From Octopus sinensis (lineage: Eukaryota), in the NCBI RefSeq assembly GCF_006345805.1, contig NW_021832228.1:62001-126000 (forward strand): a DNA stretch of 64,000 bases, written 5' to 3'. Shown here in pieces: positions 1-64,000 of this stretch (its first letter is position 1; each line of letters opens with the position of its first letter). Below the pieces are notes generated by a model, which was given only the letters and a program-made list of their open reading frames with translations, had not been told where the DNA came from and searched no databases. The translations under genes and the position numbers were made by a program.

Positions 1-483
1 AGTTTTCCATTCAATTCCATTTAAAACCAAATACCAGCTTCTCTATTTGTCAATTTATAAATTTTTTATTGACAAAATCACCTAAAAATTTTTTTTTTTA
101 TTTTTTTTTTTTTTTTTATTTTTTTTTATTTTTTTAAACAAGAAAGAAATTAAAGATAGCCCTAACCCTAACCCTGAGAAATTAAAGTTGAATTTTATGG
201 TCAATTTATTTCCAAGTCCACAAATGTAATTCGTCCGGCTCGGTAGCTTATTCAGCTCGTGACATATTACTAGTCATTCGTGCATTTTTAGACGCATCCT
301 ATATAATCTATATGTATAATTTAAAATCATAATCCTCAGTTCTTATATTTTTAAGGCATCTGCATGATTTGTACATTCTAATAACCAAAGGTCTTAACTT
401 TTCACCTTTAATACAACAACATAAAAGGATTGTTGGTTTTGTTTACAAATTTTTCTACCGAAGAAATTTTCATCTTAAATGAT

Positions 484-600
484 TTATTCGGTTCTTTTTA
501 ATGAAAAGGCAGGTTTTGTCACAATTAAAAATGTCTTCCATGTTGAACTTATCATAAAGTCATCATACTCTTCGTAAAATTTGACCATTCGCCTCACGGG
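484..600 (-). mobile_element. pogo/Tigger-type transposase remnant
   Basis: One minus frame reads MEDIFNCD-TCLF, resembling the pogo DIFNxDETGLF catalytic-start motif; very degraded. Confidence 0.4.
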
Positions 601-696
601 TTGGAAGGGTGACAAGACTTGACCCAAGCTGGAAACTTGCTTCTTTCGGAATAGAACCCACGACATTCATATTCCAACATCCATAGCATAATCTTC

Positions 697-881
697 TCAC
701 TTGATCACTTACCAATGAAAAATCTTCAGTATGTAAAACCCTTCCGGAAACAAATGACGTGAGGTGAGCGACGGTTGGAGGCTAACAAACGGGTACTGGG
801 CAAACCAGATATTCTCCACCTCTCTTTGAATCCGGAAAGCTGTATTGAAGATTTGGAGGCTAATGTTGATCAGCACGGACA
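697..881. repeat. Dispersed repeat, inverted copy at 9849-10020
   Basis: aatgttgatcagcacggacag here is the reverse complement of ctgtccgtgctgatcaacatt at 9849; similarity with mismatches and one gap runs over about 170 bp. Confidence 0.8.
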
Positions 882-1153
882 GAAAATCCAAAATGATTCT
901 ACAAACATTTGCCATGCTGTAGAAATTTGGAAGGTACTTGAACAGACTTATATAGACTATGAATTTACGGCTATTTAAAAAAATGTGGAAACTCGAACTG
1001 ATAAAGCATTAAAACCTTTTTGCTTACTTCCAAATCTAATGGACCCAGCCTGTAGTGGGAATTGATATCGCTTTTTAATATTGAGTCGTAAAAAATCCCT
1101 GTACATAAAGGGATAATTAGCAGACAACAAATTAAATTCATTTAGAAGAGTCC

Positions 1154-1459
1154 TTGTCCAAGACAAATATGTTGGAAAGTGCCTGCAATGCTGGCACAGC
1201 TGCGGATAGAGCAGAAGACATCAAGAAGAGGAAATATGATGGGCTCACCGATCGTTTCGTTTTCCGGCCGGTTGCTGTCGAAACCCTGGGATCGATTGGG
1301 AAGGAGTCGTTGCGCTTCCTCATGTGTATTGGACGTCTTAAGACCCTGAGAACGCACAATCCTCTGGAGACGAGATGGCTCCTCCAGAACGTGTCCCAAG
1401 CAATAGTGAGGGGAAACTGGATCGCCATCAGTTCTTCTGCTTTACATACATTAGTCTAA
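1154..1459 (+). mobile_element. CRE-like non-LTR retrotransposon, C-terminal restriction-like endonuclease fragment
   Basis: AGTAADRAEDIKKRKYDGL..FRPVAVETLGSIG..LLQNVSQAIVRGN. Confidence 0.8.
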
Positions 1460-1649
1460 CCATAATGAAAAACTGAAAATTAAATTAATTATTTTAGAAG
1501 AGTATAAAAAAGAAACCTCAAAAGAGGCACAAAAATATAAGAACCAGATAATCCCTATACACGGAAATCTTTAGTAAAAGGCAAAGATTTATACGCTTTG
1601 CATAGGAATCAGATTACCTTTAGGAAAGAAAAATTTTATTTTAAATAAT

Positions 1650-3200
1650 TAGTTAGAGAGGCTGTTAGTGAGGTAACATAAGGAGACCTTCGGCATTCCT
1701 GCCTTTTCGGTCCAGCACACACGCTCGCCTCTCTACACAACCACAGGTTAGGACTTACCGTCTTACCTGCCACCCAGTCATTATCTTCTCTAGGACCTCA
1801 GGGAGGCCTTTGAGGGACAATTCCTGGGCGTTGGAGAGCTCATCACGCCATCCTAAGCCATAGGCTAGCCGGATGGCTCGTCTTCTTACTTTCTTAAGCG
1901 CGTCAACGTACTTCTCCCTGTCCTCGCAGAAGTGCCAAGCGTGCACGCCATAGGTTAACACGGGTAACACCATGGCGTTGAACACACGGAACCAGGCACC
2001 TCTCCTCAAGTGGAAAGCACGCAACGCGCCTAATCGCTGCATTGCACGCATTTTAGTACGTGCAATGTGATCATCGAACTTACCTGACTGCTTGAAGACC
2101 ACGCCCAAGTAAGTCGTCCGATCAACTACAGCGATCGCTGACCCGTCCAGCGATAACCTAGGGATAAAATTAGTGTAATCCCTCGTACTTTTACAGACTT
2201 TAAGGACACTGCACTTGTCCGCACACATCTTTAGACCCCTACTCCCACACCAGTTTACAAGTTCATCCACAGCAACCTGTAGCCTACGACACGCACACTC
2301 TGGTTTCATCGACTGATCCCAGAGGATAATGTCGTCTGCATAGATCACCATTTCAGTACGAGCATTGACTGGCATAGGCGCAGAGGCCATAAAGATATTA
2401 AACAGTGTGGGACTCAGCACAGAACCCTGAAGGGACCCCGCGAAGGACTGTTGCGACTTTAGAAAAGACCCCCTGGTGTCGCACGACCTGACCGCGAGAT
2501 TCGAGGAACCCCGACAGCCAGCGCCTTAGACACGGAGAAACCCCACACGTGGCGAGGGAACTCCGCAGGCCGTCGTGCCACACCGAGTCGAAGGCCTTTT
2601 CTATGTCAAGACTAACTAACATACCACACTCCCTTTTCTGGAGGGCGTTCTTCATTTCGGAAGACACCTTCCACAAGCAGTCTCCACATGAACGACCCTC
2701 CCTGAAGCCCCATTGGAACTCCGGGAGGGCGTCAGCCACCATCAGCTCCTCCAGGAGCCTTTGGTGCATGATCCTTTCTAGGATTTTAGATATAGCGGGA
2801 AGCAAGGAAATGGGCCTATATCCCCCGGGGACATCATGAGGCTTCCCAGGTTTTCCAATGAGGATCAGCCACTTTCCACCTGGAAGGAATCATCCCATGT
2901 CGCAAGCTCCCGCTAAACAAAACCTGTAAGGCCGTGATCAACAACGGCGGGGCCTTTTTGAAGATGGACATAGGAATCCGATCTAGCCCCGCCGCGGTGT
3001 TCTTACTTCGGGAGATCGCTGCCAGGATCTCCCTTTCGGAAACTTCGCCTGCATCGACCCTTGATATGTCCAGCTGGTAGCGCTTGTCCCAAGACAATAC
3101 CTCCTGGATAGTAACAAAAGACGACGTCTCTACGAACTGACTTCCGTCAGTTCCCGAGATGTTGTTGAGGTACGGAGGAGGAAGATTAATGATTTGGGAA
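1650..3200 (-). mobile_element. Non-LTR retrotransposon (LINE) reverse transcriptase, 5'-truncated and frameshifted
   Basis: PISLLPAISKILER, QWGFREGRSC, LDIEKAFDSVWH, GVPQGSVLSPTLFNIF and YADD motifs over three ORFs; no introns; higher GC than flanks. Confidence 0.92.
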
Positions 3201-3309
3201 TGTTTCTCATATGGAGGTGTGGGGAATCTTTTTTTTATTAAAAGGAAAATGAATAGCATCAATGATATTAATCTTTAACAAATGACTTTGTACAATCGCC
3301 CAAGGGGGG

Positions 3310-3550
3310 CTAAAATCATTTATTTTCCAACAAGATAACGCTCCATGCTACAAAGCCACATTGTAACCAAATATTTGAAAGACAATAAACACGAAATACT
3401 AAATTGGCCATTCCAATCATCATATCTTAATCATATAGAACATCTTTGTGTCATGAAAAAATCGGAATTATCAAAAAAACCGCCCAAAACATTAAGGAAT
3501 TGGAGATACGGTTATTTAAAATTTAGGCGTCTGTACCAAATACTTATTTG
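3310..3550 (+). mobile_element. Tc1-like transposase remnant
   Basis: FQQDNAP..NWPFQSSYLNHIEHL, a decayed WPxQSPDLNPIE motif. Confidence 0.75.
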
Positions 3551-3959
3551 AAAATTTTTTGTCTTTTCGCTGAAAAAAGAAGCTACGAAGCAAATTGACG
3601 CTCTCCGTCATGTTAATTTTAGCATTTGTAACTTAAAATTAAAAAATCCAATTTTTTGGTCAGATAAATTAGAGATGTTTGCTTTGAAATACAAATATAT
3701 AGATAATCTGCTTAAATTTATAAATAAAGTATTTTGGTAAATCCGACGAATAATAGTTTTACTTGCAAACACAAAAAATCAATAAACATTCGAATTTTTT
3801 TCAATACGCCCCGTATATAACAAGTGTCCTGGGTTCAATTGCATTTATAACATTTTTAAATAGTCAAATGATTCCATGCGTCTTATGGTGTTCAAATAAT
3901 ACAATCGGACTTTGGTTTACCCACTTCGTGGCTCATAAACCGAGTTTCCCTAATATATT

Positions 3960-4320
3960 GAACTTTTAAAGGACGGAAAATTTGCAAACTTCACAATTTA
4001 GAATGACTTTTCTGACAATCTCATTCTTTACAGTGAATTATCTTTGTCGAAATTCATATTCAATTTTATTTACTCCTCCGAGTGAAAACTTGTGTAATGA
4101 TTTCGCCGCAAGCTCAATTTTGTTTTCATTTTCGCAAGATATGATTAATTTAGGATCACATAATTTAAGATAGTCAGTGAATTAATTGCAAATTTACAAT
4201 ACCTGTCATTGATAATGGTAAAATTCTCCATTTTCTTTATAAGTCTATATTTTTGGTGCCTCGAAGATTTTCGGGGATTTTATCATGTCAAACATCTTTA
4301 AAAATTTGATATTCTACGCA
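3960..4320 (-). mobile_element. Integrase zinc-binding (H2C2) remnant
   Basis: KSLHKFSLGGVNKIE..IVRKVILNCEVC. Confidence 0.5.
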
Positions 4321-4321
4321 G

Positions 4322-7300
4322 CTTGGAGAGTAATGTCCCCCCTGTAATGTCAGTCCTCTGAGTAGTCCACGTGGGAGTAATGTCCCCCCTGTAATGTCAG
4401 TCCTCTGAGTAGTCCACGTGGGGAGTAATGTCCCACCTGTAATGTCAGTCCTCTGAGTAGTATACTTGGGGAGTAATGTCCCACCTGTAATGTCAGTCCT
4501 CTGAGTAGTATACTTGAGGAGTAATGTCCCCCCTGTAATGTCAGTCCTCTGAGTAGTATACTTGGGGAGTAATGTCCCACCTGTAATGTCAGTCCTCTGA
4601 GTAGTATACTTGGGGAGTAATGTCCCCCTGTAATGTCAGTCCTCTGAGTAGTATACTTGGGAGTAATGTCCCCCCTGTAATGTCAGTCCTCTGAGTAGTA
4701 TACTTGGGGAGTAATGTCCCCCCTGTAATGTCAGTCCTCTGAGTAGTATACTTGAGGAGTAATGTCCCCCCTGTAATGTCAGTCCTCTGAGTAGTATACT
4801 TGGGGAGTAATGTCCCCCTGTAATGTCAGTCCTCTGAGTAGTATACTTGGGAGTAATGTCCCCCCTGTAATGTCAGTCCTCTGAGTAGTATACTTGTGGA
4901 GTAATGTCCCCCCTGTAATGTCAGTCCTCTGAGTAGTATACTTGAGGAGTAATGTCCCCCCTGTAATGTCAGTCCTCTGAGTAGTATACTTGGGGAGTAA
5001 TGTCCCCCTGTAATGTCAGTCCTCTGAGTAGTATACTGGGGAGTAATGTCCCCCTGTAATGTCAGTCCTCTGAGTAGTATACTTGGGGAGTAATGTCCCC
5101 CCTGTAATGTCAGTCCTCTGAGTAGTATACTTGGGGAGTAATGTCCCCCCTGTAATGTCAGTCCTCTGAGTAGTATACTTGGGGAGTAATGTCCCCCTGT
5201 AATGTCAGTCCTCTGAGTAGTATACTTGGGGAGTAATGTCCCCCCTGTAATGTCAGTCCTCTGAGTAGTATACTTGGGGAGTAATGTCCCCCTGTAATGT
5301 CAGTCCTCTGAGTAGTATACTTGGGGAGTAATGTCCCCCCTGTAATGTCAGTCCTCTGAGTAGTATACTTGGGGAGTAATGTCCCCCCATGTAATGTCAG
5401 TCCCTGAGGTAGTATACTGAGGAGTAGTATGTCCCCCCTGTAATGTCAGTCCTCTGAGTAGTATACTTGAGGAGTAATGTCCCCCCTGTAATGTCAGTCC
5501 TCTGAGTAGTATACTTGGGGAGTAATGTCCCCCCTGTAATGTCAGTCCTCTGAGTAGTATACTTGAGGAGTAATGTCCCCCCTGTAATGTCAGTCCTCTG
5601 AGTAGTATACTTGAGGAGTAATGTCCCCCCTGTAATGTCAGTCCTCTGAGTAGTATACTTGGGGAGTAATGTCCCCCCTGTAATGTCAGTCCTCTGAGTA
5701 GTATACTTGGGAGTAATGTCCCCCTGTAATGTCAGTCCTCTGAGTAGTATACTTGGGGAGTAATGTCCCCCCTGTAATGTCAGTCCTCTGAGTAGTATAC
5801 TTGGGAGTAATGTCCCCCCTGTAATGTCAGTCTGAGTAGTATACTTGAGGAGTAATGTCCCCCTGTAATGTCAGTCCTCTGAGTAGTATACTTGTGGAGT
5901 AATGTCCCCCCTGTAATGTCAGTCCTCTGAGTAGTATACTTGTGGAGTAATGTCCCCCCTGTAATGTCAGTCCTCTGAGTAGTCCACGTGGGAGTAATGT
6001 CCCCCCTGTAATGTCAGTCCTCTGAGTAGTATACTTGAGGAGTAATGTCCCCCCTGTAATGTCAGTCCTCTGAGTAGTATACTTGTGGAGTAATGTCCCC
6101 CCTGTAATGTCAGTCTCTGAGTAGTATACTTGAGGAGTAATGTCCCCCCTGTAATGTCAGTCCTCTGAGTAGTATACTTGGGAGTAATGTCCCCCCTGTA
6201 ATGTCAGTCCTCTGAGTAGTATACTTGGGGAGTAATGTCCCCCCTGTAATGTCAGTCCTCTGAGTAGTATACTTGGGGAGTAATGTCCCCCCTGTAATGT
6301 CAGTCCTCTGAGTAGTACTTGAGGAGTAATGTCCCCCCTGTAATGTCAGTCCTCTGAGTAGTATACTTGTGGAGTAATGTCCCCCCTGTAATGTCAGTCC
6401 TCTGAGTAGTATACTTGGGGAGTAATGTCCCCCCTGTAATGTCAGTCCTCTGAGTAGTATACTTGTGGAGTAATGTCCCCCCTGTAATGTCAGTCCTCTG
6501 AGTAGTATACTTGGGAGTAATGTCCCCCCTGTAATGTCAGTCCTGAGTAGTATACTTGAGGAGTAATGTCCCCCCTGTAATGTCAGTCCTCTGAGTAGTA
6601 TACTTGAGGAGTAATGTCCCCCCTGTAATGTCAGTCCTGAGTAGTATACTTGTGGAGTAATGTCCCCCCTGTAATGTCAGTCCTCTGAGTAGTATACTTG
6701 AGGAGTAATGTCCCCCCTGTAATGTCAGTCCTCTGAGTAGTATACTTGGGGAGTAATGTCCCCCTGTAATGTCAGTCCTCTGAGTAGTATACTTGGGAGT
6801 AATGTCCCCCCTGTAATGTCAGTCCTGAGTAGTATACTTGTGGAGTAATGTCCCCCCTGTAATGTCAGTCCTCTGAGTAGTATACTTGGGGAGTAATGTC
6901 CCCCCTGTAATGTCAGTCCTCTGAGTAGTATACTTGGGAGTAATGTCCCCCCTGTAATGTCAGTCCTCTGAGTAGTATACTTGGGGAGTAATGTCCCCCC
7001 TGTAATGTCAGTCCTCTGAGTAGTATACTTGTGGAGTAATGTCCCCCCTGTAATGTCAGTCCTCTGAGTAGTATACTTGTGGAGTAATGTCCCCCCTGTA
7101 ATGTCAGTCCTGAGTAGTATACTTGAGGAGTAATGTCCCCCCTGTAATGTCAGTCTGAGTAGTACTTGGGAGTAATGTCCCCCCTGTAATGTCAGTCCTC
7201 TGAGTAGTATACTTGGGGAGTAATGTCCCCCCTGTAATGTCAGTCCTCTGAGTAGTCCACTTGGGAGTAATGTCCCCCCTGTAATGTCAGTCCTCTGAGT

Positions 7301-7909
7301 AGTATACGTGGGAGTAATGTCCCCCCTGTAATGTCAGTCCTCTGAGTAGTCCACGTGGGGAGTAATGTCCCCCCTGTAATGTCAGTCCTCTGAGTAGTAT
7401 ACTTGGGAGTAATGTCCCCCCTGTAATGTCAGTCCTCTGAGTTGTATACTTGTGGAGTAATGCCCCCCCTGTAATGTCAGTCCTCTGAGTTGTATACTTG
7501 TGGAGTAATGCCCCCCCTGTAATGTCAGTCCTCTGAGTTGTATACTTGAGGAGTAATGTCCCCCCTGTAATGTCAGTCCTCTGAGTTGTATACTTGGGAG
7601 TAATGCCCCCCCTGTAATGTCAGTCCTCTGAGTTGTATACTTGTGGAGTAATGCCCCCCCTGTAATGTCAGTCCTCTGAGTTGTATACTTGTGGAGTAAT
7701 GCCCCCCCTGTAATGTCAGTCCTCTGAGTTGTATACTTGAGGAGTAATGTCCCCCCTGTAATGTCAGTCCTCTGAGTTGTATACTTGAGGAGTAATGTCC
7801 CCCCTGTAATGTCAGTCCTCTGAGTAGTCCACGTGGGGAGTAATGTCCCCCCTGAAATGTCAGTCCTCTGAGTAGTATACTTGGGGAGTAATGTCCCCCC
7901 CTGTAATGT
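4322..7909. repeat. Tandem array of a 48-bp unit, about 75 copies
   Basis: Unit gagtaatgtcccccctgtaatgtcagtcctctgagtagtatacttggg; variants ttgag/ttgtg, ccacgtgg and gagttgtata. Confidence 0.98.
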
Positions 7910-8729
7910 ATTCCGTTCCGATCCTTCCTCGTTGGAATACCGAATCCCCACGTTTATTATCGTCTCCTCCAACAAGGACTACATTGAGGACACCCAATAC
8001 TCTCAGTTTTTCACCCGATGAGGGGAAATTGGCTATCACGGCACGGTGATCACTCACAAATTCCGTGAATGCGGAATATTTCATATTTTCCACGTCATTT
8101 TTTACATTTTCCAGGGCAGTGGCCTCCTCTCCCACCCAATCGGCATAACGAGGGTCCAACAACTCACAAAGCACGTCAAAACATCTTTTCTGGAGAGTCC
8201 CCTGTCCTCGGACTCCCTGGAATTAGATAAAGTCACTCCTTCTTAGCCATTGGTCGGCTATTCCCTCCAGAAGGCTCCTTCTTCTTGCCAGGAGTGACCA
8301 CATATTCCGTTTGAGGCTTTTTTAGGAGTTTTTCAACAAAAAATCGTTTGAGAATTTGAGCCATTTTGGACACATCTTCGTCAGGCTTGTTGTATGCGAG
8401 ACAATTCTGGATTATTAGATTAAAGTCGGCAATGCACTCTTCCCCACAGCTGTACCACCGGTGGTTCAGTCGCTTACAGACTGAGGACAAGTCCATAGGG
8501 GTTTTGATCAAGGTGTAGTAGTCCTGCAATGTACTGACTATATTACAGTTAGCCCCAGTCCGACCACATCCACCGGCTTTCGGAAGGGCCAGGAGACTTG
8601 GTGCTTCAGTACTGCTGGAAGCACGTTTTTCTTGAGAAATTGAAGTTTGTTGGTAAGTGGGTACTTCTTGTCTGGATGAGGTTTGTAAGGGACTGTTTGA
8701 TTTTGAAGTATATTTCGTGATTCTTCCAT
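7910..8729 (-). CDS. BET-family bromodomain protein (BRD2/3/4/T-like): intact BD1, degenerate BD2, runs into the repeat array
   Basis: [29 protein letters not shown], 23-nt intron 8524-8546, [23 protein letters not shown]; then [28 protein letters not shown] aligning to BD2 helices. Confidence 0.85.
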
Positions 8730-9109
8730 TCTGTTTAATTTGTAGTAAATAATGAAAATAGTATATTTAATAAATAAAATAATTAATTAACTACACCACA
8801 ACAAGCGTTGAAATGATATTTTATTTTATAAATCGTAACTTTAATAAAATAAATATATTTAAAATCTGTTTTTTGTATGATATAATCAAGATAATTTCTT
8901 AGTTATTTATAATTTTTATACCACGACATGTTTCAAAACTTTTCCAACTTTCGGATTTATTTTAGTTTTGGGTTAAAGTTATTAATGAATTTAGTTTTGT
9001 ACAGACATAAAAAATAAAAGTGCATTAATAATTTAAACTAATTAAAAAAATCTAGCAGGATTGAGAGACAATTCCTGCGTAAAATAGATCCTCTGAATAA
9101 GGAATATAA

Positions 9110-9450
9110 ATTCCCTAGGATCTCTGAGCGATTAGTGCACAGACAGCAAGTTTCTTAAGATGAGCAAGCGTCTTGGCCCCAAAAACACAGAAAGTCTTAA
9201 CGGCAATTGCCCAAAAGCAAAGGCAATCGCGCAAATCCTCAGTTTCGTTGATTCGGCTTTCTCGGCCGACAACCGGGTCGACAAGCAGTGGAATTCAAAG
9301 TTTCCTTGGCGAAAGAGTCGGCACAGGTGACGTTTCAAACAAACTGCTTCCCCGATTCAAAAGCGAAAACCCTAAGCCGTCGGTATGTTTTGCATCTTTA
9401 AGAACAAGGCCCGTCGGTTCCAGAACTGAAAGGAAACCAGCTCTTCCAAA
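9110..9450 (-). mobile_element. CRE-like restriction-like endonuclease fragment
   Basis: KHTDG..FESGKQFV*NVTCADSFA..AEKAESTK..FWAIAVKT across frameshifts. Confidence 0.7.
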
Positions 9451-10089
9451 GCTCTGTGAATTAGATTTCTGATTTCAGTGTGTCATACCTGAGTGTGTGA
9501 GCGGGGTTATGCAAAAACAAATAGGACAAATTTCTCTAAACTGACTTCTCGGTATATCGGAATTTTCTTAAAACCGGACTAAACTTCTGGTTCCGATTCA
9601 CCTTATAGGCCATCATTTCTATTTTATCTTCAATATTCTATTTAGAATATCGTCTGTATTTGTGGTCCGACTTAAATTTTCTTTTATCATAAACCGGCAT
9701 TTTGACATCAACCTTTGATCAAATACGATTAATCGTCTTTAACCTTGAATTGAAAATTATTATTAACCCCCAAGCTTGCTTAGCATAGCAAATCCGGCAC
9801 AAACAGTCATAGCTAACTAATCGAATGAAGAAGCCAAGGAAGAAGAAACTGTCCGTGCTGATCAACATTAGTCTTCAAATCTTCAATACACCTTTCCGGA
9901 TCGAGAGAGAGGTGGGGAATATCTGGTTTGCCCTGTTCCTATTTGTGGCTCACCGCACGTCATTTGTTTTCGAAAGGATTTCACATATTGAAAATTTTGC
10001 ATTGATAAGTGATCAAGGGAATTGCAAATAACAATTGAGATATATACAGTACGTTTTTTAATTTAACAAATTTTCGTTATTTCGTAAAA

Positions 10090-10487
10090 TTTTTATTTCC
10101 AAATTTTAAAGCTTCAAGTACATGGATTAATTTTTTTAAGAATAAATTTAAAATAAAATCTTGTACTATATCAGGAGATGAGCAATTGGTCAATCCTGTA
10201 TTTTTATATGAAGGCCATGCTGACTTTTTATCGAAAATGTCATCTTATGATCTCAAAGATGAAAAAATCAGAAATTTTAAACTATAGTTGATCTAATACC
10301 ATTGATAATTGAAGCGTGGTATGAAATTACAAGAACAGCAGTAACGAATTGCATTGAAAAAGTATTTAACAATTTGGCAAAGCAGGACACTCCGGATGAC
10401 TCTACTATTAACGAGGACTCTCCGATTTCAGATGATAATGAAAATTGTACCTATAAAATTTGCAACAACAATAAGAAGAATTTTTGA
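10090..10487 (+). mobile_element. pogo/Tigger transposase remnants
   Basis: FKASSTWINFFKNKFKIKSCTISGDE (CENP-B HTH) and LIIEAWYEITRTAVTNC (DDE_1 C-terminus). Confidence 0.7.
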
Positions 10488-10947
10488 GAACAATTGAGTC
10501 CTATAAAGATAAGGATTAAGAGAATAAAAATGAAGATATAGAGAAAATTGATTTCTGTGATGCAATATGTCCAACGAAAATTATTTTAAATTTTCGTTAA
10601 AAATAAAATCCACTGTATTGCGAAAAACTCGACAGAAAACCGAAAACTAAAAGATGATAGCTTTGATAAAAAATTAAGTTGAAAATTGTTTTTAAAGAAG
10701 AAAATTCAAATAAAAATCCAAACACCTAAGCCGACACAAACATTTCTCACAAAGAAGATACAAAAGACTACTAAAACTTAACTTCTTGGCAAAATGGACA
10801 CAGAAACTAATGCGAGACCATTTGCAAAAAAAAATTTATTAAACATATAATATAAACTACAATCCTGAACATAATTTGCTGTTTATACCCCTCATTAATT
10901 GTCTAGTGAATACCTTACAGGGGGTACATTATTCTTGAACGCCGTTC

Positions 10948-12374
10948 ATGTCATTTTTTATAAAAAGCATTAGAAGATTTTCCAGTTATAAAGTACCTCA
11001 ACCAATTAATATTAATAGAATGTTTACATTGCTGGAGCTGTCCGGACCCCTATTGGAAGCTTAAATGGGAAAGTGAAAGAAGTTGATGCAGTAGAACTTT
11101 CCACAATAGCTGTAAACGCAGCTCTGAAACAGTCTAAATTGGAAGCCGCGGTTGTCGACGAATTATTTCTTGGAATAGTCAACGCTGCCGGACTTAAGCA
11201 ACACCCCTCAAAGCAAATTGCTCTCAAATCAGGAATGTCAGTGGAGACCCCAACAACCACCCTATCAAAGATGTGTGCATCAGGAATGAAGAGTATAATG
11301 CTTGGATGTCAAACAATCATGCTAAATCATCAGGCACTGTATAAATTGACATTTTCAGAGAGTTGTTGTGGCTGTTGGGACTGAGAGTATGACAAACACT
11401 CCATATTTTATAAAAAGATTTAATCCACCTTATGGAGGATTCAGTGCTTATGTAATAATAAAAATATGTCAGACTTAGGATCTACTTTTGGAAGGAGGAC
11501 TGCTGGATGCATACAGCGGAGAGCATATGGTAATTAGAATTTGTTATATTCTCTCCAAGGGAACCTGTACAGAGCATGTTATCTGTCGAAATAACATAAC
11601 ACGTGAACAACAAGACCAATATGGTATCCGTAGTTATAATCGAGCTTTATCAGCAACTAAAAATGGAAATTACATCTGTCGATATTTCAGGTTTATTAAA
11701 CTGGTTTCTACCAAGATTCTGAAAAATTTACTTCTGATGAAGAACCTTCCAGGGTAAACTTTGATAAAATTCCAAAACTCAAACCAGAATTCAAAAAAGG
11801 TGATTATTTTATTTCACTTCATTAGATGGAGAAACTATAACTCCGGCCAATGCTAGTAAGATCAGCGATGGCTCTGCTGCTTGTGTTTTAGTTTCAAAAG
11901 ATATTATTCGCGAACATAACTTGTCACCTCTCGCTCAGATTATCGGTATTCATTTTTTTTAGATAATATTAGGTTTTGCTGACTCTGGGGTCAATCCATC
12001 AGATTTTGCACTTTCTCCTATAATGGCCATTAGGAAAGTATTTTAACTGCTAAAATCTTTAGTTGTTGAAGAATCTCAGCTTAAATATAAAAGATGTGGC
12101 ACTGTGGGAGGTTAATGAAGCCTTTAGTGCAGTTCCTATACTTACACAAAATGAGTTTTCTATCGACAATGAAAAATTAAATGTGAATGGCGGAGCAGTC
12201 TCTCTTGGACATCCTGTAGGGTATTATTTTTGACTGACATTTCTAAGAATGTCCGGAACACGCATTACTAATCACTTGGAGCATCAGCTTGGAGATGGAC
12301 AGATTGGGGTTGCGGCGATTTGCAACGGAGGTGGGAGAGCATCAGCAATCTGCCTTCGTGGACTTGATCGTTAA
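10948..12374 (+). CDS. ACAT1: Mitochondrial acetyl-CoA acetyltransferase (thiolase, ACAT1-like) with one frameshifting deletion
   Basis: Presequence-like MSFFIKSIRRFSS; RTPIGS, KMCASGMK, TPANASKISDG, WEVNEAF, NGGAVSLGHPVG, ICNGGG; nine introns of 25-30 nt. Confidence 0.92.
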
Positions 12375-12411
12375 CTGATATTAATAATTTTCGTTATAAT
12401 CTCAAACCTTA

Positions 12412-12652
12412 TATATTTGCTCTAAACCTATTGAGTAAAGTATTACCTATAGATTGGTGGGAGTCGAACTCTTGTCGGTTGCCTTCTAAAACAATTTCAC
12501 TTTTCAAAAAAATTTTGAACCAGCCGGTTCAACAGGTGGAATAGAACGAATTTTTTCAAATTTTAGATTCGAATGTACAAATAGACTTGGAATTTAAAAA
12601 GTTGCCAAACTTGTCTCTATTTATTTTACTCAATAGGTTTAGAGCGAATATG
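12412..12652. mobile_element. Tc1/mariner-type MITE
   Basis: About 30-bp imperfect TIRs (tatatttgctctaaacctattgagtaaa / tttactcaataggtttagagcgaatatg) flanked by TA. Confidence 0.75.
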
Positions 12653-12849
12653 TATTGCTTAAATTTATTATTATTATAGACTTTCCGAACTACTCTACCA
12701 ACTCTTCTACACCAAGGCCTGATTATGATTAGAAAAAGGTTGACATCGGCAGACGATTTGAGCTCCTAAGGAAACTATCAAGAAACAGAAAGAATTGGAA
12801 ACAATTAACAAAACGTATCGATAAAACCAGGAATATTTTTGTAAACTAG

Positions 12850-13130
12850 TTAATTGCTCTGTTTAAGTTGATTCTTTAAAAATTAAAGTCAACGGGTAAC
12901 CTCTCTACTTGACCTATTACGCAATGCTCGATTAAATATTTTTCACAGACTTCGTAGATTAAAGAATTACAGAATTATTTACCATTGTCTGTTTGGAGGA
13001 TGATTAGTGGTCCGATATAATAAAAAACATTTTGGAATAGATTAGCTCTTTCTACCGCAGATTTCAACTTTGATAATTCGAATACACATTTTGAACAGGA
13101 ATCAACTATTACAAAAATCTTTAAATTAAT
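12850..13130 (-). mobile_element. rve integrase fragment (KRBA2/Ginger/Gypsy-like)
   Basis: FYYIGPLIILQTDNGK*F..QVER. Confidence 0.65.
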
Positions 13131-13149
13131 AATTTCATTCGAAATACCC

Positions 13150-13645
13150 AAGAGAATTTATCGTTAAATTCAGAATATCTGCAAAGATCAATGAGATCTG
13201 CGAGACATCTATCTCCAGGCCTACCTGCGATGATTAGCGTTATTTCAGGCTTAGTCGCCATTAATTTTTTAGTCTAGCATTATAGAATTAAAATTTACCT
13301 GGCAATAAACACATTAATTAATTACTCCTGCAATTTCATCAGCCATAATACTTTGTCTTTAACTTGTTGAACAGTCAATCTCTACCAAAATGATTATAAT
13401 TATGTTCCGTTTAACAAATGTAATTAGTCCAATACCTGAGTGCATTTATCCTTCAATTCAATGCCATTCTCTGAAAAAATCGTAATTTGATTAAATTCTT
13501 AATAAACAGTACATTTCTATTTTCAAAGCATATGTTTTCACAAGCTGCTTTAGCCTAAATCGTTGCTTCTGTTGGGATTGTCGCTTAGTGTGTTTTTTTC
13601 TTTGTTTTCTATGATTTTTTTGAGTTTCTTCAAAGCTTCTTTCAT
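13150..13645 (-). pseudogene. Fragment of an unidentified spliced gene
   Basis: Lys/Arg-rich start (FEETQKNHRKQRKK) and later exons (MATKPEITLIIAGRPGDRCL) separated by short GT-AG segments. Confidence 0.3.
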
Positions 13646-13719
13646 AATACAAATAGTTCGACTCTGTTTTTTATAAATTAAAAATTAGCGGCCAAGCTTG
13701 ATCTGCGAGCGCGACGGGG

Positions 13720-14400
13720 CAGGAGTTATTGCCCAGCTGAACGGATTGCTTACGCTTTGTTGCGCACGATTGCGAGATCCTTTGCCTCAGTCAAGAGGAC
13801 TGGCGAGCATCCATTTTCTTCCGTGCAATGAGGATACCCAGGTCTTTTATGAAGCATGAGGTGACTGGAATCGCCTGATGTCTCAAAAGTCAGAGGCATG
13901 AAGGAATGCCGAATGGCAAGATTCTTGTACTTTTCGACTTTGCGGGGCTTCCGCCAAAGCAACGGCCGAGCTGAAAGAATATGCAGATGACAATATGGCG
14001 GATGTGGACCACGTGTCTAAACACGTGGCATCCCAGATGAGGTAATTGCCATTCCGGAATGAGGAGGTAGTCATCCCATTCGGGCGTTTGCCGTCTCCTC
14101 TGTTCAATCCGGCGGATTTTAGCACATTGGGGAAACCAGCAGCATTGAGTGCTTTTAAGATTACGTCGTTGATTGCTCCGTGGCGAGGCTAGCGGCCTGC
14201 GCTCCGGCGGCAGGAGAGGGGACAGATTATTATTTATACATTTAATTATATTATGTCACCGGTTTTATAGCACACTGGGTTGCGCACGTGGCGTCCCAGA
14301 TCAGGCAATTGCCATTCCAAAATGGGAAGGTGGTCATCCCGTCCGGGCGTTTGCCGTCCCCTCTGTCCAATCCGGCTGGTTCAAGCACGTTGAGGAAGCC
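13720..14400 (-). mobile_element. Two adjacent CRE-like fragments (Zn knuckle plus restriction-like endonuclease)
   Basis: CPLSCRRSAGR*PRHGAIND..GDGKRPNGMT..LIWDATCLDT; second piece 14270-14400 reads EPAGLDRGDGKRPDGMTTFPFWNGNCLIWDATC. Confidence 0.85.
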
Positions 14401-14863
14401 ATCTTATATACTAATTTTAATTATGTTATGGGAAACAGAACAAATATTATTTGTTAAATCAAAAATCATAAAGGTCCTCACCATGAGTAACTCGGGGATA
14501 ATACTTTTCAACCCGGTTAACAAATCCCATTAATATTTGTGGTGTCAAAATCTTTTTTGAGTCTCCTGCAATTTGTTTCAATATTCTTAGCCTATATTCT
14601 GAAATTGGAATAATTTCTAATGAAATTAAATAATCTAAATTCTGACGATGAATGTCAATAAGAATTAATAGAACTAAAAACCACGAAAAACTCAAAATGA
14701 AAATGTCCAATAAAATTAATTTGTACAGGGATTATGGCTTCAACCGACAAAATATATAAGCAGTTCTTCCTTTCATTTTTAAAGCCAAACTACTGAGGGC
14801 GTCGTTATTTCGATCTTCAAGTGTAGACTACTTGGAGATGAGAATGCTTGATTTATGCTAGAG

Positions 14864-15861
14864 CAGGCATTCTCAACCTTTTTTTGTTCATCGCCCCCTT
14901 AGATATTTTGTCGCCCCCCTTTGAAATTTTATCGCCCCTTGTCCACCTACAATTTAAAAATTTTTGGCATTGTCCCTTATTGGTTGTTTTTGTACATAAC
15001 TCAAAAATCAAAATATAAAATTATAAATCAAATGTAAAAAATTGAATTTTTATTAAAAATTATTAGTGAGACCCTTGATATTGATGTTTACTCGCTAAAT
15101 ATTCTATGTCGGGTTTAATTCTGCTCAACTTTAGGCGTATATCGCCTCTATACACACTTCCAGTCTATTTTTTTCACATTGTGTATTATGATTGACAAAA
15201 CTAAATCCACTTTCAACCAAATAAGTGGTAGGGAATGTCAATAGTACATTACTCATTTCCTTCCATAAATTTGGAAATTTCATTTGTAGATCTTTTGATT
15301 GCCAAAATTTAGAGATACCATCCTGTTGAATCTGTGAATATATTCTTCATTATATTAAATTCAATTATCTCTTCTTGGATTGTTTCGTTCATATCTTCTG
15401 GCACACATGAAAACGGATCAATCATCCATGCTTCAAATTCCAAATCAAACAAATCTTGAATCTAAGAGATATATCCGCTTCTAGTTCCGTCAAATGTTGA
15501 CAATATGTCAAAATATTGTTTGACTAAAATATTTACTTATCTCAGATAGTTGTGAAATGTTTCCAAACTGATTTTAGAAAAATTATGTCGATAAAGCAAT
15601 AATTTTTTTTCAAATGTTTTCATTATTCTTTGCAATCAATCATGTTGACAAAATTTCCTTGAAGAAGAATAGTAATTTCATTAAATTTTGAGTCTAAATT
15701 ATTAGGCTTGCCATTAAAAATATTCTAATTAAACAATTTTTAATAAATATAAATTTTATTTTTTATTAAATATATTATCGCCCCCCTGTACAAAATTATC
15801 GCCCCCTTGTACAAAATTTTCGCCCCTAGGGGGGCGATTCGCCCCCGGTTGAGAACACCTG
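14864..15861 (-). mobile_element. Non-autonomous hAT (Charlie/Buster-like) element
   Basis: TIRs caggcattctcaacc / ggttgagaacacctg; 8-bp TSD tgctagag at 14856-14863 and 15862-15869; transposase C-terminus FPTTYLVESGFS; subterminal tcgccccc repeats. Confidence 0.93.
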
Positions 15862-16579
15862 TGCTAGAGCATGCATTCTCATTTAAGTTATTACAACTTT
15901 TTTACGCGGCTTATATGAACGGTGTTTTCTATTCTTTTCATCATCAAGAAACGCATTTAGATACCACAGTGGCAACTTCACTACGTCTTGCACCATCAAA
16001 TCAAAATTTATTCCAAAGACCACCGTTAACCAAAAGAAAAAAACTAACTAGGTGATCCCGACGAATTTGATCATACAAATTTCTAATACAAAAATATTTC
16101 ATAAAATTCTTTTTAAATAATTAGTGTTATCATTGTTTTCACTTATCTATATCATTACTGGTTCAATGACGGTGGTTTTCTGGTTCAATAAATAAATAAA
16201 ATTACTAATAACTTGTCGATACATTACTTATCATATATATTTTATATAATCTAGCTTAAATCGTTGTATGCGCTTAGATCTTTAATATCTTTTTTTGAAC
16301 CCTAAGCTAACATAGTGTTCAAAACTGAATATTATGTAAACTTGATTGATGTAAATACAAAATGTAGGTCAAACTACTTATTCTGACATTTCCTAAAACA
16401 AATTGCTTTTAAAAATTTATAAAGGATGAATCAATTTAAATCAAGTGTGAAACCATCAAAGTAAATTATCGACTAAATAACAAAGGAATTGTCAAAAATG
16501 AAAAATCAATTTTACTGTCTAACCAAGAATAAAACCAAAAATTTTAGAAACCAAATCAAGTTAGAAAAAACAAGAAGAC

Positions 16580-18085
16580 TTAACCAGTGAGAGCAGAGAC
16601 AATCTCATCGTCTGGGGCATCTGTCTCGAATTCAAAATTGCTTGTCTGAGTAAATCCAGCATCCGAAAGGCGTCTCACAAGTGTAGAAACTCCCTCCTCA
16701 GGAGTCTCAAACATTTCATCGTAGACAACCTGATCATCATTCTCCTAGTAAAAAATAAAGAGACCAAATGCAAGCACCCTCTCATTATCAGAAAGGATTG
16801 TGACAAAAGAGCCTCTTCGACAAACACAAACTGACACTGACATTAGACAAGTACACACACACTATGCGCCGTCGGCTTTTTATATTCGTTTTTTACGCTG
16901 GAAATTTCCACGATGAAATTTTCAAGAAACAATTGAGATAATTGATTTAAATACTAATTTTCTAGATGTATTGGACCCCCAATAAAGTACTACGAGTATA
17001 ATCAAGTCCAGGAATTGTCAGTTCTGTTCGAGTCGTTTCCTTCCCACTCTTTATGTGAGTCCTCTCACAACTGACATCCCGAATATGCCACAGCCATCAA
17101 AATATATTCAGCATTCTATCAGTTTTACCTGTGGATGACTTGTAGGCCATTCTTGTCCGTCTGATCTACTCCATCCTCCAACAAACACTGTGGGGGATGA
17201 TAGCCATATCCAAGGTACTCGGCCTCCCATAACTCAGTCTTCTATCCCACTGAGAGTAGAGCGGTGTCGACATATATTCAACATGGCGAGGTTGTCAGTT
17301 CTGATCTCTTGAGGGCGGACAAACATCACTCAGTGGCCAAATTGATAGACGACTTTGCTAAACTGGCTGATGAATTGAGCCGACAAAAAATGTACAAAAA
17401 GTCATCATCGAGGTCACTTTTACTGACACAAACTGCATATTGAAAATAAGCTGTAGTAGTTCATGAGAACGTACGATCCGGTCAAATTTAACAATTGCAT
17501 CTTTGGCCACATTTAACTGAAAATTATAGGAAAGAAATACCATCGTTCTAATACGAGGAGGAGCCTGTGTGACAGCAGCCTACATGAGCCTCCTCAGTTT
17601 GTCAAAAACATCACAAGCTACCACATTGAATGGCTGAGTGGAATACCACAACCTTAGTTTGTCTATCACTCCTTCATTAAAGAAGCTCTCCTCCAATTGG
17701 ATAACTGAAGTCTTTAACCTTCCACATAGCAGTCTTAAAAATGAAAGTCCAATTTCGGGTTGATTTCCTCTGTTTGCATTTAAATACTAACAATAATTGG
17801 TTAAGAATACACCGTGATTAAAGCTGGGAAGTTTGCAATCACAAGATCGAGTTCGTAAGGACTTTTTGACCTTGTTTCATGGACAACAAACTGAACAAAA
17901 TCAAAAACTGACTGAGTTCTGAAATTTCCCAATTTAATGAACTTTTCTAAGAAATTTAGGACGCCGGATGTTGTTATTTGAGCAACATGGGACATTCCAT
18001 AATTGATCTAATATTAAGAAGGGGAAATACGTGGAATAATTCGATCAACTGCCTTTGCACCTTCTGTAAAAGCATAAATTCACAT
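16580..18085 (-). CDS. Unidentified multi-exon gene
   Basis: Open exons separated by 20-40-nt GT-AG introns, ending DDEIVSALTG*; no family recognised. Confidence 0.55.
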
Positions 18086-18541
18086 AATTATTATAATCAA
18101 TTTAAATTATTTGAACTATGAGTCATTGAGAATTATTTTTAACATTGAATACTGATCATTTCCATATCTTTATTAACATAATATTCATTTTTACATTTTT
18201 AATTAACTATTGAAAATTAAAATCATGCCATTATAAGTGTATAAAATTTAATATTTGGTTGAAATTGAATAAAATTAATGTTAGAACAAATTAAATAGCA
18301 TTTTTTGACCCAGAAATGGCTCTGTAAATTTGCTGAATTACAATAGCCATTAATTAAGAAAAAAATTTTAACCCACTTTGTAGTTGTCAAGATGCCAAAA
18401 ACTACAATATATTCAGCATTAAATTGACTAAAATAAAAATCAGAATTTCTCAATATGTTAAATGACATTTACGAACATTCGATTAATATTTATGGCCATA
18501 ATTTGTTCTAGTCTATTGCGGAAGGCAGACAACTCTATCAA

Positions 18542-20040
18542 ATGTCTTGGAATGGACGAGAAAGATCAGAGACAGTCAACTTGAGTATTGTGGAGTCAGT
18601 GGGATTAGATGTATATAATTTTAAAAGATATGAAGTAAAATGTGATTAATTTATCAGATGTTAAAATCAATGACTTGTCATTATATTGTGGATGATTATC
18701 TGGGGAGGGGTACGTTTGGGCAAATAGTAGTAGCCTGGAAACATGAAACTAATCGTCGAGTTGCAATCAAAGTTTTGAAGAAAAATCCGACTCATACACG
18801 TCAAGGACTATTCGAGGTTGGTCATAAATAATATTATAGATATCCGTGCTTAAATGTATCAACAATGCTATGTCGGATTTGGGGCAAGACCACATAATTC
18901 TATTTCTCGACCATTTTGAACACGCAGGCCACGTTTTTATTGTGTTTGAATTGCTTTCAATCAATTTGTATGATTTCATGAGAATTAATGCATTTTCTCC
19001 AATTTCAATTTACGGCATTCGGGCAATTACCTTTCAAGTAATTTAATATCTGACAAATCAAGGTTCTTAAAGCATTAATAAAGCTTTCATACCTCGGGAT
19101 TATCCACACTGATTTAAAGCCGGAGAATATCATGCTGGTTAACCACCAAGAATATCCATTCCATATTAAAGTTATTGACTTTGGCTCTGCGGTATATTGT
19201 AATCGAATAAGCGACTCCTTTTACTTACAATCGAGACATTACCGGTCATTCTGAGTGATTATGATGTAGAGCACCCGAGGTTATTTTGGGTTGTGAGTAT
19301 GGATGTCTCATCGATATGTGGTCTCTCGGCTGTATTATGGCAGAATTGGTCACTGGTTGGTCTATATTCCCCGGAGCCAACCAGTATGAGCAGATTCGTT
19401 ATATATGTTCTGCATTGGGTATTCCCAACGACGCAATGCTCATGTCTGGAAAGAAGGTGCCTCTGTTTTTTGAGAAAACGACTTACTGGAAGCTCAAGGT
19501 ATAAATATGGGCATTTCAATCTTTCAGAATGCTTCTAAATTTACTGAGGCTACCGGAAAAACGGTCAAAAATCCGTCGCGATATTCCGTGAAAGATTTGA
19601 ACAACATTGCCATAAAAGTGGACTTTAATGCTCATATTTAGATTCTAAAATCGTCCCAAAGTGTTCCAAATTTGGATTCATATCAAATCTATCAGCAGGA
19701 TGTTAATAATTTCATGTTTTCGCTGAGGAAAATGCTCGCAGTGGACCCGAATGAGCGAGTAGCTGCTTGTGATGCAGTGTATCTACCATTTTGGGACTTT
19801 ACTTCCTATTTGCCTCAGGATTCCAATTGGTATTCATATTTGTGAGTGGATAGGGTGGCCTATAATGTTCGAATAATGTACTCCTCCTATTCCTGGAAAT
19901 ATTCTCATGTCCCTCTACACTTTAATTTACTCCCCACTCAGTCTTCAAAAAGGAGTGTATCCTTTCCTTTCAGTTTTATTGGTCGTTATTAATCTTATAA
20001 GATCGTCAAATGAGCCCCAGTATATGTGTTCCGGCTGTGA
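18542..20040 (+). CDS. HIPK: HIPK-type (DYRK/CMGC) protein kinase, essentially kinase domain only
   Basis: LGRGTFGQIV, VAIKVLK, FELLSINLYDF, IIHTDLKPENIML, IKVIDFGSA, YLQSRHYRAPE, DMWSLGC; introns of 23-27 nt. Confidence 0.9.
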
Positions 20041-20379
20041 GGTAGTTTGGTGTGTGTATTGGGTGTAGTGGAGGTGCTAAGAGAGTGTGTTGTGATTCAA
20101 ATGATAAAAATTTGAATTTAAAGTTTGGTTTGTTTCTTTCATATTTAAGCGTTTCATCGTTGTTCCGACAGCCTTGATTTTTTCTATTTTTTGAAATTTT
20201 TTTGTAAAATGTTTGATGCTAATTAATTAATTTACTCGGTCGATTAGTTTAATTAATCAATATAATAATTCGATGCCTATTAACTCGGATTAAGTAAGGC
20301 ACTCGGATTAACATTTTTATGTAATGGTCATAACGTGTTTTATTAATATAATTCACATGATTTATCTTTATGCCAATTC

Positions 20380-21415
20380 TCTCACTAAAAACTCAGTTTC
20401 TCCCAACTTGATGAGTGTCCTGAGTCAATCTTCTCTCCCTTTTCTCACAATGGAGGACAAATTACTCATTATTAAGTTTCTGTGTGAGCATTGTGAGTAT
20501 TATGTGACTTATCGGCTGATTCCTGCTTATACCGAGTTTTGAGAATGTGGAAAGTTTGTTTCTTTTAGAATTTATGGCAGAGCTAACAATCTGATGAATT
20601 GTCACCAATGTTGTGCTGCATTCCACTCCGAATGTGTTTCCAGTTTGCCTGATTCTGGCCAAGTTTGGGTTTGTTTTGCCTACAGGAGTTTTATGGTATG
20701 AATTGAGTTCTCAGATGTAGATTGTGGGGGTTCATGATTTGGTTTTGAAAGAATCTTTACTGGGGAGAGATAGAAATGGGAGGAAGTACTACTATATGGC
20801 CAGGAGAGTTGTGATGTAAGCACATTCTTTCATTTGTAGTCGTTCGAATTCCTCGGATGACGTGTATTATTCGACCAAACTACAACTTAAACGACTAATT
20901 GAGTGTCTAAATGTCGAAATTGAGTGTGAGAGGAGTTTGGTTGATCTTCTGGGCAAAAATTCGGATATTTCTCGTGCTTTCTCCGTAACTGAGACCCTGA
21001 CAGACGAGGGTTCAAAAATGTTCAAAAAACTTAGTTATATTCAACAGTATTTTTGTCGAAATTAATATTTCAGCTAATGATACAAGCAGATCGGCTATTT
21101 CTATAAAAATAAATCCTAAAAATGTATGATATATAATATATATTGTAGATATCTCTCTCGAATATAAAAGGGGATAAAAGTATGCGGTTATCTTATGATG
21201 TCTTAGCCAATGAGCTGCTGGGTGGGAAGGATGTGAACAATCTTCTACTCAGAAAGAGTGACGGCACCAGAGTGAACGTCAAAGTCCTCAAAATTGTACT
21301 CCCACGAATGAATGTGCCTCATTCCAGTCCGACAGTGATCAAAGGTAAAGACAAATTATTTCCTTCAGCTTCCCCGTCGAATTCAGAGAGGAGTGATATT
21401 GGAGAGTTGTATGTT
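20380..21415 (+). pseudogene. BPTF: BPTF/NURF301 internal fragment (WHIM1, PHD, WSD)
   Basis: LPFLTMEDKLLIIKFLC; LMNCHQCCAAFHSECV; LGRDRNGRKYYYMARR..YYSTKLQLKRLIECL; both ends missing. Confidence 0.75.
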
Positions 21416-21419
21416 CTTG

Positions 21420-21580
21420 GAATTTAGTCCTGATACTAGTCCTGATATATAGGGAGGGATTATCATGAGTATTTAATTTACTTTCTTGTATTAAGTCAAT
21501 ATCGAGGTTGTTTGAGATAATAAAGTATTTGAGCTCCATGAATTTGTTTTGGATTCCTTCATGTTCGATTGGAGACGCAT
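21420..21580 (-). mobile_element. LINE APE-endonuclease N-terminal fragment
   Basis: GIQNKFMELKYFIISNNLDIDLIQESKL. Confidence 0.6.
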
Positions 21581-21979
21581 TTATTTAAAATTTGTCGACC
21601 TCAAATCTCGAAATTGCGTAAATTTTAATTCTTAGTAGACTATATAATCGGTCGTATCCGAAATGGATAAATTTATGTTCATACTACCGTCGATTATTGT
21701 TATTTTCAGTTCTATCTTTTTAATAGTAAAAAACGAAGTTTAACATTATCTGTGATGAAATAACAAATTTCATTTTTAAATGTTAACATTTTTGCAAAAA
21801 ATTTGATTTTTCATTATATTTTTGGCGTAATTTCACTCTGGATTATATCTTCCGATTGAATTCTCTTAATTTTGCTCTGCATTCTGATGATATACTGCGC
21901 GTTAATTTACCGAGTCGTTATGGGAGCATCGGCACCCGCTCTTGCTGAGATTTAACCCTCCCATGTTACCTATCATCGT

Positions 21980-22440
21980 TGTCAGCTTCCATTAATTCCG
22001 TCAACTCTGTTCTTTTTCCATCTTCTGAACAGTGCGAGTTGTTGGAATAAGCAGCTGGTGTCAACAAATGGGTTTCCAGGGGGCTTAAAATCCCGGACAT
22101 TCCATTTGATCAAAGAAACTGGAATAACATGTATTGCTCGCACGCGGGGACAAAAAACGTCCTGATGGGTTGACTTAATTCCCGTTTAGGGAGGGACTGG
22201 CCCTTGTGTGGGATGTTAACTGCGTAGACTCATTTTCCTCATCATCGCTAATCGACCCTGCTTCCCGTCCTGGATCTGAATTTGCCCTTGTCGAATCTAG
22301 GAAAACTGCAAAATATGCCTCGTTGACGGATACCTGGTGCTTCTTTCCTCTGGCTTTCGAGAACAGTTGGATAATTGGACCCAAAGCGCTCAAACTACTC
22401 TCAGACATTTTTTTAGATATCATTTGCGATATTACGTAGG
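21980..22440 (+). mobile_element. CRE-like restriction-like endonuclease fragment
   Basis: KRPDGLT..ALVWDVNCVDSF..ESRKTAKYASL..FFPLAFENSWIIG. Confidence 0.8.
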
Positions 22441-22959
22441 AATTGGCTGTCCATTCCCTCGGTGACTATTTTATATTAGCGAACAGTTCTTTCATGTTCT
22501 TCTTTACAAAAAATTAATTTCCTTTCTCCTCTTCTTTAGTTTTTGTAATAAAAATGCTCTCTTGAATATTATAAATTCTAATTCTGAGTTTTTTACGATC
22601 CAAAGCATTGACAAATCTTCGTAATTTCCTGTATAATTTTTGTTTTTCTTTTTTAAATTTGCAAGTCTCTTCATTATTAAGGATAACTTTTTGCGAATAC
22701 GTGTACTCTTGAAAAATATTTCCTTTGGAAACAGGGAAATGTAGTAGCATAATCCCATCTAAACAAAATTCTTGACAAATGAATAAAAAATCAGTGGATT
22801 CAATGATAATCAATGAATAAAAGATTTTTATTGATATCACTGACAATTTTAATAAGATTTTTAAAAACACTTTTGAGGAATTGTCATAACAAGAGGCTGA
22901 CAATGCGACATGCAGTGAAAATATTTACAATTTTTTATCGGAAGATTGTCCCTTATCTC

Positions 22960-23600
22960 AGAAAACAGTTATATCCATACATTGCTGCTACTTCATCTAT
23001 GATACATGCACTAATATTTTTCCACTAATGGATAAGCGCACCCTGCTTTGATAAACACTGGTATAAAGAGTCTTCTTCCACACAGATATACAAGTAACAG
23101 ATTTTGTTTAAGGTCCATATAGAAAACTAACTAACTATAGAAATTATCAAATAAGCTCCACGTAATTTAATGCCTTGTCTGTGAGAATTACTTTCAAGAC
23201 CAATTCTGTTCCAGTTCTGATATCTTGAGTTGTGCCCTCGTTGCTACTAAACAATCCACACAACACGGCCTGGGTCAAACTATCAAAATTACCTGAAAGG
23301 GAAGTTCACATAAGTCTTTACTAAGAGGTTTCAAAGAATTAACAGAACACACAATCGGACTACCACTGTCTAACGACACCAATCCGCAGTCGTTTTGACG
23401 AATCCAAAGTATTTTGCAACGATCAGAGTCCATAATTACGTAATCTCCTTCATTGAACTGTACAGATAGGGCTGTGGTGTGTTCCTAATTCGTTAGTTAA
23501 GCCTTTTCAGCTGTTGTTTCATCATAATCAGATCTTGACTGTAAAATACAGAATTAACATAAAAATTCTTCAATTCTTCACAAAAACGAATTGACCCACC
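22960..23600 (-). CDS. Extended Tudor-domain protein (TDRD-like), possibly degraded
   Basis: RCKILWI..GLVSLDSGSPIVCSVNSLKPLSKDLCELPFQ|AVLCGL matches the eTudor LxPL..LPxQAxxCxL pattern. Confidence 0.55.
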
Positions 23601-24170
23601 TACTCCCCACCACCCATTCTCACAACACACAACTCAAAATGCCCAAATGTACGAAAAAGAAAAGAATCAGAAAAGTGCTTTCCATTTTTTGTTGTTGTGG
23701 ACGGGCATTTCAGAAAACTGCAGTAATGTTGGATTCGAGTCAAACAGTCCCTTCTGACGTGGCACATAATATTATTTTTTTGTGTTGTGGATTTTTTTAA
23801 TTCGTATTTAATTCAATATTGCTATCAATGTTGTATTTATATTAAATATTTTCGATTATTTATTTGTTTGAAGATTAATTAAATTGATTACTGGTAAAAT
23901 ATCCGAACAAAGTTTATTTTCCAGGTGAATTTGTCCTGATTTTATCGATTAACTAATCTTTATTCACATGGATTTTCTAAATTAAGTTTATTTTTTTTAT
24001 TTTAGTGTGTCATTTGTATCTATTAGTTTTTTATTGTTTATTTTTATAGCTATAGTTTAATTTTTTTCAAAATAAAGAGATAGAAGAAAAGCGTTAAGTC
24101 CCAGCGGCAAAGACGCAGTGGCGATTTTGACAAAATTTTTGTTAAGTTATTTTTCAACGAAGAGAGACTG

Positions 24171-24545
24171 TTAGAAGACTAGCAGATAAAAACCTTCGGA
24201 TTTCTTGCCTTTTAGTCCCGCAACACGCACACAGACTAAGACATACCGCTTTACCCGCATCATTATCTCTAGGAGGCCTTTGAGGTACAATTCCTGGGCG
24301 TCAGAAAGCTTCTTTAAAAATAGCAGGATGACTAGTCGTCTGACTTTTTTGATCGCCTCAAGCTTCTTCTCCCTGTCCTCGCAGAAGTGTCGGACACTAT
24401 AGGTCAAGACGGGTAATACCATGGAATTAAAAATGCGGAAGCAGGCACCTCTTGGCATGTGGAAAGCACGCAACGCGCCTAGTCGCTGCATTGCACAAAT
24501 CTAATAGTGCAATGTGATTGTCGAAATTACCGGACAGCCTGAAGA
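24171..24545 (-). mobile_element. 3' fragment of the LINE family at 1650-3200
   Basis: MQRLGALRAFH..MVLPVLTY..HFCEDREK shared with ORF 1755-2420. Confidence 0.85.
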
Positions 24546-24619
24546 GCATGGGGATTGTTGTGATTAGATAAATACGTCTTTATCCCAGCCTAAAAATGGA
24601 AAAACAGCCTTATTAAGTT

Positions 24620-25530
24620 GAGGAGAATATGGTGCATCAAATCTTCATATAGTTACTATACATTGTTGTTAATGCTGGCAAACAATAATTTTTCCATAAT
24701 AGTATTCACGGCGCAATATCTGACAAAAATTGGTAGGCGTGACAATCCAGATATGTCAGTACTTTCGTCAACACAAAGGGAAATGAAATCACAAGACTTA
24801 ATGTCTTTATTTTATTAAAGAGAGATATTTTCACTCATCACCAAAATTCTTTCCTTTACCGTGTTTCGTGAGAGGGGAATGAATGAATTTATTTGAAAGG
24901 AAGTTAATGAGACAAAGTATGCCTCTTCTACGTTGTTTCTCTCTTTTTTATGTTTTATTCCAGATTCGAGAGGAAAAGGATCTCTCAAGAACACTTCCAA
25001 CCGTTTCCGTCGCTTCTTCCATCTCTTGAGGGATGGGTTGGTCCAGCTAGAGTCCATTTGCCAATTTGATGGCATCTTGACTTGTCTTTTCGAGCTTAGC
25101 GATAATGCAATTCCTCTCAGCAGTAGGGTACCATCCCTAAATCCTGTAGTAAGCAATGTCCAACGCACGTTTTATAAACATATAAAAATGCTTCAACATG
25201 AGAGGGGAATTTTTTTTTCTATAATTTTTGGATTTTTTTGAATAAGAGTGCTGCATATTTTATCCACGCTTCTTTTATATATTCACCATCAGAAAAAGGC
25301 TTCCCATGGTTCGCAATAACATGAGAAATAACGTAACTAGCACTGATGGAATCAGATTGACTGTTAATGAGTGTTCTGAGTGATTCTGATTTTGAGAGTT
25401 CTTTTTTAACTGAGATGCAATTGTTTCACATTGTTCATCCTTAGTTTTCTCAGATAATGATTTGTGAATAATTATCGATATAAATAATTTGAAAATGGCG
25501 TTTTATAGAGGATGTTCGGTTCAAATTTCC
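24620..25530 (-). mobile_element. Fragmented hAT transposase
   Basis: ASYVISHVIANHGKPFSDGEYIKE and SLCVDESTDISGLSRLPIFVRY, interrupted by unrelated sequence. Confidence 0.7.
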
Positions 25531-25744
25531 TAACACACTTCTCATAGGCAAGATACTCCTCTTCAAGGGGACCTCCGGTAGATCTTGCCATCATTAAGAA
25601 GATGTGCTGTTTTTCTGTAAGATGTTCCATTAATTTTTTGACGTATTTCTCAATTCCGAAGACGGCGTCATTTTATCACGTTTTAGTAAAATAAATCAGT
25701 AAATCTTATTATTGATTTATCAACTACAAAAATAATTAATTTAA

Positions 25745-26075
25745 GTAAGCACCGAGCCATGCCCCGCTATGAGGGTGTGCGGCCGAGAGCAGGCACGCTA
25801 GCCGGTGTTGGTCTAGCTGTGGTTTCAACTTCTTAAACCAGTCGGTGGCCCAGATTTCACCCCACATACGTTGCCCGCACATGTCAGACGAAAGGGGTAG
25901 GTTGGCATCGGTCCAGAAATTCGGTAAAATGTCAGCTGGCAAGTCCAATGAGAGTTTGTTGTAGGAGAGTAGAATCTCATTGGTCAGATAAAGGCTGCTG
26001 CAGATCAGAGAAAAATATGCTTGCGGGGCCAGGTCCTTTGGCGAGCGAAATCCAATACCTCCAAACCTGACGAGA
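25745..26075 (-). mobile_element. CRE-like retrotransposon post-RT fragment
   Basis: RFGGIGFRSPKDLAPQAY..HSGAWL. Confidence 0.75.
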
Positions 26076-26099
26076 AGTTTCCCTTTCTCCATCTAATGT

Positions 26100-26920
26100 C
26101 GTCAAATTTTTTGTGAATTTGTTTGATTTTAAAATCAAAACAAATTTTCTTTATTTCCTGATTCTTAAACTCAGACCCATTATCTGACTGAAAAATTTGA
26201 CATGGGCCGTTTAAATAAAATAATGATTTTAAATTTTCCGATACTTCTTTGCTTGACTTATTAAAAAGAGGCCTGGGAAAGGCAAATCTATAATGATTCT
26301 TTTAACTAACCAACCTGCTATAGACATCAATGACAGTTAAAATCCATTTAAAATCATGATTAACAGTTGAAAATCTTTTTAAGTCTATAAGATCTATCTG
26401 AAACCGTTCGTTAAGACAGGAAGCAAAAACATGGTGATTTATATCTCCAATCTACAATAAAAAATGCTTAAACTTTTAAAGGACGTGAAAATTTATAGAC
26501 TTGACAATTTCGATTCCTATTCATTCTTCTATAATATGAAGACTGCAAATTCATCCTCTCAAAGTTAAACCGGTACTCATCATCTTTACTAATAAGTAAC
26601 AATAAAAACCTTTATTATAAATGTCGGGATTTTTTACAACTTCCAATTCTTTCATATCAAAACTTTTTGGATTTTCCTCAACACCTAATTCAACAACAGT
26701 GTTGAATCCAGGAATATTACGATATCTTTGGAATGGAGTAACGTCTAGAAAATAAAAAATGCAATTTACATGTGGATGAATGAGCTCTCTGATTGTACAA
26801 AAACACAGCATTTCAAATGTGTTTTACCCACTCTTCAAACTTATTCATCCGAAGCCATCAATTTGGATAAACTCCTTGTAATTGTTTGATTAAATCTTTC
26901 AACTATCCCCTGACTCTGAC
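26100..26920 (-). mobile_element. rve integrase fragments
   Basis: ERFQIDLIDL..WILTVIDVYSR..IFQSDNGSEF (26100-26440) and QSQGIVERFNQT (about 26880-26920). Confidence 0.75.
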
Positions 26921-27934
26921 TTTGTTAGGCATCAGTACAACGTGATTAGTGAAATACTTTATTGAGTTTATCGTCAAAAATTATGGTATGCCAGCAAAAA
27001 TTGGTGTAAATCTTAAATACGAGTAAAAACTCATAATAATTCAAGAAAGTATTTAACAAATGGGAGTTGATTTTACGATTTAAAATACAACATTTTCATT
27101 AATCGTAAATCTACAATACTTTTAGGAACCTTGCCGAAACATCAAACGTAGGGATTTCACTCCTCTTCAATAAAGAAATAATCATTGGTCCAATTCCCAA
27201 ATACTACAAATTCACACGAATTAACCAAACCAGCTCGTAGAAATGAATCATAAAACTTAGAACACGATGGCAATGTTGGATCCGAAAATCTTTATTTTAA
27301 TAACATATTCATTATCTAAATGGTTTACAAAAAAATATTACGAGTTAAATTAAGACTAGGAATTTGTTTTCCTTATTATGTTCGAACCAAAAAAATTCCA
27401 TTCAGATAGGGAGGATAGCGCACCGACTGTCGTCTCAGTTGAAAAATTTTAAAGTAAACTTAGGAAATTATAACCCATTATTTCAAAACCGCTAGAAAGA
27501 CAGGAATAAAATCAAAATTTAACCAGATAATTAAAAGACATAAAATTTTAACAAATAGTTTTTCTGTAAATAAGTCACAGAGATCACAAAATTTATTAAA
27601 TAGTTAATTAAATGAAATTCTTTGTTGTAATCAAAAGGATAGAAATTGTAAATACGTGAATCAAAATACGTGAATTTCATCGAGGAATTAAACCATCAAA
27701 AAAGATACTATCCAAAGTGTCTTAAACCAGGTTACTCCACATAAGACTGTATGCATTATATTCACCAAATTTTGAGTTATCAACATTGACAAACTAAAAA
27801 ACGCCATGGAATTATTACAGCTCATTTACTGCACTCATCGATAAGCACTTAATTCTGAAATGAACTAATCTATTATCTAATCACTATTTTTCTTCCTTGC
27901 TTTTCAGTCTATATAAACACATAATCAAGTCACC

Positions 27935-28110
27935 AATGTTGTTACGGCAATCGCCCTGGAGACGGCTGGAGCCGCTGGAAAGGAGACTGACTAGTTCCTC
28001 AACGAGGTCGGGAAGTCCATCGGGAGGAGGCTTAAGGATCCAAGAGAGGGCTTCCGGTTCCGCCAGCACATCGGTCTGGCCATCGTTCGCGGCAACGCAC
28101 ACTGGGGTTG
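27935..28110 (+). mobile_element. CRE-like 3' fragment
   Basis: TAIALETAGAAG..WFRQHIGLAIVRGNA. Confidence 0.7.
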
Positions 28111-28799
28111 GCACATAACTTTCACACAAATTAAAAGTTCCTAAGTCACCAATTATTGACCAAACATTTGAAAATTTTTGGAATTTTTTATTAAAAATAT
28201 TTTCCTCATTATCGGATCCATCAAACTTTCTAGAAGGCTAATTTCACTAGGAGTTGAGAGTTTTTAGTATTTTTATTTATATGCTTTTGCAATGCCATGG
28301 ATCACCACAAAGCTTGTGCAGCATTGGAAACAATAAAAGTTATTAGTTCGGTCCATTTCCCTCTATCTTGGGCGACGTCCCGTAACAAGTCAAAATCGTT
28401 CCCGTTTTTTAAAATTTTCCCTACACTCTAAGGTCTCTGTCCAAAGCGTCCATGAAAGCGAGAGCTGTCAGTTTAAAAATAGTCCTCCATAGCGGTGTTT
28501 ACCAGTGCCTTCAAACTTATTCTTGAGATGTGTCCAAATAGCCTCCATCAGCATGCTGTAATTTCGAAAGAGAATGGTTTGCTTCAATATCGAGTCTAGG
28601 AGAGACTACTCTCTGCCAACGTCACCCACTCACTCCCACTTTGGAGGAGGAATATTCTTGGACTGCTTCTTGGCTACATTTCCCGGCTTGTGTTCTGTCG
28701 GCGGGGAAATGACCATTTTAGGCCACACCGGGGCGGACAGATTTTCTGGGCGAAAGAGACTTTCGCCTTCCTTACCAGTAAATGGTAAAAATGATCGTT

Positions 28800-29990
28800 T
28801 CTTGGAAATGGGGATACTAAAGGTTATTCAAACTGGTGATTAATGAACTCATCCACTTGCTTCTCAATTAGTTTTAATCTGTGCTCGTCCAGGGTGTCAA
28901 TGTTTAGTGGCTGAAGGTCCACCACATCTCCAAACAAACCCAACATTTTCATTCGGTCAATTTCCCGCCCTAACAAATAACACTTAGCTTATCACGTGGT
29001 ATAAATTTGTTCAGTTTATTCAACAGAATTCTGACGAGGAATATTTTTTGTTCTACCGCTTCTCGATTGTGGGCAGAACCTTCCTATGATTATAAGATTG
29101 GTTTTCACTAACTTGACGACAGTTCGTTTCCTTTTGTTCGGCGACGGACGAATTGCAGTAGGTTTGGCAAACTTACTCAGGCAAGACACTTGGGATGCAA
29201 TTACATCCAGCTTGTTTGTGAGAGTAATCAACTTGTTCTCCATACTTTTGAACTTTATCGAGTCCTTAATTGCTCAGAACTTTCTCAAAACATTTCTAAA
29301 AATCAATTTGAAAACTCAACCTGCAAACGGACCCCATTTTCATACAAATCTGAACCAGGAATTTTGTATACATAGCAGGTGGTTAAAAGAAGTCTCATAT
29401 TTTGCACCAATAGTATGGAAAAAGAATTTGTAAGACCGACCTGATTACGTTTTTTTTGTATTATTTGAAAATTGTCGTCATTCTTGATTTTCCGACTATT
29501 CTCAAAGAGTCGATTGGTTATAAAAGACAATTGACAGATCAACCGGGAATTCAACGCAATTCTCAACTCCCAGTGCGACAAATCACTCTGCCAAGTAGTC
29601 ATCGGATTCTACAACTCAATGTGAACTGTTTTCCAAAACACTGGACAAGAACAGCTAGGGAGTGTTACAATCGAGTACTGTCGTCTCTACAAGTTGGGGA
29701 AGGCAGCATATGAGTGTGGACTCTACTCCCAGGCACTGCAGTACTTCGAACGACATTTAACTCAAATTGGCACTGCAGATGATGATTATTTACGTAATTG
29801 ATCATTAGTGCAGTATTGTAGTGTTTTTATGTTATATTTGTACATCTCTTGCTGATTGGAACGAATTTGGGGGCTCAAAACTCTTTTGGACCACGTAACA
29901 TTTCCTTCTCTAAACAATCCCAGAAGTTTGGTCTTTTGTTGTTAAGGTTTTACAAGCCTCCTGCCATTTCCTGGCCACGTCCAGCTTTGT
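28800..29990 (-). pseudogene. Unidentified spliced gene fragment(s)
   Basis: Coding-like exons (MENKLITLTNKLDVIASQV; LDEHRLKLIEKQVDEF) with short introns and stop codons. Confidence 0.3.
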
Positions 29991-30019
29991 ACCGATATCT
30001 ATTTGTCACTGATTTCAGA

Positions 30020-30920
30020 GATCATCTCCTTGAGTGTGGCTCGGTTAAAGGGGTCACTTTTTGTTGTGGGTCAGTCCTTGCAAACAGACATACGTGAGGC
30101 AATACGAGTCTGAATAACTTTGGATTGGACATTGCAAGCACATCCGAGGCCTACGGACATCAGACGGAAACAAGTCACGTTTCCTGTCATACAAACTGAC
30201 TACTCCCTCCACGACTACTCAAAGTATTTCAAATTCGTCTCAGAATACTCTGCTTCCTGGACAGATAGCCCGAATACTAATTTGTCTCCATCATCTACTA
30301 TATCACAACAAGTGGACCTTTGACGAGAACTTTGGGACCACTCCGTGTTATTCCAAGTCGTGAGGCGACGTAGAAGGCAGTATGAAGACTGTCTCCAGCG
30401 ATCAACATAACCTAAGGAATAGTACACAATACGCACACGACTGCTGTAACTGGCCAACAGTGCTGAATAAATCAGACTTTATCTCGGACGAAAAATTGGC
30501 GAATCCACAAAACTCCAACTGGACTAAAAGGTCTTTTTCGGGACATTTATCACAAAGACAGTACCCAGTGGCTAACAGTCGGTAACCGATGGACATGCTC
30601 TGTTTCACAATCTTGTTATAATCGGGGAGAATAGAGACAAACTATGGTTAGACAGGACGCATACACAATCCTTGAGTGCTTCAGGGACACCTTTGACGGT
30701 CATGAAATATTTCGTCACGTTGGAATTTCGTGGAATAAAACGACCAATAATCGTCATTCTACGCAAAGTCTTGCTGTAAGAATATACGATTACGTCGATA
30801 TTGATTGTAGGCTTGTCTCTTCATTTTAGACTGTCCTTCTGTCTGGAATGTCATCAATTTGTGTTGTGGAGGGGAAGACGTGGGGGTTACTGTGATCTCC
30901 CATTTCATAGACGACGATCA
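30020..30920 (-). pseudogene. P5A-type ATPase (ATP13A1/Spf1-like) internal fragment
   Basis: SKTLRRMTII..VKGVPEAL; GYRLLATGY..LEFCGF; MLIAGDSLHTAFYVA; LPHVCLFARTDPQQK; DKTGT and GDGTND absent. Confidence 0.8.
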
Positions 30921-31389
30921 TAGAATGGGCAAAATTATGCTACTTATCCACAAAGTGTTCTCCAAGTCAGACGACATTGCCCACCCTCTTAATATTCTGT
31001 GGCTGTATTCTCTCGCCATCAACTTTGATGCCGACCTTCTCGTGGGTCTAGTCCATATTGATAACTTTGGAAGTGATGAATTGGCCTCTTTCCTTATTTT
31101 TGTACTCAAAGCTTTAAACATGATTATTCAAGTCGACTTGTTTTCACTGATTGCCGAGATTGTAGCAATGGATATTACTCGAAACGAACTAATCGGAAGG
31201 TCAGATTTGTGAGAGATCAAGTGGACTGCATTATCATTTGCCACTTATCTCTTGCAATGTCACCAACTCCTCCATAGAAAAGGAGCCATTCAAATTGCTG
31301 CCCGCTTTTTGAAATCTGTTCACGTCTTTAAAAACAGCACATTTTTACAATAAACAAATCGCAAACTTTAAAAAAACAGTAAAATGACC

Positions 31390-31593
31390 GATTTTATATT
31401 CATACCAATCGCTCTGGAGACATCGGGCGTCGCAGGGCCTCTAACCTCGGCCTTCATCAGCGACATCGGGAGGAAATTGGCCCACAGGACGAAAGAGCCA
31501 CGCGAGGTTTCGTGGCTATTGCAGCGGATATTCATCGCCATTCTCCGCGGCAACACGCATGCGGTACTTTCCGCAGGAGGGTGCGTGCTTTAG
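31390..31593 (+). mobile_element. CRE-like 3' fragment
   Basis: FIPIALETSGVAGP..LLQRIFIAILRGN. Confidence 0.8.
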
Positions 31594-31879
31594 CCCCCCC
31601 GGAGTTTTCCCTCTATACTTTCCTAACTTAATTTGTTTTCTCGTTAAAAAAATGACCGATTAGTGAATGATTAGCGTGTTTAATAAGTTAATTGGCTTGA
31701 TTGGGTGTCCTAATGACAATCTAGGAATGACACGGACTAATAACCGTCTTTACATCAGTGTAGTTGGCAAGACCATAGGAACCCAACTCCCTTCCCTGTC
31801 CCGACTATTTGATTCTTCCAAAGAGGGCTGCCGCGTCGAGTGCAGCATAACAATTAACACTAAGTTGATTACTGTTTGA

Positions 31880-34800
31880 TGCCAGTCTTATTTGCAGAGA
31901 ATAATCCACAGAGATCTCAAACCCGACAACATTTTTCTGGAAAATCAAATGAGAGTCAAGATTGGTGATTTTTGACTGGCAATCCGCGGAGACGTTGAAA
32001 AGACAAATGTAGGCTCATTCCTAGTCTATTCCAGGTTGAGCAAATAGACCAAGACACGCCGTTGGAGTATTCTGAGAAAGCAAAGCCTTCCGGAGCTGTG
32101 GGAACTGCTTTGTAAATTGCTCCTGAAATTCTGAGCACCTCAAAATATACTAACGTTTTACATTTTGACTAATTTGGCCAGAAAGTGGACATGTACAGTC
32201 TCGGACTGATTCTGTTCGAAATGTCGTACTTGCCCATGACCACAAAATGCGAAAAAATAAATATTTTTACAAAACTCAGATTGCCTCAAGTCGAATTCCC
32301 AGCAGACTTTGGTTCATCTGAGGACGATAAGCAAATTTGGCTATAACGGGTCATTGGCAGCACAAGATAATAAGCTCACTGCTCGATCATGATCCTTCTA
32401 TGAAACATTCCGTTGGGAATCTTCTGTCTTCTAAATTGATTACCCCTCCTTTGGTGTCTGAGTCACAAGCATTGGAAATGATCAAAGTGGCTATTGCCTT
32501 GCACGACAATACGTCGGCACAACTTAAGAATGTCCTCTTTGAACAAGAACAAAGACTGTCGTTGGAAGGTTTGGGATCATTCTACCATTCTGTTGATAAT
32601 TTAACTGTTTGTTTGTAAATTCTTAATTTAGAGTTCTCTCGGGCATCATTTTGATTCAGAACTGCGATCTTTCATTCTTAAACGAATAAAACAAGTGTTC
32701 AAAACTCACAGTGGCTTGGAGCTCCGGACTCCTTTAATCATGCCGGTCTGCGAGGCAGAATTTCCCGGATTTGGAAGTTATGTAAAATTCTTGGACAGAG
32801 AAAGCACAGTTGTCGCTCTACCTTCTAATCTACGTGTGTCATTTGCTCGCTATGTCGTTCGACAGCGAATAACATTTATGCGACGTTCGTGTGTTGACAC
32901 AGTCTACTTCCTCATGGCCAAGGATGACACGATAAAGAAGAGAAGCCGTGACTCCTCTTTCCATCCGAAACAAATGACGGAATGTGCTTTTGACATTGTT
33001 TCCGATTTACCAAACCCGTTTTATAATGCTGAATTACTTGTCATGAATCAGCAGATTGTCAATTCCTGTGGCCTTGGGGGCTGTTCTGAAAAATTGACTA
33101 TCCTTATTTTAAAATAAACCACGCGGATATTTTGGCAGGAATTTTGAACCACTTCAACATTCCCAGTGAAGAGCATTCGTCGTCTATTTTTTGGTTGGGA
33201 AAGCCAGAACAAGTTGACGAGCCCAGTTGTTTCTCATTCAATCCCAAACGCCTTTTAATTTATTCATTCTCCAAGGAACAAAAAAATCAATTGAAAAAAC
33301 TCCTATCGTTGGAATTTTCAGATTTGGACGAGGCCAAAACATATTTTGACAATTTATTATAGCCCGGCCATGTCAGGGAGTGCTTGCTGATTCTTAGGGG
33401 CTGGAGGATGCTGTCCAAGGGTTTGATAATTTGCGGGAGATTCTCCGTCTTGCTGATTTTATGGGCTTTAAAACGAAAGTATAAATTTTTTATAAATCAG
33501 TTTTATGTGAGCATGACTGTGTGTTTCAATCTGGATATGTATTCGGGGATGATGTTTGAGTTGTATGTACGACGAGTTCCCTGGCAGTGTCCATCTGTCA
33601 AATCTCAACAGAAAGGAACAGTCAGGAAAAATCCCCAGCATATTATTCTCATTGAAGAAGCGTGTTCATTTGAAGGGAGATATGACCGAATGGTCTAGTT
33701 TAAGCAAATTATGAATAGATTGAGTTTTACAGGCAAAAGGAGGACGACGAAACCAGTTTTTTGCCAGTTCAATATGCTGTGGGCTTTGGGTTTATTCTTG
33801 ATCGAGTTGCCGACATTGTGCATTCCCATCGAATACAGAATGTTCAAAATAAAACGAATTGTTGTAGAGTAATGCACTCAATTGGCTTTCCCCGTCGGTT
33901 GGAGATGTGCTCGTGACTTACCAATTGGGATCAGCCAGGGAACATGTCGATAAAATGTTTTGTTCAATTTTGTCACGTTTCTGGCAGAGATCAGTCAGTG
34001 CTATTCTTGCTGTCTCCAATAAAGTTGGCTGACTGTATAATTGTGCAGAGCAATGAAGAAATGGCCGAGATGTGTCACGAACATAAGATAGGTCACTTAC
34101 TGGTGGTGAAGGATGTCTCGGACTACTGCAATGTATATTCCTGGGTTATTCCAGGTTTGGAAATGTTATCCAACTGTCTCTCAGTACAAACGATTCGAGG
34201 TGACCCAGGCCATTCAGACCATTGTGTCGTACAGAAATAAAAATAAGTTTGTTTTTTGTTTCATTCCCAGGGAAAACGAATGTAAAACACCATTCGACAT
34301 TTTAGGAGTGACGGATTTGTCTTCGGTTTTTTTCTAATTTCTACACGATTTTAGCACAAACACGAGGCGTCCTTGGTCAAGTATATTTACTACGATGTTG
34401 ACGAACACAAAAATGAGAGTCGAATCGAGCAGACCGTCAAAACAAGAATAAGGGGGGCACTTTCGAAACTTAATTCATCGCAGCGAATATACATTGTGGT
34501 CACTGATTTGATGACCAAAGAAAACTTGAAGTCCTTTCATTTTTATTTGGATGGGGTTGGTTTTGTCGTATTATGTAGTCCAATCCGACGGAGAATCCCA
34601 GAACTGTACTATCGACGTTCCTACAATCACTGTAAGTGTATCTAGTGCAGAGGTTTCCAAATGGGGAGGCGCGCCTCCCTAGGGAGGCGTTGACTCGTGT
34701 CAAGGGAGGCGCGAAAAGTATTTCAGAAACATTTTTTAGAAAATTATATCTATGTAAAAAACGTGACTATATTCCGATAATAAGAGTTATTAATTTAAAA

Positions 34801-35775
34801 ATTATATTTTTTCAAAAATTTATTTAATTTATTAGACAATTAATAATTTTAACACATGAATAAATTCTTGAGTGGCTGCAAAAGAAAATTCACGAATAAT
34901 AAAGATTTTGACGATGGTTCAAAAAATCAAAATGATTGGAATATAATCAATACCACTCCAAAGACAAGAAAATACTTTCCATCTTACTTATTGTTAGGAT
35001 TCACACGTATCTTTGTTGATTCTATGGAAAAACCCCTCTGTTGCTTTGCCTCAAAACACTTGCAGCAGATAGTATGAGGCCATGCAAATTAAGAAGACAT
35101 TTTGAAACGATGCATTCTGAACATGTCCATAAGTCTGAAGAATTTTTTAAAAGAAAATTAGAAGAGTTTGATAACCAAACGAAATCGTTAAAAAAAACTT
35201 GTTTCTGTCTCTTCAAATGCTTTACTAGCATCGTACAAGTTTCTTACAGGATTGCAAAAAATGAAACCGCACAATATCGGAGAAACTCTAGTTTTGCCAG
35301 CAGCTATCGATATGGTTGAAGCAACTTCATATTTATGCGAAACTGGATTTTCTGCACTAGCTGCAATTAAATCTAAATATCGAACTCGTTTAGTAGTGAC
35401 TAATGAGCTAAGAGTAGCACTCTCTGCGATGACACCAAGATTTGAAAAACTTTGCGCCAAGATGGAAAAAAAAAATTATTCTCATTAACTTTTTGTTTTA
35501 AAAGTGTTTTGTTAAAAAATTAATTTTTTTTTTTTAAAAAATTGTATTATTATTATGAATATAAAGGGAGGCGCAAGATTGTACTTTTCTCTAAGGGAGG
35601 CGCGTAAAAAAAAGCTTGGAAACCTGATCTAGTGATTGGCGTAGTGATGATAGCGTTGGCAAACATGTTATGAGGTTGGCGGACGTTGTGCAGGATTACA
35701 GGAATGAGGAATGCAGTCCTGTTGTAATTGTATGGATATAAAGCAAATCACTACGTACTTTTCATTTCTCCGTAA
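31880..35775 (+). pseudogene. GCN2: GCN2 (EIF2AK4), 5'-truncated with in-frame stops
   Basis: IIHRDLKPDNIFL, KIGDF*LA, VGTAL*IAPE, KVDMYSLG; HisRS-like region LPSNLRVSFARYV, ECAFDIV, GRYD; C-terminus YGYKANHY. Confidence 0.88.
34648..35626 (+). mobile_element. Internally deleted hAT (Buster/ZBED5-like) element inside the last GCN2 intron
   Basis: TIRs cagaggtttccaa / ttggaaacctg; TSD atctagtg at 34640-34647 and 35627-35634; BED finger CLKTLAADSMRPCKLRRH fused to SYLCETGFSAL. Confidence 0.93.
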
Positions 35776-35954
35776 ATCTGTTTAGTTTTGTAATAAATAC
35801 GTTATCCTTATTTTTAAATTATTCACGAATGATTCTAAATTTTTATTTAATTACGTTACTAAATGTCAATTTAATTTATTTCTTTGATACTTAATAAAAC
35901 CAATTGTTTAAAAGCGCGAAAGTATAATATTGGTTTTAAGTATGTTGTGGTCAC

Positions 35955-38900
35955 ATGGAAGATTTATGTAATTTTTTAATATAAAATATAATAGTAAAGA
36001 AATATCCAATATATTTCCATACAAAAGCTTTAATTCTATTCAAAATCAAATTTTCAGGGATGTTTAATCAAAACAATTTATCGTTTGTTCTGAGAGCTCC
36101 CACAGGCTCAGGGAAAACCGTTGCATTCGAGTTAGCAATCATTCGTCTGTTCGAAAATTCCATAAATACTAAGGAAATTAAAGTCGTTTACAGTTTGCTA
36201 AGCAATAAAACTCACTTCCAGTTGCACCCCTCAAAAGCCTTTGCAGAGAAAGAACCTTAGACTGGAAGAAATTTACTTTGATTAATTTAAGCTGCTGCGA
36301 GATAACAGGAGACTCAGAAGAAGAAAAAATCTCAGAATTGAATTCCTCTCAAATAATAATTTCAACTCCAGTCAATGATTTATTTTATAAAATAGGAAAA
36401 ACTTGAAGGAATTACTAAAAGAAAAGATTTGACATATTTTTCAGAGAGGTAGATTTAGTTCTCATCGACGAAGTTAAAAATAAATATCGAATTTTCCAGA
36501 TTCACACTATAAGTGAAGACAACAGAGGCGCAGTGCTCGAGGTGGTTGTCACCAGATTGATGATGACTTTGAATATTCGATTTATTGCCGCCTCAGCCAC
36601 GATAGCTAACATAGACGATGTTTATATAGTTCTAGCAAGTATTTTAGATATTAAATTGGCTTTCCTGTAACAGCCCTAACGCAGGACATTATTGCAGGTA
36701 GTCTGATCATAAAATTGTCAGAATTGATGAAAATAGACGCATTGTTCCACTCAAAAAATAGTTTTGGGGTTTTCTCAAGGCTATCGATGTGCCGACTTTA
36801 AATTCGACATGTCCCTTAATTATAAGTTGGCAAATATCATTCAAAAATACTCCAATAATAAGCCAACTCTAATTGTAGTTGTATATTCTCATCTTCAAGT
36901 TCTGTTCGACTCGTAAAAGTACATTAATGGCTGCCAATGTGCTAATAAACGAATGTTTTGTCACCGATATGAATATTTTGTCTCAGCTTGACAATTTTTC
37001 CGACAAAATAAAGGACAAGGGATTAAAAAGTACATTTCAACCAAAATTTAACATTTTAAGGTTACGTCCGTAAGGGAATAGGCCTTCACCACGCAGGATT
37101 AGATTACAATGATCGCCTCTTGGTCGAAGAAATGTTCAAGTCTCGACTCTTGTCGATTCTTCGTTAATGAATAACCAACCATATTCTAGTTTGCACATCC
37201 AGTCTGTCCCAAGGAATCAACCTCCCAGCCCACTTGGTTATAATAAAGTCGACTTTCCATTACAACAATGGCCAAATAAGACCTTACGATGACTGGCAAT
37301 TGATGCAGATGATGGGTCTGGCAGGCAGGCCACAGTACGATGACTGTGCCACTGCGGTTATTATGACTAAGGAAAACTTGGTGGGAAAATATCAGAGGTT
37401 TGTAGACGAATCTCAGTCCTTGGAAAGTCGGTTGTTTAAATATAAGCAAAATGTAAGGTTGGGACAATGCTTAGCTGAGTATATCAACGTGGAAGTGACA
37501 ATCGAGACAATTACAAATTTAGACGAGTTATTTTCCTGGATTAGATCGACTTTTCTTTTCGTTCGTTGTGTAAAAATCTGAAATTTTATGGTAAAGAGCA
37601 AATATTCTTATTACAACAATTAGGCTTAGGTTTGAACTCAAGTTCTCCTGAAGAGATAAGAAACAATTTAATAAGTAGAAAAATATTTGAATTTTTATTT
37701 TTAGAAAATTATCAGAAAATTTTTGAAGAAATGAAACATGAAAATATAGTCCAAGTAGACAACCAAAAGATACAAAAAACAAGTAACTATAAAAATCTCA
37801 TTTCGAGGATTGGGAGTTCTAATGGCTAAATACAACGTAAGTTTTAAAACAATGAAACATCTCAAATTGTTGAAAAATGATAAAGAAAATCTTTTGATTC
37901 GTTTTCCCATCAAAAAAAGAATAAAAATTGCTTCAGATAAAATAAACTGGTGTTTTCAAATTTTAATCGCAGCGTTATCCAAGCTGTGTTGGGTTCTTTG
38001 AAAATTGAGGATTTCGGAATTATTCAAGACTCTTATAACCTTCTCCGCATCGGCGCAAGAATCAGTCGATGTGAGAATTGGGAGTTTATTTGTAGTCTTT
38101 TTTGAACTTGTTTATGAACAGAACGACGATTATGAGATGGTTAAAAACGCAGCAACTTTAGCTAAATGTCTACAAACTCATCTTTGGGAAAACTCTCCAT
38201 TTCTGAGCCGACAACTTCCCGGAATAGGTGTTAGATAAATTTGAGATAACCTCAAACTCAGGACAGACATTAGCTGTCCTGTTATCCCGTTGTGGTCTTA
38301 CGAATTTTACTAAGCTCGCCAGTTCTTCCGCAGAACACCTTGAAGCGGTCATTCTTTAAATAATGAATTAAATATAGATATTACCTTTCGGTAAGATCCT
38401 GCTGGACAAAATTAAGACTATTCCTAAATTAGAACTGAGTTTAGTCCAGGAGGTAGCTTGTCTAAATATTATAGCCACAAAATTTACATTCACTCCAAAT
38501 ACAGATTAAATGTTTAAATCCAAGCAATTTAAATACAGTGAATACCCCCAAATTCGCCATTCTTAAATTCGCCAATTCTTAGATTCGCCTTTTTTAAAAA
38601 AAAAATTCTAGTTTCAATGGAAATTCGCCAATTCTGAAATTCGCCAGAATTTTTGAAAATTTTTAAATAAAAAATACAAAAAATATTGATAAATAATACA
38701 TTTTTAAAAAAACATGGCGCAACGTGGGTTTAGTACTATACCATTTCCCATACTAAATGGGATTAACACCAAACTAAGTGGGAAAAAATCAAAATATAAA
38801 GAGACAACAAATGGGACTGGAATATTAATTTAATAAAAAAGCCTAATTCTTTGTTAAAATAAAATTAATTTTTTCAATTACGTCAATTTTGGCTATTTTC

Positions 38901-40336
38901 GATTCATTAAACAGTTCTACTCACATTCAAAAATTATTGATTATATTCTGAAATTCGCCATTTCTCAAATTCGCCGCAAAAAATGACGGAACCAAAAATG
39001 GCGAATTTGGGAGTATTCACTGTACGAGAAATTCATTTTTGTACATTTTGTTGATTGGGTCTAAACAGAATCGACTACTTTTCCGAAGAAGGATTACGTA
39101 ATTTAATTACAACCAGGACTGTTAGGGGAAGGACAATGCACGGAGAGGGGATGTGGAAATCCAATTTGTTTGTCAATGACATTGAATACTTTCCCTTGGA
39201 GATTAGCTTAATTTGTCTTCACATGGGTTTATCTACAACGGATATTTCTAGTTGGAATTGATATTTGTGTCTCCTACGTTTCACAACCAGAGACAACAAA
39301 CAAACAAGAAATCCCTCAAAGGCTAACACGGCCAATTGCAATTGTGGACGAAAATAAAAAGTCCGAAGACGCTGAAGAACTTAATTTTGATCTTGACTGT
39401 TCAATAGGCGACAGTATTCTTTCAGAAGAACCTATCAAAGACAATAATCAAACCAACAATAGAAATCGTCGTATAACAGATTATTTCTCTACATATTCTA
39501 AAACAAATTCTACAGAAACGACAAACAACGCTTCTTTTAAAAGCAAAAAATCAGTTTTCTCTGCTAAAAACAAGGAAAAACAGATCAAAGAACGTTCTAA
39601 CCAAGACTTAACAGACATTCCAGTTGGACAGTCTACAAAACTTGATGAAAGTAATAAAAACAGTCTCATTCTAAATAATATTACTGTGGAAAACGCGATC
39701 AACAAATCTGTCAAAAATATCAACGACTCAATCGTTATATCAAAACAAAAATATTCGAAAAAATCTTCAAATGACTTTTTGAATTTTATCAAACAAAACA
39801 AAAACTTATCAATTCAAACAGCGAGAGAAGAAAGTCTATCTCAACCAGACATGAGCGTCAATATTAAAGAAGCAAGTAATGGATTTGTAGATGCAAATTG
39901 TACAACCAATTCTCAATTGAATTCTAAAAATACAAACGACAATGATAAAAGACAGGAAAATGAGTCTTTTGATGAAATAGAATGCACAATGACTATCGAG
40001 CTAATAGACAGTAATAATATTGACAATTAAATTTCAAATAAAACTAAACCCACCCACAAACAAACTGAAAATGCCAATAAAAGCACCTGCATCCAAAGAA
40101 AAAATTTGATAATCGATAAATACAGTCAGAAAAAGAAAATTTTCCGGTCTCATCTTTTCGATATTAAAAAACCAAAAAATAATTTGAATCAGCAAGAGTC
40201 GCTTGAAATTCTTAGAGATGTTGACGATTTTACAAATAACAGAAAAGGAATGAGTCTTGAGATTTTGAGTCAAAATAAAAGAAAGATGCTCTCAATTAGC
40301 AGCGACAATAATAAGTTGATGGCTACGATTGACTAA
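35955..40336 (+). CDS. HFM1: Meiotic DExH helicase MER3/HFM1, disrupted
   Basis: APTGSGKT, YIAPLKSL, EITGD, LIDEIH, SATIAN, FKFDMSLNYKL, FCSTRK, GLHHAGL, GINLPAHLVIIKST, QMMGLAGRPQYD, Sec63 region; Asn/Lys-rich tail. Confidence 0.9.
38536..39022. mobile_element. pogo/Tigger-type MITE
   Basis: TIRs cagtgaatacccccaaattcgcca / tggcgaatttgggagtattcactg, TA on both sides, repeated aaattcgcca subterminal motifs. Confidence 0.92.
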
Positions 40337-40499
40337 ACATTGTTTTACGTTTTTGTTTTAATGTTACAAATTTATCACAATTCATATTTATCAGGACATT
40401 AAAACCTGTCATCAAAACTTAATTAAAAAATAGTTAATTTATTGCCAGTTTTTCCTTTAGTTTTCGATTTTTCATAAAATTAAGTCGAAAGTCGTAAAA

Positions 40500-40745
40500 T
40501 TCTTTAAGCAATTTAACAGAATCTTGCGTTTCTCTTGCAAATTTTTTAACAATTAAGGCTCAACTTTTTTCCAATAGAATTGCAACAATAAACTCATTCT
40601 TTTCCATGTTTGAAGTCGAAAATGTGATCATTTATTTCAATAAACGATTTTAGTGAAAATTTTTCTCCGAAAATTAATATAAATCTCAGATCATGTCACT
40701 TTTTAAATCTGTCAAGCCAGCGGATTGATGTTTTGAAAGTGTTAC
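40500..40745 (-). mobile_element. pogo transposase remnant
   Basis: FKTSIRWLDRFKK..FGEK and CCNSIGKKL. Confidence 0.6.
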
Positions 40746-41124
40746 AATCAATTTTGAAACCGTATTAAGAAAACTAGACGTTCAGGAAATGATTTTGAAT
40801 GTTTGAATGCTAAAGGAGCACAATACAATATGCAAGGAAAGCTTTCGGTGTTTGGATTTACTTGCATTGACCGTTAATTTTGGCCTGACTAAAAGTAGCA
40901 TATGATGTTTCTTCAACCAATTTAGTGAAGTTTGACGACCATTGCAAAAACGCACTGGAAGTTCTTGTTCCGTTTAAAAAAATTAAATATATAAATCTAG
41001 ATTTTCTTTCCTACTATATATAAAAAATAAGTACCGAAACGTTCGTAATGCTGAAAATAATTCTCAGAATTACAGGAATATGCTTTACCATGATTACAAA
41101 TGGAGGCATAACAAGGTGGTAAGG

Positions 41125-41760
41125 CAGCGTTTCTCAACTTTTTTTAATGGGGATCCCCAAAATGCTTTAAAAAAATTTCAGGGACCCCCTAGTATCTATT
41201 TTATCTTAATCAAGAATTAAATCAAATCTTGTTTATAAAAATTTATAAAAATTAAACTGCCTAATGGGACATTTGTTCTTGCATTTTAGAGATTAAAATA
41301 TCAATGTTCGGTTTTGTCTCAGATAGGGCAATACGTAAATCATCTTCTACTTTAAGACGATTTCGATACTTTGACTTTAAATATACAAGATGTCACATTG
41401 CCGTTTCACATAGATATTTTGTGTGAAATTGAATTAACTTCTCTAGGGCTATTGAACTGAGTAATGGATATACAGTTCTTAGTTCACACCAGAATTCCAT
41501 TAATGTACTGTTTTTAAACAATATCAAAGCACTTTGAGAGCTTTTTAATTCAATAAAAGATTTTTGAATTTTGAGATCGTCATCTACATTCACGAGAGAA
41601 AGGAAGGGATTTACAATCAAATCACAAACAGAATTTTGTGCAGGAAAATAATTTTCAAATTTCTCAACAAGATTTTCAAGATGTTTATCAATAATTTCCA
41701 ACAACGAATTATCGGGATCTGTATTTTGATAAAAAGTTTCAAAAAGAGGAAACATTTATA
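41125..41760 (-). mobile_element. hAT 3' end (one TIR plus dimerisation region)
   Basis: cagcgtttctcaac at 41125; LMEFWCELRTVYPLLSSIALEKLIQFHTKYLCE. Confidence 0.8.
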
Positions 41761-41799
41761 ATTCATTGAGTTAAATCAGTTTGTGAGAACTCGAAAGTG

Positions 41800-41920
41800 C
41801 ACATTAAAATGGATACCCCAAATACACACCTTGATTGTTGTCCAGCAAAATAAACCAGACATGTTGGTCTGTGATATGGAAACTGGGGAGATTGTGAAGG
41901 TAGGCATCAAATGTCTACAT
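41800..41920 (+). mobile_element. R4/NeSL-type restriction-like endonuclease fragment
   Basis: QQNKPDMLVCDMETGEI..VGI. Confidence 0.5.
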
Positions 41921-42657
41921 TCCATGTGCATGAGATGGACTGGTCACCAAATACTATAAGAATTAAGGCAGTAGGGTGTAGATCAGTCTCTGTAAGCATG
42001 AAAACTCAGTAATTAGTTGAGCAATTAAAAAGATTCTTGTATCAATAAAGCTTCGAACTCCCATAATCGTTAGTTAGTAGCTTCGAACTCCCTGACATGC
42101 AGGAAGCCGACTGGTAAACAAACCTCAACTGAGGCTATTATCAGTGAGGTTGATCTTCGGAATTTACTTGGATTCCTCATATCGTCGATGCTAAGAAGAA
42201 GACTTAAAAGAATTTTAAAAAATAAATGAAAACTTATTGTAACAGACAAAATTCGAAATATCAATGTGATGCCAATAAATTGACAAACTTAAAGAAGTTT
42301 GATACAGACAAAAAAATAACCAAAAACATGACAATTTATTTCCAGTGAATGTGGACATTTCTTAACCAAATGTACAAAACTAAAATGTTCTTATACTCAA
42401 TGTCCTTCCATACTCCTCACATGACACACCTGGGAGAAATTGGTTTGTTTATGCAAGTAGTCGCCCAGTCCCGTCTGTATGTTGTGTTGATCTGGCAAAC
42501 AAGATATTGGAACTGGGAATCACTATTGTCCAGAAAGGAACGTTTGATTCTCGCAAGTATGGCGTAGATTTGAAAAGGTTCACAATATAATTTGTATTTA
42601 AATTTTTAATAAAATTTAAAACTTCTAATAAAATAATTTTTGTTAGAAGTTGTTGTA

Positions 42658-43228
42658 ATGTCTTTTAACAAAAATGTTAATTATGTTAATTCAACTGCTG
42701 GTGCTGTTCCGTTTAAGAATAAAAAAGGTATTAATTCCAAAAATACATCTCATAGGTGAAATATCTATGCAGAAAGTAAAAGTCCAACGTTTCTTAGTAA
42801 AGGACGAAGGTTCCTTAATATTATTAATTCCTAGGACTAATTTCGATACAGTAGAAGATCACGAAGAGATCAAAGAGGAGAAAGTAAAAAATATCAACAC
42901 AATTCTTAATTTCATATCTACATATGCCATATCTGACATAAAAATCAAAAAAGAAATGGAAAATTTAGAGTTTGGTCCTCAATTTATTTATATGTTAGTC
43001 TAAATAAAGAAATCAAAAAAGAAAATGACTCTGAAGACGAAGATCACTTATATGAGAAGAGACAAATGCTGAGACAACAAATTTTGGACAAAAAACACGA
43101 ACCTGAACCGGAATCTGAGGAAGAAGACGAATTTGTCTCAGGTAGTCATTACTAAATAGCATATTTTGTTAGAATACGAGGAATATGAAGAAATTGTAGA
43201 AGAGGAGGTGAAACCTTTGCCCAAAGGC
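42658..43228 (+). pseudogene. MFAP1: MFAP1 (spliceosomal B-complex protein) 5' part, truncated
   Basis: NSTAGAVPFKNKK|GEISMQKVKVQRF followed by acidic exons; conserved C-terminal domain absent. Confidence 0.8.
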
Positions 43229-43420
43229 ATTTCCCATGATCGAAGAGAATTGTTGTCATGTCATCTGGGAGCTTTTAATCTCCGCGATCCAACCCGACTT
43301 GTTTTAGCACACTAGGGAATCCAGGAGATGTCAGGACGCGGGTCACTACATCATTACACTCAGAGTTGCCAGGGAATCGGCCAGAACTATGACGGCAAGA
43401 TAGTTGGTGTAGTCCTAAGG

Positions 43421-44468
43421 CAGGGGTGGCCAACCTTTTCCACAAAAAATATAATTTTAAGACGTGAAATTACGAAATCATTTTTAAGCATTTCCGACGA
43501 GACATGGAAGTCGGTGATTTTTACCGATGAATGGTCTTTTGATATTTTTAATATCAATAAGCATCAAATAGTGTATAGAAAAAATGGTTCGGCATACAAA
43601 AAATGCAATATTGTCCCAACTGTAAAATTCGGTGGTGGAAAAATAATGGTCTGGAGCAGTTTCTCGTGTAACGGAGTCCGTAATCTTGTTTTTATTGACG
43701 GAATTCTTAATAGTGCAAAATATACTAATATTTTATCCAATAATATATTCGAATGTGCCAAAAAATTCGGGATAGGCTCATTTATTTTACTACAGGATAA
43801 TGGACCTTGCCACAGATCTAAAATGGTACAAGATAAAAAACATTATTTTATTTCAATGGCCGGCTCAATCACCGGATCTAAACCCGATAGAACATCTATT
43901 GGCAGAAATGAAGAGAGAATTATCAAAAAATGTAGTCAAAAACAAAAATGAGCTAAAGGACAAATTAACAGAAATATGAAATAATATATCACCAGAAGTA
44001 TTGAAAAAACTAGTAATGTCTATGAAAAATAGATGTTACAAAATTTTCAGTGCAAATGGTAGACATATTAACTACTAAATGACTTGTTTTTATTTTTGTC
44101 CGGTTTTACGTGTCTTAAGTAAATTGAAATTCTGCTTTAAATATAAGTTCTATAATAGCATAATTAATAATTATTACACAATTATTATTATTAAGTAAAA
44201 ATATTAGGCGTAAGTTTTTGATTTTTCATATTTGATTAATAAAATCATCAAAAATGGCTTGTCCGGTTTTCAGTGACGAGGGGTGTATATATTTTAATAA
44301 CAATTTTTTATTTTATACTCAAAAGTTGATGGGATTTTTAACATTGTAATTTTCTTACGATTACATAAAATTCTGGTCCTGAGAGCACAAACATGTCCTC
44401 TATTAAGATTTTATATATCGAAGGCGATCAACCAAGAAATGCGCCGATCGACTGGTTGGCCACCCCTG
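43421..44468. mobile_element. hAT-ended element carrying the 3' half of a Tc1 element
   Basis: Perfect TIRs caggggtggccaacc; TSD tcctaagg at 43413-43420 and 44469-44476; internal WKSVIFTDE, TVKFGGGKIMVW, LLQDN, WPAQSPDLNPIEHLL. Confidence 0.92.
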
Positions 44469-44714
44469 TCCTAAGGTGTCAATCGTCTGACCACAGGGCA
44501 TTAATGCTCACGGCAGATGTTTAACTCTAAGTGCAGAGAAACTACAATTCGGAAGAATTCGTCGTCCAGCAACGTCCAGACTGACGCCACTGATGCCCCA
44601 AATTTTGAGATTCGATGGCGTCGTGATTTGACGCTGGATAAAAGCGTGTTGAAGGAACAAAGAATATCGGAAAAATGATGTAAATCGCAACTGATGTTTA
44701 TGATCTAAGATTCA

Positions 44715-44920
44715 TAAGAATTGATTTCGAGATAATGGCGTCCAATGAAGGGATTAAGATTTTCAAGTCCTTAAAAACGGATTCAGATATACCGCCTATG
44801 GTGGAGTCATCTAGTACTAAACGTTGAATTCGGATGATACATTCCTGGCAACATTATCAACGGCAAAAGCAACAAGAAGAGGCCTCAGTAAGTCACCTTG
44901 CTCTACTCCATTACCTGATT
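44715..44920 (-). mobile_element. CRE-like RT core fragment
   Basis: GVEQGDLLRPLL..SSEFNV*YLDDSTIGG. Confidence 0.75.
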
Positions 44921-45179
44921 ACCAGCAATGAGAAAGATGGGCTGCCTGTAGCCAAAGGCGATGAGAAGTGAGATTATTCAATGTTGAAGACACACTCATT
45001 TGGTGATAAATTTCACTTATTCTTTTGTCCAGTTCAAGCGTTCTTTCCCGCGGTTCAACTCTGTTTCTATAAGAAACAATCATCACTTTTCAAGGCAAGT
45101 TTCAAGTCACCGATAAAGAAAGGTGATTTATCGAAAATAAGGTGCTCTGATTTTCTTGCCTCATAAAGACCTTTGGGAA

Positions 45180-47042
45180 GTTATGAGATAATAAACGGCT
45201 CAATCGCCTAAAGTCTATTTCCCCAAAGACCTTCATATTGTAAGAAGAATCTCTTGGAACAGCGGTCATGGTGGTGGAGTGTACACAAGGAACGAGCATT
45301 GAGCCACCGTGATGTCCCCGATGTCATCCAAATGTAGCAATACGAGCTGCTTCTGTGCACGAAGATGCATATTTTCAATTTCAACCTCAATCTTGGCAAT
45401 ACCCAAATTTAATGCCCATCGGCGGCTCTGCCCACAATAAGGACACAATCCGACTGAGTTATGCACCTTTGAGTCACACAGTGTTTGTATAGTCCGCCTG
45501 ATAGACCACCATTTTGAACGCATCTTCCAGTTTACCAAGCCAATGACAGAGTTGATATTCATTCGAAGTGGTAGTTAATGGCACTTATACGTATCAAATG
45601 GATTTTTATTGAATTTTTGGAGTACGTCTGAACTGGTTAACCCCAAAATCGAATCATTGTATGACACAATTCAAGCACAAATGTATCAATGGAAACTTTT
45701 GAGGTCATTGGCACTACTGCCACAACGTGGATGTTATTCAGCGTAGTTAGTAGTCTATCTGGTCTGCCATATTTATTACACTCACTGGAGGCCTGGAAAA
45801 GATAAAAGTTCTTGTAACCCCCCAAAACCTTGTCTCCCAGAAGGGATAGCAGTTTTAGGACCTTGTAGGGGTACTTCAACTTTATGTAGTCCAATAGTCC
45901 AGTCGGGATCTCCACCAATGTCAAGTCCATGATTTACCGAAGACGGGATATATTTTATCCGCGTCGTCCCCCTGTCTGGTGAAATAACGGAAAACGAAGA
46001 CCTTTAGAGGGCTGTGGCCGCGTCCAAATGTGTCCAACTCAACCCATAGTCAATTAAACGCATAAACGGAGAACACGAGGCCAGAATGACACTCGGCATA
46101 TTCTCCGTCAGTCTTTGATGTCACAATTAGCAAACTTTGTGTAGTTTTGTTTGAAAATAACAGCAATGATGGACCCCGTTTGTGCTTTGATGGTAAAATG
46201 GGAGGAACATTTGGCCAACAAAGAGAGCTGTCCCACCAGGTTACCGTTCACGAGGGAGTATATGGGAATCTAATAACAAAACGCAACGCTGAATTGGACG
46301 GATAATCTATAAACGAAAATCCTCAAAAACATTGACAAATAATTCATGAGCGACTCTAAAGTAGTTTTGTAGGGAATAAAAGGCCGCGTTATGAAATCGG
46401 TGGAAAATTGACTCCAAAAGAAACCCTAGTCCCCGACTATTCCTCAAAAAAAGTATTAAACGACTCAATCGGCAGTCTTTTAATTACAAAAAACCAAAAC
46501 ATGTGAGTCCACCACAGCCACAGCAGATATCCCGTTATAATTCCGAGTCTCCGAAATATAAAACAAACACACTTAAACAGTAACACAGCTATAACATCTA
46601 ATAAACTGCATATACAATCCCCAGATTTGGCGTCCTTTAGGGAATAAATATTATCATTCTAGAATAACCAGAGTCGGGTACTTCATCGACTAAGTAGTTT
46701 TTCCGTGTGAATGTAACTAAAAGACATGATTGGGGTGATATACCGGCTGATTTGTTTTAGTTTATATCTAAGGTTGTCGCCCTTGTTGTCGGCTAGTCTA
46801 TTGACCTTGATTTAGATTGTGGAAATTACTCGTTTCATTACTTTCTTTCCGAATTTGATCATGTCAACAACACGTTTTCTTGTAATAACACTTTTTCTTG
46901 CATCCTGAGCGGCTGTGACGATTCTTACTAGTATTGGTATTTTTGGGAATATTGTAACGTTTTTTGCTTGTTGTATGAATTTGTAAACTGTCAGGAATAG
47001 GATTATTCCGGTTAATGATAACAACAAATATAAGGCATCCAT
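45180..47042 (-). pseudogene. Neuropathy target esterase (PNPLA6/7, Swiss cheese) pseudogene lacking the patatin domain
   Basis: N-terminal TM plus RKR..FGKKVMKRV; cNMP-domain pieces LVGQLSLL and SPFMRLIDYGLSW; IPTGLLDYIKLKYP; VVYQADY; TQRCITQSDCVLIVG; LRAQKQLVLLH; ends at DFRRLSRLL. Confidence 0.85.
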
Positions 47043-47149
47043 AAGAAGTGATCTTTATTTAATTTTATTCTAATTAAATTTATTGGTTTTAGATATTAAA
47101 TATTAATAAAAAATACATTTTAATGTAAATTATTTTAATAACTAGACAG

Positions 47150-49008
47150 GCAGAGGACTGTCCCACTGGGAGGAGATCAGTCCCTTCTTTGGTTTGGGAA
47201 GTGAGGGTGACACTCAGTTTGAGCATCCCCACATAACACACCCGATATTCCTCCCCCTTTCAGTCCCCTCCACCAACATTGTGAGCAGTCGAGTGAGAGG
47301 GGGGGACAGAGGGGACACATCTGAGGGGAATTGGGTCACACCACACAAAATATTGTCCATAACAGTCACCAGTCGACTCACACGTTTTATATCCTCAATA
47401 CAAGAACAGTCCTGGCAATATTCCCCACCAATAAGAGAGGACACAATGGACTCCTCGTCTTACCCAATGTTATGTTCACTCAGCATATTCAATGTCTCCA
47501 CAGCCAACAAAACATCCTTGTCTCCCAAATCAGCTGTTTTGGTATATATTGATACGATTTAGACACCACTGGAGTCACCACAAAGTCCAATAACGGAGTA
47601 TAAGATAATAAAACATTTGCAATAGTTTTGACTGAAATAATCGCGTCCATTAATCTTAAGGTGGCCAGTAACACGTTATCGTTCAATCTCTTCACTTTGG
47701 ACGTCAGGCATTTCCCCAAATCAACTTTTTCCGACACAAATTTGTAAAAAGTAGAAATAAAATCTTCATTTTTGTTGAATTTAGCAATGCTTGTGTACAA
47801 ATCAATTACATGGATATCAACGTGGAAGGAATTTGTGGTTGGAAGGTGGATAAAACTGACCACAGCCAACCTTCCGACCACTGAACTCTCCATCAACATC
47901 ACTGAAATGTCATTATTTTCAACAATCAGAGAAAAAGAGTCGTAAACCGAGTTTACGGTGAGTTTTTCTTTGTCAGTCTCCGCCAAATCGACCAAATAAG
48001 TGGCATAATCAATCAAATATTGAGGCAACAAATCAGGCAGTGCCAAAAGGACCAGTGCACGAGCTGAATAAATCCTAAAATACATATATTGGATAAATCC
48101 AACCTCTCCTCGAACAAGAATCAAGTTCAGAGTTATCCATATCCGAGAAAACGCTTTCCAAGTCCGGCATTAGTACAAATAGATCTTTTTTGTGTTGTGA
48201 AACGGAGTACTGAAATACAAATTCTATCGTGGCTTGCTGCATGAGAATATCGCAGTCGGAAAGACAGTCGGCGCATATTTTATGATGATGAATGAGCAGC
48301 AAGTCAGAATTGATGCATCATTCACCGACGATTGGAGTATTATCTACAATAAATAAACAAAATCAAATCCAATCGCCCCAACAGCGTTATAGTTTATAAA
48401 AATGGCAAACATCAACCTCGTATAAAGAAATCCGAGTTTCTGAACATTCAATGATTTCTTCAAACATGCCTTTAAGAGTCTTGAGTGCTTGTTTTAAAAA
48501 CTGTGGGTACTTTCCTTTCAATTAAAACGTGTTTAAGACAACCGAATATGTTCAGTAAAATCGATCGAGTGAAATTAGATAACTCTTCATGCTCTAAATA
48601 ACTGAGGCATTCATATAAGGTGATACGTTACCACTAAAGTCAAAATTATTGAACTGCCGATGAGTTTGTTAGGAATACCAATGATAAGGACAATCTACGA
48701 CAGAAATTGAGTGGAATCTCTATTCCTTCACATATTGGGTTGTGGACGTTAAAAGGATCAGATTTTATTAGACGGTTAGTAATGGTGGGGAGAACTTTGT
48801 TCAATAATGAATCACATGATTGACAAAGATGGGATTCTAGAGTTGCAATGCGGTCACAGATTTTGAGAATAGTCATTATAAGATATTCGTCAGGAATAAT
48901 TTCAAGTTCTTTCTCCAATTCAATACTCGATAAATTCTTGATCATTGTTTTAAGAGAAGGGGTAATATCCGAATCTTCGCATTCAAGGAGAGACAATAGG
49001 AAATCCAT
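47150..49008 (-). CDS. Unidentified helical (ARM/HEAT-like) multi-exon protein
   Basis: Leu-rich open exons with short introns starting MDFLLSLLECE; fold is a guess. Confidence 0.6.
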
Positions 49009-49199
49009 TTACCACGTAAATTTTTTTTTTTTTTTTTTTTATGAAAACCAACCAATAACCACGTAAATTAACTGTAATAAAATATTTATTATCAAATTAA
49101 GTTTTTCTTTACATAATAATTAAATTAATTTTGAAATAGTTTAACATGTAAAATAATGTCAAAATAATCATCGTTAGAGTTAAAAAAAGTCTTTAATAT

Positions 49200-49582
49200 A
49201 AATTAATAATATGAACAAACTTCCGGACAAATTTCAGGCCAAGGTTTTTTATCTTTCTCATCGGCCAAAGGATAGTTCTCTCTAGTCTCAAATTGAGTAC
49301 TGAATTGTCCTTTTTTCTTGCTAAATCTATTTTTAAGGAATCTTTAAAAAGTTGTTCTTGAATTATAAAAAATATTTGTTTCACTGACCACGTATTTTCC
49401 AGCTGGTTTCTCAAACCAATGCCAAAAATTTCAGAATTAAAAAACTTTAGTCTGTTTTTAAACTATCTCTGGATTCATCTGGAAAAACTTGCTTTTATAT
49501 TCGTCAATTTTTGTATGTCTCCTCTAGATGCAATCTACAATAAGAACCGCTTTTCAAATTAAGACAACCAAATTTGTCTCAT
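49200..49582 (-). CDS. Possible small spliced gene (second copy about 55340-55732)
   Basis: Coding-like end ENYPLADEKDKKPWPEICPEVCSYY*; exon structure unresolved. Confidence 0.3.
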
Positions 49583-49643
49583 TCAAGAAATTGAATTGAA
49601 ATTTAAGAAATTGAGGATTAGTGGTCAAATTGTTAGTATTTTT

Positions 49644-52132
49644 TTATTCTAATTTACTAAATATTAGACGTCTTCCTTCTTGTATTGTTTTAATTGCTGA
49701 GGGGTCGTTGATTGAGGAGAGATCCCCAAGTTCGGCTGACCCTTTGGCAATTTGACGCAGAACGCGACGCATGATTTTCCCAGATCGAGTCTTTGGTAGC
49801 ATCTGTGCATGTTGTATGTATTCTGGAGTTGCTATAGCTCCGATTGTGTTTCGAACTATAAGTTTATATTCCAACCAGTACCTTCTTCTTTAATGGATTT
49901 TTCTAGTTCAGGAGTTAATTCCATTCCCTAAGCAAATATATACAGATCCTCATTCCTGCTGTAGTGAGACGAACGAATAAATGCACTCTCCTTTAATATT
50001 GTGCGGAGTAGCCACTGCAGCAGCTTCCACGACGCTTGGATGTTGAACTAGGACTGCCTCAATCTCAGCTGTGCTTATAAGATGTCCAGAGACATTGAGC
50101 ATATCGTCAATTCTGCCTGTGATCCAAAAGTATCCGTCTGCGTCTTGATGTGCACCTGTGAATGATCATTTCTTCTAAAAACCGTCTCCAGTGATATAAT
50201 ATCCAGGAAATCGTTCGAAATATGTTTTTTTGTACCTTTTGTAGTCTCCGTAAATAGTTCGCATCATACCTGGCCAAGCTTGCTTTATCGCCTGTTAATT
50301 AAGTCAAATCAATGACCAAATATCCATCAGTCTTTCCTTTGACTTCTTGGCCTTGTTCATTCAGAATGACTGGGAGAACACCAAAAAACGGAAGAGTCTA
50401 GCATTCGAATAATGATTTTAAATACAGCAGAGCCTGGTTTGGTTTTAAAACATGGCATAGGAGTGATGATGTGTCCTCCCTGTATATTAGATATAACTGC
50501 ATTACCGTCTCTGTCTGCCAATAGGTGTCAATCACTGCGCAACGAGAATTTCCAACAACTCTGTGATACCACTCCCAAACGTCTGGATTTATCGGTTCTC
50601 CGACAGTGCCGATGATTCTCAGAGAGTCCCTTTTACTGCTCCTGAGAAATAAGACAAAATAATACTCAGTGACATAATTTTCTCCATAAGACATCAAAGC
50701 TCTTATTGCAGTTGGTGCAGTATAAAATTGATTGACTTTGTATTTGTCGCATATCCTCCAGAATCTGGTGACATCCGGGAATGTCATGACACCTTCAAAC
50801 TGAACATCTGATTTGAAAGGACTGTACCATTACACTCGTTGCGCAGTTAAGAAGTGGGCCATAGCAAATATAGCTGTGTCCTGTTATCCACCCGAGGTCA
50901 GCAGTGCACCAATAAACATCTTTCTGTTTATAGTCAAAGGAATATTTAAATGTTGTCGCAGTGTACAACATGTATCCCCCAATAGTATGTAAAATGGCCT
51001 TTGGAGTTCCGGTTGATCCACTTGTATGGAGCATAAAAAGAGGATCTTCGGCATCCAGCCAAACCGGAAGACATTTGGAACTAGCCTTGGCCATGACCTC
51101 GTCCCATAACAGGTCTCTTTCGGAATCAATGTTTACCTAGCTTATTGTCAACATTTTCTAACTTGCAATGTAAATGGTCTGCCGCCTGGCTCAGTTTTGG
51201 CTTGCTGATCTTCCTTAGGATTGAGATGTCTCTTTAATATTACAGTCTTAATAAAATGTCCTCTGAACTGTCAAAATTAAAAATTGAAACTCTTTTTTGC
51301 ATAGTTCGATCCCTTCATCGCAAATATTTTTTAAATTTATTAATTTTGTTCCACGCCAGAAGCCATCTGTGGTTTGACAAACCCAACAAAACCTGCAGTT
51401 ATTACCAGTTTCGGTTTGGTGCTCAAAAATCTAACGCAGAGAGAACTCGCAGAAAATCCGGCAAACTGTAATTTTAAAATTTATTGTCGTACAATCACTG
51501 AATGGATTATTCCCAATCTTGCACATGCTAGCATGGCCACGACCAATTCGGGAATCATTGGCATGTAGAGAGAGACAGTATCGCCTTTTTTCAACCCTAA
51601 ACCAATTCTCCATTAAATGTCGACCAAAAAATTATTTTTTCTATTATGACCACATACCTTGAGCTTTGAGAACATTTGCCATTTTACAGACTTGTTTATG
51701 TAATTCATTGTATGTAAGTTGAATTCTATCTTCTATGTCGTTGCCCTCCCTAAACAGTCAGTTAGTACTACCGAACCAATAATATGCCACTCTATCACCT
51801 TTTCCTTTCTGAATATGGCGATCCAGACAATTAAAGGTCATGTTAGTCTCAGCGCCTTTGAACCAATTTACATAGATTCGTCCCTTGTTTACATCAAAGT
51901 TCCAGGTCGCCTTGTCATTGCCTCGAAGCTTATTCCAATAAAATTCTCTGGCTATTATTTTCCAAAACTCCGCAGGTTCTGTGATGGACATTTTGTACAT
52001 TCTTTTATATTCTTCCATGCTCTTCAGGTGACTCGAATTTATCACACGATTTGATGGTGAGAATGTCAGTTTTTCGGCGTTTTTTATTGAACCATCGTGT
52101 TTAAATGATGCGTTGCTTGAATTGTTCTTCAT
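49644..52132 (-). CDS. ACSS2: Acetyl-CoA synthetase (ACSS2-like), copy 1
   Basis: [80 protein letters not shown]. Confidence 0.95.
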
Positions 52133-52324
52133 TGTTAAGTCTATTAAAAATAATATTTAATGCTTCAGGGTGAAATTATAATTCAGAAAAAAATAAATTT
52201 AAACAAATAAATATTAAACAAATCATTTTTACTTTAAAGAATTTTCCAAGAATTTTTAACGATTATTGGTAAAAAACTAAATATGATAATTAATAGTCCT
52301 GTTTGTTTAAAATCATTTCAAACA

Positions 52325-52900
52325 CAGTAAAACCTCTCCTGCTAGCCACCTCTATTACTCGTCAAAATCGATTTTTCTAGAAAATTCTGATAAATATTCT
52401 CTTTCACGCCACTATTTTTAAAATTTTTATAAGAAAATATTTGTTGGTAAACCATTTTTTCAATAAATTTTTTTCTCAATGGAGGGTATTTATTTTTTTC
52501 TATCCCAAAAAAATATTTCGAAAGTTTATTAAAGACCTAAGGCTTTAAAGACAAAAAATTCTACTGATCCTACTTTTTTTAATACGAAATGATTATCTAA
52601 TCTAACATTTCTTGTTATTGACACTGAAATCCTAATATGATAAACTTTATTAAACTTGGACGTGGATTTCTGAATGATAAAGCAATTTTGTTGAAAGAAA
52701 AAACATTGCTAACACACGGGATTTAACAGTTTAAAGGTAGCAATGTTTGCCTTAGTAAGTTAAAGAAACTAACTATTTTAAGTTGAGAATTTTACACGAA
52801 GAGTGCGATCTCTACAAAGATTCAGAAATAAAAAGTATAAAATATTTATAACGCTAATGAAACTGGGATTTTCTACAAATCTGTCCCTTCCTATGTCAGA
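52325..52900 (+). mobile_element. Decayed pogo/Tigger element (copy at about 58473-59050)
   Basis: Starts cagtaaaacctct..gccacctctatt like the 61612 TIR; FKGSNVCLSKLK and YNANETGIFYKSVP remnants. Confidence 0.7.
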
Positions 52901-53217
52901 AAATCTAATCAGAGCAAAAAATACTGAACTATAAGTTTTAATTGTTTAAAAAACTGTTTTGGTCATTTTAAATAGATTGAATAGAAAGAAATTTACTTAT
53001 AACAAAAAGTGAAACATTAAATTAATAGAAATCTGTCAAAATTAATTAAAATACAATTTAGTCCCTAATTTCTTTCTATTTCCTCGTTTTGGAAAAAAGC
53101 ATCAGACATTGAATTCTTGGAATACTTTAAGCAATAATAAAACTTTGAATTTTATTTATTCAAGCAAGGTCTTCAAACTAGACTAAAGATTGGCCCATTT
53201 CTAAGCATGGTGTATAT

Positions 53218-53730
53218 CAGGGATGTCAAGCATGCGACCCTCGAAAGTCATAGGTGCGGCCCTCAGCGTACTTTACCAAACATAAGTGCGGTCTGATTTA
53301 ATAAAATAAAAATGGCTATAAAATGCCAAGAATTATTTTTTATTTTTTTTACATTTAATTAAAATTTTTAATCGTATTTTTAAATACAACCTAAAGAGGC
53401 ATCATCAATCTAATCATCTATCATACAATTATTTCGAAGGTATTAAGTTGCTTATTAACCAAGAAGGTCCAATGCGTGTTTCAAAGCTAAATGAATTGCG
53501 AAAAAATTTATCTGCGTTACAAACTCATTTCACAAAAAATCATAATCGAAGTACTGCATTAGTCGCTGCAAGCTATGAAATCAGCAGAATGCTTGTAGTA
53601 AATGGAAAATCATATTGTGATGGTGATTTCATCAAGCAATGCCTTGTAAAAACAGCGAATATTATTTGTCCAGACGACGGCCACTTGTTTAAAGATATTA
53701 ACAAGAACTACTGTTGCCGGACACATTAAT
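53218..53730 (+). mobile_element. hAT 5' end, cut by the duplication breakpoint
   Basis: cagggatgtcaagcatgcgaccc TIR-like start; ASYEISRML..GKSYCDGDFIKQCL. Confidence 0.8.
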
Positions 53731-53745
53731 TAACAAGAACTACTG

Positions 53746-55163
53746 TTACGGAGTATAAGATAATAAAACATTTGCAATAGTTTTGACTGAAATAATCGCG
53801 TCCATTAATCTTAAGGTGGCCAGTAACACGTTATCGTTCAATCTCTTCACTTTGGACGTCAGGCATTTCCCCAAATCAACTTTTTCCGACACAAATTTGT
53901 AAAAAGTAGAAATAAAATCTTCATTTTTGTTGAATTTAGCAATGCTTGTGTACAAATCAATTACATGGATATCAACGTGGAAGGAATTTGTGGTTGGAAG
54001 GTGGATAAAACTGACCACAGCCAACCTTCCGACCACTGAACTCTCCATCAACATCACTGAAATGTCATTATTTTCAACAATCAGAGAAAAAGAGTCGTAA
54101 ACCGAGTTTACGGTGAGTTTTTCTTTGTCAGTCTCCGCCAAATCGACCAAATAAGTGGCATAATCAATCAAATATTGAGGCAACAAATCAGGCAGTGCCA
54201 AAAGGACCAGTGCACGAGCTGAATAAATCCTAAAATACATATATTGGATAAATCCAACCTCTCCTCGAACAAGAATCAAGTTCAGAGTTATCCATATCCG
54301 AGAAAACGCTTTCCAAGTCCGGCATTAGTACAAATAGATCTTTTTTGTGTTGTGAAACGGAGTACTGAAATACAAATTCTATCGTGGCTTGCTGCATGAG
54401 AATATCGCAGTCGGAAAGACAGTCGGCGCATATTTTATGATGATGAATGAGCAGCAAGTCAGAATTGATGCATCATTCACCGACGATTGGAGTATTATCT
54501 ACAATAAATAAACAAAATCAAATCCAATCGCCCCAACAGCGTTATAGTTTATAAAAATGGCAAACATCAACCTCGTATAAAGAAATCCGAGTTTCTGAAC
54601 ATTCAATGATTTCTTCAAACATGCCTTTAAGAGTCTTGAGTGCTTGTTTTAAAAACTGTGGGTACTTTCCTTTCAATTAAAACGTGTTTAAGACAACCGA
54701 ATATGTTCAGTAAAATCGATCGAGTGAAATTAGATAACTCTTCATGCTCTAAATAACTGAGGCATTCATATAAGGTGATACGTTACCACTAAAGTCAAAA
54801 TTATTGAACTGCCGATGAGTTTGTTAGGAATACCAATGATAAGGACAATCTACGACAGAAATTGAGTGGAATCTCTATTCCTTCACATATTGGGTTGTGG
54901 ACGTTAAAAGGATCAGATTTTATTAGACGGTTAGTAATGGTGGGGAGAACTTTGTTCAATAATGAATCACATGATTGACAAAGATGGGATTCTAGAGTTG
55001 CAATGCGGTCACAGATTTTGAGAATAGTCATTATAAGATATTCGTCAGGAATAATTTCAAGTTTTTTCTCCAATTCAATACTCGATAAATTCTTGATCAT
55101 TGTTTTAAGAGAAGGGGTAATATCCGAATCTTCGCATTCAAGGAGAGACAATAGGAAATCCAT
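53746..55163 (-). pseudogene. 3'-truncated duplicate of the 47150-49008 gene
   Basis: Near-identical exons; new stop created at the junction (LSYTP*). Confidence 0.75.
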
Positions 55164-55792
55164 TTACCACGTAAATTTTTTTTTTTTTTTTTTTATGAAA
55201 ACAACCAATAACCACGTAAATTAACTGTAATAAAATATTTATTATCAATTAAGTTTTTCTTTACATAATAATAAATTAATTTTGAAATAGTTTAACATGT
55301 AAAATAATGTCAAAATAATCATCGTTAGAGTTAAAAAAAGTCTTTAATATAATTAATAATATGAACAAACTTCCGGACAAATTTCAGGCCAAGGTTTTTT
55401 ATCTTTCTCATCGGCCAAAGGATAGTTCTCTCTAGTCTCAAATTGAGTACTGAATTGTCCTTTTTTCTTGCTAAATCTATTTTTAAGGAATCTTTAAAAA
55501 GTTGTTCTTGAATTATAAAAAATATTTGTTTCACTGACCACGTATTTTCCAGCTGGTTTCTCAAACCAATGCCAAAAATTTCAGAATTAAAAAACTTTAG
55601 TCTGTTTTTAAACTATCTCTGGATTCATCTGGAAAAACTTGCTTTTATATTCGTCAATTTTTGTATGTCTCCTCTAGATGCAATCTACAATAAGAACCGC
55701 TTTTCAAATTAAGACAACCAAATTGTCTCATTCAAGAAATTGAATTGAAATTTAAGAAATTGAGGATTAGTGGTCAAATTGTTAGTATTTTT

Positions 55793-58279
55793 TTATTCTA
55801 ATTTACTAAATATTAGACGTCTTCCTTCTTGTATTGTTTTAATTGCTGAGGGGTCGTTGATTGAGGAGAGATCCCCAAGTTCGGCTGACCCTTTGGCAAT
55901 TTGACGCAGAACGCGACGCATGATTTTCCCAGATCGAGTCTTTGGTAGCATCTGTGCATGTTGTATGTATTCTGGAGTTGCTATAGCTCCGATTGTGTTT
56001 CGAACTATAAGTTTATATTCCAACCAGTACCTTCTTCTTTAATGGATTTTTCTAGTTCAGGAGTTAATTCCATTCCCTAAGCAATATATACAGATCCTCA
56101 TTCCTGCTGTAGTGAGACGAACGAATAAATGCACTCTCCTTTAATATTGTGCGGAGTAGCCACTGCAGCAGCTTCCACGACGCTTGGATGTTGAACTAGG
56201 ACTGCCTCAATCTCAGCTGTGCTTATAAGATGTCCAGAGACATTGAGCATATCGTCAATTCTGCCTGTGATCCAAAAGTATCCGTCTGCGTCTTGATGTG
56301 CACCTGTGAATGATCATTTCTTCTAAAAACCGTCTCCAGTGATATAATATCCAGGAAATCGTTCGAAATATGTTTTTTTGTACCTTTTGTAGTCTCCGTA
56401 AATAGTTCGCATCATACCTGGCCAAGCTTGCTTTATCGCCTGTTAATTAAGTCAAATCAATGACCAAATATCCATCAGTCTTTCCTTTGACTTCTTGGCC
56501 TTGTTCATTCAGAATGACTGGGAGAACACCAAAAAACGGAAGAGTCTAGCATTCGAATAATGATTTTAAATACAGCAGAGCCTGGTTTGGTTTTAAAACA
56601 TGGCATAGGAGTGATGATGTGTCCTCCCTGTATATTAGATATAACTGCATTACCGTCTCTGTCTGCCAATAGGTGTCAATCACTGCGCAACGAGAATTTC
56701 CAACAACTCTGTGATACCACTCCCAAACGTCTGGATTTATCGGTTCTCCGACAGTGCCGATGATTCTCAGAGAGTCCCTTTTACTGCTCCTGAGAAATAA
56801 GACAAAATAATACTCAGTGACATAATTTTCTCCATAAGACATCAAAGCTCTTATTGCAGTTGGTGCAGTATAAAATTGATTGACTTTGTATTTGTCGCAT
56901 ATCCTCCAGAATCTGGTGACATCCGGGAATGTCATGACACCTTCAAACTGAACATCTGATTTGAAAGGACTGTACCATTACACTCGTTGCGCAGTTAAGA
57001 AGTGGGCCATAGCAAATATAGCTGTGTCCTGTTATCCACCCGAGGTCAGCAGTGCACCAATAAACATCTTTCTGTTTATAGTCAAAGGAATATTTAAATG
57101 TTGTCGCAGTGTACAACATGTATCCCCCAATAGTATGTAAAATGGCCTTTGGAGTTCCGGTTGATCCACTTGTATGGAGCATAAAAAGAGGATCTTCGGC
57201 ATCCAGCCAAACCGGAAGACATTTGGAACTAGCCTTGGCCATGACCTCGTCCCATAACAGGTCTCTTTCGGAATCAATGTTTACCTAGCTTATTGTCAAC
57301 ATTTTCTAACTTGCAATGTAAATGGTCTGCCGCCTGGCTCAGTTTTGGCTTGCTGATCTTCCTTAGGATTGAGATGTCTCTTTAATATTACAGTCTTAAT
57401 AAAATGTCCTCTGAACTGTCAAAATTAAAAATTGAAACTCTTTTTTGCATAGTTCGATCCCTTCATCGCAAATATTTTTTAAATTTATTAATTTTGTTCC
57501 ACGCCAGAAGCCATCTGTGGTTTGACAAACCCAACAAACCTGCAGTTATTACCAGTTTCGGTTTGGTGCTCAAAAATCTAACGCAGAGAGAACTCGCAGA
57601 AAATCCGGCAAACTGTAATTTTAAAATTTATTGTCGTACAATCACTGAATGGATTATTCCCAATCTTGCACATGCTAGCATGGCCACGACCAATTCGGGA
57701 ATCATTGGCATGTAGAGAGAGACAGTATCGCCTTTTTTCAACCCTAAACCAATTCTCCATTAAATGTCGACCAAAAAATTATTTTTTCTATTATGACCAC
57801 ATACCTTGAGCTTTGAGAACATTTGCCATTTTACAGACTTGTTTATGTAATTCATTGTATGTAAGTTGAATTCTATCTTCTATGTCGTTGCCCTCCCTAA
57901 ACAGTCAGTTAGTACTACCGAACCAATAATATGCCACTCTATCACCTTTTCCTTTCTGAATATGGCGATCCAGACAATTAAAGGTCATGTTAGTCTCAGC
58001 GCCTTTGAACCAATTTACATAGATTCGTCCCTTGTTTACATCAAAGTTCCAGGTCGCCTTGTCATTGCCTCGAAGCTTATTCCAATAAAATTCTCTGGCT
58101 ATTATTTTCCAAAACTCCGCAGGTTCTGTGATGGACATTTTGTACATTCTTTTATATTCTTCCATGCTCTTCAGGTGACTCGAATTTATCACACGATTTG
58201 ATGGTGAGAATGTCAGTTTTTCGGCGTTTTTTATTGAACCATCGTGTTTAAATGATGCGTTGCTTGAATTGTTCTTCAT
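55793..58279 (-). CDS. ACSS2: Acetyl-CoA synthetase (ACSS2-like), copy 2
   Basis: Same ORFs and motifs as copy 1. Confidence 0.93.
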
Positions 58280-59371
58280 TGTTAAGTCTATTAAAAATAA
58301 TATTTAATGCTTCAGGGTGAAATTATAATTCAGAAAAAAATAAATTTAAACAAATAAATATTGAACAAATCATTTTTACTTTAAGAGAATTTTCCAACAA
58401 TTTTTAACGATTATTGGTAAAAAACTAAATATGATAATTAATAGTCCTGTTTTTTTAAAATCATTTCAAACACAGTAAAACCTCTGCTGCTAGCCACCTC
58501 TATTACTCGTCAAAATCGATTTTTCTAGAAAATTTTGATAAATATTCTCTTTCACGCCACTATTTTTAATTTTTTATAAGAAAATATTTGTTAATTAAAC
58601 CATTTTTTCAATAAATTTTTTTCTAAATGGAGGGTCTATCATCTATTTTTTTCTATCCCAGAAAAAATATTTTGAAAGTTTATTAACGACCTAAGGCTTT
58701 AAAGACAAAAAATTCTACTGATCCTACTTTCTTTAATTAGAAATGATTATCTAATCTTACATTTCTTGTTATTGACACTGAAATCCTAATATGATAAACT
58801 TTATTAAACTTGGACGTCGATTTCTGAATGATAAAGCAATTTTGTTGAAAGAAAAAACATTGCTAACACACGGGATTTAACAGTTTAAAGGTAGCAATGT
58901 TTGCCTTAGTAAGTTAAAGAAACTAACTATTTTAAGTTGAGAATTTTACACGAAGAGTGCGATCTCTACAAAGATTCAGAAATAAAAAGTATAAAATATT
59001 TATAACGCTAATGAAACTGGGATTTTCTACAAATCTGTCCCTTCCTATGTCAGAAAATCTAATCAGAGCAAAAAATACTGAACTATAAGTTTTAATTGTT
59101 TAAAAAACTGTTTTGGTCATTTTAAATAGATTGAATAGAAAGAAATTTACTTATAACAAAAAGTGAAACATTAAATTAATAGAAATCTGTCAAAATTAAT
59201 TAAAATACAATTTAGTCCCTAATTTCTTTCTATTTCCTCGTTTTGGAAAAAAGCATCAGACATTGAATTCTTGGAATACTTTAAGCAATAATAAAACTTT
59301 GAATTTTATTTATTCAAGCAAGGTCTTCAAACTAGACTAAAGATTGGCCCATTTCTAAGCATGGTGTATAT

Positions 59372-60695
59372 CAGGGATGTCAAGCATGCGACCCTCGAAA
59401 GTCATAGGTGCGGCCCTCAGCGTACTTTACCAAACATAAGTGCGGTCTGATTTAATAAAATAAAAATGGCTATAAAATGCCAAGAATTATTTTTTATTTT
59501 TTTTACATTTAATTAAAATTTTTAATCGTATTTTTAAATACAACCTAAAGAGGCATCATCAATCTAATCATCTATCATACAATTATTTCGAAGGTATTAA
59601 GTTGCTTATTAACCAAGAAGGTCCAATGCGTGTTTCAAAGCTAAATGAATTGCGAAAAAATTTATCTGCGTTACAAACTCATTTCACAAAAAATCATAAT
59701 CGAAGTACTGCATTAGTCGCTGCAAGCTATGAAATCAGCAGAATGCTTGTAGTAAATGGAAAATCATATTGTGATGGTGATTTCATCAAGCAATGCCTTG
59801 TAAAAACAGCGAATATTATTTGTCCAGACGACGGCCACTTGTTTAAAGATATTAACAAGAACTACTGTTGCCGGACACATTAATGAAATGGCATTGAATT
59901 TGAAAAACCAATTAAAGTCTGATTTGTTAAAATTCGAATATTTTTCAATTGCAATCGATGAAACAGTCGACGTCGTTGGAATTGCACAATTAGCAATCTT
60001 TTTTAGAGCCTGTGATTCAGATTTTAATATCTATGAAGAATTTCTCGAACTGGTACCAATGCACGATACTACTACAAGTAAAGATATCTTTATAAAACTT
60101 CTACAAATTCTCTTTGAATATGGGTTTGATTTGAAGAGTATGTTTATGCACTGATGGTTTTCCGAATATGGTTGGACGACATGCTGGCGTTGCCGCTAAA
60201 TTGCGAGCTGAAATAGAAAAGGTAAATCCCGGGTCATCATTTGCTCATTTTCATTTTATTATTCATCAGCAATATTTGTGCTCAAAGATATTAAAAATGG
60301 AAAATACAATTAGTTTGGTCACGAAAACAGTAAACTATATTAGAGGTCATCCCCTCAACCACCGGCAGTTTAGTAAACTGCTGACAGATATTAATAATCA
60401 GTTCAGCGACATTCCTTTTTATAATCCAGTCCGCTGGTTATCACTTCACAAAGTTGTTAAAAGATTTTATTTTTTGAGATCGGAAATAATTTTATTTATG
60501 GAGATGAAAGGGCAAAATATAGACGAAATGAAAAGTCAATCTTGGATCAAAGATTTGGCATTTGCAGTGGATATTACCACACATATGAACGACCTTAATT
60601 TAGAATTGCAGGGCAAAGACAAGCTCATATACACTGTATATGGAAGCATATCATGTTATGCTAGTTATGTTAAAAGAATAAAATTATTTTATTAA
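59372..60695 (+). mobile_element. hAT transposon (GTF2IRD2/EPM2AIP1-like transposase), frameshifted and 3'-truncated
   Basis: FSIAIDETVDVVGIAQLAIF, CTDG..MVG, HFIIHQQ, LNHRQF, VRWLS, DLAFAVDITTHMNDLNLELQG. Confidence 0.88.
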
Positions 60696-60867
60696 TCTTT
60701 TATGTTTTGATATATGGAAAATACGATTGACTTTTGAAAATAAGTCATTGGGTGAAGTAAAAATAAGAAGAGGAATTTTGCAAGGAGACTCTTTGTTGCC
60801 ACAGATCTTTGTGTTGGTATTGAACCCTTTGAGTCGAATGTTAAAATGAAAATACCCGAAAGTAACA

Positions 60868-61505
60868 ATGGGGAATCGGAGACATGGTCAGCTTGTTTAT
60901 GCAACAAATCACCTTCTATTTATGGATGATATTAAATTGATCTCCTATCAAAGTGATACAATGGAAAAAATGCTGAAAGAAGTCGAATCATTTTTTGATG
61001 CAGCTGGATTTGAAGAATTCTTATGGAGAGCCATATTCACATGCGACCGGCAAACAAAGAAAGACTATATTTACCAAGAAATAAACTTGAAAGATGTCTC
61101 GAGTGTGTCAGTAACAAATCTGAACAAATGCTATTCCAATTTTATCATGACTTGAAGCATAAAGCCGATTACTGCCTACGAAGAGAGGGGATTCAACGGG
61201 TCGTTAATTCAAAGAAAACTCATATGGCCACTATCGTAGAATTCATATTCCGAAAGTACAATATCGAAAATATAAATGAACTGACAATAACGAAATTGGT
61301 GGAAATTCAACATGAATATCTAATGAGGCAGATTGAAACTAAGCCACTGCATTCTATTCTTTTCCAGCGTTTGAAGGACACTGAAGTTAATGTTAATGAA
61401 TCTGCAGGGTGGCTAGTTCATGGAAACAACTCTGCAAGAATCGAAGGAATGTGTTGTCTACTACAAGATAGAAATTTGTTTTTCGATAACGGAGAAAATA
61501 AATGA
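60868..61505 (+). mobile_element. R4/NeSL-like non-LTR RT fragment
   Basis: TNHLLFMDDIKL and HMRPANKERLYLPR. Confidence 0.75.
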
Positions 61506-61611
61506 GGAAAATGATTTGGACGTTCTGATTGTAAGTCTAGAAGTGACAAATTAGTCCATACTTTTGACAGATTGGCATCCTTGGTGAACGTATGGAAACT
61601 GGAGGCATATA

Positions 61612-62735
61612 CAGTCAAACCTCTATTGGTCGCCACCTCTCTTGCTCGCCACCTCTCTTGTTCGCCACATTTTTCAAAAAAATTGAGAATTTCTAAAGAA
61701 ACCTCTATTGCTCGCCAAATTCTAAATCTCGCCACTATTTTTAATTATTAAAAAAAATTTTTTTTGGTTAAACTGACTTTAAATATAAAATAATTTTAAC
61801 CACGCTTCATCCAACATACGCAAGTGTACTAGACTGACGTTCAATGAAAAAAGACGCATAATAACCTACATCGATGATAACAAGCATATGACACTGGAAC
61901 ATATAGCCTCTGTTTTCTCTTCCATTTAAAAAAAAATTTCCCGCAGATCAATTAATGATCTGAGGCTTGAAAAACAAAAAATACTTGATAGTGATTCTCT
62001 TTTCTCAAGCAAAAAACGACTATTCAATCTAACATATTCAACTATTGATACAGAAGTTATGAAATGGATGGAACATATCGAACTTCGTGGCGGATTTATG
62101 GTCGATAATTCTATTCTTTTGAAAGCAAAAAAAGTCGCCGATCTACATGGAATTACTGATTTCAAGGCTAGCAATGGCTGGCTCTCTAAATTCAAGAAAC
62201 GGAACAATATTAAGTTAAGAACTTTTCACGGAGAGTCTTATATGACTAACGTAAACTTTGAAGAATAAATAAATTCTTTTATTTCAGTAATTTTCACAAA
62301 ATTGCAAGAATATGAACCTGCAAATATTTATTACGCCGACGAAACAGGAATATTCTACAAAAATATTCCTTCAAAAAGTGTTTGTCAGAAAAATTGCCCA
62401 GGGCAAAAAATGCTAAAAGACCGGTTTATTGTATTTCTTATATTTTAGATTTTCTTTGTTGCTGTATGCAAATATGACGGGGACAGATAAAAAAGTCAAT
62501 TGATGATTATTTTCATTAATTTTTTAAACAATTTAAGAATTTCTTAACTTTTCTACAATTTAAAATTATATCATTTTAGATTATTAATCAGAATTTAATA
62601 ACATTTATAATTTTTAAATTATTTTACATATATAATTTTCAATTTGTGGTGAACAACCGGAAGTGCTCGCCAAATTCTAAATCTCGCCACGATTTGGTCG
62701 GTCCCAAAAAATGGCGAGATTTAGAGGCTTGACTG
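61612..62735 (+). mobile_element. pogo/Tigger DNA transposon, internally deleted
   Basis: TIRs cagtcaaacctcta..tcgcca / tggcgagatttagaggcttgactg, TA flanks; DFKASNGWLSKFKKRNNI, YADETGIFYK. Confidence 0.92.
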
Positions 62736-62737
62736 TA

Positions 62738-63330
62738 CCTTGTAGGACTCGGCAGTGCAGGCGCAAATAAGTTGCAAACATGAATACAGTTGTTCTGACA
62801 TAAATGGGCACAAGGAAACTCGCAGTTCGTCGTGCCGTTTTTTGTAGGAATAAATAACATATCGTGGCTGACAACTGGGAATGGAGTCCCCAATAGGAGT
62901 TGATTTAGCAGAAAATAGCGATCTAAAGCATGCCGGATTGTCACTAGAAGATGCAGACGATCTATAGACAGGGATCGAAAAATCAAAATCTCAAGAAGAG
63001 CGTAGAGGTGTCTAACAGACAAAATTGACCAGGGTGTAGCACAAGCGACGAGAAAATTATGATCTTACTTTTCAATCAAAGCAGATAACCGTCAACCAAT
63101 ATTCGAGATTTCCTCACAATTTGTGTAATAAATCATGAATACGGAGAGAGGAAAATAAGTTAGTTATTTTATGATTATAAACATTAGACAATAAATTCTT
63201 GAACAGAGAGAACTCAAGTCCTGGCAAAGAATTTCGTTTGTCATTTCCCGCGGTAGTAATAAAGCAGTTGTCTTTGTCGATAAAGATTGGACGCTGTATT
63301 TTCCTAGCAATAATTAGATCTGATACCTTA
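62738..63330 (-). pseudogene. Spliced host-gene fragment interrupted by the pogo element (weak MED23 resemblance)
   Basis: PWSILSVRHLYALLEILIFR recalls MED23 AWGILHTLLEMFSYR; sequence appears to continue at 61510-61609. Confidence 0.3.
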
Positions 63331-63334
63331 GCTC

Positions 63335-63558
63335 AGGCATTCTCAACCTTTTTTTGTTCATCGCCCCCTTAGATATTTTATCGCCCCCTTGTCCACATAC
63401 AATTTAAAAATTTTTGGGCATTGTCCCTTAATTGGTTATTTTTTGTATATAACTCAAAAATCAAAATATAAAATAATAAATCAAATGTAAAAAATTGAAT
63501 TTTTATTAAAAATTATTAGTGAGACCCTGATACTGATGTTTACTCGCTAAATATTCTA
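63335..63558 (-). mobile_element. Second copy (one end) of the 14864 hAT family
   Basis: caggcattctcaacc.. nearly identical to 14864-15106. Confidence 0.9.
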
Positions 63559-63559
63559 A

Positions 63560-63960
63560 GCCCTCTTGGCTGAAGAGTATGCTCTGGATACTGGAATTCA
63601 GGCGTCGTGGGTTCAAATCCAGAAGAGGATTCGTTCTTTTGCCCGTGAGGTGACGAGTACATCTGGCACGACACAGTATGTCAAAAGGGATCTCCTTCCT
63701 ATCCGGCCTTAGAAAGGCGTTACGTGGTCCACCAAATTCACTTGGAGATTTCGACTGGATTTGGAAACGCCGAGGGGGCACCTAATGCTCACCGAAAAAG
63801 GACCAATAGCTCTCCTACCCCCTGGGACATCGTCGTCGCAGGACGATGCACTTTGCATAGGATTGAACCTTTCCGGAGGATCTCCGTCGAAGTGCGTCGG
63901 GATCACACGCTAATTAGTTTGTTCTTAACTGTGGTCTTGGTGTTTAATAAATAAATAAAA
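63560..63960 (+). mobile_element. tRNA-derived SINE
   Basis: A-box-like tggctgaag, B box ggttcaaatcc (63610-63620), cctctt/aagagg stem, (taaa)n tail. Confidence 0.7.
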
Positions 63961-64000
63961 TGTGGGGTTTAAATCCCATTAAAACAGCTTTACTATCTAC

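Follow-up and report, generated by a model that had tools for sequence, protein, structure and literature searches.

The broken gene copies within this 64,000-nt stretch of DNA (hereafter the window) appear, on the evidence of sequence, to be dead duplicates rather than gene losses or mere assembly errors, a conclusion supported by longer spliced versions of most of the genes tested and by insertion-free DNA copies, both from public data. The gene graveyard reported in a preliminary description is real, and the genes named in it were partly confirmed. Our preferred reading, held with moderate confidence, sees here segmental duplicates pieced together into a mosaic within repeat-rich DNA. The 36-kb stretch concerned belongs to an animal genome with tiny introns, probably that of a dicyemid parasite. 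The 48 introns modeled had a median length of 27 nt, with 44 at or below 30 nt (25–30 nt in ACAT1), and spliced alignments demonstrated that the broken genes keep them, as had been described; a retrocopy origin was rejected because introns are retained. The features are collected in Table 1.

Table 1. Features of the window, with positions counted from its first letter.
Feature	Position	Strand	Remarks
Satellite, 48-bp unit	4322..7909		75.6 copies, 95% match; context
ACAT1 (mitochondrial-type thiolase), full length	10948..12375	+	Thiolase_N/C domains; spliced alignment
hAT-like DNA element (class presumed)	14864..15861		8-bp TSD; second copy near 63,334
HIPK-like kinase (subfamily presumed), intact control	18659..19992	+	Open over 394 codons after splicing 6 introns
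BPTF/BAZ-type N-terminal fragment	20381..21062	+	WHIM1, PHD, and WSD
Retroposon-like insert	27938..28142		11-bp TSD; missing from one X1 contig (depth 193)
TPR/ATR-like scrap, multi-copy	29414..29820	+	Depth 341–585 at places listed
P5-type ATPase internal fragment (subtype presumed)	30050..30773	-	Stops and frameshifts; depth 268–337
Transcribed segment X	30830..31884		Split by retroposon-like insert 31,394–31,648, 13-bp TSD
GCN2, 3' half only	31885..35775	+	Kinase domain and the domain after it on a single protein, best E 1.9e-27
hAT-like element in last GCN2 exon	34648..35626		8-bp TSD; X1 empty site, depth 79.5
MER3/HFM1, full span	35955..40336	+	46–52% identity to named HFM1
MITE in MER3 exon	38536..39022		TA duplication; X1 contig of 1,113 nt without MITE, depth 73.6
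Gene W (start approximate)	41050..42580	+	Split by hAT-like remnant, ~41,125–41,821
MFAP1-like 5' part (identity presumed)	42658..43225	+	
Transcribed segment Y, multi-copy	43226..44980		Split by hAT-like element 43,421–44,468, 8-bp TSD
NTE (PNPLA6/7 type), internal deletions	45243..47042	-	NTE_Ploop E 3.8e-4, cNMP E 1.4e-3
6.15-kb tandem duplication, 99.4%	47593..59887		Contains ACS and ARM-like gene
ACS	49,644–52,132	-	692 codons open if one GA-donor intron is spliced

Domain or alignment matches confirmed four of the seven genes originally named (ACAT1, GCN2, MER3/HFM1, and NTE). Matches were weak for two, BPTF (WHIM1, E 0.012; PHD, E 1.5e-4; WSD, E 0.018/0.019, in that order) and the P5 ATPase (Cation_ATPase, E 0.088), and MFAP1 had no tool match, its name being presumed from the N-terminus. 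No bromodomain was found 3' of the BPTF fragment, and its PHD, read by eye against the usual cysteine pattern, has Tyr at two cysteine positions. No patatin domain was matched among the NTE open reading frames scanned. PDB searches with the P5 ATPase and MFAP1 pieces gave no relevant match, one of them returning bromodomains at E ~1. The damaged zone reaches past these seven genes. The TPR/ATR-like scrap gave a weak M-HEAT_ATR match (E 0.13), and the segment X open reading frame scored 0.84 in the ESM Atlas, with low recognition. Protein searches yielded no close relative (top identity 40–53%), and they recovered no intact protein of this organism. A word-indexed search with a GCN2 exon had no match among 203 candidates, the Rfam scan matched U5 snRNA alone, and the tRNA search found none.

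Public contigs from four runs (X1, X2, X3, and X5) were aligned to 27.5–47.4 kb of the window, and those listed comprise 32 of 2,221 aligned pieces, along with 15 of the 47 joints and 12 of the 247 indels. X1 is a DNA-like run with depth, available as contigs only; it contains 0.61 of the window's words. Depth was taken as a rough measure of copy number, its unit not being tied to ploidy. Splicing of contigs was judged from gap sizes, which equal the modeled introns (79 = 26 + 27 + 26), as the records of the runs carry no RNA label. X2, X3, and X5 had almost zero cover of MER3 at 36.1–38.1 kb, which we did not count as evidence. Three joints (37,717>39,945; 31,798>31,910; 31,729>31,821) have a short side of 30 nt.

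A less damaged counterpart, judged by length and insertions rather than by reading frame, was found for all five named genes in this interval. GCN2, MFAP1, NTE, and the P5 ATPase each have longer spliced contigs, and MER3 has a DNA copy that lacks the MITE. With retained introns and disabling lesions as well, the broken copies have the features of unprocessed (duplicated) pseudogenes. The proposal of a degenerating duplicate with live counterparts is thereby supported for five of the seven genes, ACAT1 and BPTF lying outside the interval. Neither lesions missing from the reads nor absence of intact paralogs, the outcomes earlier named as contrary, arose among contigs over 27.5–47.4 kb. Five insertion-free joints (depth 73–193) were among those listed for X1. 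No listed contig crossed a window-specific junction.

The lesions themselves are varied. ACAT1 has the single frameshifting deletion previously noted, near 11,656–11,666, with ~5 residues gone in the spliced alignment. GCN2, correctly described as shortened and carrying stops, aligns to a 1657-aa reference from residue 846 onward and has stops at 31,973 (the DFG glycine) and 32,113, a third likely at 33,360, an AT donor at 32,335, and a frameshift from a 1-nt deletion near 33,110–33,113; three listed GCN2 contigs each have one letter missing from the window. A 20-nt GCN2 intron was an aligner artefact, the contigs showing 26 nt. Spliced GCN2 contigs outrun the window's break by 2,094 nt (X3 record 17) and 1,059 nt (X2 record 8). 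One X1 contig (record 2, depth 126) follows the window's GCN2 without gaps over 916 nt with 4 differences, which may be the stops, so a window-like copy is present in short-read data; there, the spliced contig of the same sample has 19 differences in 542 nt. The three stops compare with 2.1–3.1 expected were all 52 differences neutral.

MER3 bears the MITE and deletion attributed to it, the latter being an in-frame loss of 35 residues near 37,861, together with four one-base homopolymer frameshifts, an in-frame stop at 40,028, and Leu in place of the motif VI Arg. A 21-nt intron and frameshift at 37,749–37,824 were discarded as artefacts and realigned as an intron plus a deletion, and a frameshift at the constructed MITE-free join was likewise dropped. 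The joint 37,717>39,945 (depth 77; weak, given its short side) could mark a further lesion of this MER3 copy. NTE has the internal deletions reported, with 21 and 22 letters of spliced public contigs missing from the window. An X1 DNA contig departs from the window at 43,225 in MFAP1, and spliced contigs continue 802 and 585 nt past 43,139. The spliced X3 contig of the P5 ATPase, 6.5% divergent, extends 713 nt further 5' than the window. Contigs of X1 and X3 lack the insert in segment X, and those of X1, X2, and X5 skip the hAT-like remnant in gene W. Target-site duplications were present at all six mobile-element insertions checked, so the decay is not by deletion alone; the lack of TSDs noted earlier concerns junctions between genes and scraps, where it would show only against the intact sequence. 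Deletions are present, as proposed; insertions flanked by TSDs, nonsense mutations, slips of a single base, and a loss of GC are equally visible, with A/T in the window where spliced contigs have G/C outnumbering the reverse by 170:79, 292:145, and 76:49.

Neighboring pieces differ in copy number, as roughly read from depth, and in divergence, as a segmental-duplication mosaic requires. Depth was 268–878 at the places listed in the flanks versus 103–148 in low-depth bins of the GCN2-MER3-MFAP1 middle, which is interrupted through a gene at both ends. The middle differs evenly from the other DNA copy, by 1.14% over five pieces (P = 0.19), and the flanks diverge more. Other copies join segment X straight to segment Y without the 12.7-kb middle (31,884>44,628, depth 184; 31,761>44,595, depth 62); insertion into the window's copy and deletion from the others are both compatible with these joins. 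Divergence from spliced contigs was uneven in all three spliced runs (homogeneity P = 2e-4, 3e-3, and 2e-7). It ranges from 1.2 to 6.1% inside GCN2 itself, so some of this variation is local. The divergence comparisons, DNA and spliced together, used 28 pieces from 29 listed rows after omission of X1 record 1 (two pieces within a repeat) and X2 record 11 (hAT). Uniform divergence with two copies throughout, expected after whole-genome duplication, was not found.

To the right lies the tandem duplication, whose junction bears an 18-nt copy of nearby sequence; templated junctions are a mark of polymerase-theta joining (PMC7368036). Its second copy has eight one-base homopolymer deletions in the first 3.9 kb, all eight outside exons (P ~2e-4, by run count), and a truncated ARM-like gene; the gene at 47.5–48.2 kb is generically ARM/HEAT-like in the ESM Atlas. 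Apparent stops in ACS were aligner artefacts of a 61-nt and a GA-donor intron. The intact genes said to be interspersed are borne out by the open HIPK-like kinase and, with that donor, by ACS; HIPK and both ACS copies together have no frameshifts, versus four in MER3 (Fisher P = 0.014).

In the sequence of events that we propose, pieces of ordinary gene-dense chromosomes would have been copied as genomic DNA, introns included, into a repeat-rich, presumably heterochromatic neighborhood, probably by break repair. We count the templated junction of the adjacent tandem duplication in favor of this account. In the clearest such piece, 31,885–43,225, the left end falls within GCN2 and the right end within MFAP1, so both genes would have been dead on arrival, while MER3 and gene W would have come over entire. 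With live copies still present elsewhere, presumably at other loci, the pieces would evolve neutrally, gaining transposons in exons, stops, and one-base slips, losing GC, and undergoing deletions that fuse neighbors. Renewed copying of parts of the mosaic may have produced its several versions, not all of which contain the 12.7-kb middle.

Less probable, though a serious competitor, is a decayed allelic haplotype: one homologue of a diploid region would have stopped recombining, in a clonal lineage or an inversion, and would be losing genes for which its intact partner compensates, the truncations being deletions on that haplotype. The uniform divergence of the middle is close to the 1.24% heterozygosity of Dicyema japonicum (PMC6736024), which we count against the mosaic, and the middle's depth of about two units of 70 fits a single diploid locus equally well. 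GC loss, the possible second MER3 lesion, and the asexual phase of dicyemids (PMC6736024) also agree with it. The non-recombining haplotype first suggested is thus possible for the middle block; the flanks are multi-copy, at about 4–12 depth units, and with the two direct X-Y joins they call for more copies than two alleles can supply. The open HIPK and ACS genes lying among dead ones speak against it as well, as does a stop count that fits neutrality since the moment of divergence. Fractionation of a homeolog, in the wake of a whole-genome duplication or of hybrid polyploidy, would explain many adjacent hit genes, intact ones between them, and retained introns; it is nonetheless highly improbable and the worst fit of the three origins put forward, given the multi-copy flanks, the joins that skip the middle, divergence uneven in every spliced run, and several-fold copy-number variation along 20 kb. 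Divergence of 1–3% would demand a very recent event, and, as a weak point, the string "duplicat" is absent from the main text of PMC6736024.

The chromosome that carries the mosaic of segmental duplicates might be supernumerary or germline-limited (resembling a B chromosome or a GRC, or consisting of DNA that somatic cells eliminate), a claim about location that is compatible with our preferred reading, goes beyond it, and seems to us quite unlikely. Truncated multi-copy paralogs, a few intact genes, and a satellite match songbird GRCs as described in bioRxiv 10.64898/2026.02.16.706238 and B chromosomes as described in PMC6406668, and chromatin diminution is reported in dicyemids (PMC6543705). 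Against this, the window-like GCN2 contig at depth 126 in X1 is not below the insertion-free contigs, and the dicyemid taxon is one that we infer. We give very little credence to an assembly artefact (long-read indels or mis-joins) or true gene loss with no live copy. The one-base homopolymer nature of all MER3 frameshifts and of the tandem-copy deletions would suit it, as would the incomplete share of window words in X1; exact TSDs at exon insertions and the longer spliced counterparts would not. Pure long-read error was rejected as the main cause, since the tandem-copy deletions avoid exons and frameshifts differ between MER3 and the open genes; single one-base frameshifts may be errors.

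In annotating such genomes, a damaged duplicate of a conserved gene may be mistaken for gene loss, the main currency of studies of parasite genome reduction. Duplication, transposition, and deletion are here seen to be active in a lineage whose usual description stops at reduction. Should depth vary from one cell type or animal to another, the region would be a handle on chromatin diminution. A bolder idea, which we hold to be unlikely, is that the window samples a supernumerary, germline-limited, or permanently heterozygous chromosome segment of a dicyemid-like parasite, with a standing family of dead copies of essential genes (GCN2, MER3, MFAP1, NTE, and BPTF) present as several deletion variants; the junctions of this segment could then serve as markers for testing the reported, unmapped diminution, and for testing whether genome reduction proceeds through duplicate-and-delete cycles. 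Searches of the literature that took in few subscription papers or supplements found none describing regions of this kind in dicyemids, and "pseudogene" occurs 0 times in the PMC6736024 main text.

The window resembles several known systems. Helitron or Pack-type capture likewise joins intron-bearing fragments of several genes without obvious TSDs, whereas the window's fragments face both ways and include a whole 4.4-kb MER3, and no long inverted repeats bounding the block were found. Segmental-duplication mosaics of unprocessed pseudogenes are known from pericentromeric and subtelomeric human DNA and share with the window adjacent intron-bearing fragments, block ends that cut genes, re-duplicated blocks, and a nearby satellite. 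Unlike these, the window is part of a compact, parasite-like genome, where introns of 27 nt let seven or more genes fit into 36 kb. Degenerating non-recombining haplotypes (Y/W, supergene, or Meselson-type) also have exon transposons, GC loss, and ~1% divergence from an intact counterpart of comparable depth, whereas the window's flanking pieces are multi-copy and rearranged. The passerine germline-restricted chromosome (bioRxiv 10.64898/2026.02.16.706238) is likewise satellite-rich with multi-copy truncated paralogs bearing stops and frameshifts, though the one DNA run gives no sign that the window is under-represented. B chromosomes (PMC6406668), which are in addition dispensable, variable between individuals, and separate from the standard set, follow a course like that proposed here, with segmental duplication, then pseudogenization and repeat gain, and some genes left intact.

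Gene identities were assigned by Pfam scans (293 stop-free ORFs, plus 44 further at a looser cut-off), homolog searches, and frameshift- and intron-aware alignment. These confirmed ACAT1, GCN2, MER3/HFM1, and NTE, which the preliminary description had read as conserved genes decaying among intact ones; its BPTF and P5 ATPase labels were weakly supported by the same evidence, as BPTF and a P-type ATPase. Searches with pieces of the gene that we take to be MFAP1 gave no match. ACAT1 was full length in spliced alignment, with the single frameshifting deletion described; a 25-nt GC-AG intron was also observed in it (11,334–11,358). GCN2 was indeed truncated with stops, starting at residue 846 of 1657 and stopping at 31,973, 32,113, and probably 33,360, and in addition a splice donor reads AT at 32,335, one base is lost near 33,113, and the last exon holds a hAT-like element. 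MER3 carries the expected MITE and a deletion, of 35 residues, along with four one-base homopolymer frameshifts; the exon reads open once the MITE is removed. At 38,533–39,024, the MITE-free MER3 copy reads CA at the position of the window's TA target, and a C-to-T change may have made this insertion site. NTE proved damaged as claimed, with its P-loop in scattered pieces (profile 1–27, 86–104, and 136–163 of 223), and Pfam gave no match to its patatin domain in the ORFs scanned. The HIPK-like kinase and ACS, among the apparently intact neighbors, both read open. Classes of inserted element (hAT, retroposon) are presumed from TSD length and ends rather than from a database match.

The tiny introns had also been kept: 48 spliceosomal introns were modeled in the window, 44 of them ≤30 nt and the longest 61 nt, with a median of 27 nt; GC stands at 36.4% and the genetic code read as standard. 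A survey of 51 animal genomes found introns so tiny in no lineage other than myxobolid myxozoans and Dicyema japonicum (PMC13644364). The median is 27 nt in Dicyema sp. (PMC6543705) and also in Henneguya salminicola, the GC of which is, however, 29% (PMC13644364); D. japonicum has 36.7% GC, 49% repeats, and 1.24% heterozygosity (PMC6736024). From this comparison of intron size and GC, our best guess is that the source lineage would be a dicyemid. A U5 snRNA gene was also found at 1,513–1,617 (−; 66 bits).

Contigs from four of seven listed public short-read runs were compared over window 27,500–47,400, with ACAT1 and BPTF outside. Run X1 is DNA-like; X2, X3, and X5 carry no RNA label on record and were taken as spliced because gaps in their contigs match modeled introns (79 = 26 + 27 + 26; 25; 26). 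Among the matches listed, spliced contigs continue 5ʹ of the window break in GCN2 by 2,094 and 1,059 nt, 3ʹ of that in MFAP1 by 802 and 585 nt, and past that in the P5 ATPase gene by 713 nt; for NTE, contigs carry 21 and 22 letters absent from the window, the base deleted in GCN2 is present in three contigs, and in X1 five of the insertions are absent, leaving empty sites at depth 73–193. An X1 contig diverges from the window at 43,225, within MFAP1. These data support the proposal of duplicates with live counterparts, the reading frames of which are presumed intact. X1 joints suggest that other versions exist in which MER3 has lost 2.2 kb (37,717–39,945; short side 30 nt, depth 77) and MFAP1 424 nt (42,708–43,133; depth 50). 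A second X1 record follows window GCN2 for 916 nt with four differences (positions not listed), no gap, and depth 126, so a window-like copy exists in short-read data; a spliced contig from that sample differs at 19 of 542 nt. No contig among the matches listed (32 of 2,221 pieces, 15 of 47 joints) spanned a window-specific junction.

Exact TSDs, which sequencing error does not produce, flank six insertions. One-base slips are the weak lesion class. None of the eight found at 47.6–51.5 kb between the tandem copies falls in an exon (p about 2e-4 by homopolymer count), though AT-rich spacers may alternatively be less well corrected; HIPK plus both ACS copies have no frameshifts versus four in MER3 (Fisher p 0.014). 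Deletion is part of the decay, as proposed, but alone does not account for TSD insertions, stops, slips, and A/T gain. At sites that differ from spliced contigs, window A/T facing contig G/C outnumbers the opposite case roughly two to one (170:79, 292:145, and 76:49); the figure against X1 DNA is 355:278, and these counts take in repeats and foreign matches. The excess in X2 and X3 includes transversions, so A-to-I editing is not its explanation. Since its three stops fit the neutral expectation (2.1–3.1 if all 52 differences from X2 are neutral), window GCN2 would have been dead from the outset, not slowly failing.

Additional features of the window
Feature	Position	Strand	Remarks
48-bp satellite	4,322–7,909		75.6 copies, 95%
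BET-like gene	7,860–8,790	−	First bromodomain only, Pfam E 1e-13
Multi-exon gene, putative	16,600–18,050	−	
Tudor-like gene	22,500–23,570	−	Multi-exon; E 0.014
Multi-exon gene with stops	28,400–29,300	−	6.8% from spliced X5 contig
Tandem duplication	47,593–59,887		6.15-kb, 99.4% identical copies

The BET-like gene, with a stop after the bromodomain and then a short ORF entering the satellite, is a probable further casualty left of 10,948–47,042. Substitutions between the tandem copies are nearly all grouped at 52.2–52.7 kb, and the duplication junction, which runs through a transposase-like ORF and through an ARM-like gene, carries an 18-nt templated insert, a described hallmark of polymerase-theta joining (PMC7368036), which could plausibly be the engine of copying and deletion. 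ACS is open only if a 28-nt GA-donor intron is spliced (49,928–49,955, −; same place in copy 2), either a non-canonical intron or a lesion common to both copies.

Across the middle block (31,885–43,225), comprising GCN2, MER3, gene W, and MFAP1, divergence from the other DNA copy is uniform at 1.14% (five pieces, p 0.19) and depth is about two units; each end of the block falls inside a gene. Flank pieces (an ATR-like scrap, P5 ATPase, and transcribed segments X, 30,830–31,884, and Y, 43,226–44,980) have depths of 268–878 at listed places, and divergence from X3 is 5–8% in the flanks and about 4% in the middle. Two X1 contigs link X directly to Y, at 31,884>44,628 (depth 184) and 31,761>44,595 (depth 62), with breakpoints not nested. 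At the latter, 26 filler letters with the preceding GT look by eye like a GT-AG intron of 27 nt, so X and Y may belong to a single multi-copy gene that the block interrupts. Spliced-looking contigs across the P5 ATPase/X border (29,820–31,857; depth 821 in X3, <10 in X2 and X5) apparently remove a plus-strand 23-nt intron (30,807–30,829), and may represent a chimeric RNA that runs antisense to the dead ATPase.

The cluster is a real set of unprocessed pseudogenes whose spliced counterparts are less damaged, and a segmental-duplication mosaic, which we favor modestly, is its most likely origin. The block was either inserted here or deleted from sister copies; either way the flanks would have to exceed two copies, more than a simple allele pair or a single homeolog pair supplies. 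The block may instead be a decayed allele, a less likely account, as 1.14% is near allelic distance in a dicyemid and the depth unit of about 70 is not tied to ploidy. Fractionation of a homeolog after genome duplication, once proposed, fits poorly and is very improbable; artefact or true gene loss, also a poor fit, is equally so.

Such a pseudogene mosaic is a known kind of thing, here in an under-studied lineage. A B-like or germline-limited location, or eliminated DNA, would be a decidedly minor candidate, and a germline-limited or permanent-heterozygote segment only marginally less doubtful. Chromatin diminution is on record for dicyemids (PMC6543705), and the anatomy is like that described for B chromosomes (PMC6406668) and for songbird germline-restricted chromosomes (bioRxiv 10.64898/2026.02.16.706238).
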